This document shows positions 1 to 63,975 of a DNA stretch of 63,975 nt, piece after piece. This DNA comes from an uncultured Thermomicrobiales bacterium (GTDB lineage Bacteria; Chloroflexota; Chloroflexia; Thermomicrobiales; CADCWN01): the NCBI GenBank assembly GCA_902806415.1, contig CADCWN010000167.1, positions 1 to 63,975 on the forward strand, given 5' to 3'. The notes beneath the pieces are model-generated. The model had not been told where the DNA came from and ran no database searches. It saw nothing but the letters and a program-made list of their open reading frames with translations. The position numbers and the translations under genes are program-made. Numbering within the stretch: the first letter of the stretch is position 1; each line of letters opens with the position of its first letter.

Positions 1-76
1 GGGCGGTCCTTGCCCGCACCAGCTGCTCCAACTTCGCCCGCTCTTCGTCCGTCACGTCGCGCACACGCAGCACCAT
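1..76 (-). CDS. partial CDS (first 25 aa only): helix-turn-helix protein resembling the N-terminus of IS630-family transposases
   Basis: Not in the ORF track because it runs off the window. The reverse complement of 2..76 reads MVLRVRDVTDEERAKLEQLVRARTA. GGAGGTG lies 5 nt upstream of the ATG at 76. The EER..L..L.R.RTA pattern is what I remember from IS630-type ORFs. Only 25 aa are visible. Confidence 0.35.
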   Translation of the reverse strand, partial: MVLRVRDVTDEERAKLEQLVRARTA

Positions 77-449
77 CGGCGCACCTCCGGCACCGACGCC
101 GCACGACCTATGCCAGACTTGAGGAACGACGCACTAAACTGGGCATGGGGAAGTATACCATCGGTCGCCGGGCGATTTGCACGCCCGTTGCGGGCGGAGC
201 CCACGAGCGGGGGGGCGGCGCACTGGATAGGGCAACATGGAACCGCGACGCATCCAGATTTCCCCTCTGATCCGTATCTCCGTTGGGTGGGCAATCGCCG
301 ACATGGGGAGGGTGGGCTGTCCAACAGCAGATGAGGTCTCGCGGCCGAGCGCGGGTTGCCGTCGCCGCCGCCTATCCCCTATCCTAAACTCTATCAGGCG
401 GGCTTTCTCCCTGGGAGATCGCATAGTGAAGAAGAAAGTCGGTTTGTCG

Positions 450-1256
450 ATGTTCACCACACGCCGGTTCGATCGCCGCAGTTCTAGCATCGCCGCGTTG
501 CTGCTGTCCCTAACCCTATTCCTCGTCTCGTGCGGTGGCTCGGTAACCCCGACGGGGGTGCCGACCGCGACGATTGCGCCCGCCACGCCCACGACGGTTG
601 CCGCCGCCCCGACCGCAACGAGCGTCCCCGCAACCCCGACCGCCCTACCGGCCACTCCCGTCCCCGCCGCGCCGGATACCCCTTCGCCCTCTGTCGCCTC
701 GGAGACTGCTGGCGCGCCGACGGCCACGGTCGTGCCGCCCCCGTCGGCGACGATCGCGCCCCCGACCGCCACAGCCGCGCCGCCGGCCGCTACCCCGCTC
801 CCGAGCGCCGGGCAGCCGACCCGCGTGAAAATCCCGATCATCCGCGTCGATGCCGCTGTGGAATATGTCGGGCTGACCGGCGATGGCGCGATGGATGTGC
901 CGAAGGACTACAGCAAGACCGCCTGGTATGAGCCCGGCCCGCGCCCCGGAGATCAGGGCAACGCGGCGATCGCCGGCCACGTCGATTCCAAGACCGGCAA
1001 GGCGGTCTTCTGGGATCTCGGCAAACTGAAGCCGGGCGACGAGGTGTTCATCGCCGGGGATGACGGCACCGAGCGCCGCTTTGTCGTCACCGGCGTGGAG
1101 TCCTACGGGCGCACCACCGCACCGCTCCAGCAGATTTTCGGCCCTAGCACCGATCGCCGCCTGAACCTGATCACCTGCGACCCGGATAGCGGTTTTGATA
1201 GGACGAAGGGCGAGTACGCGGGGAATATCGTCGTCTACACGAATTACGCCCCCTGA
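450..1256 (+). CDS. sortase-family transpeptidase (class F/E-like), lipoprotein-type N-terminus
   Basis: ORF 237..1256, started here at ATG 450 (MFTTRRF; alternative GTG 426). Signal plus lipobox-like LFLVSCGG, then a long Pro/Thr/Ala linker. The sortase core has AIAGHVD (His) and LNLITCDP (catalytic Cys motif). Confidence 0.8.
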   Translation: MFTTRRFDRRSSSIAALLLSLTLFLVSCGGSVTPTGVPTATIAPATPTTVAAAPTATSVPATPTALPATPVPAAPDTPSPSVASETAGAPTATVVPPPSATIAPPTATAAPPAATPLPSAGQPTRVKIPIIRVDAAVEYVGLTGDGAMDVPKDYSKTAWYEPGPRPGDQGNAAIAGHVDSKTGKAVFWDLGKLKPGDEVFIAGDDGTERRFVVTGVESYGRTTAPLQQIFGPSTDRRLNLITCDPDSGFDRTKGEYAGNIVVYTNYAP

Positions 1257-1281
1257 GTGTGGCGGGGCGGTCTATGCCCCG

Positions 1282-2838
1282 TCACCTCTGCCAGAGCGGC
1301 ATGAGGGAGCCACCGTTCGGCAGGGCGCGCTCGGCCACGAGTTGGCGTGTCGCGAGGTCGAAGACGCCGAAGGCGGGGCCGTTGCCGAATGATACATCGG
1401 CCCCGTCGCGCCGCGAGAAGTGATCGGCGTTCGGGCGCATCAGGTAGACGAAGCGGGTGTCAGGCGAGAGGGTGCCCCCCCAAGTGTCGCCAGGGGAGGT
1501 GTCCCAGCGCCACAGATCGCGCAGATCACGCGGGTCGAGCAGGCGCAGTTGGAAGTCGCCGGGATCAGGCGATGGTTGACCGCTCGCCAGATAACGAACG
1601 GTGTGGATCAGCACCCGCGCTCGGTCGCGGCCAGCACGTTACTATGCGCGGGGAGGGTTGCTCGCGCGCTGAAAGTTATGGCGTCCAGTGAGCGCGGGGT
1701 CTCGATCCGATCGTGCGCCTGCCAACGCCCTCCGGGCAGCGGGGTGGTGATCATTTCGCGCCCGCTGAGAATCAGCCGCTTGCCCGTCGCATCGACTGAT
1801 AGGAAACGGTAGCGGGCATGGCCCATCTGCAGGGCGGTCTCGGTGCTGTAGGTCGGCAGATCGTAGGAGGGGGGCGGCGATTCGCCGACGATGTCGGCCT
1901 GTCGGACGATCGTGCGCGCCCCCAGGTCGACGACGGTGATCAACTCTGCGTCGGTGTGAGCGACATAGAGGCGGTCGTGAGCGATGTCCCAGGCCAATCC
2001 CGGCACTAGTATCTCCGCCTTCCTTCCTGGTTCCCCCGCCGACACTGCGCGCACTCCCGCGAGTTGCAGCGTCGCGACGAAGCGTCCGCTCGCGAGATTG
2101 AGGAATTGGAGTTGCGGCGTGTCGGTCGGCTGGCCGTTCGCGTCGAGCGCGCGGTTGTAGAGGATGAGTTGGTGGCCGGAGCATGACGGTCTGAACTCTT
2201 CGCCGACCGCCCCGCGCGGCAGCCAGGATACCAACTCGACGCGCGCCGCGCCGGGCACATACCGATAGAGGGTATATTCGCGCTGTGTTGGTGCCGTTGC
2301 GGGATCATCGGCGGAGACGAGCCAGGAGAGGGTACGACCTTCCGGCGCGAAGCCGAGCCAGGCGATCTCCCCCGCAACGGTCACCGGCGTCGGGAGATCG
2401 CGCCAACCCGCGAGGTCGATCAGCTGCAGGGTGGATTCGATGCCCCCGCCAGGCGGCGGGAAACTCGCTGTAGCGGTGGTGGCGAGCACGGCCAGAGTGT
2501 TGCCATCGGGGCTGAGCGCGCTGCTAAAGCGCGCGCCGAGGCGGATCGGGGTGTGGCCCGGCAGATCGGCCAGCGTCAACGGATCGATCGGACGAAGCTG
2601 TTGCCCTCGCCAACCTCCCCCATCCTGGGAAATCTGCTCGACCAGGCGGCGCAAGCAGGTCATACACAGCCAGTGCGATGGCGAGCAGTCCCAGCGGCAG
2701 GCCGAGAGCGCAACTCCGTCCGAACGCGCGAAGCCTCCGGGAGGCTGTGGATAACGTGTGGATAAAGCGGGCGGCCCCCCGATTGGCCGCACCCACGGAC
2801 CGCCCCTTCTCACGTTCAATCATGCCGCATCTTCTCAC
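1282..2838 (-). pseudogene. membrane-anchored beta-propeller-repeat protein split over three reading-frame segments (pseudogene or indel errors)
   Basis: Piece 1 (frame of ORF 2524..2838) has a basic N-terminus plus the TM helix ALGLPLGLLAIALAVY. Piece 2 (ORF 1608..2819, usable from about 2663) has repeated SPDGNTLAV and LYVAHTDAELITVVDL type strands. Piece 3 (ORF 1282..1614) continues the same style (FVYLMRP..FGVFDLATRQLV). Pieces 1 and 3 share a frame and piece 2 is shifted. Confidence 0.5.
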
Positions 2839-2971
2839 CGATAGGGACGTATACCCTATCGATAGGACGCGGTGGCCGCTCGCTTCTTCCCCGCATCATT
2901 CGGCGCGCCAAACACACCCGCTGTGGCGGCACTGGCCGAGATTGAGCGAGGGCAGTACTCGACCGCGGGGC

Positions 2972-4204
2972 TTACCCAGCGATGTGCACGCGCAACCGTT
3001 CCTCGTCGAAGGCGATGCCCAGCCCCGGGCCATCCGGCACGCGCAAAAATCCGCCCTCGGGGTGGAGCGGCGCGGTCAGCAACCCCTCGCCGATCGGGTT
3101 CGGCGTGCTGGAGAACTCGAAGATCAGGAAGTTGGCGCTCGCCGCCGCCAGGTGCGCCGCCGCCGCGACGTGGACCGACGAGCCCATGCTGACGTGCGCG
3201 GCCCACTTCGTGGCGTGGAGACTGGCGACCGTCGCGATCCGCCGCCCCTCGCTGATCCCGCCCGCGCGGCAGATGTCCGGCAGGATCACATCGACCGCGC
3301 GCCGCGCCAGACGCTCCGCGAACTGCCAGCGGTTGCATTCCGTCTCCCCCGCCGCGATCGCCATCTCCAGCGCGGCGGTCAGGTGGACATAGCCGTCCAC
3401 ATCTTCCGGGGTGAGCGGGTCTTCGAGCCAGTAGACGCCCAGGTCTTGCAGCCTGCGCCCGACGTAGAGGGCGTTCTCGGCGGTGTAGGCCCCGTGCGCG
3501 TCGATCAGCAAGTCGGCCTCGCCCTGGATCGCCGCCGCGACCGCCGCCGCGGTCGCCAAATCGCTGTCGATGTCGCCGCGCCCAATCGAGAGCTTCATCG
3601 CCGTGTAGCCCGCGTCGATGAAGCCGCGCGCCGCCGCCACCCGCTCGGCGATCGTCGCGCCGGGGATGCCCGAGGCATAGGCCGGGAGTTCGACCCGGTA
3701 CGGCCCGCCGAGCAGGCGGTAGATCGGCACGCCGAGGAGTTTGCCGGCGAGGTCCCAGAGGGCGATATCCACGCCGGAGATCGCCTCCAACTGATAGCCG
3801 GTGCTATGCCCGCGCAGGCGCATCGAGCCGTACATCCGCTCCCAGAGGAGGTCGATCGCCAGCGGGTCGGCCCCGAGGAGGATCGGCCCCAGCACATCCT
3901 CCACGACCGCCTTCGTCGCGCGCGGCCCAAGCGGCGCGTGCGCCTCGCCCCAGCCGACCGTCCCGTCGTCCGCCGTGAGCTTCACCAGGCAGGTCTGCGC
4001 CTGCGGCGGGTAGCCGCAGATGTGCAGATCGCCGATCTCGGCCAGCGTGCGGCGCGGGCGCGCCGTAGCCGCGCCTGTCGCGACCCGCAACCCGGCCCCC
4101 GCGACATAATCTTTATCCCCGACCAGGACGAATGCCTCGACCGCCGCGATCCGCGCGCCCGGCCCGGCCTCACCCGTCTTCGCTGACATCACCGCCCCAC
4201 TCAC
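2972..4204 (-). CDS. enolase-superfamily enzyme (mandelate racemase/muconate lactonizing family, probably a sugar-acid dehydratase)
   Basis: ORF 2972..4204, 410 aa. Motifs include GWGEA, EAISGVDIALWDLAGKLLGVPIYRLLGG, LLIDAHGAY, YWLEDP and AAGE. The start could be the inner ATG at 4189. Confidence 0.85.
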   Translation of the reverse strand: MSGAVMSAKTGEAGPGARIAAVEAFVLVGDKDYVAGAGLRVATGAATARPRRTLAEIGDLHICGYPPQAQTCLVKLTADDGTVGWGEAHAPLGPRATKAVVEDVLGPILLGADPLAIDLLWERMYGSMRLRGHSTGYQLEAISGVDIALWDLAGKLLGVPIYRLLGGPYRVELPAYASGIPGATIAERVAAARGFIDAGYTAMKLSIGRGDIDSDLATAAAVAAAIQGEADLLIDAHGAYTAENALYVGRRLQDLGVYWLEDPLTPEDVDGYVHLTAALEMAIAAGETECNRWQFAERLARRAVDVILPDICRAGGISEGRRIATVASLHATKWAAHVSMGSSVHVAAAAHLAAASANFLIFEFSSTPNPIGEGLLTAPLHPEGGFLRVPDGPGLGIAFDEERLRVHIAG

Positions 4205-4333
4205 CCACTATCCACAGCACCACAACCACGCCGCCCGGCAGCGCATCATCACACCCGCGCGCGGATGGTGCAACGGGATAGAGCGAGCGCCCCCTCCCGA
4301 TCCCGAGAAGGGGCGTGAACGCAGTTGTCCTAT

Positions 4334-5028
4334 CTACCCGCGCCGCGACATGACGATGTTGAGGATGTTCCAGAAGAGCAGGGCGACCGAGGCGAAGAGG
4401 CCGAGCGCCGCCGCGACGGGTTGATCGGTGCGGTAGTCGCGGATGATCCCCGAGGTCTGGTAGAGGAGCGCGGCCCCGGCGTAGACGACCAGCGCCGCCG
4501 CGAACCAGACCCCCAGGCTCAGCCCGAAGAGGATGGCGACGACAATCAGCCCGAGGGCCAGGAAGCCGCCGATCGCCAGCGCGCCGCGCAAGAACGAGAA
4601 GTCCGCACCGGAGAGAAAAGCCACCGCCGTCAACCCGGAGAAGAGGAAGAGGGTCAGCACCCCCGCCGTCGGCAACACATCCGGTGTGCTGTAGTTCGTC
4701 GCGACGAAGAGGACCGGCAGCAAGACGACCGCCTGCGCGACGACGAAGAGGCCCAGCCCCAGATATTGCATACTGCGCGACATGACGTTCCGCGCCCAGC
4801 GGTCCGCTTGGGTGGAGACGCCGATGAAGAGGGCGAGGACGATCAGCCAATTGTAGCCGGTCGTCATCGTCCCGATCAGATTCCGCGCACCGGGCCAGCG
4901 CAGCAGGAGCGCGGCGATCGCCGCGCAGGCGAGGATTGCCCCCGCAAGGTGCAGATAGGTCTGGCGGATGAAGGCGGCGCGCGCGGCACCCGGCGTGGTG
5001 GCGACGGGCAGGGCGGCGGTGGTCGCGC

Positions 5029-5032
<4 letters not shown>
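4334..5032 (-). CDS. Bax inhibitor-1/YccA family membrane protein
   Basis: ORF 4334..5047, started at MSATT (5032). About 7 TM helices, an N-terminal FIRQTYLHLAGAIL motif and a basic C-terminus. Its ATG overlaps the TGA of the upstream HAD gene (ATGA at 5029..5032). Confidence 0.8.
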
Positions 5033-5706
<674 letters not shown>

Positions 5707-5814
5707 CGCTAGCCCCGCTTCTGCGTTTCCAGGATTGCTTCTCCCTCGCGCGGCTTCCTGCCGCGTGAGGGCAATTCGCAAACCATGTTCCCCCGAAGCG
5801 GGGTGGTAGTCCTG

Positions 5815-6852
5815 CTAGGTCAACGGCGAGGTTAACACTTCCCAGCTATCCTGGCGTGCACCCGCGTACAGCGCCTCCATGATCGCGCTGCGCGTCGCCG
5901 CCTCGCGCGCGGTGACGAGCGGCAGGTCCACCTTGCCGGTCACGGCGTCGAGGTAGAGGTCGAAGGCATGGGGCAACCCCTCCGGCAGCGCCTTCCAGGG
6001 GCGCTTGCCATCGGCCTCGGCGACTGCGGCGCTCTCGAAGAAGAGGTCGCCGTTGATGACGGTGGCGTGGCCGCCCGTCCCCGCGATTTCTATGCTGACG
6101 CGGCTGCTCGGGTCGGCCCAGCCCGCCGCGATGCTGCCGGTGAGCCCGCCGCTGAAGGCGATCAGTCCCTCGCCGTACTCGTCGCAGTCGGCGTAGCGCC
6201 CGGTCGCCGCGCCGATTCGCGCCGTGCCGCGCTCTGGCGTGGCCTGGCCGTCGAGGAACCAGAGGAGGAGATCGAGCGCGTGCGCCCCCAGGTCGCCGAA
6301 GCCGCCGACCCCCGCGATCCGGGGATCGGCCATCCAGCGCCACTCGCCGTCGAAGAGGCCGTTAATCACGCCCGCGTGGCAGTTCGTAATTCGCAGGCGG
6401 GTCAGTTGCCCGAAGCTGCCCGCCACGATCTGCTCGCGCAGGAAGAGGTTGATCGGCTGGCCGCGCATGAAGAAGCCGGTCTGGAATGGGACACCCGCGC
6501 GCTCGATCGCGTCGGCCATCCGCCCGGCGTCGCCCGCCCCCAGCCCCAGCGGCTTCTCGACGAAGAGCGCCTTCCCCGCCGTCGCCGCCGCCAGCACCAA
6601 CGCCTCGTGCCGATCGGTCTCCGCGCAGATGATCGCGCCCCCGATCGCCGGGTCGGCCCAGATCGTGTCCGGGTCGAGGATCGGCGCGTCGAGCGCCGTC
6701 GCCAGCCGGCCAGCCCGCGTCGCGTCGTGATCCCAGACCGCCGCGACGCGCACATCCCGCCGCGCACCCAGACGCTTGATGAAGTTCGGCGTGTGGATGT
6801 GCGCCCCGCCGACGAGCGCCAGTGGAACGGGGACGTTGGGTGTTATGCTCAT
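5815..6852 (-). CDS. Gfo/Idh/MocA family oxidoreductase
   Basis: ORF 5815..6852, 345 aa. N-terminal Rossmann segment LALVGGAHIHTPNF, then ALFVEKPLG. Confidence 0.85.
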   Translation of the reverse strand: MSITPNVPVPLALVGGAHIHTPNFIKRLGARRDVRVAAVWDHDATRAGRLATALDAPILDPDTIWADPAIGGAIICAETDRHEALVLAAATAGKALFVEKPLGLGAGDAGRMADAIERAGVPFQTGFFMRGQPINLFLREQIVAGSFGQLTRLRITNCHAGVINGLFDGEWRWMADPRIAGVGGFGDLGAHALDLLLWFLDGQATPERGTARIGAATGRYADCDEYGEGLIAFSGGLTGSIAAGWADPSSRVSIEIAGTGGHATVINGDLFFESAAVAEADGKRPWKALPEGLPHAFDLYLDAVTGKVDLPLVTAREAATRSAIMEALYAGARQDSWEVLTSPLT

Positions 6853-6883
6853 GGTGTCATTCTCTCCACGATGGAAACCGGCA

Positions 6884-7062
6884 GTCGAAGGTCGAAGGTC
6901 GAAGGTCGAAAGGAGAATGGGAAAGGGGAGCGGGGTGGTGGCGGCCAGAATTTATGCGCGAGGCGCTAACGGCTTTGGCTGGTAGCTGAAGCCACCAGCC
7001 GCTGCCTCACACAGATGCTCTGCCGTTTTCCCCCCTTCGACTTTCGACCTTCGACCTTCGAC
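6884..7062. repeat. heptamer-array inverted repeat: (GTCGAAG)x3+GTCGAAAGG at 6884..6913 versus (CCTTCGA)-type array at 7033..7062
   Basis: Base-by-base pairing gives about 30 bp with 1 mismatch and 1 wobble, with a 119-nt spacer. The right arm ends 1 nt before the stop codon (7064..7066) of the upstream minus-strand gene. The spacer contains a 7-bp sub-hairpin GGCTGGT/ACCAGCC. Confidence 0.85.
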
Positions 7063-7063
7063 C

Positions 7064-8110
7064 TCACAACGTGATTGTTTTGCCTTCCTCGATCGAGCGA
7101 TAGGCCGCGAGGATGACCTGGAGGACGCGCCGACCGTCGCGGTGGTCCTGGATCGGGCGGCGACCGGTGGCGATGCTGTCGTAGAAGTGGTGGATCGTCG
7201 CGTCGAAGGTCTGCTGGTTGCCGACGGGCTCGACCGGGTAGGAGCGGCGCGACGGCTCGGCGAAGCCGCGCGGCTTCTCGTAGAGGTCGTACCGATTCCC
7301 GTACACCTCACCGCGCTCGCCGATCGCGTGGAACTTCGCATCGTTGGCGGGGAAGGCGAACCCCTCGCCGGTGAAGATCTGGCCGATCGCGCCGTTGGCG
7401 AATTTGACCATGACCAGCGCGGTGTCCTCGCCGTCCATCTGCGCCACGTAGGTGCCGCCCATCGCCGTCACCTCGACCGGCTCCGCGCCTGCAAGGTGGA
7501 GGAGGATGTAGGTCGGGTGATAGCCCTTGTCGATCAGCACCCCGCCGCCCATCGTCGCGCGGTTCGCTCGCCAGCCGACCATCATCGTCCCCTCCGCTGG
7601 GCGACCGGGCACCGCCGAGGCCGGGTAACCGGTCGGGAACTCGTGCGAGCGCAGGATGAACGGCGTGCCGAGCGCGCCACGGTCGAGCAACTCCTTCGCG
7701 CCCGCGACCGCCGGGTAGAAGAGCTCGTTGTGGCCGCTCATGTAGACGATCCCGGCGCGATCGACCGCCTCGACGATCCTGTCCGCCTCCTCGATCGCGA
7801 TGCACATCGGCTTCTCGCAGAGGATATGCTTTCCCGCCGCCGTCGCCGCCAGGATCGCGTCGGCGTGGAGGTGGTGCGGCAGGCAGATGTCGACCGCGTC
7901 GATCTCGGCCTCACGGATCAGTTGGTGGTAATCGGTGTAGATCGTTGGGGCCGCGCCATCGGTGGCGAAGAGTCCCGCCGCCTCCGTCGCCGCCGCCTCG
8001 ACCACATCCGACACCGCCGTCACGATCGCCTGGCCCGCCAGCTTCTGCCAGCCGGGCGCGTGCCGCTTCCGCGCGATATTGCCGCTACCGATCAGCCCGA
8101 CCTTGAGCAT
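7064..8110 (-). CDS. Gfo/Idh/MocA family oxidoreductase
   Basis: ORF 7064..8110, 348 aa. Motifs MLKVGLIGSGNIARKRH and HILCEKPM. Confidence 0.85.
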   Translation of the reverse strand: MLKVGLIGSGNIARKRHAPGWQKLAGQAIVTAVSDVVEAAATEAAGLFATDGAAPTIYTDYHQLIREAEIDAVDICLPHHLHADAILAATAAGKHILCEKPMCIAIEEADRIVEAVDRAGIVYMSGHNELFYPAVAGAKELLDRGALGTPFILRSHEFPTGYPASAVPGRPAEGTMMVGWRANRATMGGGVLIDKGYHPTYILLHLAGAEPVEVTAMGGTYVAQMDGEDTALVMVKFANGAIGQIFTGEGFAFPANDAKFHAIGERGEVYGNRYDLYEKPRGFAEPSRRSYPVEPVGNQQTFDATIHHFYDSIATGRRPIQDHRDGRRVLQVILAAYRSIEEGKTITL

Positions 8111-8248
8111 CGCCTCCCCCTTTGCCGTATCGTCCGACCACCGCCAGCGGCGTCCAATCGCTGCGTTCCGGCGGGCATACTAACACCGCCGGGCGCGGCG
8201 ATCACCTTCATTGGCCTGTTCTAGCGCGTTGTCCAGGCCGCAATCGCC

Positions 8249-10423
8249 GTGCTACAGTTGCCCGCCATGAACGGTCGAAACGCAGCGCTTGCCCACCCCG
8301 CAACGGAGCCTGCCCCAACCCCCGCCGCAGTCGGCACCGCCGCCCCGCTGGTGGCGGCGACAACGCGGGCGGGCAGGCGGGCGATCCTCCGCCTCGTTGG
8401 CCTCGCGGTCGCCTACGCGCTGCTGACAATCCTCTTCACCTGGCCGATCGCCACGAGCCTTGGCAACCAGATTCCCGCGTACGGCGACCCGGTCGATAGC
8501 GCCTGGCGGCTCGGCTGGGGGCAACACCAACTCCTGACCGACCCGCGCCACCTCTTCGACGCCAACGTCTTCTACCCCTACGCGCGCACTTATCTCTTCG
8601 ACGAATTGCTGCTCGGGATCGCCCTGATCACCCTGCCGCTGCGCCTCTTCACCGACAACCCGGTCGCGATCTACAACCTCGCCATGCTGAGCAGCTTCGT
8701 CCTCAGTGCGCTGGCGATGTACGCGCTCGCGCGACGCCTGCGCTGCCCGCCGGTCGCCGCGTTCGCCGCCGGGCTGGTCTACGCCTTCGCGCCGTTGCAC
8801 ATGGCCCACCTCACCCATCTCGGGCTGCTTTCCGGCCAGTATTTCCCGCTCGCCATCCTCCTGCTCGACCGGATCTTCGACCCCGACCTCGATACCTCGT
8901 CCCGCGCGCGCTGGCGTGACGCGGTCGGGCTGGCCATCGTGTTGGCCCTGCAAGCCCTCTCGGCGCAGTATTACGCCTTCTACCTGCTCTTCGTCGTCGG
9001 CGGCTTCGTCGGGCTGCGCCTCGTGCAAGAGGGAGTGCGGCGACGCTTCCCGCCGCCCGCCGTCTGGGCGCGGCTGCTGACCGCCGGGGCGTTGGCCACG
9101 ATCGTGGTCGCGCCGTTCTTCTTCGGCTACCGGACGGTGCAGGGGGATTACACGGTCGAGCGCTCGATCGCCCAGAATGCCTACTACTCCGCGAACCTCG
9201 CGTCGTTCTTCACCGCCGACGGGCAGAACTGGCTCTGGGGAATGCTCTCCGCGCCGTTGCGCGAGTTCGGGCGCTACACCTTCGAGCGCAATATGTTCCC
9301 CGGTCTGATCGCCCTCATTCTGGCGGCGGTCGGCACGATCGTGGGCCGACGACGACCGCTCGCGCAGTACTTCTTCCTGCTCGGCCTGGGCGCGGCGATC
9401 CTCTCGCTCGGCCCGAATCTCTACGTCACCGCCGATAATAAGAGCATCCTGTTCACGCGGATGCCGTACGGCTTCCTCTACTTTCACTTGCCCGGCTTCG
9501 ACTCGATGCGCGTCCCCGCCCGCTTCGGCATTCTCTTCGGTCTCAGCGTCGCCGGGCTCGCCGCGATCGGGCTGACCTGGATTCTCGGCAAGGCAACGGT
9601 ATGGCGTCCCACCCGCCCGTGCGCAGCTGGTCGCGCGCGGGCGGCGGCGCTGGCGGTGACGCTCATCGGCGGGATCGGCGTCGAGTCGCTGAATCGCCCG
9701 TACGAGCCGGTGCCGCTCGCCACCCGCGAGCAGGCACCGCCGGTCTACCGCTGGCTGGCGACGCAGCCCGATGCGGTCGTGATGGAGCTGCCGTTCGTCA
9801 TCCCCGATCACCCCGACCAGACGGGGATGCTCGGCGATCTCTACCAGTTCTACGCCCTCTATCACGGGCGACCGGTTGTCAACGGCTCGGCGAATGTCCT
9901 GCCGAAGGGCTATAAGGCGCTCTACTACGAGTTCCGCGACGGGCCGACGACGCGCGCCCTGAGCATCCTGCAAGGGCTCGGCGTGACCCATCTCGTCGTC
10001 CACTACGACGAGTTGAGCGGGGAGGTCGCCGCGCGGACGCGTGAGACCCTGGAAGGCGGCACCACCCAGGCGCGCGGCGAGATCGCGTTCGGCGGCGATG
10101 CCGTCTATCGGATCCCCCCGACCGAGCGGTTCGCGCAGTTGCGGTCGCTCATCTCGCGCGACGCCTCGATCTATCTGTCGCGCGGCGAGGACCCGACCGG
10201 GGCGTATGGGGGGATGCTCGGGCGCGTGCTGCTTGACAACCCGATCTACACCCGCGTGCGCGTCGAATTCGGCCGCGACTACATCAGCGACCTCGATCCC
10301 GCCGCGCGCTACGACTACGCGATCCTCTACCATTATGAGAACCCCGCCGACGTTGGCTTCGCCGGGATGCCGATCGTTTGGGAGGATGACGTCGTCCGCA
10401 TCTACGGGCGCAAGGCGACATAA
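8249..10423 (+). CDS. large polytopic membrane protein, putative GT-C-fold glycosyltransferase
   Basis: ORF 8249..10423, 724 aa. About 10 or more hydrophobic helices in the N-terminal two thirds (LVGLAVAYALLTILFTWPIA...), then a soluble C-terminal domain. No specific family motif that I can name. The start may be ATG 8267. Confidence 0.65.
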   Translation: MLQLPAMNGRNAALAHPATEPAPTPAAVGTAAPLVAATTRAGRRAILRLVGLAVAYALLTILFTWPIATSLGNQIPAYGDPVDSAWRLGWGQHQLLTDPRHLFDANVFYPYARTYLFDELLLGIALITLPLRLFTDNPVAIYNLAMLSSFVLSALAMYALARRLRCPPVAAFAAGLVYAFAPLHMAHLTHLGLLSGQYFPLAILLLDRIFDPDLDTSSRARWRDAVGLAIVLALQALSAQYYAFYLLFVVGGFVGLRLVQEGVRRRFPPPAVWARLLTAGALATIVVAPFFFGYRTVQGDYTVERSIAQNAYYSANLASFFTADGQNWLWGMLSAPLREFGRYTFERNMFPGLIALILAAVGTIVGRRRPLAQYFFLLGLGAAILSLGPNLYVTADNKSILFTRMPYGFLYFHLPGFDSMRVPARFGILFGLSVAGLAAIGLTWILGKATVWRPTRPCAAGRARAAALAVTLIGGIGVESLNRPYEPVPLATREQAPPVYRWLATQPDAVVMELPFVIPDHPDQTGMLGDLYQFYALYHGRPVVNGSANVLPKGYKALYYEFRDGPTTRALSILQGLGVTHLVVHYDELSGEVAARTRETLEGGTTQARGEIAFGGDAVYRIPPTERFAQLRSLISRDASIYLSRGEDPTGAYGGMLGRVLLDNPIYTRVRVEFGRDYISDLDPAARYDYAILYHYENPADVGFAGMPIVWEDDVVRIYGRKAT

Positions 10424-10527
10424 CAATAGATGAGTCGGGTGATTGTTCGCGATAGGGTAGCGGTCCGTTGCACTACTCCAGATGAAGCTTTGAGGTGGGG
10501 GAACCCCTCCCCGCCGCCCAGGTGGCG

Positions 10528-10610
10528 ACCCTCCCCTGAAGCGGGAGGGTGGAATTACAGCCTCCCACCTCGTGATATTTCCCCCCTCTCCTCGGATGGG
10601 GAGAGGGGGG
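10528..10610. repeat. two G/C-rich hairpins of the CCCTCCC/GGGAGGG and CCCCCCTCTCC/GGAGAGGGGGG type
   Basis: 10528..10550 is ACCCTCCC-7nt-GGGAGGGT. 10581..10610 is CCCCCCTCTCC-8nt-GGAGAGGGGGG (11 bp perfect). They lie in the convergent gap between 8249..10423(+) and 10647..11234(-). Confidence 0.8.
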
Positions 10611-10646
10611 CTGCCCGCAGGCGGCGGGGGTGAGGGCCGCGCCTCT

Positions 10647-11234
10647 TTACCAATTCCCCCGCCCAATATCGAACGGCTCTTTGCCTTCAATGACAGTGGC
10701 GAAGATCTCCGGCGAGTTGACCGGCGCGATCATCCCGTCGGTGTCGGTGTAGCGCGTGCCGGATGCGCCGAGATAGGTATGGGCGCGACCGAGCGGCACG
10801 AACCCGACTCGCCCGTAGAGCTTGCCCAATCGCGCGATGTCGGTGCAGAGGTAGGCGATGTCGCAGCCGCGTTGCCGTAGGGTCGCCATCGCCGCGCTGG
10901 TCGTCGCCGAGGCCACGCCGCGCCCGCGCCAATCGGCGCGCGTGGCGACGCCGCCCAGCCCGCCCAACTGGATTGCCCGCCCTCCGAAGGGGATCGCGCG
11001 CTGCAACAACTTGATCGCGCCGATCAGTTCCCCGCCAGTACGAGCCAGGATATAGCCGACCGCGTCATCGTCGCTGCAGAAGCGATCGTTGAGTTCGCGC
11101 CGATCCTCCTCCGGGGTGGCATAGCCGCTGAATGCGGCCTGCTCCAGGCTGTTGAATGCCGCGAATTCTTCCGGCGTCAGCCCGGTATGGCTGCTGATCC
11201 GGACTTCCTCGGGAGTGCTGGCTGTGTTACCCAT
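10647..11234 (-). CDS. GNAT family N-acetyltransferase
   Basis: ORF 10647..11234. The acetyl-CoA motif is VATRADWRGRGVASA (R/Q-x-x-G-x-G/A). Confidence 0.8.
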   Translation of the reverse strand: MGNTASTPEEVRISSHTGLTPEEFAAFNSLEQAAFSGYATPEEDRRELNDRFCSDDDAVGYILARTGGELIGAIKLLQRAIPFGGRAIQLGGLGGVATRADWRGRGVASATTSAAMATLRQRGCDIAYLCTDIARLGKLYGRVGFVPLGRAHTYLGASGTRYTDTDGMIAPVNSPEIFATVIEGKEPFDIGRGNW

Positions 11235-11253
11235 CGAAAGTTGTCCTTAACGT

Positions 11254-13152
11254 TCAGTCGCCCGGTGTCGCGCCGCCCGTCGGGAGGCAGCGACCGCCCG
11301 GCGGCAGATCGCGCATGTAGCGATAGACGCCGAAATAGCTCGGCGAATCCCAGTAGAGTTCGCGCAGGCGCAGCCGCCCGCTGAGTCGGAGGAGCGGTGC
11401 CGTCTCGCGGATGGGGAAACACTCATCGCGCATCATGATCACGATCGGCTGCGCCGCGACGTTCGCGGGGTCGATCGGCTCGGCGATCCGCGCGATCTCG
11501 GTGCCGGGGTCGTCCACGATCCGGTGCGGCACGCCGTCGAGCGTCAGCAAGATGTCGAGGATGTCGAGCGCCGTGGCCCCGTCCTTCAAATCGATCCTGA
11601 CGAAACGCGGACCGAGCAGGACTGGGGCGTCGGTCCCGCGCACGCTGTTGACGAAGCGCACCGTCTCCAGAAAAGCCGCGTTATCCGGATCAAGTCGGCT
11701 CTCATGGGTGTAGTAGCGGCGCAGCGGGATAATCGGATAGAGGACGAGGATGAGGATGAGGAGCGCGGGAACAAGCGATAGCGCGGAACGCGGAACGCGG
11801 AACGCGGAATTTGTCTCCTGTAGAGATCTGGGTCTTCGCGTCAACCACGTTCTCATTCCGCGTTCCGCGTTCCGCGTTCCGACTTCCACCAGCGCCAGTG
11901 CGCCCGCCGCCACGGCGATCATCAGCGGCGGCAGCAGGAAGGCGATGTAGCGCCCGGTCAGCAGGTAGCGGTCGCCGTCAATCCCGTAGGCGTGGTTGAA
12001 GTAGGGCATCGTCAGCGCCGTGCAGATCGTCGCCAGCAGCGGCAGCGGCTGGCCGCGCCGCGCCAGCACGATCAGCCCGAGGATCGCCAGGGCGACGACG
12101 ATCAGCATATACGGCGAGGTGAGGTAGTGCAGCGCCCGCTCCGGGGTCCGAAACGGGTTGCTAATCATCCGTACCAGCGCGTAGAGCAGGCTTCGCAAGT
12201 TGTAGACATAGGTATTGGCGGTCGGATCGGCGACGAAGGCGTAGTCGCGGCCCCGCGCCCGCCGGAAGCCGACCATCCCGTTCAGCAAGTTGGCGATCAG
12301 GACCGGGCTGTAGGCGAGGATCGTCGCGAACGGGGCCGGATACAGCCAGGGCGAGCGCATGAGCCCCCAGGAACGCTCGCGCCAGAGCGCAAATGCGAGC
12401 GCTCCGACCAGGGCCGGGGCCAGCACGATCGTCCCAACATGCGTCTGGAGCAGCAACCCGAAGCAGAAGCCGCAGAGGATCAGCCAGCGCGCGGCAGGCG
12501 TGAACGCGCCGGGTGGGGCGGGTGACAGCGCTGCCTCGTCTGCCCCCCCGTCGATCAGGGCGATCTGCGGCCGTGGTGGGGGCAACGCCCGTACGGCGCG
12601 CAAGACCGTGTAGAAGCAGAGGGTGGCGTAGAACGGGGTGGTGGAGTTCTCCCAGGCGACGTGGCTATTGACGACAATATGCTGCGGCAGGGTGGCGAGG
12701 AAAGCGGCCCCAAGCGCGCCGGGTCGCCAGCCGCCCAGTTCCCTGCCGATCAGATAGGTCATCGCGACGGTCAGCGCACCGATGATGCAGACGAGGGCGC
12801 GCGGCAAGGTCATCGAAGGGCCGAAGATCCAGAGGCAGAGGGCGAGGAGGTAGTGGTGCAGCGGGCCGAAATATTGCACTTGCGCCGTGAGCGGGAATGC
12901 CTCGCCGTTGTAGATGCGGAGCGCCCAGCGGATCTCGCCGATCTCGTCGGTGAAGTGGGGCAGGCGCAGCAGGTACGGCCAGCGGGTCAGCATCGCGAGG
13001 CCGAAGAGCGCCAGGATCAGCAGCGCCTCGGCTTCGACCGGGCGAACTCGCGAGAGCAGCGCGCGGAACCCTCGTCGTCGCTGCCGCGCCGGTGTGCGCT
13101 CGACCGTGCCACCCCGCTGGCTCTTCGGTTCCGCCGTTGTCGCCCCGACCAA
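11254..13152 (-). CDS. GT39/ArnT-like dolichyl/undecaprenyl-phosphate-sugar glycosyltransferase (GT-C)
   Basis: ORF 11254..13152, 632 aa. N-terminal PHFTDEIGEI...YFGPLHHYLL segment, many TM helices and a soluble C-terminal domain. It contains an in-frame heptamer hairpin element (see repeat 11782..11883). Confidence 0.8.
   Translation of the reverse strand: MVGATTAEPKSQRGGTVERTPARQRRRGFRALLSRVRPVEAEALLILALFGLAMLTRWPYLLRLPHFTDEIGEIRWALRIYNGEAFPLTAQVQYFGPLHHYLLALCLWIFGPSMTLPRALVCIIGALTVAMTYLIGRELGGWRPGALGAAFLATLPQHIVVNSHVAWENSTTPFYATLCFYTVLRAVRALPPPRPQIALIDGGADEAALSPAPPGAFTPAARWLILCGFCFGLLLQTHVGTIVLAPALVGALAFALWRERSWGLMRSPWLYPAPFATILAYSPVLIANLLNGMVGFRRARGRDYAFVADPTANTYVYNLRSLLYALVRMISNPFRTPERALHYLTSPYMLIVVALAILGLIVLARRGQPLPLLATICTALTMPYFNHAYGIDGDRYLLTGRYIAFLLPPLMIAVAAGALALVEVGTRNAERGMRTWLTRRPRSLQETNSAFRVPRSALSLVPALLILILVLYPIIPLRRYYTHESRLDPDNAAFLETVRFVNSVRGTDAPVLLGPRFVRIDLKDGATALDILDILLTLDGVPHRIVDDPGTEIARIAEPIDPANVAAQPIVIMMRDECFPIRETAPLLRLSGRLRLRELYWDSPSYFGVYRYMRDLPPGGRCLPTGGATPGD
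11782..11883. repeat. heptamer-array inverted repeat inside a CDS: (CGCGGAA)x4 versus (TTCCGCG)x3+TTCCGAC
   Basis: 27-bp perfect stem (11784..11810 with 11855..11881) and a 44-nt loop. The span is 102 nt = 34 codons and is open in the frame of the host gene. Confidence 0.9.
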
Positions 13153-13223
13153 CTAGCCTCCCCCGCAGCGATGGTGAAACGAGGCCCAAGTATAGGCAGG
13201 GCTGGGGGACGGGACAAGCAAAC

Positions 13224-13262
13224 AGGGTGGGGTGGGCATCCCGAAGGTGCCCACCCCACCCT
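13224..13262 (-). terminator. stem-loop downstream of the BON-domain gene
   Basis: AGGGTGGGGTGGGCA-loop-TGCCCACCCCACCCT. On the minus strand it is followed by GTTTGCTTG. Confidence 0.6.
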
Positions 13263-13276
13263 GAACCAGCGGGGCG

Positions 13277-13762
13277 TTACTGCGCCGGGGTCGGGAGCCG
13301 CAGGAGGTTGATCACCGCGTCAACCCCCTCGATCCCCTTCACTCGGCGCTCGATCTCGTCGATCTGCTCCTTGGTGCCGATCGTGCCGCGCACGTAGACA
13401 ACCCCATCGACGGTATTGATATTGATCTGATCTTTCGGCGTCTTGCCGTCGCTGAAGAGCGCGGACTCGACGCGACCCGTCACCGCCTGGTCGCGCTCGG
13501 CGCTCTCATCGCCGCCGCCACCGCCGGTGAGCGAGCTGGCCGCGCCCATGACGCTCTGGCGCCGCTCGTTATCGGAGAGGTACACTGCTGCCCCCGCGAG
13601 CGCGCCGCCGAAGAGCAAGCCCAGGAAGAAGCGACCGCCGCCGCCCTTCTTGCTCGACTCGATCTCCTCCAGCCGGGCGAGCAGCGCGCTCTGGCGCTCC
13701 TGCAACTGCTGTTGCCTCTCCTCGGCATCGACCACCTTACCCCGACCGAACATCCCTGTCAT
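13277..13762 (-). CDS. BON domain-containing protein with N-terminal coiled coil and one TM segment
   Basis: ORF 13277..13762. FFLGLLFGGALAGAAVYL is a TM segment. The C-terminal NTVDGVVYVRGTIGTKEQIDEIERRVKGIEGVDAVINLL is BON-like. Confidence 0.75.
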   Translation of the reverse strand: MTGMFGRGKVVDAEERQQQLQERQSALLARLEEIESSKKGGGGRFFLGLLFGGALAGAAVYLSDNERRQSVMGAASSLTGGGGGDESAERDQAVTGRVESALFSDGKTPKDQININTVDGVVYVRGTIGTKEQIDEIERRVKGIEGVDAVINLLRLPTPAQ

Positions 13763-14147
13763 TGTTTCCCATCTCCTCTCACTGCAGCGAACCTAAGCAT
13801 TGCGCGACATTCCGCCCCCTCGATGACCCCGCGCATGACGCTAACGTCACAAGCGAAGTCGCGGCGGGCGCTGTCTTCACGCCTCGTCAGCGCAAGGACT
13901 GTACCAAAGAAGCGGATCCGATGCGAACGGCATTGACCCTTTCCGACGCAAAAATTACCCTGCTGCGGTGCCGTGGCCGTGATTCTGCGATCCATCGATC
14001 CGTGCGGCGAGCGGGAGGAACAAATGGACGTAGCACAAGCCGTGAAACCGAAATGCTGTCGCTCCGTTTTATTGCGAGGTGGGCTTTCCCGGGAAAATGC
14101 ACGCAAACTCGCACGAAATGGGGCTGGTGCAGCGGGCTTCGGGAGCG

Positions 14148-14153
14148 TAGAAT
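14148..14153 (+). promoter_or_regulatory. candidate -10 box (TAGAAT) placed for a leaderless transcript of the GT2 gene
   Basis: TAGAAT at 14148..14153 is followed by 6 nt and then ATG at 14160. No Shine-Dalgarno sequence fits in between. The same GCGTAGAATAG string recurs upstream of the FKBP gene near 20690. Confidence 0.3.
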
Positions 14154-14159
14154 AGCGCC

Positions 14160-15074
14160 ATGGCGAACGTTCACGTCGTCGTCGTCAATTATAATACCGC
14201 CGGACTCCTCCGGCGGTGCCTCGACCACCTCTTCGCGAGCGACTCCTCCCACCCTTTCGACGTCACCGTCGTGGATAACGGATCATCCGATAATAGCCTC
14301 CGGATGGTGCGCGACGACTATCCGCAGGTGCGCGGCCTGCGCTCCGAGCGCAATCTCGGTTTCTCCGGCGGGAATAACCTGGCTCTGCGGCGGATTGTCG
14401 CGGATGGCCCTGGCGGCGCGGCGCGCGAGCACGAATACGTCTTGCTGGTCAATAGCGATCTCTTCGTGGAGCCGGGAACGATCCAGACGCTCGTCGATTT
14501 CGCCGAGTCCCGCCCGACGGTCGGCGTCGTCGGCCCGCGGATCGAGAAGCCGGATGGCACGCTCGACCTCGCCTGCCGCCGCTCCTTCCCGACTCCGGCC
14601 AATGCGTTCTTCAAGCTCTCCGGTCTGAGTCGTCGCTTCCCCGGTCACGCCCGCTTCGCCGCCTATAACCTGACCAATCTGGATGACCGCGAGTTGACCG
14701 AGGTCGATGCGGTCACCGGCGCTTGCATGTTGGTCCGTCTCGCCGCGATCGATCGTGTGGGGTTGCTCGATGAGGCTTTCTTCATGTATGGCGAAGACCT
14801 CGACTGGGCGTACCGGATCAAGGCCGCTGGCTGGCAAGTCTTCTACAACCCGGCGACACGCACGCTGCACCAGAAGGGGGCAACGAGCGCTCGGCAGAGC
14901 GGGAGGATGATCGTCGAGTTCTACCGTGCCATGAACCTGTTCTACCGTAAGCACTACGCGTCGCGTGCGCCGCGCCCACTGAATTGGCTGGTCGCGATCG
15001 GGATCGCGGCGCGCGGCGCGCTCGCCCTGGTGATTAATCTCCTGCGGCCCGCAGCCAAGAAGCGAGTCATCTGA
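14160..15074 (+). CDS. family 2 glycosyltransferase
   Basis: ORF 14160..15074. Motifs VVVVNYNT, VVDNGSSD, NLGFSGGNN and FMYGEDLDW. Confidence 0.85.
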   Translation: MANVHVVVVNYNTAGLLRRCLDHLFASDSSHPFDVTVVDNGSSDNSLRMVRDDYPQVRGLRSERNLGFSGGNNLALRRIVADGPGGAAREHEYVLLVNSDLFVEPGTIQTLVDFAESRPTVGVVGPRIEKPDGTLDLACRRSFPTPANAFFKLSGLSRRFPGHARFAAYNLTNLDDRELTEVDAVTGACMLVRLAAIDRVGLLDEAFFMYGEDLDWAYRIKAAGWQVFYNPATRTLHQKGATSARQSGRMIVEFYRAMNLFYRKHYASRAPRPLNWLVAIGIAARGALALVINLLRPAAKKRVI

Positions 15075-16639
15075 TGAAATCGGAACTCGGCGGTCGCGGT
15101 CCACAAATGACCCCGCGCGAACGGTCGGGGCGGCTGCTCACCCCCGAGGCCCCCCGGGACCTCGCTCGCCCCGCCGCCGATTTTGATTGGCATCCGATCG
15201 CCGGTCGCGCGTCGGTGAAGCGCTGGCTCAACCTGGCGGTGGTCCTCTCGCGCGGGGCGGTCGACGCCCTGATGATCGTCGCCGCATTCCTGGCCGCCTA
15301 CCAATTGCGCGCCAGCATCGACCTCTTCAGCGCCTTCCAGGAGCCGAGCCGGACAACCTACGAGATCATGCTGGCGGTGGTTGTCGTGACCTTGCTGGTC
15401 ACGTTCAATCTCGTCGGGCTCTACAACTTACGGCGCGGCGTCTCGCGCGTCGACCAGTTTTACCGGGTCAGCGCCGCCGTCTCGATCGGCCTGGTCCTCT
15501 CGATCGCCCTCAACTCGATGCTCCTCGGGGATCGCTTCATCTACTCCCGCCAGATGCTGCTTATCGGTTGGCTCCTCTGTATCGCCCTGGTCACGGCGGG
15601 GCGCTTCGTGCATGGCGAACTCGTCGGGCAACTCCGCACACGGGCGGTTGCGCGCGATCGCCTGCTCGTCATCGGCGTGGGGAAGACCGGTCGTCTGGTC
15701 CTGGAGACGATCGCCCGCTCGCCCTGGCTCGGTTACGAGATCGTCTGCGTGCTGCGCCATGGCCAGAACGGGCAGGCCGCGCTCGGCGATGACACGCTCG
15801 ATGGGATTCCCATCCTCGGCGACGACACGCAACTCGCCGCCCTCACGAAGCAGTACAACATCGACGAAGTAATCATCGCGCTCACCGGCACCCCGCATGA
15901 AGAGGTCCTGACGCTGGCGCAAGGGCTGATCGAGCAGCCGGTGAATATCAAGGTCTACCCCGACACCTTCCAGTTGATCACCAACAACGAACTGAGTCTC
16001 GATGACCTCGGCGGTCTGCCGATGGTCAGCGTGCGCAATGTCGCGTTGCGCGGCTGGAATCGAGTCGTCAAGCGGGTGATGGACGTGGCCCTCAGCGTCG
16101 TTATTCTCATCCTGATTTCCCCGCTGGTTATCTTCCTCGCCGCGCTGATCAAGTTTTCCTCGCGTGGCCCGGTCTTCCATCTCCAGGAGCGTGTCGGCCA
16201 CGACGGTCGCTCGTTCCTCTGCATCAAGTTCCGCTCGATGACGGTCGGCGCGGAAGATTCCACCGGGCCGGTCTGGGCGCGACCGAACGACCCGCGGCGT
16301 ACCGTCCTCGGGCGCTTCATCCGGCGCTACTCCCTCGACGAGTTGCCGCAGTTCGTCAATGTCCTGATGGGCGAGATGAGTATCGTCGGCCCGCGCCCGG
16401 AGCGACCGCATTTTGTCGAGCAGTTCAGCCAGTCGATCCCCGGTTATGCCTACCGCCACCACGAGAAGGCCGGGATCACCGGCTGGGCGCAGGTGAATGG
16501 TCTGCGCGGCAACACCTCGATCGAGGAGCGCACGCGCTACGACCTCTACTACGTCGAGAACTGGTCCCCGCTCTTCGACATCAAGATCATCGTCAAGACG
16601 ATCTGGCTGGTGCTAAAACCGGATAATAACGCGTACTGA
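15074..16639 (+). CDS. polyprenyl-phosphate glycosyl-1-phosphate transferase (WbaP/exopolysaccharide sugar transferase family)
   Basis: ORF 15074..16639. N-terminal TM helices plus a central Rossmann-like region. The C-terminal segment reads RFIRRYSLDELPQFVNVLMGEMSIVGPRPERP. Its start overlaps the GT2 stop (TGATG). Confidence 0.85.
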   Translation: MKSELGGRGPQMTPRERSGRLLTPEAPRDLARPAADFDWHPIAGRASVKRWLNLAVVLSRGAVDALMIVAAFLAAYQLRASIDLFSAFQEPSRTTYEIMLAVVVVTLLVTFNLVGLYNLRRGVSRVDQFYRVSAAVSIGLVLSIALNSMLLGDRFIYSRQMLLIGWLLCIALVTAGRFVHGELVGQLRTRAVARDRLLVIGVGKTGRLVLETIARSPWLGYEIVCVLRHGQNGQAALGDDTLDGIPILGDDTQLAALTKQYNIDEVIIALTGTPHEEVLTLAQGLIEQPVNIKVYPDTFQLITNNELSLDDLGGLPMVSVRNVALRGWNRVVKRVMDVALSVVILILISPLVIFLAALIKFSSRGPVFHLQERVGHDGRSFLCIKFRSMTVGAEDSTGPVWARPNDPRRTVLGRFIRRYSLDELPQFVNVLMGEMSIVGPRPERPHFVEQFSQSIPGYAYRHHEKAGITGWAQVNGLRGNTSIEERTRYDLYYVENWSPLFDIKIIVKTIWLVLKPDNNAY

Positions 16640-16865
16640 GTGGTCCGTTTCGGAAAAGCTTGTTGGGTTGCGGCGGGGTTACCCCGCCCCGCCGCTGCGG
16701 CAGCCCCCCTCCCCTAAAGAGGGAGAGTGGGAATGACCCTGGCCAAGGTGGCCTCTTTTCGCCATCCGCCACTTCCCCGGTTGCGCCCCTCCTCTCCTGT
16801 CTGCGACACTCATCCGCGAGAAATCGGGACGGGATGGTTGCGCCAGCGCGGAAGGATGGATCGCG

Positions 16866-17954
16866 ATGCAGTTTAAAGAATATCTCCTCAACGTGCCGAC
16901 CTATCGCCCGCCAAAGCCTGCGGGCGAGGGGGATGCCCCGATCGCTCGCCTCGGCGCAAATGAGAACCCGCTCGGCCCGTCGCCGCTGGCGGTTGAGGCG
17001 ATGCGCGACGTGCTTCCCCATGTCAATCGCTACTCCGACGCCGGCTCCTGGCCGACCCGCCGGATCCTCGGCGCGCACTTCGACATCGCCCCGGAGCAGA
17101 TCCTCTGCACCAATGGTTCCGACGAGATGATCTACATGCTCTGCCTCGCGTTCCTCCGCGAGGGGGATGAGACCGTGATGGCCGACGGTTCGTTCGTCAG
17201 CTACGGGATGCGCACCCTGGCGATGGGCGGGCAGCCGCTCCGCGTCCCACTGCGCGACTACGTCCACGACCTCGACGCGATGGCCGACGCGATCACCGCG
17301 CGCACGCGCCTGATCTTCCTCTGCAATCCGAATAACCCGACCGGCACCACGGTCGGGTCGGCGGCGGTCGCGCGCTTCCTGTCGCGCGTGCCAGAGGATG
17401 TGCTGATCGTCGCCGACGAGGCGTATATCGAGTTCGCCGAGGGGGCCGACACGCCCGATCTCCTGGCCGAGGTGCGAGGCGGGCGGCGGAACCTGATCGT
17501 CCTCCGCACCTTCGCCAAGATTTACGGCCTCGCCGGGCTGCGGCTCGGCTATGCCTTCGGCTCGACGGAGGTGATCAGCTATCTCGATCGGGCGCGCACC
17601 GTCTTCAATGTCAACGCGCTGGCCCAGGCCGCCGCGCCCGCCGCGCTGGCGGACACAGAGCATGTCGCGCGGGTGCGCGCCCACGCCGTCGCCGCCCGCG
17701 CCCGCTTCACCGAGGAGTTGACCGCGCTCGGCCTCCAACCGATCCCCAGCGCCACCAATTTCATGGCCGTCAAGGTGAATGGCGACGATGGGGCCATCGC
17801 CGCCGCCCTCCTGGAGCGCGGCATCATGGTCAACCCGATCGGCGGGTGGGGCTTGCCGGGTCATATCCGCATCTCGTTCGGCACCGACGAGGAGAACGAG
17901 CGCTTCTTCGCCGCGATGCGCGAGGTCGTGCGGGGAGTTCCGGCGACGGTGTAG
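16866..17954 (+). CDS. hisC: histidinol-phosphate aminotransferase
   Basis: ORF 16866..17954. Motifs LGANENPLGPSP, LCNPNNPTGT and TFAKIYGLAGLRLGY (PLP lysine motif). Confidence 0.85.
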   Translation: MQFKEYLLNVPTYRPPKPAGEGDAPIARLGANENPLGPSPLAVEAMRDVLPHVNRYSDAGSWPTRRILGAHFDIAPEQILCTNGSDEMIYMLCLAFLREGDETVMADGSFVSYGMRTLAMGGQPLRVPLRDYVHDLDAMADAITARTRLIFLCNPNNPTGTTVGSAAVARFLSRVPEDVLIVADEAYIEFAEGADTPDLLAEVRGGRRNLIVLRTFAKIYGLAGLRLGYAFGSTEVISYLDRARTVFNVNALAQAAAPAALADTEHVARVRAHAVAARARFTEELTALGLQPIPSATNFMAVKVNGDDGAIAAALLERGIMVNPIGGWGLPGHIRISFGTDEENERFFAAMREVVRGVPATV

Positions 17955-18038
17955 CGCCGACCGGAACGTCCGTCACGTTGACTGCGGGCCGCGCGCCCTA
18001 GCGGGGATGCCGCGTCGCTCAATGCTGCCGGGGGGATC

Positions 18039-18542
18039 ATGTCCGAACTGACCCATTTCGATGAGCGCGGACGCGCGCGGATGGTCGATGTCGGCGAGAA
18101 AGAGGCGACGCACCGGATTGCCGTCGCCGGTGGCACCGTGCGGATGGAGCCGGGGACGGTGGCCCTCATCCGCGAGGGCCGCGCCGCCAAGGGCGATGTC
18201 CTCGGGGTCGCCCAGGTCGCCGCGATCATGGCCGCCAAGCGCGCCCACGAGCTCATCCCGATGTGCCACCCGCTGTTGCTGACCGCGATCGGTTGCGCCT
18301 TCGACTTCGGCGACGATGGGCGGAGCATCGAGATCACCGCCCGTGTCGAGACGCGCGGCCAGACCGGCGTGGAGATGGAGGCGCTCACCGCCGTCAGCGC
18401 CGCCGCCCTGACGATCTACGATATGGTCAAGGCGGTCGATCGGGCGATGACGATCGACGGGGTGCGCCTGCTCTACAAGAGCGGCGGCAAGAGCGGGACG
18501 TTCGAGCGCGGCGCGCCCGAAGCGCCCCCTCCCGCCGAGTGA
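18039..18542 (+). CDS. moaC: cyclic pyranopterin monophosphate synthase accessory protein MoaC
   Basis: ORF 18039..18542. Motifs [45 protein letters not shown] and [11 protein letters not shown]. Confidence 0.9.
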
Positions 18543-18615
18543 CCCGACTCCTGTGCGATCGGTCCGCGCGCCGCATCCGTTGGTGTGCAACCATCGTCAC
18601 AAGTTCCGCGCGATA

Positions 18616-18644
18616 CCCCCTCTCCCGCAACTCGGTAGAGGGGG
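18616..18644. repeat. CCCCCTCT/AGAGGGGG hairpin
   Basis: 8-bp G/C-rich stem with a 13-nt loop, just upstream of the S9 peptidase start. Same family as 10581..10610 and 47752..47779. Confidence 0.7.
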
Positions 18645-18666
18645 TGGCTGAGTGAAAGGGGGGCCG

Positions 18667-20586
18667 ATGACGATTCTGACGCCCGAGCTAATCGCCGATG
18701 GTCTGCTGCCGGGCGACCCGCAACTCGCGCCGGATGGCCGCGCCGTCGCCTATACCGTCGCGCCGGCCGGCCGGCGCGAGCGGGAGCCGCAGGGCGCGAT
18801 CTGGCTCGCCGCCACCGATCGCGCCACGCCGCCGCGTCGCCTCACCGCCGGTGTCGCCAACGACACGATACCGCGCTGGTCCCCCGACGGGCGGTCGCTC
18901 TACTTCCTCTCCGACCGGGCGAAACGGGGGGAGGCGCAGTTGTATCGCCTGCCCCTTGGCGGTGGCGAGGCCGAGGCGCTGACCGATTGGCGGGGCGGTC
19001 TCGCCGAGTTCGCCCCGCTAGCCGACGGGCGGACGGTGGTGCTCCTCGCCAAAGATCCGCCGACAGACGAGGACGAACGCCGCGAGCGCGAGGGCGACGA
19101 CGCCAGGGTGTGGGGCGAGCGCTGGCCGTCGCGGCGACTGCGCCTGCTCGACCTCGACTCGCGCGCCGTTCGCACGATCGACGCGCTCGGCGAATGCCAC
19201 GTCAGCGCTTTCGCTCCCGCGCCCGATGGCGCGCGGATCGCCGTCGCGACCTGGCCGAACCCCGATCTCGACAACGGGGCGTTCCCGACACCGCTCCACC
19301 TGGTGGATGTCGAGAGTGGCGCGGCCCACAAACTCTGCGACCTGCCGACCGGTGGCAACAACCTCACCTGGGACCGATCCGGCGAGTCTATCGCCTACAT
19401 CGCCCGCGCGGCGGAGGGCGGAGCCTCGGGGAATGGTCTGTTCCTGCTGCGCGTCGCCGAGGCCGCGCCGCGCCGCCTGGTTCCCGACCTCCCGGCCTGC
19501 CCACTCGCGCTCTGCCAAGGGGCCGGGAGCGGGATCCTGCTGACGGTCGCCACGGGCCTCGACACGACCCTCCAGCGTCTCGACCCGGAGACCGACGAAT
19601 TAACCGAACTCCTCCGCCTCCCCGGCGAATTGGCTTCCCCGGCCGTCAGCGCCGATGGGCGGTTGGTCGTGGCGCTCCGCAGCACGCCCGATAGCCCGCT
19701 CAATGTCTGGGCGGGGCCACCTGATGGCCCGCTCGCGCGGCTGACCGATCTGCGGCCCGAACTGCGCGCGGTCGCCTGGGGGTCGCAGGAACGCCTCGCC
19801 TGGCGGGCGGCCGACGGCCTCGACCTCGATGGCCTGCTCATCCTGCCGCCCGGCAAGGGGCGCACCGATGGGCCGTTCCCGCTGATTGTCGTCGTCCACG
19901 GTGGCCCGTACGGGCGTTTCGCCGATGACTTCCAACTCGGCAGCGGGCGACCATCCGGCCAGTGGCTCGCCGTCGGCGGGTACGCCGCCTTCCTGCCCAA
20001 CGCGCGCGGCGGTGTCGGGCATGGGGCCGCCTTCGCCGCGTCGGTCGCGGGGCGAGTTGGCCTGGAGGACTGGGGGGACATCGTCGCGGGCCTCGATCGG
20101 CTGGTTGAAGAGGGGGTCGCCGATCCCGCTCGGCTCGGGATCGGTGGGTGGAGTCAGGGTGGCTTCATGACCGCCTGGGCGGTCGGGCACACCGATCGGT
20201 TCCGTTGCGGCGTGATGGGCGCGGGCGTCAGCGATTGGGGGATGATGGTCGCCGAGAGCGACCTGCCGACCTTCGAGTCGGGGCTCGGCGGTAGCACCGG
20301 CTGGGAAGGCCCGGGACCGCACCCGCACGACCAGGTCAGCCCGATCTCCTTCGTCCACCGCGTCAAGACGCCGGTCCTGATCCTGCACGGGGAGTGCGAC
20401 GAGCGTGTCCCGGTCAGCCAGGCACAGTTCTTCGCGCGCGGCCTGCGCCACTACGGGGTGGAGCACGAGCTCGTCGTCTACCCGCGCGAGCCGCACGGCC
20501 TCCGCGAGCGGGCGCACCAAATCGACGCGCTGCGGCGTCTCCGCGCTTGGTTTGATCGCTGGCTCGGCGGGGGTCGTGAGTCGTGA
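18667..20586 (+). CDS. S9 family serine peptidase (prolyl oligopeptidase/acylaminoacyl-peptidase type)
   Basis: ORF 18652..20586, started at MTILTPE. N-terminal propeller-like repeats. The catalytic motifs are GIGGWSQGG (Ser), LHGECDERVP (Asp) and YPREPHG (His). Confidence 0.85.
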   Translation: MTILTPELIADGLLPGDPQLAPDGRAVAYTVAPAGRREREPQGAIWLAATDRATPPRRLTAGVANDTIPRWSPDGRSLYFLSDRAKRGEAQLYRLPLGGGEAEALTDWRGGLAEFAPLADGRTVVLLAKDPPTDEDERREREGDDARVWGERWPSRRLRLLDLDSRAVRTIDALGECHVSAFAPAPDGARIAVATWPNPDLDNGAFPTPLHLVDVESGAAHKLCDLPTGGNNLTWDRSGESIAYIARAAEGGASGNGLFLLRVAEAAPRRLVPDLPACPLALCQGAGSGILLTVATGLDTTLQRLDPETDELTELLRLPGELASPAVSADGRLVVALRSTPDSPLNVWAGPPDGPLARLTDLRPELRAVAWGSQERLAWRAADGLDLDGLLILPPGKGRTDGPFPLIVVVHGGPYGRFADDFQLGSGRPSGQWLAVGGYAAFLPNARGGVGHGAAFAASVAGRVGLEDWGDIVAGLDRLVEEGVADPARLGIGGWSQGGFMTAWAVGHTDRFRCGVMGAGVSDWGMMVAESDLPTFESGLGGSTGWEGPGPHPHDQVSPISFVHRVKTPVLILHGECDERVPVSQAQFFARGLRHYGVEHELVVYPREPHGLRERAHQIDALRRLRAWFDRWLGGGRES

Positions 20587-20593
20587 GTCGTGG
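20573..20593 (+). repeat. tandem heptamers (GTCGTGA)(GTCGTGA)(GTCGTGG) spanning the peptidase stop codon
   Basis: The last codons GGT CGT GAG TCG TGA (G R E S stop) are made of the array. No complementary arm was found nearby. Confidence 0.8.
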
Positions 20594-20769
20594 AGGGAAG
20601 TATCTCCAGAGCGGGAGGATATGCGACGTTCGTGCGCGCGTTCAACGACCGAGATCCTTGGCTGACCCTATGACACTGGCATACCGAGTGCGTAGAATAG
20701 TCGCGGCGGCGGTTGCGCCGCGCTGATGGCGGGTTGTCGGGAAGGGCGACCGCCGAAGAGGAGGGATAG

Positions 20770-21147
20770 TTGAGCGCTGCGAATTTGGGCACTGCGAACC
20801 AACCCGAGGAGCAAACGACCGCTTCGGGCCTGCGCTACATCGACTTCGGCGGCGGTAATGGCGCGGCGGCGAAGGCTGGCGATACCGTGTCGGTCCACTA
20901 CACCGGCACCCTGGAGAACGGCCAGAAGTTCGACAGCTCGCGCGACCGCAATCAGCCGTTCGGGTTCCCGCTCGGCGCGGGCCGGGTGATCAAGGGCTGG
21001 GACGAGGGGGTCGCCGGGATGCGCGTCGGCGACAAGCGCCGCCTGATCATCCCGAGCACCCTCGGCTATGGCAGCAGCGGCGCGGGTGGGGTCATCCCCC
21101 CCGATGCCACGCTGATCTTCGAGGTCGAATTGCTCGGCATCAAGTAA
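20770..21147 (+). CDS. FKBP-type peptidyl-prolyl cis-trans isomerase
   Basis: ORF 20770..21147 with a TTG start preceded by GAGGAGGGA. Motifs [28 protein letters not shown] and LIFEVELL. Confidence 0.85.
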
Positions 21148-21511
21148 AGCCCTGGCGTTCGACGAGCGTCCCAGCCGGGGCGCGGTGCCGCCCCGCACTG
21201 CCAGGGGGCGGGCAGGGCGTACGCGCCGGTTAGTGCTGACGCTGGCGGCGGTTTCAACCGCCCGCCCCCTCGCGCATACACTGTGAGCGGGCGGGGCGGC
21301 ACCCTTGCGCTACCTAGCTGTATCGGTTACACTATCTGTATCGTCGCATGCTTGTTCACCGCCGTCTCGGGAACAAAATTGTCCCTGCGGCGTTATATCT
21401 GTGGGTTCGCGCGGCTGGCCGCAAGGACGTCAGGACGCCGCGCCCCGCACGTTATGCTGCACCATTGATCTGCGCCATTCCTGACGGGCGCGGTGGAAGG
21501 AATTTCCTCGT

Positions 21512-23056
21512 TTGACCTCGTTTTCAGAATTGACGCTGTCCCCCGCCACGCGCACCGCGCTCACGGCGATGGGAATCGAGACACCCACCCCCATCCAATC
21601 GCTCGCCCTCCCGCCACTCCTCGCCGGTCGCGACATCATCGGTCAGGCCCGCACCGGTTCCGGCAAAACGCTGGCCTTCGCCATCCCGCTGATCGAGCGG
21701 GTCGATCCGCGCGTCAGGGCGGTGCAGGCGCTTGTCCTGGCCCCGACGCGCGAACTCGCCACGCAGGTCGGCGGTGTCCTCGATGAACTCGGCAAGGGGC
21801 GTGGCCTGCGTACCGTGCTGATCTATGGTGGCCGTTCGCTCGGGCCGCAGGAGTCAGCGGTGCGCGCCGGCGCGCAGATCGTCGTCGGCGCGCCCGGTCG
21901 CGTCCTCGACCTGATCCGCCGCGGCACGCTGAAGCTCGATAAGGTGGGCTATTTCGTCCTCGATGAGGCCGATGAGATGCTCGATCGTGGCTTCGCGCCC
22001 GATGTCGAGCGTATCCTGTCCCATGTGCCGCGGGCGCGGCAGACCGCCCTCTTCTCGGCCACCGTGCCGCCCTGGGTCCATGAGACGGCGAGTCGGCATC
22101 TGACCGATCCGCTGACGGTGCAGGTCGACACGCGGCCCGAGGATGTGCCGAAGATCGAGCACGTCGTCTACGACGTACCCGATGGCACTAAGCTCGATGT
22201 CCTGAAGCAGCTGCTTGATGCGCGCGGCGATGGTGCCACGATTGTCTTCGGGCGTACCAAGCACGGTGTCAAGAAGCTGGGGCGGCAGCTGGAGGGGCTG
22301 GGCTATCCCGTCGCCGCGTTGCAGGGGAACCTGAGCCAGAATGCGCGCGATCGGGTGATGGCCGACTTCCGCACCGGCGCGGTCAGCATCCTGCTGGCCA
22401 CGAACGTCGCGGCGCGCGGGCTCGATGTCGAGTCGGTCGAGCAGGTGATCAACTTCGACCTGCCGGAGTCCGCCGAGTTGCTGACGCACCGCGTCGGCCG
22501 CACCGGGCGGATGGGTCGCGAGGGGCGCGCGATCACGCTCCTCGATCCGGAAGACAGCCCGAAGTGGCGACAATTGGAGCGCGCCTCCGGGCGCACCCTG
22601 CCGCGCCTGCGCTGGCGCGACGAGTACGCCGCGACGCCGCCCGCGCTCGATAATCTACCCTCCACCCCGGCACCGTTCGCCCTGGCGAGGCCGCCGCGCG
22701 AGGCCGGATTCGCGCCGGATCGATCGGTCGGGCGGAATACAATGCCCGGTCGCGGCGTTTCCTTAACAGACCGCCGTCAAGGAGCCGCAGGACGACCGTT
22801 CGCGCCGACCGCGCGCACCGCCACTCCGATGGCGACCCTGGCGACGCAGGAGCGGACGAACCACGCGATCGTCTGCGCGAGCTGCGGGCGCGAGGCGACC
22901 GTCCCCTTCGTGCCGCGGACCGACCGCCCAGTCTTGTGCCGCGATTGCTTCCGCAAGGAAGCGCCCGGTGAGGGACGGCAAGTAGCGAAATTTGAGGGAA
23001 ATCGCCGCGATGGCAGGTATCGGATGCCTGCCGACTCCCGGCGTGGGGTGCGCTAA
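21512..23056 (+). CDS. DEAD-box ATP-dependent RNA helicase with C-terminal CxxC..CxxC zinc-ribbon tail
   Basis: ORF 21512..23056. Q-motif region, ARTGSGKT, DEAD (VLDEADEM), SAT and HRVGRTGR. The C-terminal tail reads CASCGREATVPFVPRTDRPVLCRDCF. Confidence 0.9.
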   Translation: MTSFSELTLSPATRTALTAMGIETPTPIQSLALPPLLAGRDIIGQARTGSGKTLAFAIPLIERVDPRVRAVQALVLAPTRELATQVGGVLDELGKGRGLRTVLIYGGRSLGPQESAVRAGAQIVVGAPGRVLDLIRRGTLKLDKVGYFVLDEADEMLDRGFAPDVERILSHVPRARQTALFSATVPPWVHETASRHLTDPLTVQVDTRPEDVPKIEHVVYDVPDGTKLDVLKQLLDARGDGATIVFGRTKHGVKKLGRQLEGLGYPVAALQGNLSQNARDRVMADFRTGAVSILLATNVAARGLDVESVEQVINFDLPESAELLTHRVGRTGRMGREGRAITLLDPEDSPKWRQLERASGRTLPRLRWRDEYAATPPALDNLPSTPAPFALARPPREAGFAPDRSVGRNTMPGRGVSLTDRRQGAAGRPFAPTARTATPMATLATQERTNHAIVCASCGREATVPFVPRTDRPVLCRDCFRKEAPGEGRQVAKFEGNRRDGRYRMPADSRRGVR

Positions 23057-23089
23057 CGAGCGCGCCCGAGGGTGACGACAGGAGGAAGC

Positions 23090-23416
23090 ATGGCACCGAA
23101 CCGCCGACCGAACTATCAGCAGAAGAAGAGTAACATCCGCCCCGGTACGCCGGGGGCACCGGGCACGCCGGGAGCGGTGGTCGCCGCGCCGGTTCGCAAG
23201 TCAAAGAGCGACGCGATCACCGTCGATGGCACCGTGGTCGACGCGCTGCCGAACGCGATGTTCACCGTCGAGCTCGACAGCGGCCACAAGGTGCTGAGCA
23301 CCCTCTGCGGCAAGATGCGGACCCGCTACATCCGCGTCGCCCAGGGTGACAAGGTCACCGTCGAACTCTCGCCGTATGATCTGACGCGCGGACGGATCAC
23401 CTTCCGCTATCGCTAA
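23090..23416 (+). CDS. infA: translation initiation factor IF-1 with an N-terminal extension of about 36 aa
   Basis: ORF 23072..23416. ATG 23090 follows AGGAGGAAGC. The core [66 protein letters not shown] is canonical IF-1. It is preceded by the basic, PG-rich [29 protein letters not shown].... Confidence 0.85.
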
Positions 23417-23517
23417 CAGGTCGAAGGCCCGAGGTCGAAGGTCGAAAATCGCTTACTTGCAGGCACAATGTTGGTAAGCGGTGACCTTCGACCTTCAGAC
23501 CTTCGACTCTCGACTTC
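23417..23517 (+). repeat. imperfect heptamer-array hairpin, (GGTCGAA)-type arm versus (CCTTCGA)-type arm, directly after the infA stop
   Basis: Arm 1 is about 23419..23456 and arm 2 about 23474..23514. The inner perfect stem is CGCTTAC/GTAAGCG (23450..23456 with 23474..23480). The outer TTCGACC units pair with bulges. Confidence 0.7.
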
Positions 23518-23709
23518 TCTCGTTTCGTTCCTTCCGGGCGCGACTCGCGCCCGTGGGATAGCCCGGTTGTGATCGCGCTAGTCGAACGCGCGCAGTGGTT
23601 TTTGGAGTGGACTCCCCGCCCTTCCTGCTCCGCTCATCCCGTCCCCCGACTAGGGAAAGGTCACCCGAATCGTCCATCTGTTGCAGTGTTAATCCCGAAA
23701 GGTGTCGGA

Positions 23710-24099
23710 ATGAGCTACCAGGACAAGACCATCAACTGCCGCGACTGCGGCCAGGACTTCGTGTTCACCGCCGGTGAGCAGGAATATTATGCGGAGAAGG
23801 GCTTCACCAACGAGCCCCGACGTTGCCCCGACTGTCGCCGCGCGCGCAAGGCGCAGCAGGGTGGCGGCGGCAGCTACTCCAGCGGCGGCGGCGACTATAG
23901 CGGCGGCAGCAGCTACGGCGGCGGCGGTGGCTACGACCGCGCCCCGCGCCAGATGTTCGCCACGATCTGCAGCCAGTGCGGCAAGGAGACCCAGGTCCCC
24001 TTCCAGCCGCGCGGCGACAAGCCGGTCTACTGCTCCGACTGCTTCGCCGAGCGGCGGCAGTCCAGCGGCGGCGGCTACGGCAGCCGCGACCGCTACTAA
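23710..24099 (+). CDS. double zinc-ribbon protein with Gly/Ser/Tyr-rich linker
   Basis: ORF 23569..24099, started at MSYQDKTINCRDCGQDF (ATG 23710). The N-terminal ribbon is CRDCG...CPDCR. The C-terminal ribbon CSQCGKETQVPFQPRGDKPVYCSDCF is the same motif as the helicase tail. Confidence 0.7.
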   Translation: MSYQDKTINCRDCGQDFVFTAGEQEYYAEKGFTNEPRRCPDCRRARKAQQGGGGSYSSGGGDYSGGSSYGGGGGYDRAPRQMFATICSQCGKETQVPFQPRGDKPVYCSDCFAERRQSSGGGYGSRDRY

Positions 24100-24167
24100 G
24101 CCCGATCACGTCGCCCACGTCGCGGGCAGGTGGGGGAGCATCAGCCCGCGACGTAGCGACAAAATAC

Positions 24168-24206
24168 ACGACGGGGGCGGCACACCAAGTGTGCCGCCCC
24201 CGTCGT
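24168..24206. terminator. bidirectional intrinsic-terminator-like hairpin between convergent genes
   Basis: ACGACGGGGGCGGCACA-CCAAG-TGTGCCGCCCCCGTCGT is a 17-bp perfect stem. It is flanked by AAAATAC upstream and TTCTCTTCT downstream. Confidence 0.75.
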
Positions 24207-24270
24207 TCTCTTCTGCGCGGCGTATGCCATCCCGCTCCGCCGCCGCGACAACACGGGGAGGGACTCGTCG

Positions 24271-25101
24271 CTACACGCGACGACCGACGTAGAGCAGATG
24301 GCTGCTCATCCCCAAAATACTCGGGTCGCTCGCCACGTCGAATAGCGCCCCCATCGCCGCCTCGTAACCCTGCGGATCGCGCGTCGCCAACTCCGTCAGG
24401 ATCGGTTGTAGGTCGGGGGCGACACTCTGCGAGGCGAGCAGCGCCTCCTGGGCGAAGCCGAAGCGCGCGAAAAACGGCGCGACTTCCCCCGGCAGGGTGC
24501 CGTACCCGCCGGTGAAGCGGCCCGGTTCGTCGTTGATAAACCTGCCCGTGGCGAGGAGTCGCCCCACAAAGCCCGGTTCGCTGAGATGCCGCCACTCCGC
24601 GCGGTTGGCGATCGTGCGGCGCAGGAAGCCGAGGCGGGGGATCAGCGCCACGAACGCGAGCCCTCCGGGGCGCAGCACGCGGGCTAATTCCGCCGCCGCC
24701 CGCTCGCGCGCAGCCTGATCCGGCAGGTGGTAGAACGGCCCCAGCGCCAGCGCGGCATCGAAGCTGCCCCCGGCCCAGCGGGACAGATCGCAGGCGTCGG
24801 CCTCGACGATCTCCTCGATCAGTTGGCCGGTTGCCGTGGCTGCCGCCCGCTCGCGCGCGATCGTCAGCAGCGCAGGCGAGAGGTCGGCCAGCGTCACGCG
24901 GTGGCCGCGCCCCGCCAGCCAGAGGGCGTACCGGCCCGGCCCGCCGCCGATGTCGAGGATTCGCGCGCCCGATGGGAGGTAGGCCGCGATCGCGCGGCTG
25001 TTGATCGCGAACTCCAGCGCCCCATCGTCCGGTCGGTCGAGGCGCGACCATTCCCGCTCACCGTAGTGTTCGTAATAATCCCGCACCGCCTCGCGACTCA
25101 T
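24271..25101 (-). CDS. class I SAM-dependent methyltransferase
   Basis: ORF 24271..25149. MSREAVRDYYEHYGEREWSRL is a typical N-terminus (ATG 25101). Motif I is ILDIGGGPGRYA. The alternative GTG 25149 would overlap the MutS-like stop (GTGA). Confidence 0.8.
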   Translation of the reverse strand: MSREAVRDYYEHYGEREWSRLDRPDDGALEFAINSRAIAAYLPSGARILDIGGGPGRYALWLAGRGHRVTLADLSPALLTIARERAAATATGQLIEEIVEADACDLSRWAGGSFDAALALGPFYHLPDQAARERAAAELARVLRPGGLAFVALIPRLGFLRRTIANRAEWRHLSEPGFVGRLLATGRFINDEPGRFTGGYGTLPGEVAPFFARFGFAQEALLASQSVAPDLQPILTELATRDPQGYEAAMGALFDVASDPSILGMSSHLLYVGRRV

Positions 25102-25145
25102 CGCCGCCCTTCCTGCCCCCCGGCACTGCTCGGCATTGCCGGGGC

Positions 25146-27035
25146 TCACCGCTCGTCGTCATCGGCCAGGTCGAGCCCGACGATTTCCATCAGGCGCAGG
25201 GCGTTGGTGGAGGTCGCGATCCCCGGTCGGGCGAGGTAATCGAACGTCATCGTCGGCCCCTCTGGGCCGCTGGTGAACTGCTCGGTGAAGTGGATCGGGC
25301 GCGCGGTCGTCGCCAGTTCCGCCGCGTCGGCCAGATTGAGGTCGTGGGTCGAGACCGCGCCGATCGCTCCCTGCCGGACGAGGTGCGCGATGATCCGCCG
25401 CGCGGCGATCTGCCGCTCGGTCGTGTTCGTCCCCTGCAAGATCTCGTCGAGCAGATAGAGCGGCAGCGTGCCGTCGGCCGATCCCGCCGCGCGCGCGCCA
25501 TCGACGACCGCTTTCAGGCGGCGCAACTCCGCCATGTAGTAGGAGACACCCTGGGCCAGCGAATCCTGAATCCGCATACTGGTCCAGAGCGCCACCGGTG
25601 GCAATCGCAGGGCATCGGCGCAAACCGGCCCGCCCGCGCCCGCCAGCACCCCGTTCGCCCCGATCGCCCGCAGCAGTGTGCTCTTGCCGGACATATTCGA
25701 GCCGGTCACCAGTAGGAACGATCCCGGTGGCCCGACCTGTACCCCATTGGCAACCCGCCCCCGATCGTCCAGGAGTGGATGGCCCAGCGCCGTCGCCTCG
25801 AACGATCGCGCCGCCGGATCGATCTCGGGGAAGATCCACGTCGGTTGGGCGTGCGCCAGGCCGGCGAGCGCGGCCAGCGCCTCGATCTCGCCGAGGATCG
25901 CCAGCCAGCGCCGCGCCTGACGACCCGCCACGCGCTGCCAGCTTTCGAGCGCCACCAGGACATGGACGTTCCAGAGGAAGAAGATTTGCATGATCGCGTT
26001 GGAGAGGGCGCTCGGCGGGATGATCAGGCGGCACAACCGCTCCAGGCGGCGCATCTGACCGTAGGCCGAGACCCCCTTGGCCCCCAGTTCGCCCCCCAAC
26101 CGGGCCAGGAGCGGTGTCGCGAACGCGACGCCATCGAGCACGGCGAACGACCCGGCGTAGTGCTGGAACGCCCCTTCCTGCTCCATCAGCCGGACGAGTC
26201 GCGGGCTGAGTTGCCCGTTCAGCCCGAAGCCGAGCAGGAGGTTGCCGACGAAGAAGCAGAACCAGAGCGGGAAGGTGACGACGCCGGTGAGCCAGAGGAT
26301 CAGCGTCGCCCAGAAGAGGAGTGGGGAAAGCCGCGCCGCCCAGACGATCGCCGGTCGTTGCGTCAGCCACGGCTCGCCCTCGGCCCAGCGGAGGAACGGC
26401 TCGGGATTCGGCGACGGCCCCTCGGCCAGCCGCCCGGCCCCCTGCAAGTCGTCGCGCAACTCTATTCGCGGGGCCAACTCCGCCACCGCCGCCTGCCGCT
26501 TGCGCACGACCGTCGGCGCGGCGAAGCCGAGCAGCCAGTCGCGCAGGGTCGTCTCGCCGCGAATCGTGCCGCCGGGGTAGAGAAGGTGGAAGAGCGAGGC
26601 CGGGCCGAAAATGTCGAGATCGCCGGCGTAGGGGTGCTGCGGCTCGACGCGGAATATGCTCCGCAGCGGCAGGCGGGACCACGCCCGTTCGAGCCGCCAG
26701 GTCGCCTCCTCGTTGATCGCGCGGCGCTCCTCGGCGCGGCGACGTGCCGCGCCCAATTGGGCGTGGTGGCGGACCAGGACGAGATAGCCGATGAAGAGGA
26801 AGAGCGCCAGCCCCGTGAGCGGGGGGGAGCCCGCCCGCACCGCCCAAACCCCGCACGCGGCGGCGACGAGAAAGGCCAGGAGGCGCAGATTCGCCACGCG
26901 GTTCCAGCGCTTGTCGAGCGCGTCGCGCTCACGGGTGAAACGCTCCTGCCGCGTCGCGTAGATCGTTGCCGGGGATTCGTGGTGTGCCGCGTCTGTTCGG
27001 GTCGCCGGGGCCTGTTCGGTCGCTGTCATCCGCAC
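25146..27035 (-). CDS. MutS-related ATPase (domain V only) with N-terminal multi-pass membrane region
   Basis: ORF 25146..27035, 629 aa. TM helices include LLAFLVAAACGVWAV, LTGLALFLFIGYLVLV and LLFWATLILWLTGVVTFPLWFCFFVGNLLLGFGL. The C-terminal part reads LLVTGSNMSGKSTLLRAIG (Walker A), SYYMAELRRL, LYLLDEILQGTN (Walker B) and STHD. No mismatch-binding or Smr domain is visible. Confidence 0.8.
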   Translation of the reverse strand: MRMTATEQAPATRTDAAHHESPATIYATRQERFTRERDALDKRWNRVANLRLLAFLVAAACGVWAVRAGSPPLTGLALFLFIGYLVLVRHHAQLGAARRRAEERRAINEEATWRLERAWSRLPLRSIFRVEPQHPYAGDLDIFGPASLFHLLYPGGTIRGETTLRDWLLGFAAPTVVRKRQAAVAELAPRIELRDDLQGAGRLAEGPSPNPEPFLRWAEGEPWLTQRPAIVWAARLSPLLFWATLILWLTGVVTFPLWFCFFVGNLLLGFGLNGQLSPRLVRLMEQEGAFQHYAGSFAVLDGVAFATPLLARLGGELGAKGVSAYGQMRRLERLCRLIIPPSALSNAIMQIFFLWNVHVLVALESWQRVAGRQARRWLAILGEIEALAALAGLAHAQPTWIFPEIDPAARSFEATALGHPLLDDRGRVANGVQVGPPGSFLLVTGSNMSGKSTLLRAIGANGVLAGAGGPVCADALRLPPVALWTSMRIQDSLAQGVSYYMAELRRLKAVVDGARAAGSADGTLPLYLLDEILQGTNTTERQIAARRIIAHLVRQGAIGAVSTHDLNLADAAELATTARPIHFTEQFTSGPEGPTMTFDYLARPGIATSTNALRLMEIVGLDLADDDER

Positions 27036-27184
27036 TCCATCGGTCCGCCGCGCGCGGCGCGTGTCGCCGCTCTGCCATAATGATACGCGCGGTGCCGCGA
27101 TTAGCGCCGCCCCGGTCGGCTCGTCGTTCGTTGTTCGTCGTCGTTGTCGGCGGGCTCGTCAATCATCGCCTTTGTGGAGACCCC

Positions 27185-27940
27185 ATGCCCCGAGCCCATA
27201 TCCCGCCCCTCCTGCGCGATGCCGCCTCGGCGCGCCGCCGCGAGATCCTCGCCTGGCAAGTCGCGCTCGCCGACGGCCCGGCGATCGAGGCGGTCGTCTT
27301 CGATGCCTATGGGACCCTCTTCGATGTCGCGTCGGTCAAGGTGGCCTGCCGCGAGCTCCTCCCGGACCCCGCCCCGTTCGTCGCGCTCTGGCGTGCCAAG
27401 CAACTCGAAGGGAGTTGGCAGCGCGCCCTGATGGGGCGCTACGCCGACTTCGCGCGGGTCACGCGCGAGGCGCTCGAGCAGGCGCTGGCGCAATTCGCCA
27501 TCAGCGCCGACGAGACGACGATCGACGCGCTCCTCGACGCTTGGGGGATGCTCGAACCGTTCCCCGAGGTGCGCGGCACGCTGGACCGCCTGCGCGGCCT
27601 GCCCCTGGCGATCCTCTCCAATGGCAGCCCGGTGATGCTTGCCGCCGTCCTCGACCACAACGACCTCGCGGCTCGTTTCGCCGCCGTCCTCAGCGCCGAC
27701 GCCGCGCGCACTTACAAGCCCGACCCGCGCGTCTACGCGCTCGCGCCCGCCGCGCTCGATCTCCCCGCCGACCGTATCCTCTTCGTCTCGGCCAACGCCT
27801 GGGACGCGGTCGGTGCCAAAGCGTACGGTTTCCGGGTCGCCTGGTGCAATCGCGCCGCCCACGTCGGGGAAACGTATGGCCCCGCACCCGACCTCGAACT
27901 CCGCGCGCTCGACGGCGTCGCCGACGCGCTCAGGCGGTGA
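27185..27940 (+). CDS. haloacid dehalogenase type II-like HAD hydrolase
   Basis: ORF 26966..27940, started at ATG 27185. Motifs VVFDAYGTLFDV, ILSNGSP and FVSANAWDAVGAKAYGF. There are about 35 aa in front of motif I. Confidence 0.75.
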   Translation: MPRAHIPPLLRDAASARRREILAWQVALADGPAIEAVVFDAYGTLFDVASVKVACRELLPDPAPFVALWRAKQLEGSWQRALMGRYADFARVTREALEQALAQFAISADETTIDALLDAWGMLEPFPEVRGTLDRLRGLPLAILSNGSPVMLAAVLDHNDLAARFAAVLSADAARTYKPDPRVYALAPAALDLPADRILFVSANAWDAVGAKAYGFRVAWCNRAAHVGETYGPAPDLELRALDGVADALRR

Positions 27941-27991
27941 GCAAGACGCTACGTATTATCGGGTGGAGTGAGCATACAGCAGGGGAGATGA

Positions 27992-28083
27992 CGAGGGCGC
28001 ATGGGAGTCGAACCCACCGCCGCCGGACTACGACGGCCACCGGTTTTGAAGACCGGGGAGCCCACCGGGACCCCTCCGCCCCC
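27992..28083 (-). tRNA. selC: tRNA-Sec (selenocysteine tRNA, anticodon UCA)
   Basis: Folded by hand on the minus strand. Acceptor 5'-strand GGGGGCGG pairs with 3'-strand GCGCCCTC: 7 bp including one G-U, with the innermost 8th position a G-G mismatch. Then AG, a 6-bp D stem GGGUCC/GGGCUC with a CGGU loop, and anticodon arm CCGGU-CUUCAAA-ACCGG (U33, UCA, A37). A variable arm of about 21 nt follows, then T arm GUGGG-UUCGACU-CCCAU and discriminator G. No CCA is encoded. The 92-nt length, long extra arm and 6-bp D stem match the bacterial selC design (compare E. coli selC). Confidence 0.85.
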
Positions 28084-28189
28084 ACGTCACGCGACGACAG
28101 TATAGCCAACGTCGGCCTTGGCACGCCATGTGTGTAGAGCGGCGAGGGGAACCGTCATACCCGCCCTGCGGGCTGGAGGCCAGCGCACC

Positions 28190-28850
28190 ATGCAGAACGA
28201 ACTCCCGGTCGATGCACCATTCCCGTCCAGCTACTTCGAGCGCGCCGATCCCTCCGCCGACTCCCGCTTCTACGAGACGCCCCGCCTCGTCACGTACATC
28301 GACGACGGGGCGATCGCGATCATCGGCGAGGTGCTGCGCGAACTGATCCCGCCCGACGCCACGATCCTCGACCTGATGAGCAGCTGGAAGTCGCACCTAC
28401 CGCCGGAGGTCACGCCCCGTCGCGTCGTCGGGTTGGGGATGAACGCGGTCGAGTTGATGGCGAACGAGCAACTCGACGAGTGGATCGTGCAGGATATCAA
28501 CGCCGATCCGACGCTGCCGTTCGCCGACAATTTGTTCGACATCGCCATCATCACCGTCTCGATCCAGTACGTTGTGCGCCCGGTGAGTCTCTTTCGCGAT
28601 GCTGAAGCCAGGGGCCGCGCTCGTCGTCATCTTCTCGAACCGGCTCTTCCCCACCAAGGCGGTGCGCGTCTGGTACGAGCAGGACGACGTGGGGCATGTC
28701 GCCCTGGTGACGGCCTATTTCGAGCTGGCGGGCGGCTACGATGTGGCACGCTTCATCGACCGCAGCACCTCGACTCGCCTCGACGCGCGCGGGCGACCGC
28801 TCCCGGCCCCCGATCCAGTGTACGTGGTGCTGGCCCATAAGCTCGAATAA
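28190..28850 (+). pseudogene. SAM-dependent methyltransferase-like gene interrupted by a frameshift near 28598
   Basis: ORF 28118..28840 (from ATG 28190) carries MQNELP...ILDLMSSW...FDIAIITVSIQYVVRPVSLFRD and then turns into Arg-rich nonsense. ORF 28599..28850 in the next frame continues sensibly with MLKPGAALVVIFSNRLFPTKAVRVWYEQDD.... Removing one nt at about 28598 joins them. Confidence 0.6.
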
Positions 28851-28876
28851 TCGCCGCCGGCCAGATCGCGCGTATC

Positions 28877-29860
28877 ATGCTGGCCGCGCCTTGCCCCGAC
28901 CGGGGCGACATGTTACTGTACGTACGTGTCGTGAGAGAAGGGGAGAGTGGGGTCGAGATGCGCGAGATCACCGAGCGAGCGGCGGCGCTGGGTCGCGAGG
29001 TTGAGCGGCAACGCTTCGCGGGCGACGATCCGGTCGTGGCGCTGGTCCCGCGCCTGAGCCAGGCCGAGATCGTGGCGCGGGTGATCGCGGCCGAGCGCAC
29101 CGGGGCGGCGCTGGCGATCGGCGAGGGGCGCTACAGCCTGACCGAAGATTTGGCGGAGGCGGCGTTGCGCGAGGCGTTGGGGGCGTTGCGCTCCTGGAGC
29201 TTTGCCGTCGCCCGTGTGCGCCTCGACGAGGCGGCTCGCGCGCACGACCCGGCGACCCAACAGCGCGTCGCCCTCTTCAAGGCGCTGACGCGACACCTCT
29301 CCGCGCTGATCTACGTCCCGCTCGGTGAGAAGCTGCGCCTCGGCCTGCCCGAATTCGACGCGGCGCGGCGCGATCTCGATCTCCTGCCACCGGTTGAGTC
29401 CCTGCACTACCGAGACGAGCTCGATCGCCTCCTCACCTTGCGCGAGGCCGCCACCGGGGGCGACCCGTTCCTCGCCGCCGCCTGGACCCTCGTGCGGGCG
29501 CAACTCGCGATGAGCGCCGGGCAGGACGAGGCGGCGCTGCTCTGGCTGCTGGGGCTCGCCGCGCGCCAAGCCCCAGCGCCTGAAGGATACCTCGCCGAAC
29601 TCACCGATCGCGCCCGGCGGCAGATCCTTGCCCTGATCGGGGAGCCCCTGCCCGATGCCGGGGAGAAGCCGAGCGAGGCGGTGCGTCCGCGCGAACTGTT
29701 CAACGCGCTCATCGCGCGCCTCGGCGCTGATCTGGGCCGTGATCTGGCTCAGGGGATGCAGTATTTCGCGCTCACGGAGTATGTCCCGGCAGGGATCGCC
29801 GACGAAGAGGGACGCACATTGCCGCGTCGGCGTGCGAGCGCGACACCTCGCACGCGCTGA
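28877..29860 (+). CDS. hypothetical alpha-helical protein
   Basis: ORF 28877..29860. No motif that I recognise. The codon pattern (G/C-rich third positions) is consistent with coding. The start is uncertain (28877, 28910 or 28958). Confidence 0.45.
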   Translation: MLAAPCPDRGDMLLYVRVVREGESGVEMREITERAAALGREVERQRFAGDDPVVALVPRLSQAEIVARVIAAERTGAALAIGEGRYSLTEDLAEAALREALGALRSWSFAVARVRLDEAARAHDPATQQRVALFKALTRHLSALIYVPLGEKLRLGLPEFDAARRDLDLLPPVESLHYRDELDRLLTLREAATGGDPFLAAAWTLVRAQLAMSAGQDEAALLWLLGLAARQAPAPEGYLAELTDRARRQILALIGEPLPDAGEKPSEAVRPRELFNALIARLGADLGRDLAQGMQYFALTEYVPAGIADEEGRTLPRRRASATPRTR

Positions 29861-30013
29861 TACCCGAGTCGCGCTCTCCGGGCCGCGCGGATACGCTTGG
29901 CCCGCAACCAGACCATAACCCAAGCTCTGCCATCCGCTCGCCATGCTAGGCTATTCTCGTCTTGTGACGGGGCTTTCCTGCGACACGGTAATCAGCGATC
30001 GGCGCGAGGGGTC

Positions 30014-30022
30014 TGCTACAAT
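30014..30022 (+). promoter_or_regulatory. candidate extended -10 promoter element (TGcTACAAT) upstream of the epimerase gene
   Basis: TG at 30014..30015 and TACAAT at 30017..30022, about 58 nt upstream of ATG 30080. No convincing -35 box. Confidence 0.3.
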
Positions 30023-30079
30023 CACCAATTGTGGGGCCGCGTCGGGTGGTGCCAGAGGAGTCAGGAAAGAGCAGGAATC

Positions 30080-31030
30080 ATGCGTGTTCTCGTGACCGGA
30101 GGCGCCGGTTTCATCGGTTCGCACCTCGTCGATGCCCTGATTGACGCCGGGCATGAGGCGTTGATCATCGACAACCTGGCGACCGGTGAGCGCGCGAATC
30201 TCAACCCAGGGGCGCGCTTCTACGAGGCCGATATCCGCGATGCCATCGCCGTGGGCGACCTCTTCGCGCGGGAGCGCCCGGAGGTGCTGATCCACCAGGC
30301 GGCGCAGCTCGACGTGCGCCGTTCGGTCGCCGACCCCGCCTACGACGCCGACGTGAATATCCTGGGCACGCTGCGACTGCTCCAATCCGGCGTCGAGCAT
30401 GGTTTGCGGAAGGTCATCTTCGCCTCCAGCGGCGGCGCGATCTACGGTGACACCGAGAATCTGCCGACGCCGGAGACGCAGCCGACCGCGCCGATCTCGC
30501 CCTACGGCGTCTCGAAGTTGAGCATCGAACACTACCTGCACTATTTCCACACGATCCACGGTCTGCAGTATGTCGCGCTGCGCTACTCCAACGTCTACGG
30601 CCCGCGCCAGAACCCGCACGGCGAGGCGGGGGTGATCTCGATCTTCGCGGAGCGGCTACTGCGCGGCGAGCCGACGATTATCCACGGCGACGGCGAGAAT
30701 ACCCGCGACTACGTCTATGTCGGGGATGTCGTCGCGGCGAATCTCGCCGCGCTGACGAGCGAGCGGGTCGGTGCCTACAACGTCGGCACCGCCACCGAGA
30801 CCGACGTGAACGCCGTCTTCGCGCGGATCAACGAACTGACCGAGGCGGGGGTGGAGGCGCGGCACGGGGAGGCGAAGGCCGGCGAGCAGCGGCGCAGTTG
30901 CCTGAGCTGGGAACTGGCGCGGCGCGAGCTCGGCTGGGAGCCGAAGGTCGGCTTCGACGAGGGCCTCGCGCGCACGGTCGAGTTCTTCATCGAGAAGACG
31001 CGCGGCGCGACTTCGGGCGGGCAATCCTGA
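30080..31030 (+). CDS. NAD-dependent epimerase/dehydratase (UDP-glucose 4-epimerase-like)
   Basis: ORF 29897..31030, started at MRVLVTGGAGFIGSHLV (ATG 30080). The active-site motif is PYGVSKLSIE (YxxxK). Confidence 0.85.
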   Translation: MRVLVTGGAGFIGSHLVDALIDAGHEALIIDNLATGERANLNPGARFYEADIRDAIAVGDLFARERPEVLIHQAAQLDVRRSVADPAYDADVNILGTLRLLQSGVEHGLRKVIFASSGGAIYGDTENLPTPETQPTAPISPYGVSKLSIEHYLHYFHTIHGLQYVALRYSNVYGPRQNPHGEAGVISIFAERLLRGEPTIIHGDGENTRDYVYVGDVVAANLAALTSERVGAYNVGTATETDVNAVFARINELTEAGVEARHGEAKAGEQRRSCLSWELARRELGWEPKVGFDEGLARTVEFFIEKTRGATSGGQS

Positions 31031-31035
31031 GCGCG

Positions 31036-32058
31036 ATGGGCCGCCGGGCGACCGTACGCGCGCCGCGCCTGCCCGTCGGGACGGGGCCGTGGCTCAACGC
31101 CCCGCCGCCCGGCGACTGGCGCGGCGGGGTGACGCTGGTCGATTTCTGGACCTACTCCTGCATCAACTGCCTGCGCACCCTGCCTGCCCTGCGCGCCTGG
31201 CACGCCACCTATGCGGCGGTGGGGCTGACAATCCTCGGCGTCCACACCCCGGAGTTCCCGTTCGAGCACCAGACGGAGAATGTCGCGCGCGCGCTGCGCG
31301 AACTGGCGATCGAGTATCCGGTCGTGCTGGACAACGACCGTGCGATCTGGGGCGCGTTCGCCAACCGCGCCTGGCCCCACCGCTACCTGATCGACAGCGC
31401 CGGGCGGATCGTCCACGACCACGCCGGGGAAGGGGGCGAGGTGGCGACCGAGCGCGCTATCCGGGCCGCGTTGACGGCACGGGACGGAGCCCTGCCCCTC
31501 CCCACGCCGGTCTTCCTCTCCTCCGACGGACACACGCCTCTTGCGGATCCCGAGTTGGCCGACGATTCGCCGGGCGCGGTCTGCACACCGGGGACACCGG
31601 AACTGTTCGCGGGCTATTATCGCGGCATTTCGGGCAATGCGGGCGGTTTCCGCGAGGATGCGCCAGCCGATTATGCGGACCCTGGGGGCCATCGCGAGGG
31701 GTTCATCCACCTGGAAGGTCGCTGGCGCGTCGATGCCGACGCCGCCCATTTCGCCGGGCCGGGTGCGGGCGCCCTGCGCCTCGCATTTCGCGGGACCGCC
31801 CCGAATATCGTAATGGCCCCGGACGCCGCAGGGCCGGTACTGGTCGATGTCGCCGTGACGACGCTGGAGGACAGCGCGCCCGCCACGCGCGAGGATGTCG
31901 GTGGCGTGCGACTTGTCGTCGATGCGCCGCGCCTCTACCGGGTGCCGCCGGAGGCTTGGGCTGTGGCGGAGGGGGCGGACGGATTGCGACTGCTCACCCT
32001 GCGTCCCGCGTCGCCCGGCCTGGCGGTCTATTCGTTCACCTTCGGCGCGTGCGCGTGA
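31036..32058 (+). CDS. thioredoxin-like (TlpA/DipZ C-terminal-type) protein with extra C-terminal domain
   Basis: ORF 30898..32058, started at ATG 31036. VDFWTYSCINCLRTLP holds the CxxC. Also GVHTPEFPFE and NRAWPHRYLID. Confidence 0.75.
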   Translation: MGRRATVRAPRLPVGTGPWLNAPPPGDWRGGVTLVDFWTYSCINCLRTLPALRAWHATYAAVGLTILGVHTPEFPFEHQTENVARALRELAIEYPVVLDNDRAIWGAFANRAWPHRYLIDSAGRIVHDHAGEGGEVATERAIRAALTARDGALPLPTPVFLSSDGHTPLADPELADDSPGAVCTPGTPELFAGYYRGISGNAGGFREDAPADYADPGGHREGFIHLEGRWRVDADAAHFAGPGAGALRLAFRGTAPNIVMAPDAAGPVLVDVAVTTLEDSAPATREDVGGVRLVVDAPRLYRVPPEAWAVAEGADGLRLLTLRPASPGLAVYSFTFGACA

Positions 32059-33237
32059 TCAGCCCCGTCGTAAGAGTGCCTGTTCCGGGAAGCCGAGGCC
32101 GAGCAAGAACCGATTCCAGGTCTCGTCGGGGAGCGCGCCGCCCGACGCCTGATCGTGGCCGTGGCCGTATTCCGCGCCCGTATCCCCCTCCGGTCGGGCG
32201 GCGGCGAGGAAATCGAGCAGGTTCCGGTCGGAGCTGGTGCGGGCGCTGAACGCGACGCGCCCCGGCAGATACCCTTCGTTGGCGCAGATGGCGATGAACT
32301 TGGGCAGCCGCCCGCGCCAACGCTGCGCGATCAGCGGGTGAATCTGGCAGGGGGTGTCGATGCGGATGAGGGCGACCGGCCCGCTGAAGAGCGGTGCCCG
32401 GCGGCGCGCCTCCGCCATCGCCGCGTTCACCTCGGCGCGATAATCCTGCAATGTCGGGGCATAGGGTGAGGTCGCGGGATCGGCGAGGGCGCGCGGGCTG
32501 TCCGAGCCGAGGAGCGCCGCCAGCGCCGTGGCGGTATCCATCGCGGGCGCGCGGCGCGCGGCATTGACGAGCGCGGTCGCCTCTTTCAGCCACTTCGCGG
32601 TGTAGGACCGCTTCGCCACCTCCACGATCGCGAACGGCGCGCGTTCGCCGAGGTCGCTGACCGTGCCGACCGCCGCGATCCAGAGCAGGTCATCGGCGGG
32701 CACGAGGTCGGCGGCGAGCCAGAAGGCGAGGAGCGACGCATTCGGGATCGGCTCCCAACCGTAGCCGCTGATCAGCGTCCCGCCCGGCGGTGTGCCATCG
32801 GGGTGATGGTGGTCGATCAGCAGCGTCGGAATCCCCGGCAGGAGCGGTTCCGCGCGCGAACCGAGATCCGCGACGACGAGCGCGCCGGGGGCGGTCGTCG
32901 CCAGTCGCTCTCGCACCGACGCGCCCCAGGCGTTCTCGCCGCGCCCGGTGACGAGCGAGGTGACATGAGCGAAGCCGAGGCGCTCGAACGCGCGGAGCAG
33001 GATCGCCCCGCTGGCGAGGCCATCGGCGTCGCTGTGGCAAAGGATCGTCACCGGCGTCACCGGGTCGAGCGCCCCGATGAAGGCGCGGAACGCGGCCCTC
33101 GCGCCGCGTAGCTCAGTCGCGAGGGCGACTGGCGGACCGGCCTCGGTCGCGCGCGGCGCGGGACGATTCGCCCCCCGCGCTCCTCCCGGTGGCGTCGATT
33201 CAGGCGACCCCGCCGCCTCGTGCGCGGGCTTCACCAT
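32059..33237 (-). CDS. DHH-family phosphoesterase (RecJ/NrnA-like)
   Basis: ORF 32059..33237. Motifs CHSDADGLASG, VADLG, LIDHHHP and GHGHDQASGG (DHHA1-type). Its stop codon abuts the stop of the convergent gene (TGATCA at 32056..32061). Confidence 0.8.
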   Translation of the reverse strand: MVKPAHEAAGSPESTPPGGARGANRPAPRATEAGPPVALATELRGARAAFRAFIGALDPVTPVTILCHSDADGLASGAILLRAFERLGFAHVTSLVTGRGENAWGASVRERLATTAPGALVVADLGSRAEPLLPGIPTLLIDHHHPDGTPPGGTLISGYGWEPIPNASLLAFWLAADLVPADDLLWIAAVGTVSDLGERAPFAIVEVAKRSYTAKWLKEATALVNAARRAPAMDTATALAALLGSDSPRALADPATSPYAPTLQDYRAEVNAAMAEARRRAPLFSGPVALIRIDTPCQIHPLIAQRWRGRLPKFIAICANEGYLPGRVAFSARTSSDRNLLDFLAAARPEGDTGAEYGHGHDQASGGALPDETWNRFLLGLGFPEQALLRRG

Positions 33238-33323
33238 GTGCTTCTTCTCTACCTGACGCGGGAGTGCCGAAGGGGGTATTCGCGCGCCCCGCCGCGTCCT
33301 TGCCCGGCATGGAGGGATGGTGC

Positions 33324-33779
33324 CTAACGCGAGGCTCGACGAGGGTTATCGCGGCCCATCTGGGCGGAGGGGTCGTCGCTGCCGCTCGTCTCGTCCAGCC
33401 CGGCATTCGTCCCCTCGTGGCCGGTCATGCTGCCGCCGTGGTCGGCCATCGCCCCTTCCATCGCGCCGGGTATCGTGTCGCCGGTGCCGGCCTGCTTGAG
33501 CCGCCCGTCGCCCGCCACATCGCCGACGATCTCGCCCATCCCCGGATTAAACGGCGCGCCGGGATCGATCCCCGGCGGGCTCGCGGTCATCGTCGCCTCG
33601 GCCCCCCGCTCGGGTGCGGGTATATCGGCACGCGCGGTCAAATTCTGCGACAGATCACCGTCGCCCCCCCTGACCGTCGGCGAATCCTCGATCTCGGTCG
33701 GCACCTCGGTTGAACGGGCCGAGGTGGCGGAGGCGGTATCCGCGAAGTCCATCTTCTGTCGGTCTTCGTTCGTTGACAT
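33324..33779 (-). CDS. acidic, low-complexity (probably disordered) hypothetical protein
   Basis: ORF 33324..33884, started at MSTNEDRQ (ATG 33779) because GAGGGAGGA lies 4 nt upstream. G/C-rich third codon positions. No hydrophobic core and no motif. Confidence 0.5.
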   Translation of the reverse strand: MSTNEDRQKMDFADTASATSARSTEVPTEIEDSPTVRGGDGDLSQNLTARADIPAPERGAEATMTASPPGIDPGAPFNPGMGEIVGDVAGDGRLKQAGTGDTIPGAMEGAMADHGGSMTGHEGTNAGLDETSGSDDPSAQMGRDNPRRASR

Positions 33780-33982
33780 CGGTCCTCCCTCTTCTCCGTC
33801 TTGTCGCCCGGGGCGGCGAAGCGCCGCCCCGGGCATGGTCAGTGGGGCCACGCCTGTGCTATCGTACTCGCGTCGATAGCGCATCTTCCATGCCCGAATT
33901 GCTAGCGCGACACAACGCCGGACCTGACCCCGGCCTTCCGGTGCGGTGCCTGCGCACCGCCGATGCCTGCGGAGTCACACCG

Positions 33983-35167
33983 ATGGATCGCGGTTTCTCC
34001 CCGCTCAAAGCGATGCTCGGCCTGCTGGCGATCGGTGTGGTCGGCGTCCTCGGCTTCCTGATCTTGCAAGGGGTGAAGCCGACGATCAAGAACGCCCAGC
34101 CGCTCAATGGGAGCAAGGCCGCGAAAGGACCCGTGACGATCAGCGCCGAGGTGCGCGGCGAGGCGAACCTGCAAGCGGTGCGGATGCGGATCGACAGCAA
34201 GAGTGTCGAGCCGGTGATCAAGGCGAACAGCGAGCGCTTCTGGGAGGTGAGCTACCAGTCGCCCCTGCCGAAGGGCCAGCACGACGTCGAGATCGTCGCG
34301 GTCGATGTGCGCGGGCGGGAGCAACCGTATCGCTGGCGCTTCCAGGCCACCGGCCCCTCCGATCCGCCGAAGTTCGCCAACCCGCTCCCGCGCAACGGCT
34401 CGCGCCTCCCGGCGGGCGATGTGCTGATCTCGCTGGCCGCGTTCAGCGAGCTCGCCTCGCTCAACTCGTTCACGATCAAGTTGAACGATGCCAAGCTGAA
34501 CGCGCCGGAGCTGCGACCGAGGATCAACGAGCGGACGACGACCAAAACCCGCCGGGCGCTGACGCCCGGTCAATACCGAGTCGAGGCGGAGGCGATCGAC
34601 GGCGATGGTGAGCGCGCGACCTATCAATGGGCTTTCACCATCATCGGGCCGGGGCAGGGCGATCCCGACACCCTCTTCTTCAAGGAGACCGACCAGTACG
34701 TCTTCGCGCCATTCGCGGCCTACTGGAGCAAGAATGGTGGCTTGCCGCTCTTCGGCCTGCCGATCACGCCGGACTTCGAGCGCGACGGCCGGACGACCCA
34801 ATGGTTCGAGCGGGCGCGCTTCGAGCGCAACCCCCAACTCCCGGCAGATCAGCAGACACAACTCGGCCTGCTGGGGACCGAATTGCGCAAGCCCGATCCG
34901 CCGCTGGCAGCGTCACCGGGCACCGACCGCCTCTTCTTCACGCAGACGGGCCATAGTCTCGGCGGGGCGTTCCGCACCTACTGGCAGTCACACGGGGGGC
35001 TGGCGGTCTTCGGTCTGCCGCTCACCGAGGAGATTACCGAGGACGGTCGGACGGTCCAGTGGTTCGAGCGGGCGCGCTTCGAGTTCAATCCGCAGGGCGG
35101 CGGGACGGTGAACGATGTCCAACTCGGACAGATCGGGCGCACACGCTGGGAGCAAAGCAACCGTTGA
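33983..35167 (+). CDS. membrane-anchored protein with Ig-like N-terminal part and two C-terminal WFERARFE repeat modules
   Basis: ORF 33710..35167, started at MDRGFSPLKAMLGLLAIGVVGVLGFLIL (ATG 33983, one TM). Two modules of about 70 aa: YWSKNGGLPLFGLPITPDFERDGRTTQWFERARFERNPQ and YWQSHGGLAVFGLPLTEEITEDGRTVQWFERARFEFNPQ. Confidence 0.65.
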   Translation: MDRGFSPLKAMLGLLAIGVVGVLGFLILQGVKPTIKNAQPLNGSKAAKGPVTISAEVRGEANLQAVRMRIDSKSVEPVIKANSERFWEVSYQSPLPKGQHDVEIVAVDVRGREQPYRWRFQATGPSDPPKFANPLPRNGSRLPAGDVLISLAAFSELASLNSFTIKLNDAKLNAPELRPRINERTTTKTRRALTPGQYRVEAEAIDGDGERATYQWAFTIIGPGQGDPDTLFFKETDQYVFAPFAAYWSKNGGLPLFGLPITPDFERDGRTTQWFERARFERNPQLPADQQTQLGLLGTELRKPDPPLAASPGTDRLFFTQTGHSLGGAFRTYWQSHGGLAVFGLPLTEEITEDGRTVQWFERARFEFNPQGGGTVNDVQLGQIGRTRWEQSNR

Positions 35168-35389
35168 CCGCCGCTTGTCCCCGCCCGCTAGCCGTGCTGG
35201 TGCCCCCTCTCCTCGTCCGACGACCCCGCGCGGCATGGGAAAGATTTCCTAGGTTTTCGTGAAGGGGTGGGTCGCTCCGGCGTTCCAGCCCGACTCGCGT
35301 GGTATCCTAGTCCCGCTGAGGATCCTATCGCGCGACGGCGCGACTGTGTCTCGCCGCGCCGATGCCGATATTGAGGAGGAAAGAAACCC

Positions 35390-36163
35390 GTGAGGAAACA
35401 GGCGATCGTCGCGCTGCTGGGTCTGGGGCTGCTAAGCGCGTGTAGCACCACGACCTCGCCGACTGCGACGACGGAAGTGATCGCGACGACCGCTGCGGCG
35501 GTGGAGACGCCGACTGCGGCGGTGACGGCGACGGCGACCGCGCGAACGGCCCCGACAGCGGCAGCGTCGGCCACGCGCGGGGGCTCCGCCCCCTTACCGA
35601 CGGCGACGGTGACGGCGACAGCGAATCCGCGCGCGACCGCCAGCGCCGTCGGCGGCACGGTCACGCGCGTCGCCTCGCCGACCGGGGCGGGTACGCCGCT
35701 GCCAACGCTCGGGGCGGGCCAGGCGTATGTCGATCCGCAGGGCCGCTTCTCGTTCACGATCCCGAACAATTGGACGCAGGTGCAGGCGGCGGGCGCGGAA
35801 ATCGCCTATCAGTCGCCCGCGCCCGCCGGGACGATCCCCGCCACGGTCAATATCGTGCTGGAGAAGCTGCCCTCCGCGACGGTGACGCTCGACGAGTATG
35901 ATCAGGCGGGCGAGACCAATCTGAAGCAGCAGTTCCCCGATTACAAGCCGGTCAGCCTGACCAAGGTGACGATCGACGGCAAGCCCGCCTACAAGCGGGT
36001 CTACACCGCGACGATCGTCGGGCGGCTCCTCCAGCTGCAGCAGGTCTACCTGATCGAGCGCGATGTTGCCTACGTCATCTCCTGCGGCGCGCCGCAGGAG
36101 GCGTTCGCCGCCAACGCCACGATCTTCGACCAGATCTCCGGCACCTTCAAGATCGGCCAGTAG
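35390..36163 (+). CDS. lipoprotein with Thr/Ala-rich linker and PsbP/DUF1795-like C-terminal domain
   Basis: ORF 35390..36163. GTG start after GAGGAGGAAAG. The lipobox is LGLLSAC. The C-terminal domain begins FSFTIPNNWTQV. The domain assignment is from memory. Confidence 0.65.
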   Translation: MRKQAIVALLGLGLLSACSTTTSPTATTEVIATTAAAVETPTAAVTATATARTAPTAAASATRGGSAPLPTATVTATANPRATASAVGGTVTRVASPTGAGTPLPTLGAGQAYVDPQGRFSFTIPNNWTQVQAAGAEIAYQSPAPAGTIPATVNIVLEKLPSATVTLDEYDQAGETNLKQQFPDYKPVSLTKVTIDGKPAYKRVYTATIVGRLLQLQQVYLIERDVAYVISCGAPQEAFAANATIFDQISGTFKIGQ

Positions 36164-36280
36164 GAGTGGCGAGTGACGAGTGACGAGTGACGAGTGAGAA
36201 TAAGGGCCGGGAGTAGATTCGCACCTTGAGTAGCGCTCATCGTACTCTATTCGTTATTCGTCACTCGTCACTCGTCATTC
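36164..36280 (+). repeat. heptamer-array inverted repeat: (GAGTGGC)(GAGTGAC)x3(GAGTGAG) versus (GTTATTC)(GTCACTC)x2(GTCATTC)
   Basis: It starts at the nt after stop TAG (36161..36163). There are 28 contiguous pairs (36164..36191 with 36253..36280), including 4 G-U pairs that exist only in plus-strand RNA. A fifth unit pairs partially. It ends 10 nt before the next ATG (36291). Confidence 0.9.
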
Positions 36281-36290
36281 AACAGGGGGT

Positions 36291-36716
36291 ATGATGGAAG
36301 AGCAGAAGCCCGTCGAGCTTGTTCAGGGATTCGCGAAGGTTGATGAGGCTCCGGCGTTCGAGCCGCGGTGGTACAAGTTGGACGAGATCGTGCCGGTGGC
36401 GCTGCGCGAGGGGGTCAGCGCGCGCTTCGTGACCGGCGGGCGGATCATGTTCTCGTTCGTCCGCCTCGAATCGGGCGGGCGGGTGGAGTTGCATCAGCAC
36501 CCGCACGAGCAGTGCGGCTACATGCTCGAGGGCTCGATGGACCTGACGATCGGCGACGAGACGCGCGAGTTGCGCCCCGGCGACGCCTACACGATCCCCG
36601 GCGGCGTGCCGCACGCGGCGACCGGCGGCCTGGAAGGCGGCCTCGCGCTCGATGTTTTCTCGCCGGTGCGCGAGGATTACGCAGCTCTCGCAGAGAAGGC
36701 GGCACAGGGTCGGTAA
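36291..36716 (+). CDS. cupin domain protein
   Basis: ORF 36291..36716. The cupin motifs are GGRVELHQHPHEQCGYMLEG and PGDAYTIPGGVPHAA. Confidence 0.8.
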   Translation: MMEEQKPVELVQGFAKVDEAPAFEPRWYKLDEIVPVALREGVSARFVTGGRIMFSFVRLESGGRVELHQHPHEQCGYMLEGSMDLTIGDETRELRPGDAYTIPGGVPHAATGGLEGGLALDVFSPVREDYAALAEKAAQGR

Positions 36717-36731
36717 CGGTGCTGCTTGGTG

Positions 36732-36771
36732 GGGCGCGGCGGCGCGGGTGCTTACCCGCGCCGCCGCGCCC
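36732..36771 (+). terminator. 18-bp perfect G/C hairpin downstream of the cupin gene
   Basis: GGGCGCGGCGGCGCGGGT-GCTT-ACCCGCGCCGCCGCGCCC followed by TTCGTCATC (weak U tract). Confidence 0.6.
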
Positions 36772-36897
36772 TTCGTCATCGGCTCGGAATTTGCGACGGG
36801 ACGACGGGTGGTGATGGGAAGTCTTACTCTGTGAGAGGCGCCCCCACTACCCTTTCAAGGGTCTTCATGAAGCATATGCGAGTGTAGGAGGCAAACG

Positions 36898-37644
36898 GTG
36901 GGTGAGATGATCGAATTCGCCGCGAACGGCGGCACCTGTCCGGGCTACCTGGTGCAGACCGAGAGCGAGGTCGCGCCGGGCGTGGTCGTGCTCCAGGAAT
37001 GGTGGGGGATCGAGGGCAGCAAGAGCGACATCAAGGAGATCGCCGAGCGCTTCGCGGCGGCGGGCTACACCGCGCTCGCCCCCGACCTCTATCACGGCGC
37101 GGTCGCCGAGGAGCCGGACGAGGCGGGCAAGCTGATGATGTCGCTGCGGATCGATCGGGCGGCGCAGGACTTGCGCGGGGCGATCGAGCATCTGCGCGGG
37201 CTGACCGGCAAGCCGGTCGGGATTGTCGGCTTCTGCATGGGCGGTGCGCTGGCCCTCTACGCCGCCTGCGAGAACCCGGAGGGGGTCGCGGCCTGCGTCG
37301 ATTTCTACGGCGGCTACCCGGGGATCGAGCCCGATCTCGCCGGGCTGCGCGCGCCGCTCCTCGGGCTCTTCGCTGAGAAGGATGGAAATGTGACGCCCCA
37401 GGTCGTCAAGGAACTCGACGAGCAGTTGACGACCCTCGGCAAGGCGCACGAGTTCACGATCTATCCCGGCGCGCAGCACGCCTTCTTCAACCATCTGCGC
37501 CCGGAGGTCCACGACCCGCAGGCGTCCGCCGATGCCTGGCGACAGATCAACGCCTGGTTCGAGCAATACCTCGGCTTCACCGAGCAGCAGCTGAACTCCG
37601 ACGAGCAGCTGAAGTCGGCCTACGACAGCGAAGACAAGGGCTGA
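36898..37644 (+). CDS. dienelactone hydrolase family protein
   Basis: ORF 36898..37644. Motifs GVVVLQEWWGI, GIVGFCMGGALAL (nucleophile elbow) and YPGAQHAF. Confidence 0.85.
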   Translation: MGEMIEFAANGGTCPGYLVQTESEVAPGVVVLQEWWGIEGSKSDIKEIAERFAAAGYTALAPDLYHGAVAEEPDEAGKLMMSLRIDRAAQDLRGAIEHLRGLTGKPVGIVGFCMGGALALYAACENPEGVAACVDFYGGYPGIEPDLAGLRAPLLGLFAEKDGNVTPQVVKELDEQLTTLGKAHEFTIYPGAQHAFFNHLRPEVHDPQASADAWRQINAWFEQYLGFTEQQLNSDEQLKSAYDSEDKG

Positions 37645-37683
37645 TCGCATCGTGGTGATCGCGTCCCCGGTGCGGTCTCGTCG

Positions 37684-38835
37684 ATGACCGCGAGTGTGGA
37701 GAGCCCCCCGCCGTTGCACGCAGCGGCGGGGGGGCGGCAATCTGATCTCCGCTCGGCGCTCCTGACGATGCTGATCGCCAAGGTGCTAACCCTCGGTGTG
37801 GGCGCGATCGGCTACCAAATCCTCACCGACACACTGCTGCCCACCCCGCGCGCGTGGCTGGCGATCTGGAACCTCTGGGACGCCCCGCACTATCTCGATC
37901 TGGCACGCTATGGCTATGAGGCGACCGGCGAGCGCGCGAACTGGCTTGTGTTCTACCCCCTCTTCCCCTGGTTAACGCGCCTGGTCGGCCTGCCGCTCGG
38001 CGATTACCTCATCGGGGCGTTCATCGTCTCGACGGTCGCCTCGTTCGTCGCCGCGACCCTGCTCTATCGCCTGGTGCGCCTCGATCACGACGCTGAGGTG
38101 GCGAACCGCGCGATCTGGTTCTTCGCGATCTTCCCGACCGCCTACATCCTCCACATCGGCTACACCGAGAGCCTGTTCATCGCGCTAGTGCTGGGGTGCT
38201 TCCTAGCGGCGCGGCATGACCGCTGGGCGCTGGCCGGTGTGCTCGGCGCGCTCGCCTGCCTCACGCGCGTCAACGGGCTGCTGCTCGTCCCGGCGCTGGC
38301 GATCGAACCGGCCCTGCACCTCTGGCGCGCGCGCCGCTTCGACCCGCGCTGGCTCTGGCTCGCCACGATCCCGCTCGGCTTTGTCGGCTATCTGATCCTG
38401 AACTACCGCGTGACCGGCGACCCGTTCGCCTTCCTGACGATCACGCGCGAGCGCTGGTACAAGAGTTTCGCGCCGCCGTGGGTGGGGATCGTGGCGCTGT
38501 TCGAGGGGCTCGTCTGGCGACCGCCGTTCGAGATCTGGACGGTAATCTGGCAGCAGGCGCTGTTCATCGCGATCGGCGCGGTCGGCGCGGTCGCGGCGTG
38601 GCGCTGGCTGCGACCCTCCTATGCCGTCTGGGTCGGGCTGAATCTGCTGCTGTTCACCAGCACCTCGTTCATCCTCAGCGCGCCGCGCTACAGCCTGATC
38701 CTCTTCCCGCTGCCAATCTTGTTCGCCCTGCTCGCGCGCCGCCCGACCTGGCAGACAGCGCTCACCGCCTGGTCGCTCATCCTGCTGGCGACTCTGGCGC
38801 TCCTCTTCCTGATGCAGGTCGGGATGGCCTACTGA
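37684..38835 (+). CDS. polytopic membrane protein, PIG-V/mannosyltransferase-like (GT-C)
   Basis: ORF 37684..38835. About 9 TM helices and the motif WDAPHYLDLARYGY..WLVFYPLFPW. The family name is from memory. Confidence 0.65.
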   Translation: MTASVESPPPLHAAAGGRQSDLRSALLTMLIAKVLTLGVGAIGYQILTDTLLPTPRAWLAIWNLWDAPHYLDLARYGYEATGERANWLVFYPLFPWLTRLVGLPLGDYLIGAFIVSTVASFVAATLLYRLVRLDHDAEVANRAIWFFAIFPTAYILHIGYTESLFIALVLGCFLAARHDRWALAGVLGALACLTRVNGLLLVPALAIEPALHLWRARRFDPRWLWLATIPLGFVGYLILNYRVTGDPFAFLTITRERWYKSFAPPWVGIVALFEGLVWRPPFEIWTVIWQQALFIAIGAVGAVAAWRWLRPSYAVWVGLNLLLFTSTSFILSAPRYSLILFPLPILFALLARRPTWQTALTAWSLILLATLALLFLMQVGMAY

Positions 38836-38836
38836 G

Positions 38837-39673
38837 TCACCGACCTGGTGGGCCTCGGCGGATGGCGTCGCGCGGCTTCGCCAGGGTGCTATTCCAGGGA
38901 TCGAAGCCTTCGATCCACCAGGTTGCCCCGGCCGCGGCCAGTGCCGTGGGCAACTCCGCCCCTCGCGCGTAGTCCTCGCCGACCGCGCGCCCGGTGACGA
39001 CGAGATCGAGCGGGTCGGCGGCGTCGCGGTACGCGGTCATGTACTCGCCGATGGCGCGGGCGTCGGCGACGGTGACCTGAGCGAAGATCCCGCCCGCGCC
39101 CATCTTGATCGGGAAATAGCCATCCCAACGGGCGGCGCGGCGCACTGGCGGCTTGTTCGGCCAGACCCCCGCTACCCAGATCGGGATGCGCGGCGATTGC
39201 ACTGGCGTGGGTAGGAAGGTGACGTTGTCCACGCGGAAGTGTTCGCCGTCATAGCTGAACGGTTGCCCAGCCCAGAGGCCAACCAGGATCGCCAGCCCCT
39301 CGTCGAGTCGCCGAGCGCGGGTTTTGGCGTCGATCGCCTCGCCGAACGGGGCGAAATCAGCCTCCACCGGGTCGCCGAGTCCGACGCCGAGGATCAGGCG
39401 ACCCCCGGAAAGGTGATCGAGAGAGGCGGTCTCGCGGGCGAGCTTCCAGGGGCGGCGGCGGGCGACCGGCGTCACGAGCGGCCCGAGGCGGACGCGCTCG
39501 GTCGCCAGGGCGATCGCCGTGAGCGCGACCCATGGATCGACGATCGGCATATCCAACCCCTTCCAGAAGAGGAGATGGTCCCAGATGAAGAAACCATCCC
39601 AGCCGGTCGCTTCGGCTTCGCGGGCAAGTTCGGCCAGGAGCCGACAGTCACCATACTCGCCGAAGTTGGGCAT
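38837..39673 (-). CDS. LLM-class (luciferase-like) flavin/F420-dependent oxidoreductase
   Basis: ORF 38837..40015, started at MPNFGEYGD (ATG 39673). Motifs GWDGFFIWDHLLF, LATERVRLGPLVTP and LDHLSGGRLILGVGLG. Confidence 0.8.
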   Translation of the reverse strand: MPNFGEYGDCRLLAELAREAEATGWDGFFIWDHLLFWKGLDMPIVDPWVALTAIALATERVRLGPLVTPVARRRPWKLARETASLDHLSGGRLILGVGLGDPVEADFAPFGEAIDAKTRARRLDEGLAILVGLWAGQPFSYDGEHFRVDNVTFLPTPVQSPRIPIWVAGVWPNKPPVRRAARWDGYFPIKMGAGGIFAQVTVADARAIGEYMTAYRDAADPLDLVVTGRAVGEDYARGAELPTALAAAGATWWIEGFDPWNSTLAKPRDAIRRGPPGR

Positions 39674-39803
39674 GCTGACCCCGTAGCGCACCCTGCTCTC
39701 CCTTTCCCATCGCCACGAGCACCCGCCCACTATAGCGGGGGCGGGTGCTCGCCGCGCTGTACGACCCGCCCCCGCCAGTCTGTACCTGGCAGCGGATCCA
39801 ACA

Positions 39804-40049
39804 TTATCCGCGCGCCAGCGCCGCGCGCACGTCGGCGACCATCGGCTCGCGCCCCGCTTGCCTGTGCGAGACCAGCAGCGCGCCGCCCAGGTAGAGCGCG
39901 AAGTCGCCGTCAGGGGTCGGGATGAGCGCGAGGGCGTCGATCGCCTCGTCGAACTGCGCGAAGAGTCGCCGGGCGAGCGCCAGGGCGGCATCCTCGAAGC
40001 CGCCAGCGGGGTCATAGCGGATGGCGAGGTCGAGCGGGCTGGCCGTCAT
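39804..40049 (-). CDS. small Rdx (SelW/SelT/SelH)-fold-like protein lacking the CxxC/CxxU motif
   Basis: ORF 39804..40181, started at MTASPLDL (ATG 40049, an ATGA overlap with the Rieske stop). LAIRYDPAGGF...ALALIPTPDGDFALYLGGALLVSHRQAGREP aligns by eye with the Rdx pattern IEYCxxC...L.P...G.F.V..DG.L...K...G.FP. Asp and Gly sit at the two Cys positions. Confidence 0.45.
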   Translation of the reverse strand: MTASPLDLAIRYDPAGGFEDAALALARRLFAQFDEAIDALALIPTPDGDFALYLGGALLVSHRQAGREPMVADVRAALARG

Positions 40050-40426
40050 CAGTCCGCAGCGGCGGGGCGCTCGGCGCCGATTGTGACCGCGATCTCGCCG
40101 TCCACCACCTCGACCGCGTAGGTGACGATGCGGACATTCTCGTCGAAGACCGAGCGCCCGGTGGTGATGTCGTACTCCCACTCGTGCCAGGGGCAGCGGA
40201 GGATGCGGCCTTCCAGGCCGTACTTGAACTCGTAGACCTCCGATGGCAGCGTCGTCCCGACGATCCGCCCGAGGCAGACGCGCGCGCCCTGATGGGGGCA
40301 GACGTTCTTCAACGCATAGAAGCGATCGTCGAGGTTAAAGATGCCGACCTCGCGCCCTTCGAGGCGGACGATCTTCCGCCCGCCGTGCGGGATGTCTTCG
40401 ACGCGCGCCACGATATGTCTCGCCAT
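40049..40426 (-). CDS. Rieske [2Fe-2S] domain protein (ferredoxin-type)
   Basis: ORF 40049..40426. The cluster ligands are CPHQG and CPWHEW. Confidence 0.85.
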   Translation of the reverse strand: MARHIVARVEDIPHGGRKIVRLEGREVGIFNLDDRFYALKNVCPHQGARVCLGRIVGTTLPSEVYEFKYGLEGRILRCPWHEWEYDITTGRSVFDENVRIVTYAVEVVDGEIAVTIGAERPAAAD

Positions 40427-40444
40427 CGCTCCTCTCTTCGCCCG

Positions 40445-41230
40445 TCAGGCGGGCAGGCCGCTCAGGAACTCGTCGATCAGTCGGTTGAACTGCGCGGGAC
40501 GCTCGAAGTAGACCGAGTGTCCCGCCTCCGGCACCCGCGCAAACCGGCCGTTGGGAAAGAGTGTCGCGGCATACTCGACCGCCGCCGGGGGGATGACGAT
40601 GTCTTCTTCGCCGGTGAGGCAGAGGATCGGCATCGTCAGCGCCACGATCGCCTCGGCGGGGACACAACGCAGGCGCAACAATTCCGCGCGCACCCCCTGC
40701 TTGTCGAGGCCGAAGCTGAGGCCGTCGATCTGACGGTAGAGATGGTGCAGCGCCGGTTGCTCGCGCGCCATCCGCGCCCCCGCCGCCGGGTGGATCCCGC
40801 GCGCGAACAGTTCCGCCTCGCTACCGGGCCCGGCGGCGAAAAGGCGGTCGAGTTCGGGCGTGGCGAGCGAGCCGACCGTGCAGGCCAGGATCAGGCCGCG
40901 CACCCGCTCGGGGTGCCGCAAGGTGTAGTCGAGACAGGTCCAGCCGCCCATCGACTGCGCGACGAGGCGCACATTTGTCAAGCCTAAGTGCTCGATCAGC
41001 GCGGCGAGATCGTCGGCGAAGGCGCGCGGGCCGGGGCCGTCGGGCGCGTCGGTCGAGGGCGCGAAGCCGCGATGCGCGAAGGTCACGCAGGTGTAGCGGT
41101 CGCGGAAGTGCGGCACCTGCTGCCACCAGGAGAGGTGGTTCCCCCCGAGCCCGTGCGCGAAGATCAGCGCCGGGCCGTCGCCGGTCACGTCATAGAAGAG
41201 GTCGGCCTCGTTGTGGCGCAGGATCGGCAT
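40445..41230 (-). CDS. alpha/beta hydrolase
   Basis: ORF 40445..41458, started at MPILRHNEADLFYDV (ATG 41230). Motifs IFAHGLGGN and LVAQSMGGW (GxSxG), with HSVYFE near the C-terminus. Confidence 0.85.
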   Translation of the reverse strand: MPILRHNEADLFYDVTGDGPALIFAHGLGGNHLSWWQQVPHFRDRYTCVTFAHRGFAPSTDAPDGPGPRAFADDLAALIEHLGLTNVRLVAQSMGGWTCLDYTLRHPERVRGLILACTVGSLATPELDRLFAAGPGSEAELFARGIHPAAGARMAREQPALHHLYRQIDGLSFGLDKQGVRAELLRLRCVPAEAIVALTMPILCLTGEEDIVIPPAAVEYAATLFPNGRFARVPEAGHSVYFERPAQFNRLIDEFLSGLPA

Positions 41231-41243
41231 GGTTGGCTCCGGG

Positions 41244-41265
41244 GTCGAAGGTCGAAGGTCGAAAG
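41244..41265. repeat. single heptamer array (GTCGAAG)x2(GTCGAAA)G with no complementary arm nearby
   Basis: Lies 13 nt upstream of the hydrolase ATG (minus strand). Same unit as 6884 and 23419. Confidence 0.8.
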
Positions 41266-41336
41266 TTAAATAGGTGACGGCTTCCCGGGTGTCCGATTCT
41301 GGGGGCAGGGTACGGGTTACGCAGGCGTGGTGTACA

Positions 41337-41464
41337 GGCAGGGTGGTCGGGTGTAGGGGCGTATTGCATACGCCCGTCCCACGCCGGGGATGTTCACAGA
41401 CGTTTGGAGTAGAGCGAGGCGGAGAGGGCGTATGCAATACGCCCCTACACCCGACCACCCTGCC
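41337..41464. repeat. perfect 39-bp inverted repeat with a nested palindrome in each arm
   Basis: 41337..41375 (GGCAGGGTGGTCGGGTGTAGGGGCGTATTGCATACGCCC) is the exact reverse complement of 41426..41464, with a 50-nt spacer. Each arm ends in the 8-bp hairpin GGGCGTAT-TGC-ATACGCCC. All 39 pairs were checked by hand. Confidence 0.95.
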
Positions 41465-41528
41465 CGACCCCCGCCGTTAATTATTCCCGCCCCCTCCGTG
41501 TCTCCGTGCCTCCTCTTCCATTCCCCGT

Positions 41529-42713
41529 TCACGACTCGCGACTCCCTAGCCGCTCGCCGTACAAGGCGCGGGCGTTATCGGTCATGATGCGCTGGCGCAG
41601 CCGGTCGGGGATCGCGTCGAGCATCTCGGCGGGGTCGCCCGCCTCCCAGTGGGGGTAGTTGCCGGCGAACAGGAGACGGTGCTCGGCGTCGATCATGTCG
41701 AAGATCTGCGCGAAGTGGGCCGGATCGGGCGCGGCTTCCAGGGGGTAGGTCGTCGAATAGAAATGTTCGAGGATATAGGTGCTCGGCGGGCGCTTGACCC
41801 ACGGCGTCTCCGCGCGCTGCGCCTTCCAGTTCTTGTCGAAGCGCCACATGATGTGGGGCAGCCAGAAGACCCCGCCCTCGTGCAGGATCACCTTGAGGGT
41901 GGGGAACTTCTCGAAGACCCCCTCGGTGATCATGCTCATGATGTGGGCCATGTAGCTCTGCGGCAGTGAGCCGGACCACTCCAGGTAGGTGCTCGGGTGG
42001 CCGACCGCCGTGGCAGGCGGCGACATCCCCGCGCCCTCGCCGCCGAAGTGCAGGGCGAGGGGCAGCCCGTGCCGGGCGCACGCCTCGTAGATCGGGTGGT
42101 ACTGGCGACGACCGAGCGGCGACTCGGTCGCGCTGGGCAGCAGCACCTGCACCACGCCCGACTGATCGGCCAGCCGATCGATCTCCGCCACCGCCTGCAC
42201 CGGGTCCTGCGGGGCGACGAGGATCGAGGCGCGGTAGCAATCGAACGGGCGCACCCAGGTATCGAGGAGCCAGTCGTTGTGCGCCCGCGCGAGGGTCGCG
42301 GCCATGTCGATATTCGGCTGCACGCCGAGGCTGGTGAGATCGCTGGTGAGGATCGCCAGCTCGATCCCGCGGGGGTCGAGATACTGTTCCTTCACCCAGC
42401 GCGGATCACCCGCCGGCTGGCCGACGCGCCCATCCGGCCCGCCCGGCAGCGGCGCGACACCGTAGGCCGTGCCGACCGGCTTGAAGCCGTGCCGGGCCAT
42501 CGGCGGTCCGCCGGTGCGCGCCACGCGGTGCCGCAACCCCTCCGGCGCGTAGGCCGCGAGCGCCTGCCAGTCGGTGATCTGCGGGTGCAGATCCACATCG
42601 ATCGAAGTCGGAACGGGGAACGGGGAACGGGGAATGGCGCTCACAGGCTGTTCCTGCGCTACTGCCGTTCCGCTCCCCCGTTCCCCGTTCCCCATTCCGC
42701 GTTCCCCGTTCAT
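41529..42713 (-). CDS. amidohydrolase-2 family protein (ACMSD/LigW-type decarboxylase or hydrolase), paralog B
   Basis: ORF 41529..42947. The conserved core starts at SIDVDLHPQ (metal-binding D-x-H) and runs parallel to paralog A. In-frame starts are ATG 42713 (ATGA overlap with the paralog A stop), ATG 42695 and GTG 42644. All three lie inside the heptamer hairpin element. Confidence 0.8.
   Translation of the reverse strand: MNGERGMGNGERGSGTAVAQEQPVSAIPRSPFPVPTSIDVDLHPQITDWQALAAYAPEGLRHRVARTGGPPMARHGFKPVGTAYGVAPLPGGPDGRVGQPAGDPRWVKEQYLDPRGIELAILTSDLTSLGVQPNIDMAATLARAHNDWLLDTWVRPFDCYRASILVAPQDPVQAVAEIDRLADQSGVVQVLLPSATESPLGRRQYHPIYEACARHGLPLALHFGGEGAGMSPPATAVGHPSTYLEWSGSLPQSYMAHIMSMITEGVFEKFPTLKVILHEGGVFWLPHIMWRFDKNWKAQRAETPWVKRPPSTYILEHFYSTTYPLEAAPDPAHFAQIFDMIDAEHRLLFAGNYPHWEAGDPAEMLDAIPDRLRQRIMTDNARALYGERLGSRES
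42609..42711 (-). repeat. heptamer-array inverted repeat of GAACGGG/CCCCGTT units between the two amidohydrolase paralogs
   Basis: 42610..42632 pairs with 42676..42698 (23 bp). The only non-Watson-Crick position is a G-U in the minus (sense) RNA and a C-A clash in plus-strand RNA. The array begins within the stop codon of paralog A (TGAACGGGGAACGCGGAATGGGG...). Confidence 0.85.
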
Positions 42714-43843
42714 CGCGCGCTCGGCGCGAGCAGGCGCGGGCCGTACATCTCCAAGGCGTTCTCGACGAAGACGCGGCACTTGAGCTCCTTGGGGAAGTGG
42801 GCGAAGGCGAGGATTGGATTGTCGAAGTCCCAGTGCGGGTAGTCGCTGGCGAAGACGACCGTCTTCTCCGCGTGCAGCATCGCGAGGAGTTGGAGGAGTT
42901 GCTTGTGGTCGTCCGGCTCCTCGATCGGCTGCGTGCTGAAGTAGCAATTGCTGATGATGTACTCGCTCGGCGGGCGCTTCAGCCAGGGGGTCTCGGCCTT
43001 CAACTGCGGATAGAGGCGATCTAACCGGCCCATGACGTACGGTGCCCAGCAGACGCCCCCCTCGATGAAGGCGAACTTCAGCGTCGGGAACCGCTCGAAA
43101 ACCCCCTCGGTGACGAGGCTGACGCAGTGCGCCATCATCGTCTGCGAGTGGTCAGTGTGGAATTCGAGATAGGTGCTCGGGTAGCCGACGCCGGTCGGGG
43201 GGTTGGCGATCCCGGTCCCCTCAGCGCCGACGTGGATCGCGACCGGCAAGTCGTACTGCACCGCCGCCTCGTAGAGCGGCCAGTAGCAGACATTGCCGTA
43301 AGGGATCCGGGCGGCGGAGGCGAGCAGAACCTGCACCATGCCGGGATCATCGCCAAGGCGATGAATCTCGCGGGCGGCGGCGGCGGCATCCTGCGGGGTG
43401 ACGAGGATCGAGCCCTTGAAGCAGCCGTAAGGCCGGACCCACTTCTCCAGCGTCCAATCGTTGTAGGCGCTGGCGAGGGCGGCGAGGAAGCGCGCGTTGT
43501 GATCGACGCTGATCGCCCCGGTCAGCCCGCCGGTCAGCACGCCGAGGTCGATCCGGTACTTCACCATCAGCTGCCCGATCGTCCAGTCGGGGTCGCCGGC
43601 GCAGAGCCCGTCCTCCTCGCGCACGGCGTCGTCCATCCGCCCGGAGCCGGTGTTGGCGTAGTAGCGCGCGGCGAACTTCGGCCCCCCGTTGTCGAGATAG
43701 GGGTGCCACTCGCGCGCCAGGAACGGGCGCAATTCCTGGAGGCTCGGCAGATCGTTGTGGATATCGGTGTCGATCAGCCGCAGCGTGGCGGGATCGAGCG
43801 ATTCCGTCAGCGGTCGGGTGTGGAGATCGGTCGCGATCGCCAT
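42710..43843 (-). CDS. amidohydrolase-2 family protein, paralog A
   Basis: ORF 42710..43843, 377 aa. Motifs LIDTDIHND, AIHVGAEG, FIEGG and ASDYPHWD. Confidence 0.85.
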   Translation of the reverse strand: MAIATDLHTRPLTESLDPATLRLIDTDIHNDLPSLQELRPFLAREWHPYLDNGGPKFAARYYANTGSGRMDDAVREEDGLCAGDPDWTIGQLMVKYRIDLGVLTGGLTGAISVDHNARFLAALASAYNDWTLEKWVRPYGCFKGSILVTPQDAAAAAREIHRLGDDPGMVQVLLASAARIPYGNVCYWPLYEAAVQYDLPVAIHVGAEGTGIANPPTGVGYPSTYLEFHTDHSQTMMAHCVSLVTEGVFERFPTLKFAFIEGGVCWAPYVMGRLDRLYPQLKAETPWLKRPPSEYIISNCYFSTQPIEEPDDHKQLLQLLAMLHAEKTVVFASDYPHWDFDNPILAFAHFPKELKCRVFVENALEMYGPRLLAPSAR

Positions 43844-43972
43844 CGTCGGATCCTCCTTACTCGGCAGCGCGAAGGTCGCACGTCGCAGGCGTCGGCGTGG
43901 CCGGTGGGGCTAGGGCGGCGCGCACCCATCGTACCCGAGATGGCGATGGGGGTCTAGTCGCGCCCGTGCCAT

Positions 43973-44530
43973 TTACTCGACGGGCTTCGTCGGGTCGCTG
44001 TGCCCGCCCTCCTCGACGCGCGCGAGGATGAAGAGGAGGTCCGAGGCGCGATTGAGGAAGCGGAGGACTTCGGCATTGGCGATCGTGCCGTCGTGGAGGA
44101 GGCGCGCGGCGTCGCGCTCGCCGCGCCGGACGATCGTGCGCGCGAGGTCGAGCGCCGCCCCGGCGACGGTCGCGCCGGGGATGATGAACTGGTTGCCAAT
44201 TTGTACACGCGCTCTAAATTCTTCGAGGGTTGTGTCGAGTTTGGCGACGTGCACGGCGGTGACCCGCAACCCCATCTGCTCGTAGTTCTCGGGCGGGGTC
44301 GCCAGCTCGCCCATCAGCAGATAGAGGTCGCGCTGGAGGGCGTGGATCGCGTCGGCGAGGTCGGTGGCGGTCACCTGGGCGCGGGCGAGGCCGAGCGCGG
44401 AGGTCGCCTCGTCGATCGTCCCGATCGTCTCCATCCGCGGGTCCCACTTCGGCACGCGGCCCGCGCCGAGCAGGCCGGTGTAGCCGTCGTCGCCGGTGCG
44501 GGTGGTGACTTTCGCGCTCCGCTCGGTCAT
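43973..44530 (-). CDS. PduO-type ATP:cob(I)alamin adenosyltransferase
   Basis: ORF 43973..44626, started at MTERSAKVTTRTGDDGYTGL (ATG 44530). The upstream part of the ORF is the heptamer element. Confidence 0.85.
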   Translation of the reverse strand: MTERSAKVTTRTGDDGYTGLLGAGRVPKWDPRMETIGTIDEATSALGLARAQVTATDLADAIHALQRDLYLLMGELATPPENYEQMGLRVTAVHVAKLDTTLEEFRARVQIGNQFIIPGATVAGAALDLARTIVRRGERDAARLLHDGTIANAEVLRFLNRASDLLFILARVEEGGHSDPTKPVE

Positions 44531-44542
44531 CGTCGCTCCCTG

Positions 44543-44643
44543 TTCAGTCGTGAGTCGTGAGAGGGTCTGCTCCAGCATGGTGCCTGCCTGCGGGCGCAGC
44601 ATCCTATCGAGCCACTCACGACTCACGACTCACGACTGACGAC
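44543..44643 (-). repeat. heptamer-array inverted repeat (AGTCGTG)x2 versus (CACGACT)x3-4 between fabI and the adenosyltransferase gene
   Basis: An 18-bp perfect stem in one register (44543..44560 with 44621..44638) and a 16-bp alternative one unit away. In the sense direction the array starts with TAGTCGT, which contains the fabI stop codon TAG (44643..44645). Confidence 0.85.
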
Positions 44644-45443
44644 TATTCCACCGGGACGCCCATCCCCATGACGTGATAGCCGCCGTCGAGATGGATCGTC
44701 TCGCCGGAGATATTGCGCCCGCCGGGACCGGCCAGGAAGGTGGCGAGATGGCCGATGTCCTCGATATCGACGTTGCGCCGGAGCGGGGCGTTGGTCCGCA
44801 CATACTCCTCCATCTTCGGGAAACCAGGGATGGAGCGCCCGGCCAGGGTGCGCACCGGCCCGGCGGAGATGGCGTTGACGCGGATATTGCGCGGGCCGAG
44901 ATCGAACGCGATGTAGGTGACGGCCGATTCCAATGCGGCCTTGGCGACCCCCATCAGGTTGTACTTCGGCACGACCCGCTCGCCGCCGAGGTAGGTCATC
45001 GTGATCACGCTGCCGCCGCCGCGCGCCTCCATCAGCGGCGCGGCGGCGCGGGCGAGGGCGACCAGGGAGTAGGCGCTGATGTCGAGCGCGGCGGCGAAGT
45101 CGGCGCGGGCGGTATCGACGAACAGGCCCGCGAACGATTCTTTTGGCGCGAAGGCGACCGAGTGGACCAGGGTGTTGAGCCCGCCGCCGAACGCCTCACC
45201 GACCGCGCTGTACACGGCGGCGATATCGTCGTCGCTCGTCACGTCGCAGGGGAGGACGAGGTAGGTCGGGTCGAGCGAGGCGGCGAGTTCGACCACCGTC
45301 TCCTTCAGCCGCTCGCCCTGATAGGTGAAGGCGAGGCGCATCCCCGCGTCGTGCAACGCCTGGGCGATCCCCCAGGCGATGCTGCGCTTGTTCGCCACGC
45401 CGAAGACCAGGCCGGTCTGCCCGTCGAGCTGTCCCATCCTCAC
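44643..45443 (-). CDS. fabI: enoyl-[acyl-carrier-protein] reductase (NADH)
   Basis: ORF 44643..45443. Motifs LVFGVANKRSIAWGIAQAL and YLGGERVVPKYNLMGVAKAALE (Y-x6-K). Confidence 0.9.
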   Translation of the reverse strand: MRMGQLDGQTGLVFGVANKRSIAWGIAQALHDAGMRLAFTYQGERLKETVVELAASLDPTYLVLPCDVTSDDDIAAVYSAVGEAFGGGLNTLVHSVAFAPKESFAGLFVDTARADFAAALDISAYSLVALARAAAPLMEARGGGSVITMTYLGGERVVPKYNLMGVAKAALESAVTYIAFDLGPRNIRVNAISAGPVRTLAGRSIPGFPKMEEYVRTNAPLRRNVDIEDIGHLATFLAGPGGRNISGETIHLDGGYHVMGMGVPVE

Positions 45444-45562
45444 CCCTCCTCACCCGGTCGCCCGCGATCTGCGGCACGATACTATTTTCCTGACCCCGAT
45501 AACGCGCAATGTCGGTCGATTGTAACACCCACCGGGGAAGGCGATTCGCGCATGAGCGACAA

Positions 45563-45599
45563 GTGGGTGCCGTCCCTATCGACAAGGGACGGCACCCAC
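45563..45599 (-). terminator. hairpin downstream of the membrane-protein gene
   Basis: GTGGGTGCCGTCCCT-7nt-AGGGACGGCACCCAC (15 bp), 54 nt after the stop at 45653. No clear U tract. Confidence 0.5.
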
Positions 45600-45652
45600 C
45601 CTGTAATGACTTGCTATCGCGGCGCTATGAACAGTGCGCGAGGGTTCGGTAC

Positions 45653-46264
45653 TCAACGCCGCGCGGTGATCTTGCCGCCGGTGTAGACCGCGTAGCCGAG
45701 GAGGAACCAGCCGATCATCGAGTGGATCCCGGCGAAGATCCCGCCGCCCACTTCGCCGAGGGCGATTTGCGACACGATCCCGAGGGGCAGCCAGAGCCCG
45801 GCGACGAGCGGGGCGAAGCGCGGCCAGCCCCGGAAGATCCCGACAACAGCGACGGTGATGCTGGTGATGAACAGGAGCAGCATACTCAACGGCCAGGAGA
45901 TGTCGGTGATCGTATAGAGGGCGGAGGAATTGCCGGGCGAAACGAACTCGAAAATCTGGAAGATGCTCGCAAATGTGACCGTAACCATCTGGATGCCGAG
46001 GAGGATCCTGGCCAGCAAGCGGCGACCCGCCGCGCCGAGGGCCAGCAGTCCCGCGATATTGGCGAGCCAGCCCATCGTGAAGACCAGCCCCAATGCCGCC
46101 CCGAGCTTGCCGCTGTCGCCAGCCCGGAAGCCATTGGAGGCGAACGAGAGGCAGAGGAATGGGCTGCCGATTATCCCCAGCGTCCCCAGGATACGGTGGA
46201 TCGACATCGAGCGTTGCTCGACCTTCGCGGCGGGGGTACTAAACGGCGGTGTATTTGCGACCAT
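45653..46264 (-). CDS. hypothetical six-helix membrane protein
   Basis: ORF 45653..46264. About six hydrophobic helices and no recognisable motif. Confidence 0.6.
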   Translation of the reverse strand: MVANTPPFSTPAAKVEQRSMSIHRILGTLGIIGSPFLCLSFASNGFRAGDSGKLGAALGLVFTMGWLANIAGLLALGAAGRRLLARILLGIQMVTVTFASIFQIFEFVSPGNSSALYTITDISWPLSMLLLFITSITVAVVGIFRGWPRFAPLVAGLWLPLGIVSQIALGEVGGGIFAGIHSMIGWFLLGYAVYTGGKITARR

Positions 46265-46450
46265 GACGAAACTCCTTCTTCGGTCAACTCTGCGAAAAGC
46301 GCGGTGTCGTTCCGTTGCGAAAATCGTGACCGCAAACCAGTTCGGTGGCTACACCTCCTCCTCGCGACCGAGCTACCGAGCCATACCGTGACGAATCTGC
46401 TGTGGTTATTCTGCGCCTTGGACAAGGCTTGGGGGACTCACACATCCCTT

Positions 46451-46486
46451 ACGCTGCCCCTCACGGCATACTGTGAGGGGCAGCGT
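46451..46486 (-). terminator. hairpin downstream of the LLM oxidoreductase gene
   Basis: ACGCTGCCCCTCAC-8nt-GTGAGGGGCAGCGT (14 bp perfect). No U tract. Confidence 0.45.
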
Positions 46487-46614
46487 GACGGATAGAGCTT
46501 TGCGCTCGTGATTCTTTTGAGAGATTGAGGGAACAAATCGAGGGATGGAAGGGGTGGGTGTACTGGGATCGGGTCGAACACCTTGTGGCAGAGCCGTGAT
46601 GGACTCCGCCAGGG

Positions 46615-47613
46615 CTATTCCGTTTCTTGACGGAAGTGCGGGATAACCTCGCGGCCGATGATCTCGATCGCGGCGAGCGGGTCGGGGCCGAGCGGCGGGC
46701 CGAGGCTGAGGTGGCGCACGCCGCGCGCGCGCAGCCCTTCGAGTCGCGCGATTAGGTCTTGCGCGGTGCCGGCGATCCCGATCGCCAGCATCTTGTCGGT
46801 GACGAGCGCGCGCGCTTTCTCGGGGTCGCGCTCGGTCATGATCGCGCGCTCGATCGGGTCGAAGTCCGCGCGCGTGACGCCGAGGCGCGACCAGATCGTC
46901 GGGCTGAGCGCGTGGCCGTAGTAGGCGATCTTGTCCTTCAGCGGCATCTCGGCGGCGGCGCGGTCGGGCGCGATCGAGCACCAGATGCAGGCGGCGAGAT
47001 CGAGATCGTCGAGGGTGCGCTCGGCGCGCGCGGCCCCGGCCTCGATAATCGGCAGGACTTCATCGTAGCTCTCGGGCGGGAAGAGAAGCGGCAGCGCGCC
47101 ATCGGCCAACTCCCCGGCGAGTCCGAGCATCTTCGGGCTGAACGCGCCGAGGTAGATCGGGATCGGTCGGTCGGCGCGCGGCCCGAAGCGGAGATAGGCG
47201 TCCTCGGTCCAGCTTGGGTCGCCGCCGCGCCCGCCGCGCAGGGCGGTGCGGATCGACGTGATCGCGCGCCGGGTCGTGTCGAGCGGCGCGGTCTGCGGCA
47301 CCCCCACCCACTTGAGAAACTCCGCCGCGCCCGCCGCCAGGCCGAGGTGGAAGCGCCCGCCACTCCACTCGTCGAGGGTCGCGGCGAACATCGCGATCTC
47401 GGCGGGGTGGATCGTGTACGGGTTGAGGATGCAGGTGCCGAGGCCGATCCGTTCTGTCGCCCCGGCGATGGCGGTGAGGATGACCGGCGCGCTCCGCAGG
47501 AACAGGTCATTGCTGACCCAGAACTGGTTGAAGCCCGCCGCCTCCGCCGCCCGCGCCAGCGCGATGTAGTCGCGCACCGGCAGATCGTTGTTGAGCCGCA
47601 GGGAGAAGCGCAT
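46615..47613 (-). CDS. LLM-class flavin/F420-dependent oxidoreductase
   Basis: ORF 46615..47784, started at MRFSLRLNNDLPVRDY (ATG 47613). Motifs FWVSNDLFLRSAPV, IGLGTCILNPYT and RFHLGLAAG. Confidence 0.8.
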   Translation of the reverse strand: MRFSLRLNNDLPVRDYIALARAAEAAGFNQFWVSNDLFLRSAPVILTAIAGATERIGLGTCILNPYTIHPAEIAMFAATLDEWSGGRFHLGLAAGAAEFLKWVGVPQTAPLDTTRRAITSIRTALRGGRGGDPSWTEDAYLRFGPRADRPIPIYLGAFSPKMLGLAGELADGALPLLFPPESYDEVLPIIEAGAARAERTLDDLDLAACIWCSIAPDRAAAEMPLKDKIAYYGHALSPTIWSRLGVTRADFDPIERAIMTERDPEKARALVTDKMLAIGIAGTAQDLIARLEGLRARGVRHLSLGPPLGPDPLAAIEIIGREVIPHFRQETE

Positions 47614-47630
47614 CAGCGGATTCGCGTGGT

Positions 47631-47665
47631 GAGTGCCGAGTGAAAAGTGCCGAGTGCCAAGTACA
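47631..47665. repeat. tandem heptamers (GAGTGCC)(GAGTGAA)(AAGTGCC)(GAGTGCC)(AAGTACA)
   Basis: Lies 18 nt upstream of the LLM gene ATG (minus strand). It is not complementary to the arrays at 47832..47884. Confidence 0.75.
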
Positions 47666-47751
47666 TTAGGGTGGTGCTCCTGGTGGTGTGGGTGGGAGAC
47701 GGCCCTCACCCCCAGCTCGCTCCGGATGAACCGGACAATGTGCGCTCGCCA

Positions 47752-47779
47752 CCCCCTCTCCCGATTCCAGGAGAGGGGG
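47752..47779. repeat. CCCCCTCTCC/GGAGAGGGGG hairpin
   Basis: 10-bp perfect stem with an 8-nt loop. Same family as 10581..10610 and 18616..18644. Confidence 0.8.
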
Positions 47780-47831
47780 AACAAGCGCGGTGCTTATGAC
47801 CGAATGCGGCGACTGGGTTAGCGTTTTACGA

Positions 47832-47884
47832 ACTACGGACTACGGGTGCCTTCTCACGACTCACGACTCACGACTCACGACTCG
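47832..47884. repeat. two adjacent heptamer arrays: (ACTACGG)x2 at 47832..47845 and (CTCACGA)x4 at 47853..47880 (plus a partial fifth unit)
   Basis: In the sense (minus) direction the sequence reads TAG-CGAG-(TCGTGAG)x4, starting directly at the rhodanese stop codon (47885..47887). Confidence 0.85.
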
Positions 47885-48814
47885 CTACGGCTCCTCCCCC
47901 TGTCGCGCTGGCAGATTCGGGTCGTTGCCCCATTCGTTCCAAGAGCCGTCGTAGTTACGACCGGGACGACCGAGGCGGTCGAGGGCGAAGAGGACGGTGG
48001 TGGCGGCGACGCCGCCGTTGCAGTAGGCGACGACCGGGCGGTCGGGCTGCTCGTCCAGCCCCGCCTCAGCCATAATCTGGCGCAGTTCCTCGTCGGATTT
48101 CCAGGTTCCCGTTGGCGTGAAGAGTTGGGCGTTGGGGACGAGGATCGCGCCGGGGATGTGGCCGCCCTGCGCGCCGCGCGCGATCGCGCCGGTGTACTGC
48201 TCACGGTCGCGCGCGTCCACGATGATCGCATCGCCGAGTTCGCTGTGTTCCAGGACTTCCTGCGCGGTCACGCGACCCTGCCTCCCGGCCTGCGGGGTGA
48301 AGGTCGCGGCGGGGTAGGTCGGCACCCCGGTCGAGGTCGGGCGACCTTCTGCCGACCATTTGTTCCAGCCCCCATCGAGGACCGCGGTGTTGCCATGTCC
48401 GTAATAGCCGAGCGCCCACCACATCCGCGTGGCGAACTGCATCCCCTTGTGGTCGTAGACGACGACGTAGCTGTCGTCGCCGATCCCGAGTTGGTTCATC
48501 AGCGCGGCGAACGCCTCGGGCGTGGCGAGTTGCGCCGGCACCGGGTCGTCCGGGTTGATGATGTCTTGCGTCCAATCGACGTAGACGGCGCCGGGGATAT
48601 GGCCGGCGTCGTACTCCTCCCGCGCGCCGAGATACTGCGCCTCTTGCTTGCCGCCTTCGAGCAGCATTGTTTTGACATAACCGCGCATATCGATGATCCG
48701 CAGGGCCGGGTGGCCGAGGTGCTCAGCGAGCCACTCGGTCCCGATCAGGGTGCCGGGCCAGTCGAGCGTGTCGGTGGTCGGGGTGGCGTTGGTGGTACTC
48801 ATCGGGGCCTCCAT
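47885..48814 (-). CDS. two-domain rhodanese (thiosulfate/3-mercaptopyruvate sulfurtransferase)
   Basis: ORF 47885..48814. AGHIPGAVYVDW is in domain 1. GHIPGAILVP and the active-site loop AYCNGGVAATT are in domain 2. Confidence 0.85.
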   Translation of the reverse strand: MEAPMSTTNATPTTDTLDWPGTLIGTEWLAEHLGHPALRIIDMRGYVKTMLLEGGKQEAQYLGAREEYDAGHIPGAVYVDWTQDIINPDDPVPAQLATPEAFAALMNQLGIGDDSYVVVYDHKGMQFATRMWWALGYYGHGNTAVLDGGWNKWSAEGRPTSTGVPTYPAATFTPQAGRQGRVTAQEVLEHSELGDAIIVDARDREQYTGAIARGAQGGHIPGAILVPNAQLFTPTGTWKSDEELRQIMAEAGLDEQPDRPVVAYCNGGVAATTVLFALDRLGRPGRNYDGSWNEWGNDPNLPARQGEEP

Positions 48815-48819
48815 CCGGG

Positions 48820-50223
48820 TCAGTCGTCAGAAGAGAGCCTGTTGAAGAGTTGGCTGTAGACGCGGAAGCCGCGATCGAAGTTCTCCAGGCGGAAGAACTC
48901 GTTGGGGCCGTGCAGATTCTCGTCCGGCATCTCCCAGGCGAGGAAGATCGTGTCGAGCCCGAGGTCGGCCTTGAAGAACTCCGCGACCGGCAGCGTGCCG
49001 CCGAGGCGGATCATGTACGGGTCGCGGCCATACTCCGCGCGCATAACGTCACGCGCGGCGAGCAGTGCCGGGTGCGCGGGATCGATCGCGTAGGCGCGCG
49101 AGGAACCGGCGATCGGGTTGACCGCGATCGTGACGCCGGGCAGCGTGTGGAGGGCGACGTGGCGCGCGATCGCCGCGATGACCGCGCCGGGGTCCTGGTC
49201 GGGGACGAGGCGGCAGGTGATCTTGGCGTGCGCCTCGGCGGGGATGACCGTCTTCGAGCCAGCGCCCTGGAAGCCGCCCCAGATCCCATTGAGGTCGAAT
49301 GTCGGGCGCGCCCAGTTCCGTTCCAGCGGCGTGAAGGCCGGATCGCCGACCGGCCCGGCGATCCCCAGCGAGCGGCCATACCCCGCCGCGTCGAAGGGGA
49401 TGGCGGCGATCTCGGCGCGCTCCAACTCGGTCAGCGGTCGGACCCCGTCGAAGAAGCCGTCGATCGTGATCCGGCCATCGGCGTCTTTCATACTCGCCAG
49501 GACCGTGACGAGCGCGCCGAGCGGGTTCGGGGCCATCCCGCCGTGCAAGCCGGAATGGATATCGCCCGCCGCGCCGCGCGCGTCTAATTGCACCCCGGCC
49601 AGCCCTTTCGAGGCGAGGACCAGCGACGGTTGCTCCGGGCTCCACATCCCGCTGTCGGCGCTGATCGCCACGTCGGCGCGGAGGCGGTCACGGTGCGCGG
49701 CCAGGAGGGGCCGCAGATTCGGCGAGCCGATCTCCTCCTCGCCCTCGAAGAGGAAGGTCAGACCGATCGGCGGACCGCCCTGGGCCTGCCCGAATGCCTC
49801 CGCGACCGCGACCGGGATCAGTAAATTCCCCTTGTCGTCGCTGGCCCCGCGCCCGTAGAGGCGACCATCGCGCTCGCTCGGCTCGAACGGTGGGGTCTCC
49901 CACTCGTCGAACGGGTCGGCGGGCTGGGTGTCGTAGTGCGCGTAGATCAGCGCGGTCGGCGCGTCCGGGTCGGCGGCGGGCCACTCGCCCAGCACCACCG
50001 GATGCCCGCTGGTCGGCAGGACCTCGACGGTCGGCACCCCGGCGGCGCGCAGGCGCGCCGCGACCCACTCCGCCGCGCGGGCCATGTCGTCGCGGTGCGC
50101 CGGGAGGGCGCTGACGCTGGGGATGCGGATCAGCTCGCCCAACTCGCCCAGGAGTCGCGCGCGATTGGCGTCGAACCACGACGCGAATTGCCCCTGTTCG
50201 CCCTTACCGTTCTCGGAGCTCAT
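48820..50223 (-). CDS. M20 family metallopeptidase (dipeptidase type)
   Basis: ORF 48820..50286, started at MSSENGKG (ATG 50223). Motifs IYAHYDTQP, GRGASDDKG and FEGEEEIGS. Confidence 0.85.
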   Translation of the reverse strand: MSSENGKGEQGQFASWFDANRARLLGELGELIRIPSVSALPAHRDDMARAAEWVAARLRAAGVPTVEVLPTSGHPVVLGEWPAADPDAPTALIYAHYDTQPADPFDEWETPPFEPSERDGRLYGRGASDDKGNLLIPVAVAEAFGQAQGGPPIGLTFLFEGEEEIGSPNLRPLLAAHRDRLRADVAISADSGMWSPEQPSLVLASKGLAGVQLDARGAAGDIHSGLHGGMAPNPLGALVTVLASMKDADGRITIDGFFDGVRPLTELERAEIAAIPFDAAGYGRSLGIAGPVGDPAFTPLERNWARPTFDLNGIWGGFQGAGSKTVIPAEAHAKITCRLVPDQDPGAVIAAIARHVALHTLPGVTIAVNPIAGSSRAYAIDPAHPALLAARDVMRAEYGRDPYMIRLGGTLPVAEFFKADLGLDTIFLAWEMPDENLHGPNEFFRLENFDRGFRVYSQLFNRLSSDD

Positions 50224-50311
50224 CGTCGCCCTCTCCCCTCTGCCCCATCGCGTCGGGCCAGTCGCCCGACGGGCATTATAGAGCACGCTATGCGACGCCG
50301 CGCGATGCCCC

Positions 50312-51379
50312 CTATCCTTCGGGCAGGCTCATGCGCACGACCGTCAGATCGGGTGCGTCGGTGGGGGAAACATCACCGCCGGTCGCGTACTCCGCCCGCG
50401 CCTCGCGGATGGTGGCGGGATGGACAGGGCGCGGATGCACCGCCACGAGGCCGTCGCGTTGCAGGGCGGTGACGAGGCCGTAGAGCCAGGGGCGATCGGC
50501 GGGGGTATAAGCGGGCTTGATCTGCGGGCCGAGAGTGTCGAGATCGAGGCCGCCGTTGTCGGGCTGCGCGCCGAGCGCGCGTAGAATCTGACCGCGGAAG
50601 TAACGCGCCGTGCTGATGAACGGGGTCGCCGCGCCGCCCGCCCGCGCGGCGCGGCGGCGCGCTCCCTGCTGCTCCGCGAGCGCGGTGCCGATCGTCGGGG
50701 CGGCGAGGCAGATTGGCCGCAGGGGGCAGACGAGGCAAGTCGGCTTGCGCGCGGTGCAGATCGTCGAGCCGAAATCCATCAGCGCCTGATTCCAGTCGTA
50801 GCCACGCCCGGCGGGGACCGCCTCGGCGGCGAGCGCCCAGAGTTGCCGGTCATTGAGCAGCGCCTTCGGGGCGTCCGCGCCGACGAGGACGCGGTGGAGG
50901 ACGCGCTTCACATTGGTATCGAGGACCGGCACATCCTGCTCGTAGGCGAAGCAGGCGACGGCGCGCGCCGTGTAGTCGCCGATCCCCGGCAGGGCCAGCA
51001 ATGTCGCCACATCGCGCGGCATCCGCCCGCCGTGCTCCGCGACGACGTGCCGCGCGATCGCCTGGAGGCGCACCGCGCGGCTGTTGTAGCCGAGACCGGA
51101 CCACTCCCGCAGGACTTCGGCGGTCGGGGCGGCGGCGAGCCCCTCCAGGGTGGGAAACCGTTCGAGCCAGGCGAGCCAGCGCGGCAGGACGCGCGGCACC
51201 TGCGTCTGCTGGAGCATCATCTCCGCGAGGAGGATGTGGTACGGATCGCGCGTGCGCCGCCAGGGGAGATCGCGACGGTTGGCGGCGTACCACCCGAGCA
51301 AACCCTCCTGCAAGGCGTTGATACGAGAGGGATCAGCGACGTTGGTTGGCACCTGAGAGATATTCGCTGGGACCGTCAC
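50312..51379 (-). CDS. mutY: A/G-specific adenine DNA glycosylase
   Basis: ORF 50312..51379. Motifs LPWRRTRDPYHILLAEMMLQQTQV, LPGIGDYTA and the 4Fe-4S loop CTARKPTCLVCPLRPIC, followed by a C-terminal Nudix-like domain. Confidence 0.85.
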   Translation of the reverse strand: MTVPANISQVPTNVADPSRINALQEGLLGWYAANRRDLPWRRTRDPYHILLAEMMLQQTQVPRVLPRWLAWLERFPTLEGLAAAPTAEVLREWSGLGYNSRAVRLQAIARHVVAEHGGRMPRDVATLLALPGIGDYTARAVACFAYEQDVPVLDTNVKRVLHRVLVGADAPKALLNDRQLWALAAEAVPAGRGYDWNQALMDFGSTICTARKPTCLVCPLRPICLAAPTIGTALAEQQGARRRAARAGGAATPFISTARYFRGQILRALGAQPDNGGLDLDTLGPQIKPAYTPADRPWLYGLVTALQRDGLVAVHPRPVHPATIREARAEYATGGDVSPTDAPDLTVVRMSLPEG

Positions 51380-51861
51380 TGCTTATCCTCGTGATCGCTG
51401 ACGGATCTTGGTGGTTGGACTGCGAGAACTGCTCGACGCATCGGTGCGGCCAGAGCGAACGGCCCTTGAGGGCATAACCTCCCCATTATACTGGATGCCG
51501 CCTCGGCGTTGCCGTGAATGTTAAGCGAGTGTTAACCGCGTTCGTTCGCGCCTTTCTCTTCCCTTCCAGCCTTTCGATCGGGTATAATCGGGACGGATGG
51601 ACAATGGTGTGCGGCTCGCTCGATCAACTATACTTCTCTGCGTGGGTGCCAGCGTGCGAGCGGTGCTGTCGGATTGAGCGGGATCGGTAAGTGTCGTTCC
51701 GTTCTCGATCAACATCACCGTCGCGTCGTGGCGGCACCGCGCCGAAGTGTTCGGTCGTGGGGTGGAATGCGACAGTATCAATCAGCGTGCGGCGAAGTGG
51801 CGCGCGGACGGGGCGAGCGGTCCCTTGTCGTGCGCCTTTGTCTTCCCCCTTGCGACGCACG

Positions 51862-52935
51862 ATGGAGATGAACGGCATCGGTGGTCGCCTCCCGGTGACC
51901 ATCCGCGGGATGGGCGGTCGCGATCTGCCCGGCCTGCTCCGGATGCGGCGCGGGGGTGTGCGCCTCGACCTCCCGGATGCGCTGGTTGGAGGCTATACGC
52001 CCCTGATCGGGGTGATTCGCGGTCGCTGGAATCCGTTTCGTGACGCGCGGATCCGCACCTATGTCGCTGCGGCGAATCGCGCGCCGCTCGCGTTCGTGCA
52101 GGTGCGCGATCGCGCGACCGACCCGCGCAACAAGTGGGATCTCCTCTACCTGGGCGTGGCACGGGCGACCGCCGGGCGGCGCGTCGATCTTTGGGTGGCC
52201 CTCCTCGATTACATCACCGCAGCGGCCGGGCGGCGCGGCGTGCCGCGGCTCTACGCCAAGGTTTCGGGCGAGAGCGAGGCGGCCGAGGCGTTCCACGCGG
52301 CCGGGTACAGCCGTTACGGTGAGGAGACGATCCATTTGCTCGACGGTGTGGCCCCGGACGACCGCGAGGAGATGGAAGACCTGGCGCTCCGCCCGCAGGG
52401 CGCGGGCGATACCTGGGCGCTGCACCAGCTCTACACGCTGACCGCGCCCAAGCCGGCGCAATACGCCGAGGCCTACACCAGCCATCGCTGGGAACTCCCG
52501 CGCCGTGGGGCGGTCATCGCGCAGGGCGGCCCGCGCGAGTGGGGCTTCGTCGTTGAGCGCGGCCACGAGATCGCGATCTATTGCCGCATCGCGCGGCAGG
52601 GCGGGCGGGCGCGCCTGGAATTCATCTATGAACCGGCGGCGCGCGAGTTGCTCTCCCCGACAGTACGGGCGATCGTGCGCTGGCTCGATCCGGGGCCGGG
52701 TGAGCAGGTCTACTGCGCGACTCGCGAATTCCAGGCAGAACTCGCCACGACTCTGCGCGATCACGGTTTCGCGGCGAAGGAGGTGCAAGATGTCCTGGTA
52801 CGCTACACAGTGGTTTCGGCGCGCACACCGGCACTGGCGGTTATAGGACGATCGGCTCGGGAGCGCCGATTGGTCGGTGTGCCGGCGGGCTCGCTCCGTC
52901 GGCAGGGTCATGGCCCGCACAATAGTTCGCGCTAA
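51862..52935 (+). CDS. hypothetical protein, possibly tandem GNAT-like folds
   Basis: ORF 51691..52935, started at MEMNGIG (ATG 51862). LYAKVSGESEAAEAFHAAGYSRYGEE resembles the C-terminal strand/helix of GNAT domains. This is weak evidence. Confidence 0.45.
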   Translation: MEMNGIGGRLPVTIRGMGGRDLPGLLRMRRGGVRLDLPDALVGGYTPLIGVIRGRWNPFRDARIRTYVAAANRAPLAFVQVRDRATDPRNKWDLLYLGVARATAGRRVDLWVALLDYITAAAGRRGVPRLYAKVSGESEAAEAFHAAGYSRYGEETIHLLDGVAPDDREEMEDLALRPQGAGDTWALHQLYTLTAPKPAQYAEAYTSHRWELPRRGAVIAQGGPREWGFVVERGHEIAIYCRIARQGGRARLEFIYEPAARELLSPTVRAIVRWLDPGPGEQVYCATREFQAELATTLRDHGFAAKEVQDVLVRYTVVSARTPALAVIGRSARERRLVGVPAGSLRRQGHGPHNSSR

Positions 52936-52981
52936 CGGTTCCCACGGCATTGTTGTGACCGATCAAACGAGGTGAGGAAGC

Positions 52982-54877
52982 TTGCTGAAATTTGAACGCA
53001 GCGACGAGACGCAGGGTCAGCTCCCCATCGGCACCCAGGGCTACGATAGCAATCAAGGCTACGAGCGCAAGGGGTACGAAGAGGAGGTCACCGATAATCT
53101 CGCCGATCTGCTCAATTCGCTCCCGCCGAAGCTCGCGGAGCGCCTGCGCCAGCAGGATAACCGCGCGCTGATCGAACTGGTCTTCGATCTCGGGCGGAAG
53201 CCCGAAGCCCGCTACGATTGGGGCGAACTCGAACTCGATACCGCCGACATTACCCGCGACGATCTCGAATATGTCGCGGGGCGGATCGGCTCGTTCGGCG
53301 AGGACAACCGCGCCGGGATCGAGCGGACCCTGCACCGGATCTCGGCGATCCGCAACCGCTCGGGCGCGATCGTCGGCTTAACCTGCCGGATCGGGCGCGC
53401 GGTCTTCGGGACGATCGCGATCATCCAGGATCTCGTCGAGTCGGGCGAGAGTATCCTGATCCTCGGGCGACCGGGGGTCGGCAAGACGACGATCCTGCGC
53501 GAGACGGCACGCGTGCTGGCCGACTCGCTCCGCAAGCGGGTGGTTGTCGTCGACACTAGTAACGAGATCGCCGGGGACGGCGACATCCCGCACCCCGCGA
53601 TCGGGCGGGCGCGGCGGATGCAGGTGCCGCGCCCGTCCGAGCAGCACGGGGTGATGATCGAGGCGGTCGAGAATCACATGCCGCAGGTGATCGTCATCGA
53701 CGAGATCGGCACCGAGCTCGAGGCGCAGGCCGCGCGCACGATCGCCGAGCGCGGCGTGCAGCTGATCGGCACGGCGCACGGCAACTCGCTCGAGAACCTG
53801 ATGCTCAACCCGACCCTCTCCGACCTGATCGGCGGGATCCAATCGGTCACCCTCTCCGATGAGGAGGCGCGGCGACGCGGCACCCAGAAATCGGTGCTGG
53901 AACGCAAGGCCCCGCCGACCTTCACGATGCTGGTGGAGATCCAGGATCGCGATCGGGTGGCGCTCCACCGCGACATCGGCGAGGCCGTCGATGGGCTCCT
54001 GCGCGGCAGCCCGCTCGGGACGGAGGTGCGCCACCGCCGCGACGACGGGGAGATCGAGTCCTGGCACGATGATGGGCCGCAGCCGGGCGGCGACAGTTCG
54101 CGCCAGGGGCAGCGTCGCCCGAGCGATCGGTCGCAGACGGGGGGGCGCGGCCCGCGACGCGGCCCGCGCGGGGGTGCCGGGACCGCGCCGCAGAGTCCGA
54201 CGATGCTCCGCGCGGTCGATGTCGCGTCTGCAGCGCAGCCGGGGGCGGTGGAGCAGGTGCCCGGTGCCGATGGCCCGGCGGAGGCACCGCCCGCCGGGCT
54301 GCCGAAGGGTCGGGGTACGGTGGGAAAGCCGGTTCGGTTCTACCCGTTCGGGGTGAGCCGCAATCGGCTGGAACAGGCGATCATCGCGCTCGGTGTCAGC
54401 GCGACAATCACCCGCGATCTGCGCGACGCCGATCTCGTCATGACGCTGAAAAACTACTATCGGCGTCGCCCGCAGCAACTCCAGGAGGCGGAGTCGCTGG
54501 GCAAGCCGGTCTACGTGCTGCGGAGCAACACCGGCACGCAGATGGAGACGGTGCTGGCCGGGATCTTCGGCCAGCCCAAGGAGAAGGGGTCTGGGGGACG
54601 CTCCGCCGCTGGCTCTTCACCCGCCAGGGCGGCGGTCGCTGAAAGTGCGGAAGACGAAGAGCCGTTCTCCGAGGACATGATTACCAACGCACTTTTCGAG
54701 GCCGAGACGGCGGCGACGACGGTGATGGATGTCTCCCGCGCAATCTCGCTGATGCCGCAGACTTCCTATATCCGACGCCTCCAGCATCAGGTGGCCGAGC
54801 GGTATAATCTCCTCTCGCGCAGCCGTGGCAAAGAGCCGTTCCGACGTGTCGAGATCATGCCGGGTGGCAAACGCTAG
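52982..54877 (+). CDS. Ycf45/SpoIIIAA-like AAA ATPase with C-terminal R3H domain
   Basis: ORF 52982..54877 with a TTG start after GAGGTGAGGA. Motifs [19 protein letters not shown] and IGTAHG. A long Arg/Gly-rich linker precedes a C-terminal R3H-like segment ([28 protein letters not shown]). Confidence 0.8.
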
Positions 54878-55585
54878 GTGAACGCGGAACGCGGAGCGCG
54901 GAACGCGGAATTTGGGTTGGGAGAAGTCGGGACGACCGGGCTTCCCTCCGATGCCGTTCCGCGTTTCCTCGCCTTTGAGGGGCCGGAGGGCGGTGGTAAA
55001 TCGACCCAGGTACGCGCGGTGGCGGCGGCACTAGCGGCGGCGGGTGTGCCACACACGGTGACGCGCGAACCTGGTGGCACGGTGATCGGCGAGCAGATCC
55101 GCGCGGTTTTGCTCGGCATCGAGAACCGCGCGATGCTGCCGGAGACCGAAGTCCTGTTGCTACTGGCGGCGCGGGCGCAACACGTCGCCGAAGTGATCGC
55201 GCCCGCGCTGGCGCGGGGCGAGGTCGTCCTCTGCGACCGTTTCGCCGGCGCGACCTTCGCCTATCAGGGCTATGGTCGCGGCTTACCGCTGGCGGAGTTG
55301 CGCCGGTTGCAACGATTCGCGGCGGGCGATCTGGTCCCGGACCTGACGCTGCTCTTCGATCTCCCCGCCGAGATCGGCCTGGGTCGCCGTCACGCCGCAG
55401 GCGAGGTGAATCGCCTCGACGCGGCGGGACTGGCCTTCCATCGTGCCGTGCGCGACGGCTATCTCGCCCTCGCGCGGGAAGAGGCGGCGCGGTGGTGTAT
55501 CATCGATGCCAGCCGCCCGCTCGATGCGGTGACGACGGAAACACTGTCGATTGTCGGTGCGTGGCTGGCTGCAACGCGCGGGTAA
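54878..55585 (+). CDS. tmk: dTMP (thymidylate) kinase
   Basis: ORF 54878..55585. Motifs FLAFEGPEGGGKST, DRF and the lid region. Possible starts are GTG 54878 (directly after the upstream TAG) or TTG 54917. The 5-prime end is built from a heptamer element. Confidence 0.85.
   Translation: MNAERGARNAEFGLGEVGTTGLPSDAVPRFLAFEGPEGGGKSTQVRAVAAALAAAGVPHTVTREPGGTVIGEQIRAVLLGIENRAMLPETEVLLLLAARAQHVAEVIAPALARGEVVLCDRFAGATFAYQGYGRGLPLAELRRLQRFAAGDLVPDLTLLFDLPAEIGLGRRHAAGEVNRLDAAGLAFHRAVRDGYLALAREEAARWCIIDASRPLDAVTTETLSIVGAWLAATRG
54880..54968 (+). repeat. heptamer array (GAACGCG)x4 (54880..54910) with a shorter complementary arm CCGTTCCGCGTTTCC (54954..54968) inside the tmk 5-prime end
   Basis: Same unit as the intragenic element at 11782. 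The right arm encodes AVPRF, just before the P-loop strand. Confidence 0.8.
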
Positions 55586-55676
55586 TCGGCGGCGGAGTGG
55601 TCGCGTGGCGGCGTGGCTGGTACTCTTACCCTTCGAGTAGCCTGCCGAGTGCGGCTGTTGGTAGGAGGGAGCGGGG

Positions 55677-56042
55677 ATGAAGCTGGTCGTCGCTGTCGTG
55701 CAAGGGAAAGACGCCGAGGGCCTGATGGGCGCGTTACGCCAGGGGAATTATCGGGCGACCCAGATCAACAGTTCCGGTGGTTTCCTGCGCGAGAACAACG
55801 TCACGATCATGACCGGCGTGAATGACGCGCAGGTGCCGGATGTCTTTCGGCTGATCCGCGAGAATTGCTACACCCGCACGCAATACGTCAATCCGCTCCT
55901 CCCGATCATGGAGCCGGGCGAGTTCTATATGCCGAGCCCGGTCGAGGTGCAGGTCGGCGGCGCGACGGTCTTCGTCCTGCCGATCGTGCGTTACGAGCGG
56001 ATCATGGCCGGCGCGACCGACGGGATCGGCGCGGGCTGGTGA
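55677..56042 (+). CDS. darA: PII-like cyclic-di-AMP receptor (YaaQ/DarA family)
   Basis: ORF 55677..56042. MKLVVAVVQGKDAEGL...ATQINSSGGFLRENNVTIMTGVNDAQV...PVEVQVGGATVFVLP runs parallel to B. subtilis YaaQ as I remember it. It follows tmk, as in Bacillus. Confidence 0.75.
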   Translation: MKLVVAVVQGKDAEGLMGALRQGNYRATQINSSGGFLRENNVTIMTGVNDAQVPDVFRLIRENCYTRTQYVNPLLPIMEPGEFYMPSPVEVQVGGATVFVLPIVRYERIMAGATDGIGAGW

Positions 56043-56088
56043 CTGACGCCCGGCCCGGCGAGCGGTGGCATAGACCGAGGGGATCTTC

Positions 56089-57102
56089 ATGACGATCGAG
56101 GCGATTATCGCGCGCGGTTTCCAACTCTTGCTGGCGCTCACCGGCGCGTACACGGTCGGACTATGGTTCGCCCTGATCGTCTGGACCTTTCGCGATATCG
56201 AGGCGCGCAGCCGGAGTGTCATCGCGCAGATCTTCTCCACCCTGGTCGTCGTCCTCTTCTTCCTCCCCGGTGTGCTCATCTATATGCTCCTGCGACCGAA
56301 GGAAACGCTCGATGAGGCGTTCGGGCGCGCCCTGGAGGAAGAATATCTCCTCCAGGACTTGGAGGATCTGAGCCTCTGCTCGAACTGCCACCGACCGGTG
56401 CAGCAGGATTACGTCGCCTGCCCCCATTGCTTCACTGAGCTGCGCCACACCTGCCCGTCGTGCAGCCGGCTCGTCGATGTCTCCTGGGCGATCTGCGCCT
56501 TCTGCACCGCCGAGCTGGTCACCACGAGCGATGAGATCGAAATCCCGACGATCAGGGAAGAGCGACCCTCACTCCTGCCGCTACCGCTGCGGCTGCTGCG
56601 CGAGCGGACGGAGATGCGACTGGAGCACATGCTCTCGCCCGATCACGAGGGGAAGCTGCCGGACGGTCAGCCGAGTTCGCTGATCGCGCGCGAGACGCAA
56701 GCCGCCGGAGCCTGGACTGACGATAGTGGTAAGGGGTCCTGGTTCCTTAGCCGCGCGCGCGAGGTCTTCGCGCCGCTGACCGGCGACGGTGCGCATCCCA
56801 ACGGCCAGGCGAACGCCAACGGCCACGCGAATCCCGATGGCGAGCACCAGGGGACGAACGGGCAGCACGCGGCAGCGGCGCACGAGTGGGATGATGACGA
56901 GGAGCAGACAGGGCAGATCGCCCCGCCCCCGCCCCCCGCACGCTGGCCCGAGAGGTCGCGGCAGCAGGATACCGACGATGAAGGGCTGATCACCGTCGCG
57001 CCGGTGAGGGATGCCGCGGCTCCCCCCGCCACCCCCTCGCGCGAACTCTACTCTTATCGCCCCGCGAGGCGGCAAGCACCACCCGCCGAGGACGAGGAGT
57101 AA
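56089..57102 (+). CDS. membrane protein with cytoplasmic double zinc ribbon and long disordered C-terminus
   Basis: ORF 56089..57102. Two TM helices, then CSNCHRPV..CPHCF and CPSCSRLV..CAFC, followed by a low-complexity tail. Confidence 0.65.
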   Translation: MTIEAIIARGFQLLLALTGAYTVGLWFALIVWTFRDIEARSRSVIAQIFSTLVVVLFFLPGVLIYMLLRPKETLDEAFGRALEEEYLLQDLEDLSLCSNCHRPVQQDYVACPHCFTELRHTCPSCSRLVDVSWAICAFCTAELVTTSDEIEIPTIREERPSLLPLPLRLLRERTEMRLEHMLSPDHEGKLPDGQPSSLIARETQAAGAWTDDSGKGSWFLSRAREVFAPLTGDGAHPNGQANANGHANPDGEHQGTNGQHAAAAHEWDDDEEQTGQIAPPPPPARWPERSRQQDTDDEGLITVAPVRDAAAPPATPSRELYSYRPARRQAPPAEDEE

Positions 57103-57199
57103 CCCCTCGCGGCACTCCCCGCGCCGACACGACCGCCATAGACCTGCCGAGACAACGCTGTCGGCCCGCCCGGTGAAAAGCACACCCTCACGGCGGTCG

Positions 57200-58586
57200 C
57201 TACCCCGCCGCGAGGAGGGCGCGGAGCGAGGCGCGCAGGGAACGCGCCAGTTCCCCCGTCCAAAGTTCGTCAAGACCGGGGAAACAACGCACACAGCCGA
57301 TGGTGTAGCGCAGTGCGGCGAGCGATTCGGCAAGACCGAGCGCTTCTCGGAGGTGCGCGGGCGAGCCGAAGTCGCCCCACTGCGCGAGATAGCGGTCGCG
57401 CAAATGCGCCGCTGCATTGGTCGCGTCGCGCGGCAAATACCCCTCATCCAGCAGCGCGAAGAGGACGACGAAAGGGTGAGCAATGCAGGCGTCACCCCAA
57501 TCGAAGAAAGTGAGCCGATCGCCCCGCCGGGCGATGTTGCCGGTGTGGAGATCGCCGTGGACGAGGGTCGCTGGGAGGTTGTACTCGGCCAGTTGGACGC
57601 AACGCTCTTGCAGACGCGGGATGAGCGTGCACAGCGCCCGATAGTCATCGTCGGGGAGGGCGGCGCGGATATGCGGGTTGGTCGGCAGCGCCCCCCGCTT
57701 GCGCCGCCAGGGCGTCGAGGCGCTGATCCGCGCACCCGAGCGCCAGGAGGGGCGCGACAGCGGGGATCGCGGCGCGTTGCATCGCTGCGATCTGGATCAC
57801 GATCCTCTCCCAAAGGTCGAGGCGATCGTTCTCCATCAGCGGGCCGACGTCCGCCAGCAACAGCCAGCCGCGCGCGAGATCGGCGGCGATAACCTGCGGG
57901 ATGCACTCGGGGAAGTGTGCTGCGAGGAAGTTGGTCACCGCTACCTCGGGCCTGTACGCGGGCGGCAGCGCCTTCAGGTAGTAGGCACCCTGCGGGGTGT
58001 CGATGTGGAGGACGCAGGAGAGCGCCCAGGTGCGCACCTGTCCGATCGCCGCGATCGGGCCGCCACCGTGCCGACCGAGCTGCTCACCGACCCAGGCGAC
58101 GGCCTCAACCTGCCAGCCCGGCAGCACCCAGGGATAGTTCGTCGTGGCCTGGGAGACGCCGTCGCTCGGGTGTAGCCACTGGGCGACGAGCCCGCGCTGG
58201 GCCGGGCTCGTCATCGGGATCTTTTCGAGATTGGTCGCCTCTGCCCAGCGTAAATCCGCCCCGAATGGAGGGGCGTCGGTCAGCACCTCCAGCACAAAAA
58301 CGGTCTCCACACGCTTTGCCTGGGCTTGACTCCGGTCCACCGAGAGGCAGCGCAGCACCCTCGTCTCGAGACCCAGGCTCTGTCGCACGGCGCGCTCGAT
58401 GTGGGCGACCGCGCGCAGATCGTGCTCGGTCGGTCGGAAGCGCGGCAGCGCCCACCCTTCCTCGTCGCGCACCAGAAGTATCTGCGGCGTGGCCCCCCGG
58501 ATGAGGAGGAGATGGTAGGTATAGTCCCAGCCGGGTCGGTGGGAGAGCGGCGGCTCGTTCGTGTCCGGCGTGCCGATGGTGCTCAC
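57200..58586 (-). pseudogene. aminoglycoside/choline-kinase-type phosphotransferase (APH family) with Nudix-like N-terminal domain, frameshifted at a C6 run
   Basis: The N-terminal 297 codons are in the frame of ORF 57645..58859 (GTG 58586, a GTGA overlap with the upstream stop). After the C6 run at 57691..57696 the sensible frame is that of ORF 57200..57436. My translation there is ALPTNPHIRAALPDDDYRALCTLIPRLQERCVQLAEYNLPATLVHGDLHTGNIARRGDRLTFFDWGDACIAHPF..., which has HGDLHxxN and DWGD. Confidence 0.65.
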
Positions 58587-59839
58587 GGCTCGCCGTCGTC
58601 TGCCAATTCGACGGCGAGCGCCAGCAGGGTATCGGCCGCCTTGGCGATGTCGGGCCAGGGCGCATCCTCGGTCTCGCAGTGGCTCAGCCCGCCGATCGTC
58701 GGGGTGAAGAGCATCGCGGCGGGGGCAACGCGGGCGAGATACTGCGAGTCGTGCCCCGCCCCGGCCCAGAGGCGGCGGACGCTGTAGCCGCGTGCCCGGC
58801 ACAACGCCTCGGCGCGGTCTTTGATCGCCGGGGCGAACGGCGTCGGCGACACACTCCACTCCACCGCGAGGTCGTAGCGCACCCCCTCTTCGGCTGCGAT
58901 ATGGTCGAGGCGCTTGCGTAGGTCGTCGGCGACGACTGCTTCAAGGGTCGTATCGTCCCTGCCGCGCAGATCGAGGCTGAACGTCACGACGGGCGGGATG
59001 ACGTTTACCACGCCTGGCGTGGGCGTGAGGTCGCCGACCGTGGCGTTGAAGTCACCGCGCGCGCGGGCGAGATCGCGCGCGGCGACGACCATCCGCGCGG
59101 CGGCGACCATCGCGTCGCGCCGCGCCGTCATCGGCGTCGGGCCGGCGTGGGCCGACTGCCCGCGCACGGTCACGCGGCACCAGCGAATCCCGACGACCCC
59201 CTCGACGATCCCGACCGACTCCCCGCCCGCTTCGAGGATCGGCCCCTGCTCGATGTGCAACTCCAGGCTGGCGGCGATGGGGCCGAGGCGGGCGCTCTCG
59301 TCGCCGCGATAGCCGATCCGGGCCAGCTCGTCGCCGAACGAGCGGCCCTGGCGATCGGTGCGGGCGTAGACCCACTCGCGCGCGAAGACGCCGGTGACCG
59401 CGCCGGAGGCGAGCATCGCCGGGGTGAACCGCGCGCCCTCCTCATTCGTCCAGTTGACGATCTCGATCGGGTGCCGCGTCTCGCGCCCGGCCGCATTGAG
59501 CGCCGAGACGACTTCGAGCGCGGCCACGATCCCGAGGATCCCGTCGAAGCGCCCACCGCCCGGCACCGTATCGAGATGGGAACCGATCAGGACGGGCGGC
59601 AGCGCCGGCGCGCTCCCCGCCCGCCGCCCGTAGATATTGCCGAAGTCGTCCACGCGCGGGTCCAGCTGTTCCTCGCGCAGCCAGGCGACGAAGAGGTCGC
59701 GCGCGTCGCGATCGGCGTCGGTGAGGGCGAGGCGATTCATCCCCCCGGCGGGGGTGCCGCCGAGGGCGGGCGTCGTGAGCGCGTCGAGGCGGCGTTGCAT
59801 CCGGGCCAGATCGATCCGCATCGGTTCCTCCGTAATCAT
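58583..59839 (-). CDS. M20 family amidohydrolase (allantoate amidohydrolase / N-carbamoyl-L-amino-acid hydrolase type)
   Basis: ORF 58583..60106, started at ATG 59839 (ATGA overlap with the TrmH stop). Motifs GSHLDTVPGGGRFDGILG, NWTNEEGARF and SGAGHDS. Confidence 0.85.
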   Translation of the reverse strand: MITEEPMRIDLARMQRRLDALTTPALGGTPAGGMNRLALTDADRDARDLFVAWLREEQLDPRVDDFGNIYGRRAGSAPALPPVLIGSHLDTVPGGGRFDGILGIVAALEVVSALNAAGRETRHPIEIVNWTNEEGARFTPAMLASGAVTGVFAREWVYARTDRQGRSFGDELARIGYRGDESARLGPIAASLELHIEQGPILEAGGESVGIVEGVVGIRWCRVTVRGQSAHAGPTPMTARRDAMVAAARMVVAARDLARARGDFNATVGDLTPTPGVVNVIPPVVTFSLDLRGRDDTTLEAVVADDLRKRLDHIAAEEGVRYDLAVEWSVSPTPFAPAIKDRAEALCRARGYSVRRLWAGAGHDSQYLARVAPAAMLFTPTIGGLSHCETEDAPWPDIAKAADTLLALAVELADDGEP

Positions 59840-60720
59840 GACGTTGCGGGGGGAGGGATCGCGACGTGCTCGGGCGGTATCGCTCCCCCGCTCTCCGGTC
59901 GCGCGTTCGGCTCGTCCTCCAGCGCGAACGCGCGGCGAATTTCGTAGAGTAGCACGCCGGTCGCGACCGCGAGATTGAGCGAGCGCGCCGTGCCCGCCAT
60001 CGGGATGCGAACGTGCAGATCGCCGCGCGCCAGGAGATCGGCGGGCAGTCCGGCCCCCTCGCTGCCGAGGAGGAGGGCGAGCGGGCGGGGGTAGCGCGCC
60101 GACCAATGGGGGGTCGGCGCGCGGGCAGAAGTGGCGACGACCGCGACGCCGCGCGCCGCCGCCCAGGTGAAGAACTGGTCCGGCTCGGCGACGTGCGCGA
60201 TCGGCACGGCGAAGAGCGCGCCCATGCTCGCCTTCACCGCCGCCGGGGCGAACGGGTCGGTCGTCTCCCCGAGCAGGATGATCCCCCCGGCCCCCGCCGC
60301 GTCGGCGGTGCGGATAATCGTCCCCAGGTTGCCCGGATTCCCGATCTCGTGGAGCGCGACGAGGGGCGCATCCGGTCGCACCGGCAGGTCATCGAGCCGG
60401 GACGTCTGCGCGCGCACGATCGCGCCGAGTCCGGTCGGCCCCTCGCGGTCGGAGAGCGACGCGAAGAGCGCCGCCGCCACCCGCGCCACGGGGATGCCGC
60501 GCGCCTCTTGCTCCGCGATCAGCCGCCGCGCCGGCTCGCTGGTCAGCAACTCCGGCGCGACGACGAAGCGCTCGATCGGTGCGCCCGCCTCCACCGCTTG
60601 CCAGACCGGCTGCAAACCCTCGACGAAGAACGCCCCCTCGCGCCGACGATGCTTGCGCTCGCTGAGGGCACGGATGCGCTTGACGAGCGGATTGGCACCG
60701 CTGGTGATGAGATCTGTCAA
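59836..60720 (-). CDS. TrmH/SpoU family RNA 2'-O-methyltransferase
   Basis: ORF 59836..60720. N-terminal SpoU-substrate-binding-like NPLVKRIRAL. Motifs NPGNLGTIIRTA, LLGSEGAGLP and IPMAGTARSLNLAVATGVLLYE. Confidence 0.85.
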   Translation of the reverse strand: MTDLITSGANPLVKRIRALSERKHRRREGAFFVEGLQPVWQAVEAGAPIERFVVAPELLTSEPARRLIAEQEARGIPVARVAAALFASLSDREGPTGLGAIVRAQTSRLDDLPVRPDAPLVALHEIGNPGNLGTIIRTADAAGAGGIILLGETTDPFAPAAVKASMGALFAVPIAHVAEPDQFFTWAAARGVAVVATSARAPTPHWSARYPRPLALLLGSEGAGLPADLLARGDLHVRIPMAGTARSLNLAVATGVLLYEIRRAFALEDEPNARPESGGAIPPEHVAIPPPATS

Positions 60721-61224
60721 TCCCCTCGCCCCCTCTCGGCTCGCGCCTTCCGGGTACCCTCGTCATCCCACGTTCCGGCCCCGAACGGGCGGCACAATGC
60801 GGGAAAGTGTATCAGCACCGCGCGGGGCGTGGGGGGATCCCCGCTTGCCGCGCGAAGGGCACCGTCCGAACCACGCGGCCGGACCAGTGCCGAGGGGACC
60901 ATCGTAGCGGGTGCTCGGTACGTTTGTCTGGGGAGTAACAGGAGCAATGCTTGATTGTTTTCGCCCCCCCCAAACCCCAGAATGAGAGGGGCGCTGGCAG
61001 TGGGATGACGACCGCAGGAGTACGGCACGTCGCTGCCGCTGCTGGCGTGCCGCCCCGACGCTCCGGTCGGGGACTGGCGTCACGGTCGCCTCGATCGGGA
61101 GGTTGCGTACACGGAGAGGTCGATGATCGCCCGCGGTGGGCGGGCTGCCCCGTCTCGCGGGGTGCTGCGCACCGATTGTCGGCATGTCGCACCGATGGCT
61201 CCGCAACGGTAAGGAAGGTGAGGA

Positions 61225-61656
61225 GTGGCCGGGCCGGTCGTGCTCGTCGTCGACGATAGCCCGACGATCCGCAAGATCGTCGAAATCACGCTGAAGCGTC
61301 AGGGGGTCCAGGTCGTCACCGCGCCCAGCGGCGTGATCGCGCTCGCGGCGATTGCCAACACCCCCCCGCAACTCATCTTGCTCGACATCATGCTGCCGAA
61401 GGTGAATGGCTACCAGATCTGCCAGATCATCCGGCGCAATCCCGAATACAAGCATATCCCCGTGGTCATGCTGTCCGGGAAGGATGGGGTCTTCGATAAG
61501 GTGCGCGGCAAGCTGGTTGGCGCGACCGAGTACATCACTAAGCCGTTCGAGCCGCGCGATCTGCTGCGGGTCGTGCGCAAATACGTCCAGTTCGACGCCG
61601 AGCCCGGCGGGACACGGCATGGGGCCGTCCCGATCGGCGCGGGTCGAGTAGGGTAA
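61225..61656 (+). CDS. CheY-like response regulator (PilG-type single receiver)
   Basis: ORF 61225..61656 with a GTG start after GGAAGGTGAGGA. Motifs VLVVDDSPTIRKIV, LILLDIMLPKVNGYQIC and TKPF. Confidence 0.85.
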   Translation: MAGPVVLVVDDSPTIRKIVEITLKRQGVQVVTAPSGVIALAAIANTPPQLILLDIMLPKVNGYQICQIIRRNPEYKHIPVVMLSGKDGVFDKVRGKLVGATEYITKPFEPRDLLRVVRKYVQFDAEPGGTRHGAVPIGAGRVG

Positions 61657-61659
61657 GCA

Positions 61660-62889
61660 ATGAGCATGATGATGCGCCGTGGTGCGCTCGGTCAGGTGCA
61701 ACGACAGGAACACGGCGGGCCGGATATGGTCGCCGATCCGCGCTTCCCCGAAGTTGCCGGGGTGGGCGCGCTCACCGTACCGCTCACCGAGTTGCGCTCG
61801 CGGCTGGAGGCGCTGGAAGGGCAGCGATTCAACGGCTACCTCCACTTCGGCCAGTCCGCGCGGGTTGGTGGCGGGCAGGGGATCGTGCTGCTCCACGACG
61901 GCTATCCGATCCACGCGCGGGTCGGCTCGACCGACAGGGCCGCCGCGCTCATTCAAGTACTCACGCCGACTGGGGCGTCCGAGGCGCTGCTCGCCACGCA
62001 CGGGCTGAATCGGGAGACAACCCTGGCGCTCGCCGCGACATTCCATGCGCCGCAGTCGATTCAGCCGCTGGGCAGCGATAGCGGCGAGGTGGCGCTGCTC
62101 CTGCGCGACCTGACTGGGGTGCGCCACTCCGGTGTCGTGCAAGTGAGCGCCCACAGCGCCCGCTTGGATGGCGCGGTTTGGGCGCGGATCCTGATGTATG
62201 ACGGCAAAATCCTCGGCGTCTACGGCGGTGCCGATCGCCACCTGAAGGCGTCGCTCACCGATGTGGGCGCTGTCCTGAAGGAGTCGTCGCCACAATTGGC
62301 CCTGTACGCTATCCAGGAGTTGCCAGCACCCCTCCCCCTGCCGCAGGCCGTCGCGAGCGTGCCGACGCAAGAGCGCGCGCCCGGCGCGACCCCGGCGCGC
62401 GACGAGCTATTGGAGACCGATCTGGTCTGGTTCATGTCGCGCTTCGAGCGCGCGTTCGGACGGCTGAGGGAGCGGCGCGAGCCGCAGGCCGATCTGCTCC
62501 GGGCTTTCGGCGAACTCACGAATGAGCTCGCGGGGTTCGTCGCCGCCTTGCCGAGCGGCGCGGCCACCCCCACCGCCGCACAGGGCGTTGTCGCGGCCGA
62601 GCTCGCCCAGGCGCGGGCGGCGGGTGCCGTGACGACCGACTTCAAGCTGGGCAAGGCGGGGCTCGATGCGGCCGCCATGGGGAAGGGCTATGGCACCTTC
62701 CCCCGGTGCAGCCCCGCCGCCGCCGCGTACTTCTCCACCACCAGCACTGATACGCTGACCCTGATCGGCCGGTTGATGGAGCGGTTGCTCGCGGCCTTCC
62801 ACGATCCGACCTCCGCCGGTTTCGCCCGTGAGGGGTGCGAGATGCTGCTGCGCGAGGTGCGCACCGGCCTCAATGAGGTGGGGCGCTGA
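61660..62889 (+). CDS. hypothetical protein, N-terminal half resembling tandem DUF4388-type modules
   Basis: ORF 61660..62889. Two similar segments, G.LTVPLTELRSRLEALEGQRFNGYLHF...IVLLHDGYPIHA and GEVALLLRDLTGVRHSGVVQVSA...RILMYDGKILGV. The C-terminal half is helical. The domain name is from memory. Confidence 0.45.
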   Translation: MSMMMRRGALGQVQRQEHGGPDMVADPRFPEVAGVGALTVPLTELRSRLEALEGQRFNGYLHFGQSARVGGGQGIVLLHDGYPIHARVGSTDRAAALIQVLTPTGASEALLATHGLNRETTLALAATFHAPQSIQPLGSDSGEVALLLRDLTGVRHSGVVQVSAHSARLDGAVWARILMYDGKILGVYGGADRHLKASLTDVGAVLKESSPQLALYAIQELPAPLPLPQAVASVPTQERAPGATPARDELLETDLVWFMSRFERAFGRLRERREPQADLLRAFGELTNELAGFVAALPSGAATPTAAQGVVAAELAQARAAGAVTTDFKLGKAGLDAAAMGKGYGTFPRCSPAAAAYFSTTSTDTLTLIGRLMERLLAAFHDPTSAGFAREGCEMLLREVRTGLNEVGR

Positions 62890-62965
62890 TAGTCGAGCGT
62901 TGACGTGATCGGCCGACGACCCGATGACCCGTAATGATCCCGGCGTACAGAGGAGGTATCCCAGC

Positions 62966-63331
62966 ATGGCAAAGAGCAAGATCCTGGTTGTGGACGACAG
63001 CGCGACCGAGATGGTCCTGATTGCCAACCCCCTGCGCGCGGAGGGGTACGATGTGCTCACGGCGAAGAATGGCGAGGAAGCACTGCGCAGCCTCGACCAG
63101 AACCGCCCCGACCTGATCATTCTGGACGTGGTGATGCCCGGCAAGAACGGTTTCCAGCTCTGTCGGCAGATTCGCAACGACGCGCGCTTCGGCTCGCTGC
63201 CGGTGATCCTCCTGACCTCTAAGAGCCAGGAGGCGGACAAGTTCTGGGGGATGAAGCAGGGGGCGACCGCCTACATGACGAAGCCGTTCGTGACCTCAAC
63301 CCTGCTCGCGACGATCCGTCAGCACGTTTAG
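62966..63331 (+). CDS. CheY-like response regulator (PilH-type single receiver)
   Basis: ORF 62924..63331, started at MAKSKILVVDDS (ATG 62966 after GAGGAGG). Motifs LIILDVVMPGKNGFQLC and TKPF. Confidence 0.85.
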   Translation: MAKSKILVVDDSATEMVLIANPLRAEGYDVLTAKNGEEALRSLDQNRPDLIILDVVMPGKNGFQLCRQIRNDARFGSLPVILLTSKSQEADKFWGMKQGATAYMTKPFVTSTLLATIRQHV

Positions 63332-63334
63332 CGA

Positions 63335-63452
63335 GCAGTCGGCAGTCCGTGGTCCGTAGTCCGTAGAATCTGCTTGCGAGGCATCGCGCTGGCGGCAAAC
63401 GCTGGAGCAGCAGCGAGGCTCTACGGACTACGGACCACGGACTGCCGACTGC
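63335..63452 (+). repeat. perfect 33-bp hairpin built from GTCCGTA/GTCCGTG/GCAGTCG-type heptamers
   Basis: 63335..63367 pairs without a mismatch with 63420..63452 (checked base by base), with a 52-nt loop. It starts 4 nt after stop TAG (63329..63331) and ends 22 nt before the next ATG (63475). Confidence 0.95.
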
Positions 63453-63474
63453 CCCGCTGCCCCCGGAGGTACCG

Positions 63475-63975
63475 ATGGTCACGATGGCCGACCCGCGCGA
63501 TGCAACAATTCCACAGCGCAACGATGTAGACCGGCTCTATCTGACTTGCACGCTGGTCGGCACGCGCTATCTCATCCCCACCGGGATGGTGCGCGAGGTG
63601 GAGGAGGTTGGCGCGATCACGCCGGTCCCCGCGACCGTCCCCTGGCTGCGCGGGGTGATGAATCTGCGCGGCACGATCGTCCCGATTGTTGACTTGGCGT
63701 ATTTTCTCGGTCTCGCCGCCGCGCCGAGCAGCGGCGGCGAGGCCCTGATCTGCACCACCGGTGATGCAGCGCGCGAGAGCGGTGACGACCAGCTGATCGC
63801 CCTCGCGGTTGACGGGGTGAGCAACATCCGCTCCTTCAGCGCGTCCGAAATCCTGTCGCTGCCGGAGGGTCAGCAGCCCGGCGGTGGCGCGCGCTACTGG
63901 GCTGGCTTCTATCGGACCCCGCCGCGCGAGGGCGTCGCGGCGGAGCTGCTCGGGGTGCTCGACCTCGGTGCCTTA
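63475..63975 (+). CDS. CheW-like coupling protein (PilI-type), partial at the window end
   Basis: Not in the ORF track (open at the window end). ATG 63475 follows GGAGG. My translation is MVTMADPRD...RYLIPTGMVREVEEVGAITPVPATVPWLRGVMNLRGTIVPIVDLAYFLGL..., the classic CheW core. It stays in frame to nt 63975. Confidence 0.8.
   Translation, partial: MVTMADPRDATIPQRNDVDRLYLTCTLVGTRYLIPTGMVREVEEVGAITPVPATVPWLRGVMNLRGTIVPIVDLAYFLGLAAAPSSGGEALICTTGDAARESGDDQLIALAVDGVSNIRSFSASEILSLPEGQQPGGGARYWAGFYRTPPREGVAAELLGVLDLGAL

Follow-up and report, generated by a model that had tools for sequence, protein, structure and literature searches.

The question raised by this metagenome contig of an uncultured Thermomicrobiales bacterium of the Chloroflexota (63,975 nt, hereafter the window) is why the ends of its genes carry tandem arrays of 7-nt units, most of them facing a complementary array. 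We searched for arrays with TRF and a custom repeat scanner and also read the sequences by eye; all array coordinates of the first-pass annotation were reproduced. The window contains nine perfect period-7 runs with three or more copies, and only 0-1 such runs for each of the periods 5, 6 and 8-11, while 100 dinucleotide shuffles yielded no perfect period-7 run of this kind. Array density was 0.156 per kb in the window, 0.125 per kb across 7 close relatives and 0.0028 per kb over 153 other loci totalling 2.5 Mb. The heptamer arrays, their hairpins and their anchoring at stop codons are confirmed as genuine and non-random.

Complementary arrays are present at most loci of the window, where the entire spacer folds as a very stable rod. 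At least eight paired arrays had been claimed, with stems of 18-35 bp; we found seven clear inverted pairs, and their outer stems do fall within 18-35 bp. At six paired loci the RNA folds had z-scores of −4.6 to −12.5, and 0/200 shuffles were equally stable. Between two GFO_IDH_MocA genes (6884-7066, minus strand, unit GAAGGTC), the 5′ arm (7064 to 7032) starts at the stop TGA 7064-7066 of the upstream gene, and the 3′ arm (6921 to 6884) lies 31 nt upstream of ATG 6852 of the next, with the Shine-Dalgarno (SD) sequence GGAGAG in between. These 33-nt arms (6884/7064) are 91% complementary and enclose an interior of 110 nt with a 12-bp inner hairpin; the fold energy of −104 kcal/mol was computed without a shuffle control. 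The pair at 11763-11895 (minus strand, unit GAACGCG) has 27-nt arms (11784/11881) with 100% complementarity. This hairpin (11782/11856) is not at a gene end but lies in frame within a GT39/PMT_2 ORF (11254-13152, minus strand); its translation, ..RNAERG..(loop)..FRVPRSA.., forms part of a variable linker that separates membrane segments. On the plus strand, the pair at 23414-23507 (unit GAAGGTC) begins 2 nt past the infA stop TAA 23414-23416; its stem (23418/23507) comprises 22 Watson-Crick pairs, 2 mismatches and 1 gap (z −7.1), and its loop contains a 10-bp inner hairpin. The array GAGTGAC ×4.9 (36161-36280, plus strand) directly follows the stop TAG 36161-36163 of a PsbP-like gene, and its partner lies 10 nt upstream of ATG 36291 of a cupin gene; the 30-nt arms (36164/36280) are 87% complementary (z −8.2), and all mismatches except one are G:U, giving five G:U pairs in the sense strand.

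Two minus-strand pairs have the stop codon built into the first unit. At 42604-42712 (unit GAACGGG), TGAACGG followed by GGAACGG includes the stop TGA 42710-42712; the 29-nt arms (42604/42711) are 90% complementary (z −6.2), and the 3′ arm extends into the start region of the next Amidohydro_2 gene, the exact start codon of which is uncertain. At 44544-44645 (unit GAGTCGT), TAGTCGT followed by GAGTCGT includes the fabI stop TAG 44643-44645; the 18-nt arms (44544/44639) are 100% complementary (z −4.6), and the 3′ arm lies 13 nt upstream of ATG 44530 of the cob(I)alamin adenosyltransferase gene, with the SD GGGAG between them. Finally, the pair with GTAGTCC-type units (63329-63452, plus strand) begins 3 nt past the response-regulator stop TAG 63329-63331, and its 3′ arm is 22 nt upstream of the cheW ATG 63475, separated from it by the SD GGAGG. 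Its 33-nt arms (63335/63452) are 100% complementary (z −12.5) although its four units differ from one another, the variant units of one arm being mirrored exactly in the other; in the orthologue from relative L001 the unit is unchanged.

Pairing is not universal. The arrays at 20573, 41243, 41530, 47631 and 47827-47883 have no partner. The first, purine-rich GTCGTGA ×2.9 (20573-20592, plus strand, z −0.6), has the peptidase S9 stop TGA 20584-20586 inside it. The purine-rich two-unit array GAGTCGC GAGTCGT (41529-41546, minus strand) includes the Amidohydro_2 stop TGA 41529-41531; its orthologue in L084 is (GTCGTGR)×4, with the stop within the array. Two arrays of the minus strand are pyrimidine-rich: sense TTCGACC ×3 (41243-41263), ending 12 nt upstream of the start 41230 with an SD GGAG downstream, and sense GGCACTC ×4.6 (47631-47662, 72% matches), ending 17 nt upstream of the conserved ATG 47613 of a luciferase-like monooxygenase gene. 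The purine-rich array GAACGCG ×4.4 (54875-54910, plus strand) starts 2 nt past the R3H/AAA stop TAG 54875-54877 and pairs over only ~12 bp (at 54880), with the N-terminal coding sequence of tmk (z −0.7); it is in frame with GTG 54878 and may itself be translated. Two serial purine-rich arrays, GAGTCGT ×4.4 and then GTAGTCC ×2.7 (47827-47887, minus strand), begin 1 nt past the rhodanese stop TAG 47885-47887 and are structured below shuffle level (z +2.5). This region is kept in L280 and L281, with a concerted unit change from GAGTCGT to GCGTCGT. Since a stop-adjacent array is conserved in the unpaired state in the window and L280, pairing is not the whole story, and the description of the arrays as hairpin stems holds for the seven paired loci rather than in general.

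We pooled 74 arrays from the window and its relatives to analyze gene context. Both an enrichment at stop codons and a strand bias were evident: a same-strand stop lay at −25 to +10 nt of the array start in 28/74 cases for the purine-rich reading vs 3/74 for the pyrimidine-rich one, and among the 32 arrays that have a stop in −40 to +60 nt, 14 were within ±3 nt of it. In the window, the stops originally named (7064, 20586, 23416, 36163, 42710, 44643, 47885, 54877 and 63331) are all ends of ORFs supported by codon usage. Conversely, the array ended 9-31 nt upstream of a same-strand start in 17/74 pyrimidine-rich and 2/74 purine-rich readings. The layout is therefore polar: the coding strand carries a purine-rich array that adjoins or covers the stop of gene A, and a pyrimidine-rich array ends 9-31 nt upstream of the start of gene B, which leaves space for the SD. 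The 5′ arm of hairpins is purine-rich in 40/49 and pyrimidine-rich in 1/49. Incorporation of the stop into the first unit was also found in relatives (TAA-GGCG ×3.4 in L290, TAG-GGGA ×2.4 in L291, and TGACGAA followed by GTACGAA in L085). Pooled array densities per kb were 1.47 in co-directional, 0.79 in convergent and 0.39 in divergent spacers, and 0.02 in coding sequence.

Because the stems are stable, GC-rich and located past gene ends, with an enrichment in co-directional and convergent spacers, they could represent transcription terminators or attenuators, either intrinsic without a U-tract or Rho-modulating, and unpaired pyrimidine-rich 3′ arms could serve as Rho loading sites. We consider this very unlikely: sequence reading revealed no T-run after any 3′ arm in the window, the dimensions (stems of 18-35 bp, loops of 40-120 nt) do not resemble those of intrinsic terminators, the SD of the next gene follows at once, and one hairpin lies inside coding sequence. 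Moreover, arrays occupy 10/38 co-directional, 0/5 convergent and 0/6 divergent spacers of the window, and relatives L286-L289 use a canonical hairpin-plus-TTTTT after fabI. The strict polarity and placement, together with the unpaired arrays conserved beside the stop codon, might instead indicate binding sites for a repeat-recognizing protein on RNA or DNA, the period being the protein register and the pairing secondary, as has similarly been proposed for TAACTGA repeats in Beggiatoaceae and heptamers in Nostoc. However, the 64-kb window contains at least 7 units, and a single orthologous junction at least 6, which argues against sequence-specific recognition; this explanation appears highly improbable.

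The claim of a different unit at each locus was overstated. Among the at least 7 units of the window, GAGTCGT recurs at 4 loci, GAAGGTC at 3, and GAACGCG and GTAGTCC at 2 each; by our own arithmetic, 11 locus pairs share a unit vs ~0.08 expected under independent choice among ~1170 unit classes. A small recurring repertoire was likewise found in STL-CHL24 and SMAG_U7152, and GARTGCG occurs at two L279 loci 4 kb apart. Slippage acting locally and independently at each locus does not by itself account for this recurrence. It would suit mobile palindromic elements of the REP/REPIN, MITE or RPE type, copied by a transposase such as RAYT into sites past stop codons and sometimes, in frame, into genes; the post-gene distribution is like that of REPs, and the in-frame hairpin resembles Rickettsia palindromic elements. 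Yet hairpins built from the same unit have dissimilar loops and interiors, we saw neither a conserved head sequence nor a terminal inverted repeat or a target duplication, and the first unit at orthologous junctions is the local stop codon, which points to an origin in situ. We therefore regard mobility as unlikely.

Comparison of orthologous junctions showed that in relatives the array position is conserved and the unit sequence is replaced. At the fabI junction we found at least 6 units in one orthologous position: GAGTCGT in the window, GAGTGCT in L082, GTACGAA in L085, TAAGGCG in L290, TAGGGGA in L291 and GGGGCGT in L293. Besides the terminators of L286-L289, this junction has a hairpin of 9-10-mer repeats in L083, plain GC hairpins of differing sequence in L084, L284, L285 and L294, and none of these in L081. 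The GFO junction has GAAGGTC in the window and GARTGCG in L279 and L282. In the hairpin within the coding linker, kept in several lineages, both arms changed, from GAACGCG/CGCGTTC in the window to GARTGCG/CGCAYTC in L279, so that, as with the mirrored variants at 63335/63452, the arms do mutate in concert as had been suggested. Such persistence of a hairpin through changes of sequence is consistent with a correcting mechanism or with selection on pairing, in line with the earlier proposal of structural selection or templated generation. The 13 pooled stems contain 374 Watson-Crick pairs with 40 transition and 11 transversion mismatches. In the sense strand, 24 mismatches are G:U vs 16 A:C, a difference that is not significant, and sense vs antisense fold energies gave a mixed outcome; therefore, selection at the RNA level is not demonstrated.

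Taken with a probability of roughly 0.55, the best explanation is that these are operon-junction stem-loops acting on mRNA and shaped by slippage and arm-to-arm correction. Replication slippage would duplicate the first unconstrained 7-mer past the ORF, at several loci the stop codon plus 4 nt, the heptamer being the slippage-favored unit in many bacteria (Mrazek 2007, as cited in PMC4679880 and PMC4692102), and further slippage would homogenize the copies. Arm complementarity could be upheld by pairing selection, by intrastrand template switching (quasi-palindrome correction) or by both, so that arrays would be quickly born, rewritten and lost while the junction hairpin itself persists. The 7-nt periodicity is then most likely the signature of a mutational process, rather than the functional feature itself. 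Action on polycistronic mRNA is suggested by analogy with E. coli REPs, which stall ribosomes and lower upstream-cistron output when they lie no more than 15 nt from a stop codon (Liang, Rudd & Deutscher 2015, summarized in PMC12306157): a strong helix at this distance may slow the terminating ribosome and reduce output of the upstream cistron, bar 3′-exonucleases, and juxtapose at its base the stop and the next SD. The strong purine/pyrimidine polarity is not accounted for by this model.

The hairpins might also be functionless, a neutral or selfish by-product of slippage and quasi-palindrome switching at the DNA level in unconstrained stretches past stops and ahead of SD sites. The non-significant wobble bias agrees with this, as do the rapid loss and replacement, seen even where relatives share 93-96% amino-acid identity, the 35-50 nt array-free spacers with which close relatives manage (L081; spacers with a hairpin measure 100-270 nt), the occurrence of comparable arrays in many phyla, and the fact that, among the long simple-sequence repeats of bacteria, heptamers form the most common class. 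We nevertheless regard this as a possible but doubtful account, given the perfect stems (27/27, 33/33 and 18/18 pairs) with mirrored variant units, the hairpins kept at the junction across many relatives and in the coding linker, the strict polarity, and the ~4-fold poverty of divergent relative to co-directional spacers, both of which are non-coding.

The arrays were shown to be STRR-like heptanucleotide repeats at operon junctions of a Thermomicrobiales genome. The first-pass annotation knew of no described class with this architecture, a claim that fails in part because it has been published for Xanthomonas, Anabaena and cyanobacterial STRR. Xanthomonas genomes carry 70-75 convergent inverted heptamer-array pairs each, with 89-93% of arrays intergenic and mostly between co-directional ORFs, whereas in Anabaena only a few arrays are paired (Rehm et al. 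2015, PMC4692102). In both, coding-strand arrays are found 0-50 bp from the stop, some overlapping it, and those upstream of ORFs sit on the non-coding strand (PMC4692102), which is the stop-anchored, convergent layout described here. Our 7-bp arrays also resemble the STRR hairpins between hupS and hupL of several cyanobacteria, for which a role in transcript stabilization or translation coupling was proposed (Devine et al. 2009, PMC2670836), and Geobacter metallireducens has paired heptamer arrays as well (PMC2700814). New here are the phylum, the many units, mostly unable to form G-quadruplexes, their turnover, and the hairpin inside a coding sequence.

Tandem arrays of 7-nt units were detected in the window by both Tandem Repeats Finder and our own scanner where the first-pass annotation had placed them, between 6884 and 63452. 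Nine perfect runs of three or more copies were of period 7, as compared to none or one for each of the periods 5, 6 and 8-11, and 100 dinucleotide-preserving shuffles of the window yielded no period-7 run of this kind. The non-coding share of the window is 14%, yet it holds eight of the ten arrays. The window has a GC content of 68% and belongs to a metagenome contig of 146,867 bp (ENA ERZ1300058 NODE_4), and its proteins are nearest to those of Chloroflexota Thermomicrobiales MAGs, e.g. with 84-96% identity to SMAG_U7152. An assembly artefact was ruled out, since the arrays recur at orthologous positions in independent ENA, JGI and NCBI assemblies. An exact 50-mer of the hairpin at 36161..36280 (+; unit GAGTGAC) gave no match to genome contigs. 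Exact matches were also lacking for two of the window proteins, and it was the GT39 protein that led to the source contig. The genes flanking the arrays are ordinary ones: two GFO/IDH/MocA oxidoreductases, infA, a PsbP-like protein and a cupin, two amidohydrolases, fabI and a cobalamin adenosyltransferase, a rhodanese and a luciferase-like monooxygenase, an R3H/AAA protein and tmk, and a response regulator and cheW. The arrays had been described as having a different unit at each locus. Units are indeed many, with at least seven distinct heptamers within the 64 kb of the window and 14 in 125 kb of the relative MAG STL-CHL24, but the claim was overstated, as units recur across loci in the window (GAGTCGT at four, GAAGGTC at three, GAACGCG and GTAGTCC at two each). 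A tandem repeat of 18/21-nt units (GGCGGCGGCAGCAACTACA-like, 3-4 copies) is located at 23863-23935, inside the ORF 23686-24099 of a treble-clef zinc-finger (zf_Tbcl) protein, and presumably is a Gly/Ser/Tyr-rich coding repeat.

Seven arrays, and not the eight or more counted initially, are clearly paired with a reverse-complement partner located 41-120 nt away, forming stems of 18-35 bp with 87-100% complementarity. The RNA folds of six paired regions had z-scores of -4.6 to -12.5, with 0 of 200 shuffles equally stable, and the seventh pair, 6884/7064, between two neighbouring GFO/IDH/MocA genes, folded at -104 kcal/mol (a value without shuffle control). The arms at 63335 and 63452 are complementary at 33 of 33 positions, despite consisting of four mutually different units. 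Where the arrays are complementary, the hairpin occupies the spacer from the stop codon up to the Shine-Dalgarno site. The spacers 41231-41528 and 47614-47884 also contain a purine-rich array on the stop side and a pyrimidine-rich array on the start side; these are unpaired because their units differ. The stop-adjacent array at 47853 is less structured than its own shuffles (z +2.5). At 41337-41464, between a stop-adjacent and a start-adjacent heptamer array, lies an inverted repeat whose perfectly matching 39-nt arms are 50 nt apart. Each of its arms ends in a small palindrome, GGGCGTAT-GCA-ATACGCCC; neither the window nor any fetched locus contains a further copy, and comparison with Rfam returned only sub-threshold miRNA-hairpin matches.

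To place the arrays in their gene context, we analysed 74 of them together, drawn from the window, from STL-CHL24 and SMAG_U7152 and from further Thermomicrobiales loci. A same-strand stop codon was found at -25..+10 nt of the array start for 28 of the 74 arrays on the purine-rich strand and for 3 of the 74 on the pyrimidine-rich strand, so that the proposed anchoring to stop codons on the sense strand is borne out in the window pooled with its relatives. With the interval set to -40..+60 nt, 32 of the 74 arrays had such a stop, at actual offsets of -23 to +37 nt; in 14 of these 32 the offset was within +/-3 nt, and the stop was often inside the array. In the window, the nine stop codons listed in the first-pass annotation (7064, 20586, 23416, 36163, 42710, 44643, 47885, 54877 and 63331) all proved to be ORF ends with strong third-position GC and codon-usage signals. 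A start codon on the same strand followed the array end by 9-31 nt in 17 of the 74 cases when the pyrimidine-rich strand was read, and in 2 of 74 on the purine-rich strand. Pooled array densities per kb were 1.47 in co-directional spacers, 0.79 in convergent spacers, 0.39 in divergent spacers and 0.02 in coding sequence; within the window, arrays were present in 10 of 38 co-directional, 0 of 5 convergent and 0 of 6 divergent spacers. That the arrays are depleted in divergent spacers and lie inside operons argues for a connection with transcription or translation, without proving one.

The hairpins themselves were also analysed with respect to strand. Among 49 heptamer-array hairpins from the window and all fetched loci, the 5' arm was purine-rich in 40, pyrimidine-rich in one and neutral in eight. 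We rejected the purine-rich 5' arm as a marker of the transcribed strand: because both strands of a hairpin share the 5' arm, the bias reflects the polarity of the palindrome and is silent on which strand is transcribed. The 13 stems that could be oriented by their flanking genes comprised 374 Watson-Crick pairs, 24 G:U, 16 A:C, 11 transversions and 13 gaps, and the excess of G:U over A:C on the sense strand of these stems (24 vs 16) was not significant. Fold energies of whole spacers did not discriminate between sense and antisense strands, and folds of the hairpins alone gave a mixed picture in this comparison. The sense strand was clearly more stable for the hairpins at 36161..36280 (+) and 42604..42712 (-; unit GAACGGG) and for the hairpins after fabI in the relatives L082 and L085, but not for some other stems.

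The fabI-to-adenosyltransferase junction, which in the window contains the hairpin 44544..44645 (-), was compared in about 17 relatives. The heptamer unit at this junction is GAGTCGT in the window, GAGTGCT in L082, GTACGAA in L085, TAAGGCG in L290, TAGGGGA in L291 and of the GGGGCGT type in L293. The corresponding position is occupied by a hairpin of 9-10-nt repeats in L083, by plain GC hairpins with mutually different stems in L084, L284, L285 and L294 (FabI 94-96% identical) and by a bare 35-nt spacer in L081. In L286-L289 (FabI 89-91% identity), where the downstream gene differs, a canonical intrinsic terminator with a 10-12 bp GC stem followed by TTTTT lies about 30-80 nt past the fabI stop, indicating that this clade does use U-tract terminators, unlike the heptamer hairpins. 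An intrinsic terminator was rejected as the identity of the latter, given their 18-35 bp stems, loops of 40-120 nt and lack of a T-run past any 3' arm.

Between the two GFO/IDH/MocA genes, the unit is GAAGGTC in the window (hairpin at 6884..7066) and GARTGCG in L279 and L282, and L280, L281 and L283 carry non-repeat GC hairpins. After the response regulator, L001 retains the GTAGTCC unit with a different loop. The rhodanese spacer of the window can be aligned with those of L280 and L281, and its internal units shift jointly from GAGTCGT to GCGTCGT; this array is unpaired in the window and in L280/L281 alike. In L279, two hairpins located 4 kb apart (16045-16157 at the GFO junction and 11250-11400 in a glycosyltransferase GT39 coding sequence) both use GARTGCG, whereas their counterparts in the window have different units, GAAGGTC and GAACGCG, which hints at an exchange of units between loci. 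Arrays at several loci incorporate the real stop codon as their first, diverged unit: TAA-GGCG (3.4 copies) in L290, TAG-GGGA (2.4 copies) in L291, TGAACGG followed by GGAACGG and TAGTCGT followed by GAGTCGT in the window, and TGACGAA followed by GTACGAA in L085. Hairpins or array series with units of 8-10 nt were seen at similar positions (L083 10790-10960; L197 2500-2600 and 3870-3960), so period 7 is dominant, but not exclusive. Such units include the CACAAAGGC type in L083 and the octamers GTGTTCAG and CCCCTTCT in a Chthonomonadaceae MAG.

The hairpin at 11763..11895 (-; unit GAACGCG), listed with arms at 11782 and 11856, is not located at a gene end and sits inside a GT39/ArnT-like ORF (11254-13152, -) with good coding signal on either side. 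Its translation is a linker of roughly 40 residues and of variable length, ..RNAERG..FRVPRSALSLVP.., in which the arms encode the peptides RNAERG...FRVPRSA. Nearly identical arm peptides are present in P0023, a homologue of merely 54-56% identity. The GT39 homologues are either of a long form, in which this segment is present, or about 15 residues shorter and lacking it; among the relatives, the in-gene hairpin is degenerate in L280 and L282, and L283 is devoid of the segment. The suggestion that both arms change in concert was supported by the coding hairpin, with GAACGCG/CGCGTTC in the window and GARTGCG/CGCAYTC in L279. Together, the fabI junction and the in-gene hairpin provide unusually clear evidence that position and pairing persist and sequence does not.

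Rickettsia palindromic elements (RPE), reportedly described by Ogata et al. in 2000, are palindromes inserted into protein-coding genes without disturbing the reading frame, so that they are translated into an additional stretch of peptide. The GT39 hairpin is like them in being in frame within a protein-coding gene and translated. Unlike heptamer arrays, RPEs belong to a single sequence family whose dispersed copies measure 100-150 bp. A mobile element of the MITE or RPE kind failed as an explanation: alignments of the loops of window hairpins with the same unit revealed no excess similarity, and the apparent loop similarity in other phyla was leftover array sequence. In another case an array may extend a coding sequence. 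At 54875-54880 (TAGGTG), the stop TAG of the R3H/AAA gene directly adjoins a GTG in frame with tmk, an arrangement shared with L081. Initiation at this GTG would add the GAACGCG array to thymidylate kinase as a translated N-terminal extension.

The first-pass annotation knew of no described class with such an arrangement. A stop-anchored heptamer-array architecture has, however, already been published by Rehm et al. (2015; PMC4692102), with GGGAATC arrays in Xanthomonas campestris and X. axonopodis and GGGGA(C/T)T arrays in Anabaena PCC 7120. The Xanthomonas arrays consist of at least two tandem units, are 89-93% intergenic, chiefly between co-directional ORFs, and form 70-75 convergent inverted pairs per genome that are capable of stem-loop formation. 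In all three genomes the G-rich strand is the coding strand 0-50 bp past the stop, with some arrays extending over the stop, and the non-coding strand upstream of ORFs; between the two Xanthomonas species, array position is kept and length is variable (PMC4692102). The window arrays have the same polarity and placement, and share with the STRR/Xanthomonas type the tandem 7-nt units, intergenic bias, strand placement and convergent pairs. Xanthomonas and Anabaena have one consensus unit per genome, which was chosen and interpreted as G-quadruplex-forming (PMC4692102), whereas the window has at least seven, most of which (GAGTCGT, GAAGGTC, GAGTGAC and GTAGTCC) cannot form a G-quadruplex. As read from the sequence, a GGG(G) tract is present in GAACGGG only, and absent from these four units and from GAACGCG. 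The window thus has neither one or a few named units per genome (as in STRR1-3) nor a G-tract of at least three in each unit. The feature is real and well organised, but the arrays as an undescribed class do not hold up. What is new, relative to the Xanthomonas and Anabaena arrays, is the phylum, Chloroflexota; the many units per genome, most without G-quadruplex ability; the replacement of the unit at orthologous junctions, so that one junction has many different units across relatives; the stop codon as the seed unit; and a hairpin maintained in frame within a coding sequence.

Cyanobacterial STRR sequences were reportedly described by Mazel in 1990. In the STRR text of Devine et al. (2009; PMC2670836), a hairpin of 7-bp STRR in the hupS-hupL spacer is described as the usual condition of filamentous cyanobacteria, and the roles proposed for these hairpins are in transcript stability or translational coupling. 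As that text presents them, these repeats resemble the window arrays in having several heptamer families per genome and intercistronic 7-bp-repeat hairpins within an operon that recur at the same junction in several species, and their hosts are AT-rich filamentous cyanobacteria, unlike the window; no quantified stop-codon phasing or polarity rule was found in this STRR text. Geobacter metallireducens has arrays of 4-5 tandem heptamers (GGGACCG, MTYCTGA) at tens of sites, intergenic and intragenic, with one class paired on opposite strands (Aklujkar et al. 2009; PMC2700814). These differ from the window arrays in their fixed units, were read as binding sites of a global regulator, and have no reported relation to stop codons (PMC2700814).

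The best functional analogy is offered by stop-proximal REP/BIME elements. According to the passage of PMC12306157 that cites Liang, Rudd & Deutscher (2015), terminating ribosomes stall at E. coli REPs located within 15 nt of the stop and translation drops; the same passage places a large share of enterobacterial REPs within 15 nt of the stop and also names REPs as mRNA stabilisers. Like REP/BIME elements as portrayed there, the window arrays are extragenic, follow genes or sit in operons, seldom occur in promoter regions and, for a subset, lie no more than 15 nt from the stop. REPs are imperfect palindromes of 20-40 nt with a conserved family sequence and a RAYT transposase, whereas the window stems are arrays with variable units. 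Membership in a REP/BIME family was rejected, as no conserved palindrome or head (e.g. 5' GTAG) was found among the array stems. Pfam scans of 20 window proteins, from 64 kb of the genome, detected no RAYT (Y1 transposase), which at this coverage carries no weight either way. A dispersed REP-like element, CCCCTCTCC-N8-GGAGAGGGG followed by GGGGTGAGGG, is present at 47703-47780 and 10583-10640. The copy in the rhodanese-to-monooxygenase spacer is kept in L280/L281; similar elements follow heptamer arrays in the STL-CHL24 loci L171, L193 and L263, and L034 has four copies. In an Rfam search of the window, the tRNA-Sec gene at 27993-28083 (-; RF01852, 71.5 bits) alone reached the gathering score, implying selenoprotein synthesis in the organism. 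The hairpins reached only sub-threshold eukaryotic miRNA-precursor models, a generic hairpin resemblance.

An origin by slippage and arm correction, with a function at the mRNA level, seems to us the most likely explanation of the arrays. Slippage during replication would duplicate the first free 7-mer at the stop codon, and continued slippage would make the copies uniform. Among the long simple repeats of bacteria, heptamers are the commonest class according to the simple-repeat sections of PMC4679880 and PMC4692102, which ascribe this to polymerase slippage. Selection for pairing, intrastrand template switching or a combination of the two could keep the arms complementary. By analogy to E. 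coli REPs, a very stable helix 0-6 nt past the stop is expected to hold up ribosomes at termination; the helix would likewise block 3' exonucleases and juxtapose the stop of the upstream gene and the Shine-Dalgarno site of the downstream gene. Such roles were already suggested for cyanobacterial STRR hairpins in the STRR text of PMC2670836. This account does not explain why the same units recur at unlinked loci whose loops are unrelated, why the polarity is strict, or why an unpaired array is conserved. The first two of these would be accounted for by an unrecognised, widespread activity that writes or maintains the arrays, installing purine-rich ones at stops and their complements before starts and spreading a small, genome-specific set of units between loci without the interiors. 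Such an activity might be a system for repeat copying or gene conversion that is templated or directed by hairpins. It would also account for the nucleotide-precise phasing to stops and for the shared architecture in Chloroflexota, Gemmatimonadota, Armatimonadota, xanthomonads and cyanobacteria. We regard such an activity as improbable, at roughly one chance in eight.

The stop-anchored polar heptamer architecture is confined neither to Xanthomonas and cyanobacteria nor to G-quadruplex units, since many unrelated units occur in Thermomicrobiales, and comparable arrays and array hairpins occur in loci of several other soil phyla. The G-quadruplex explanation is therefore no longer general, and what the systems have in common would rather be period 7, a polarity from purine to pyrimidine and the placement at stops and starts. 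The arrays define ORF ends, because stop codons fall inside them, and can contribute translated segments to proteins. Per kb, the window has 0.156 arrays and seven close relatives, retrieved via their proteins, have 0.125, as compared to 0.0028 in 153 other loci (2.5 Mb), indicating that high density is a trait of this lineage. Among the matches listed, (GAGTCGT)n was also found in Gemmatimonadota, Armatimonadota, Vulcanimicrobiota, Bacteroidota, Halomonas, Streptomyces and others, with the isolates Halomonas urumqiensis and Hymenobacter rubripertinctus among the carriers; several of these lineages have it as pairs of purine-rich and pyrimidine-rich arrays. In the MAGs among these listed matches, the arrays were very often located at contig extremes (L162, L163, L170, L192, L194, L195, L209, L210, L219, L220, L224, L229, L233 and L234); multi-copy heptamer arrays may break short-read assemblies where they sit.

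What the first reader, a model, noticed from the sequence alone, without database searches (positions are those of the whole stretch)
11782..11883. Heptamer hairpin element inserted in frame inside a GT39/ArnT-type glycosyltransferase gene
(CGCGGAA)x4 and (TTCCGCG)x3+TTCCGAC form a 27-bp perfect stem with a 44-nt loop, entirely inside ORF 11254..13152. The element is 102 nt = 34 codons and has no stop in the gene frame. It is read as GTRNAERGMRTWLTRRPRSLQETNSAFRVPRSA. That is a basic hydrophilic stretch between two hydrophobic helices (...AAGALALVEV and LSLVPALLILILVLY). The same unit builds the tmk 5-prime element (54880). This looks like an otherwise intergenic element that landed in a coding region and was tolerated as a loop. 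It is comparable in principle to the Rickettsia palindromic elements that sit in frame in genes. A 27-bp perfect helix inside an mRNA is also a plausible RNase III or ribosome-stalling site.
Basis: partly seen in the sequence, partly recalled or inferred. Interest (0 to 1): 0.7.

Follow-up and report, generated by a model that had tools for sequence, protein, structure and literature searches.

The report
Translated heptamer-repeat hairpin inside a gene
A 102-base hairpin built from 7-base repeats sits in frame inside a membrane glycosyltransferase gene of a Thermomicrobiales bacterium and is read through as a protein loop; it belongs to a genome-wide family of such hairpins, it is old rather than freshly inserted, and relatives show the same thing has happened repeatedly in this enzyme family.

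Summary
(CGCGGAA)x4 and (TTCCGCG)x3.7 form a perfect 27-bp stem with a 44-nt spacer. The element spans exactly 34 codons of an intact GT-C (ArnT/PMT-like) glycosyltransferase gene.

It belongs to a family of about 11 heptamer-array hairpins in the window. The other ten fill intergenic gaps. In the nine with a same-strand upstream gene, the element starts 0-3 nt after the stop codon.

It is not a recent, cleanly bounded insertion. All seven orthologues of one clade have the same 249-nt loop, against 204 nt in the sister clade, so the net gain is 15 aa. They carry heptamer-periodic arms with other or decayed units. The loop evolves at or above the synonymous rate, yet the window arms are perfect. 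Unit variants do not follow the gene tree. Both points indicate concerted, length-preserving homogenisation in place.

In-frame heptamer arrays recur independently in another loop of distant homologues. Four are inverted hairpin pairs and one is a single array. One hairpin uses the identical CGCGGAA unit. Some have substitutions exactly where a stop codon would fall in frame.

The peptide is Arg-rich and probably cytoplasmic. Any role of the mRNA structure is untested. I rate this a new variant of known kinds: heptamer-SSR inverted pairs and in-frame palindromic elements.

The parts
11856..11883 (-). 5' arm in gene orientation: GTCGGAA + (CGCGGAA)x3 on the mRNA strand, which reads (TTCCGCG)x3.7 + TTCCGAC on the + strand. 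Encodes V424-G432 (VGTRNAERG).
11810..11855 (-). Unique spacer of the hairpin: 44 nt between the perfect arms, about 50 % G+C, containing AGATCT. Encodes roughly M433-N448. It has only weak residual similarity to the spacers of the sister orthologues.
11782..11809 (-). 3' arm in gene orientation: (TTCCGCG)x4 on the mRNA strand, (CGCGGAA)x4 on the + strand. Encodes S449-A457 (SAFRVPRSA).
11254..13152 (-). Host gene: an intact 632-aa GT-C fold glycosyltransferase (PMT_2; ArnT-like). The element-encoded residues 424-457 lie between helix H399-439 and the last TM helix H455-471, ahead of the C-terminal soluble domain.
6884..7064 (.). Family member E1: (GGTCGAA)x4 ... 119-nt spacer ... (CTTCGAC)x4. 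It fills the gap between two GFO_IDH_MocA genes and starts at the TGA stop. The orthologous site in L013 and L015 carries (GTGCGGA)n hairpins instead.
20573..20592 (.). Family member E3: (GTCGTGA)x3. Its TGA serves as the stop codon of the peptidase S9 gene 18652..20586.
23418..23510 (.). Family member E4: an (AGGTCGA)/(GACCTTC) hairpin, 1 nt after the stop at 23416.
36164..36280 (.). Family member E5: a (GAGTGAC)x5/(GTCACTC) hairpin, 0 nt after the stop at 36163. RNA fold z = -8.7.
41243..41263 (.). Family member E6: a lone (GGTCGAA)x3 array just upstream of the RBS of the gene that starts near 41231 on the minus strand.
42610..42711 (.). Family member E7: a (GGAACGG)/(CCGTTCC) hairpin with one CGCGGAA unit. 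It fills the gap between two amidohydrolase paralogues, from the stop at 42710-42712 to the ATG at about 42598.
44546..44644 (.). Family member E8: an (AGTCGTG)/(CACGACT) hairpin that fills the intergenic gap and overlaps the stop at 44643-44645.
47631..47883 (.). Family member E9, a composite: (GAGTCGT)x4.4 + (AGTCCGT)x2.7 ... long spacer ... (GGCACTC)n. It lies 1 nt from the stop at 47885.
54880..54968 (.). Family member E10: (GAACGCG)x4.4, the same CGCGGAA unit, 2 nt after the stop at 54877 and upstream of tmk. The partner arm is only partial (CCGTTCCGCGTTTCC).
63335..63452 (.). Family member E11: a perfect 33-bp stem of (CAGTCGG)(AGTCCGT)n arms with a 52-nt spacer, 3 nt after the stop at 63331 and upstream of cheW. 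RNA fold z = -11.7.

Best explanation
The feature is a genuine, translated member of a lineage-wide population of heptamer-repeat hairpins. Each has two inverted arrays of about four 7-nt units around a unique spacer, usually 40-60 nt, for roughly 100-120 nt in all. In this Thermomicrobiales genome they normally fill intercistronic gaps, starting at the upstream stop codon.

Shown:
- A +45-nt expansion of the loop before the last transmembrane helix arose once, on the stem of one orthologue clade.
- Since then the length has stayed fixed (249 nt), while the sequence, spacer included, has turned over at or above the synonymous rate. The peptide itself is therefore not conserved.
- The arms keep heptamer periodicity in all members. 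They are perfect or near-perfect in some lineages and decayed in others.
- The unit variants (CGCGGAA, TGCGGAA, TCCCGCA and others) do not follow the gene tree.

Inferred:
- The arms are repeatedly re-homogenised in place by length-preserving processes. Candidates are conversion between misaligned units within an array, intrastrand template switching between the two arms (quasipalindrome correction), and possibly ectopic conversion from other copies with the same unit.
- In a coding context only outcomes that stay in frame and free of stops survive.
- The copy is tolerated for two reasons. CGCGGAA/TTCCGCG has no stop codon in any frame. It also encodes Arg-rich hydrophilic heptads (RGTRNAE / FRVPRSA) that suit a probably cytoplasmic loop under the positive-inside rule.
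- The most likely function for the protein is none. The 27-bp helix in the mRNA is a by-product whose effect on expression is unknown.
For: Family and location: searches give about 11 hairpins, 9 perfect period-7 arrays against 0 expected, nine elements starting 0-3 nt after stop codons, and only this one intragenic.

Antiquity and fixed length: orthologues are syntenic. Anchor-to-anchor length is 249 nt in the window, L001, L013, L014, L015 and L028, and 246 nt in L016. It is 204 nt in more than 10 short-loop orthologues. The long-loop clade has 100 % bootstrap support.

No peptide conservation: spacer identity is 0.45 for L001-L014 and 0.39-0.44 for the window against L015/L016. Four-fold-site identity is 0.75 and 0.58-0.63 respectively.

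Hairpin state: kept in the window (z = -8.0), L013 (-5.6) and L016 (-5.1), and lost in L001, L014 and L015 (z about 0).

Concerted change: the first-position pair of the unit is C-G in every window unit, U-A in L013/L015/L016 and U-G in L001/L014/L028. The groupings these dialects would require get 0-1 % bootstrap support, against 99 % for (WIN,(L015,L016)).

Recurrence: in-frame arrays occur in a different loop of distant homologues. These are L030/L002 with AGTCGTG (z = -7.7 and -4.7), L044 with AGTCCGT (z = -12.3), L043 with perfect CGCGGAA/TTCCGCG (z = -6.7), L046 with GAAGTAC and L045 with ACTCAGC. That loop is again frozen at 153 nt in L002, L030 and L044 despite different units.

Translation: TGA->TGG and TAG->TGG substitutions fall exactly where a stop would be in frame, and CGCGGAA is stop-free in all frames. 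All length differences are multiples of 3.

Protein context: AF2 pLDDT 85, with the element on a helix extension, a linker and the start of the last TM helix. The fold is GT-C with ArnT as best hit.

Mechanism precedent: template switching can create and repair perfect stems (PMC8794818). Heptamer SSRs in convergent inverted pairs near the 3' ends of ORFs are documented in Xanthomonas (PMC4692102).
Against: - The formal covariation test on the seven orthologues is not significant: 71.0 % of cells paired against 69.2 % in shuffles (64/500 as high), and covariation score 0.205 against 0.176 (59/500). Structure maintenance across the clade therefore rests on z-scores and the per-unit pattern.
- Purely local homogenisation does not explain why identical units, and even the same composite arm, recur at unrelated loci and in different genomes.
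- It also does not explain why orthologous sites carry unrelated units.
- Exact length conservation is surprising for repeats that should be prone to slippage.
- The origin of the +45 nt, whether growth in situ from a seed or insertion with replacement, is not resolved.
- The cytoplasmic location of the loop is inferred by analogy with ArnT/OST topology, not shown.
Confidence: 0.6

Rival explanations
1. Recent insertion of a mobile, otherwise intergenic palindromic element (MITE/RPE-like) into the coding region, tolerated because it happened to be in frame.
For: - The same unit occurs in an intergenic copy 43 kb away.
- The window arms are perfect and the spacer has lower G+C than the gene.
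- Identical units and composite arms recur at unrelated loci and genomes, which needs some form of copying.
- Unit swaps at orthologous sites could be re-insertions.
Against: - The loop has the same length in seven orthologues at 73-75 % protein identity, all with heptamer-periodic arms.
- The net difference from empty-type orthologues is 45 nt, not 102 nt, and is not bounded by the arms.
- No flanking direct repeat is visible.
- Spacers are unique to each copy, so there is no element consensus beyond the unit.
- There is weak but detectable spacer similarity to the sister clade (p about 0.006-0.05).
Confidence: 0.12
2. The hairpin is selected as an mRNA or DNA structure inside the gene. Possible roles are an RNase III processing site, a translational pause that helps insert the last transmembrane helix, or a protein-binding site. 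The encoded peptide would be incidental.
For: - The nucleic-acid structure is preserved with different units in three lineages while the peptide changes, for example GTRNAERG against GMRSAEWL.
- In L044 the stop-avoiding substitution keeps pairing through a G.U wobble.
- In-frame hairpins of similar size recur in two loops that directly follow transmembrane helices.
- Canonical terminators are depleted, so the intergenic copies may act as 3'-end structures.
Against: - Three of the six distinct lineages have lost the structure with the gene intact (z about 0).
- Covariation is not significant.
- Selection for pairing would not require perfect unit periodicity.
- Short-loop orthologues and most homologues manage without any hairpin.
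Confidence: 0.13
3. Contingency locus. The 7-nt arrays, whose unit length is not a multiple of 3, let the surface glycosyltransferase switch off and on by slipped-strand gain or loss of one unit. The recurrence in paralogous GT genes would reflect selection for phase-variable envelope glycosylation.
For: - Perfect arrays of 4 units inside the ORF.
- Alternative frames hit TGA at the start of the spacer, so a change of one unit would truncate the protein.
- The host is an envelope-modifying enzyme class in which phase variation is common (general knowledge).
- In-frame arrays recur in several members of the family.
Against: - Length is static, at 249 nt in seven orthologues and 153 nt in three, and no frameshifted allele was seen at the arrays.
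- The arrays have decayed in half the lineages.
- The same arrays are mostly intergenic, so they are not specific to these genes.
- Only 4 units are present, which is a weak slippage substrate.
Confidence: 0.08
4. Assembly or sequencing artefact: a foldback chimera, or a misassembled repeat that falsely joins two ORFs.
For: The contig is a metagenome assembly, and read support could not be inspected.
Against: The frame is intact, the length matches six independent orthologous assemblies, and the flanking protein sequence aligns colinearly. Similar hairpins appear in many independent projects.
Confidence: 0.02

Closest known systems
Intergenic heptamer SSRs in convergent inverted pairs: Xanthomonas GGGAATC repeats (Rehm et al. 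2015, PMC4692102) and cyanobacterial STRR heptamer repeats (as cited there; STRR from my own knowledge)
   Same: - Tandem 7-nt units, typically about 4 copies.
- Frequent arrangement as two arrays in convergent orientation that can form stem-loops.
- About 90 % intergenic and close to the 3' end of the upstream ORF.
- Extensive sequence and length variation between related genomes at the same intergenic sites.
- Function unknown.
   Different: - The phylum here is Chloroflexota (Thermomicrobiales).
- Several unit families coexist here (CGCGGAA, GGTCGAA, GAGTCGT, GAGTGAC, AGTCCGT and others), rather than one G-quadruplex-prone unit.
- The arrays abut stop codons (0-3 nt, against a mean of 28 nt in Xanthomonas).
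- These hairpins are repeatedly found translated in frame inside a protein family, with stop-avoiding unit variants. I did not find that described.
Rickettsia palindromic elements (RPEs) and other MITEs inserted in frame in ORFs (review PMC10969869)
   Same: A palindromic element of about 100-150 nt lies inside a functional gene, is read through in frame, and adds a surface or loop segment. It recurs in several genes or sites.
   Different: - RPEs are families with a conserved full-length consensus and a conserved encoded peptide. Here only the 7-nt unit is shared and the spacer is unique.
- There are no terminal inverted repeats plus target-site duplication.
- The expansion relative to empty orthologues is 15 aa and is not bounded by the arms.
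- The arms evolve concertedly in place.
REP / REPIN elements (Bertels and Rainey 2011, PMC3116915; REP superfamilies, PMC3733652)
   Same: Two inverted short arms separated by a spacer, about 100 nt in total, dispersed in intercistronic regions of same-strand gene pairs. In the intergenic copies the likely role is as mRNA 3'-end structures.
   Different: The arms are tandem heptamer arrays rather than a single 20-40-bp imperfect palindrome with a GTAG/CGTC tag. No RAYT transposase association was tested or seen. REPs are by definition extragenic.
Template-switch (quasipalindrome-correcting) mutation (Monttinen and Loytynoja 2022, PMC8794818)
   Same: It provides a one-step, length-preserving way to make or restore perfect complementarity between two arms. 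That fits perfect stems embedded in a fast-evolving region.
   Different: It is a mutational mechanism, not an element family. It does not by itself explain the 7-nt periodicity or the sharing of units between loci.

Membership tests
Heptamer SSR inverted pairs (Xanthomonas/STRR type) | Tandem repeats with a 7-nt unit, at least 2-3 copies, over-represented in the genome | tested here: met
   4.0 and 3.7 copies. There are 9 perfect arrays of at least 3 units for period 7 against 0.0 expected, and none for periods 6 or 8-12.
Heptamer SSR inverted pairs (Xanthomonas/STRR type) | Two arrays in convergent (inverted) orientation that can form a stem-loop | tested here: met
   A 27-bp perfect inverted repeat with z = -8.0. 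At least 7 other pairs occur in the window.
Heptamer SSR inverted pairs (Xanthomonas/STRR type) | Predominantly intergenic, near the 3' end of the upstream ORF | tested here: met
   Met for the family: 10 of about 11 copies are intergenic, and nine start 0-3 nt after a stop. This particular copy is the intragenic exception. Xanthomonas also has 7-11 % intragenic copies.
Heptamer SSR inverted pairs (Xanthomonas/STRR type) | G-tract units able to form G-quadruplexes (specific to the Xanthomonas and Nostoc GGGAATC/GGGGAYT class) | tested here: not met
   CGCGGAA and most of the other units have no run of three or more G.
Rickettsia palindromic elements / in-frame MITEs | In-frame presence in an intact ORF, translated | tested here: met
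   34 codons with no stop. Orthologues are colinear. Stop-avoiding variants occur in sibling cases.
Rickettsia palindromic elements / in-frame MITEs | A conserved full-length element consensus and conserved encoded peptide shared by the copies | tested here: not met
   Spacers of the window copies are unrelated. Only the heptamer unit is shared.
Rickettsia palindromic elements / in-frame MITEs | The insertion is cleanly bounded relative to homologues that lack it; for MITEs, terminal inverted repeats plus a target-site duplication | tested here: not met
   The net difference is 45 nt, not 102 nt, and the gap does not match the arm boundaries. No flanking direct repeat is visible.
REP/REPIN | Inverted doublet of short arms with a spacer, dispersed and extragenic | tested here: inconclusive
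   The architecture and intercistronic location match for the family. However, the arms are tandem arrays, and this copy is intragenic.
REP/REPIN | Association with a RAYT (Y1 transposase) gene | not tested
   Only 64 kb of the genome is available, and no search for RAYT genes was made.
Phase-variable contingency locus | An SSR inside the ORF whose unit length is not divisible by 3 | tested here: met
   7-nt unit, 4 copies, in the ORF.
Phase-variable contingency locus | Unit-number polymorphism between cells, strains or close relatives, giving ON and OFF alleles | tested here: not met
   Among orthologues the length is static (249 nt x6, 246 x1; loop 1 at 153 nt x3) and no frameshifted allele occurs at the arrays. 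Read-level variation within the population was not testable.
GT-C glycosyltransferase (GT39 / ArnT / PMT-like), the host gene | PMT_2/PMT domain above the curated threshold, and a GT-C fold with a multi-TM N-terminal part and a C-terminal soluble domain | tested here: met
   PF13231 scores 34.1 bits against a cutoff of 26.1. AF2 gives pLDDT 85 and pTM 0.86. Foldseek finds ArnT 5f15 at E = 3e-8, followed by the OST catalytic subunits STT3, AglB and PglB.

The most novel reading that the evidence does not exclude
The heptamer hairpins of Thermomicrobiales are not passive slippage products. They would be a distinct kind of self-propagating or actively written element. A small repertoire of units is shared across loci and genomes. 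Units are overwritten at fixed sites while the element length stays frozen. The elements are placed exactly at stop codons, and they repeatedly remodel loops of envelope glycosyltransferases. Together these would imply a dedicated trans-acting machinery (a recombinase, RAYT-like or template-directed enzyme, or a unit-specific binding protein), and a new route by which non-coding repeats generate protein loop diversity.
Probability: 0.2. Interest if true: 0.8.

Novelty: new variant of a known kind. Interest (0 to 1): 0.6.

Why it matters
Heptamer repeats are the most over-represented long SSR class in many bacteria, and their origin and function remain open (PMC4692102, PMC4679880). This locus offers an unusually clean natural experiment. 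The same hairpin site can be followed through a dated gene tree, under the extra constraint of a reading frame.

It shows that the arms are homogenised in place, at fixed length, faster than neutral divergence erases them. It also shows that units can be replaced wholesale at an orthologous site. Finally, it shows that such repeats are a recurrent source of new, translated loop sequence in membrane proteins, much as RPEs are in Rickettsia but in a different phylum and by a different route.

Practically, annotators should expect strong (-70 to -90 kcal/mol) hairpins and 7-aa periodic peptides such as RGTRNAE, FRVPRSA and TDYGLRT inside genuine genes of this lineage. They should not treat them as frameshifts or assembly errors.

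Tried and rejected
1. Rfam at gathering thresholds over the whole window found only tRNA-Sec and nothing at the hairpins.

2. A formal covariation count on the seven-orthologue alignment in a common register was not significant. I therefore do not claim statistically supported compensatory evolution.

3. Spacer inversion by recombination between the arms was tested as an explanation for the hyper-divergent spacers. The best reverse-complement z was 3.1 among 42 comparisons, so it was rejected.

4. DNA for P0023 is not on record. Its peptide suggests hairpins in both loops, but these remain inferred from `VVGSRQ…TTDYGLRT` and `RNGERG…RVPRSAL` only. The same kind of peptide-based prediction was verified at the DNA level for P0026, P0045, P0028 and P0050.

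5. A metagenome scan for more orthologues yielded no closer relative of the window gene and no new structured copy at loop 2.

6. A canonical intrinsic-terminator role fails: no T-tracts follow the arms, and the scan found 2 sites against 7.5 expected.

7. Translational bypassing of the hairpin (as in T4 gene 60 or the mitochondrial byp elements, from my own knowledge) was rejected. The elements are always stop-free and a multiple of 3 in length, with substitutions that remove in-frame stops.

8. The 42610 element looked like a second intragenic case, but it lies between two amidohydrolase genes in an over-extended ORF head.

9. The T. roseum genome paper does not mention such repeats. Three further full-text searches found no description of translated heptamer hairpins. 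Elhai et al. 2008 could not be retrieved.
Full report
**1. Observation**

The sequence is as described. On the + strand, (CGCGGAA)x4 occupies 11782-11809 and (TTCCGCG)x3.7, followed by TTCCGAC, occupies 11856-11883. The perfect inverted repeat is 11784-11810 / 11855-11881, 27 bp with 44 nt between the arms.

The element lies inside ORF 11254..13152 on the minus strand (632 aa). Its 102 nt are exactly codons 424-457, with no stop.

As RNA the region folds to -71.9 kcal/mol, z = -8.0 against dinucleotide shuffles.

**2. The element belongs to a family**

Tandem-repeat and inverted-repeat scans show about eleven heptamer-array elements in the 64-kb window, most of them inverted pairs.

- Period 7 is uniquely over-represented. 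There are nine perfect arrays of at least three units against 0.0 in shuffles, and none for periods 6 or 8-12.
- The units fall into a few families, each used at several loci: GGTCGAA three times, GAGTCGT three times, CGCGGAA/CGGGGAA three times, AGTCCGT twice and GAGTGAC/GAGTGCC twice.
- The spacers, mostly 40-60 nt, are unique to each copy.
- After correcting over-extended ORF heads with Pfam domain starts and a missed gene, all other copies are intergenic.
- In the nine with a same-strand upstream gene, the first arm starts 0-3 nt after the stop codon or overlaps it. In E3 the TGA inside the array is itself the stop codon.
- In the complete pairs, the second arm ends about 15-25 nt before the next start codon, leaving room for the RBS.
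- Canonical intrinsic terminators are depleted, 2 found against 7.5 expected in 20 kb. Rfam has no family for the hairpins.

**3. The host gene**

- Pfam gives PMT_2 above threshold.
- Homologues are "glycosyltransferase family 39 / ArnT-family" proteins of Thermomicrobiales and Chloroflexia MAGs.
- An AlphaFold2 model (pLDDT 85, pTM 0.86) is a GT-C fold. Its best structural neighbour is ArnT (5f15), followed by the OST catalytic subunits.
- Residues 424-457 map to the end of a long helix (H399-439), a lower-confidence linker (pLDDT about 71-77) and the start of the last TM helix (H455-471). The C-terminal soluble domain follows.
- In ArnT and OST that domain is periplasmic or luminal. By analogy, the Arg-rich loop would be cytoplasmic (inference).

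**4. Is it an insertion bounded by the arms? No**

Orthology is secured by synteny (BON - GT - GNAT - DUF6311). I measured the DNA between two invariant anchors, TGRY and RRYY.

- It is 249 nt in the window and in L001, L013, L014, L015 and L028, and 246 nt in L016.
- It is 204 nt in every member of the sister clade, more than 10 sequences.
- With the loop masked, the long-loop clade has 100 % bootstrap support.

So a +45-nt (15-aa) expansion happened once on its stem. In the protein alignment the gap falls in the spacer and right-arm part. The left-arm residues align with native residues of the short loop.

The element therefore predates the divergence of genes that are now 73-75 % identical in protein. 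Whether the +45 nt grew in situ or arrived as an insertion with replacement cannot be decided.

**5. What the orthologues show**

All long-loop orthologues keep heptamer periodicity in both arms, but with other or degenerate units.

- L013 has TGCGGA(A/G) / T(T/C)CCGCA.
- L016 has a perfect (TCCCGCA)x3 right arm.
- L001 has (CCGCGTG)x2.
- L014, L015 and L028 are degenerate.

The arm-to-arm hairpin remains far better than shuffles in the window (z = -8.0), L013 (-5.6) and L016 (-5.1). It is at background in L001, L014 and L015, and in the short-loop genes.

A formal pair count on a common register is not significant: 71.0 % of cells paired against 69.2 % in shuffles, with 64/500 shuffles as high. 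I therefore do not claim proven compensatory evolution.

What the data do show is concerted change.

- The first position of the unit pairs as C-G in every window unit, U-A in L013/L015/L016 and U-G in L001/L014/L028.
- The tree places the window with L015+L016 at 99 %. The dialect groupings get 0-1 %.
- Multi-unit changes therefore occurred independently in at least two lineages.

**6. Rate argument**

- Outside the loop, identity at four-fold sites is 0.75-0.78 for the close pairs and 0.58-0.70 for the window against the others.
- Inside the hairpin the spacer is less conserved than that: 0.45 for L001-L014 and 0.39-0.44 for the window against L015/L016.
- The peptide is therefore not under purifying selection, and the region may be mutagenic.
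- At such divergence the window lineage should have accumulated about ten or more substitutions in its 55 nt of arms. It has none that break the periodicity.
- The perfection is therefore recent.
- Selection for pairing alone would not demand identical units, so a mutational homogenising process is the better explanation.
- Length is frozen while sequence turns over, so that process must preserve length. The candidates are conversion between misaligned units, template switching between the arms (PMC8794818), and possibly ectopic conversion.
- Spacer inversion was tested and rejected.

**7. Recurrence**

The same phenomenon occurs independently in another loop of this protein family, after the helix that ends near residue 188. 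I predicted it from 7-aa periodic peptides and verified it in DNA.

- L030 and L002 carry (A/G)GTCGTG ... CACGAC(T/C) (z = -7.7 and -4.7).
- L044, their sister, carries (AGTCCGT)x4 ... (CTACGGA)x4 at the identical site (z = -12.3).
- L043 is 46 % identical to the window protein. It carries perfect (GAACGCG)x4 ... (TTCCGCG)x3, the window's own unit, encoding ERGTRNAE ... FRVPRSAF (z = -6.7).
- L046 carries (GAAGTAC)x4 with a decayed partner arm.
- L045 carries a single (ACTCAGC)x4.5 array.

Loop 1 is exactly 153 nt in L002, L030 and L044 despite the different units, and their spacers share only their ends.

The translated arms avoid stops. L030 reads TGG where the pure unit gives TGA. L044 reads TGG where it gives TAG, pairing with its partner through a G.U wobble. 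CGCGGAA/TTCCGCG has no stop in any frame. Because 7 and 3 are coprime, an array yields the same cyclic heptapeptide in every frame: RGTRNAE and FRVPRSA for this unit.

**8. Turnover at non-coding sites, and what remains unexplained**

- In the orthologous gap after a GFO_IDH_MocA gene, the window has (GGTCGAA)x4 ... (CTTCGAC)x4.
- L013 and L015 have (GTGCGGA)n ... (TTCCGCA)n at that site, the unit those genomes also use in their GT gene.
- L014 and L018 have nothing there.
- Across 335 kb of window and loci, 30 perfect arrays use only 17 canonical units, several of them shared between unrelated loci and genomes.
- The composite arm (CAGTCGG)n(AGTCCGT)n occurs both in the window (E11) and in L043.

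Local slippage from random seeds cannot produce this. Some copying between loci, or a trans-acting constraint on which units persist, is required. I could not identify it.

**9. Comparison with what is known**

- Heptamer SSRs are the most abundant long SSR class in many bacteria. Convergent inverted pairs close to the 3' ends of ORFs are documented for GGGAATC in Xanthomonas, where 7-11 % are intragenic (PMC4692102).
- Cyanobacterial and Beggiatoaceae heptamers are also known. The functions are speculative in every case.
- RPEs and some MITEs are known to sit in frame in genes (PMC10969869). They have full-length consensus sequences, which these elements lack.
- REP/REPINs share the doublet architecture and the intercistronic habitat, but not the tandem-array arms.
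- I found no description of such hairpins in Chloroflexota, or of translated heptamer hairpins.
- I therefore classify the finding as a new variant of known kinds, not a member of the RPE or REP families.

**10. Verdict**

- The element is real, translated, and related to the intergenic family.
- It is an old resident of the loop whose arms are kept, or made, perfect by concerted evolution. It is not a recent clean insertion.
- Its effect on the mRNA is untested.
- The interest lies less in this single copy than in what the comparison reveals. Heptamer hairpins colonise glycosyltransferase loops recurrently and avoid stop codons there. Their length stays frozen while units turn over, within a small shared repertoire whose cause is unknown.

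Noticed in passing
window 27993-28083 (-): A tRNA-Sec gene (Rfam RF01852, 71.5 bits). This implies that the organism uses selenocysteine. No selenoprotein genes were looked for.
   Followed up: no
window 41337-41375 / 41426-41464: A perfect 39-bp inverted repeat with a 50-nt spacer. Each arm contains a nested palindrome (GGGCGTAT.GCAATACGCCC). It is a singleton in the window and is not heptamer-based. It shares an intergenic region with a lone (TTCGACC)x3 array next to the RBS of the gene that starts near 41231 on the minus strand.
   Followed up: partly
window 20573-20592: The stop codon of the peptidase S9 gene (18652..20586) is the TGA inside a (GTCGTGA)x3 heptamer array. The array therefore overlaps the 3' end of the gene and defines it.
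   Followed up: partly
window 6884-7064 versus L013 11045-11145 and L015 10876-10960: At the orthologous intergenic site right after the TGA of a GFO_IDH_MocA gene, different genomes carry hairpins of unrelated units. The window has GGTCGAA, L013 and L015 have GTGCGGA, and L014 and L018 have none.
   Followed up: yes
window 47600-47915: A composite element. Two different arrays lie back to back, (GAGTCGT)x4.4 then (AGTCCGT)x2.7. They are followed by a spacer of about 165 nt containing a perfect 10-bp hairpin (CCCCCTCTCC...GGAGAGGGGG, about 47752-47779), and then a non-complementary (GGCACTC)n array.
   Followed up: no
window 36000-55900: Canonical intrinsic terminators (GC-rich stem plus T-tract) are depleted: 2 found against 7.5 +/- 3.3 expected from shuffles. 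Sigma-70-like promoters are at chance level.
   Followed up: no
window 41529-43843 (-): Two tandem Amidohydro_2 paralogues, about 41529..42598 and 42710..43843, are separated only by heptamer hairpin E7. My GC3-based gene call missed the upstream one, and the downstream ORF is over-extended through the hairpin.
   Followed up: partly
L038 1315-1521 (protein P0062); protein P0022: One GT homologue has an in-frame stop inside loop 2, so its protein was called truncated at 392 aa. Another (P0022, 671 aa) is frameshifted in its C-terminal domain. Both are possible pseudogenes or sequencing errors in this multi-copy family.
   Followed up: no
L043 5686-5738 and window 63335-63367: The same composite arm, (CAGTCGG)n followed by (AGTCCGT)n, occurs at unrelated loci in two different genomes. 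This suggests that arrays are copied between loci rather than generated locally.
   Followed up: partly
protein P0023 (no DNA available): The peptides `VVGSRQ…TTDYGLRT` (loop 1) and `RNGERG…RVPRSALSL` (loop 2) suggest that this single gene carries two in-frame heptamer hairpins. Its sisters P0024-P0026 have a short loop 2.
   Followed up: partly
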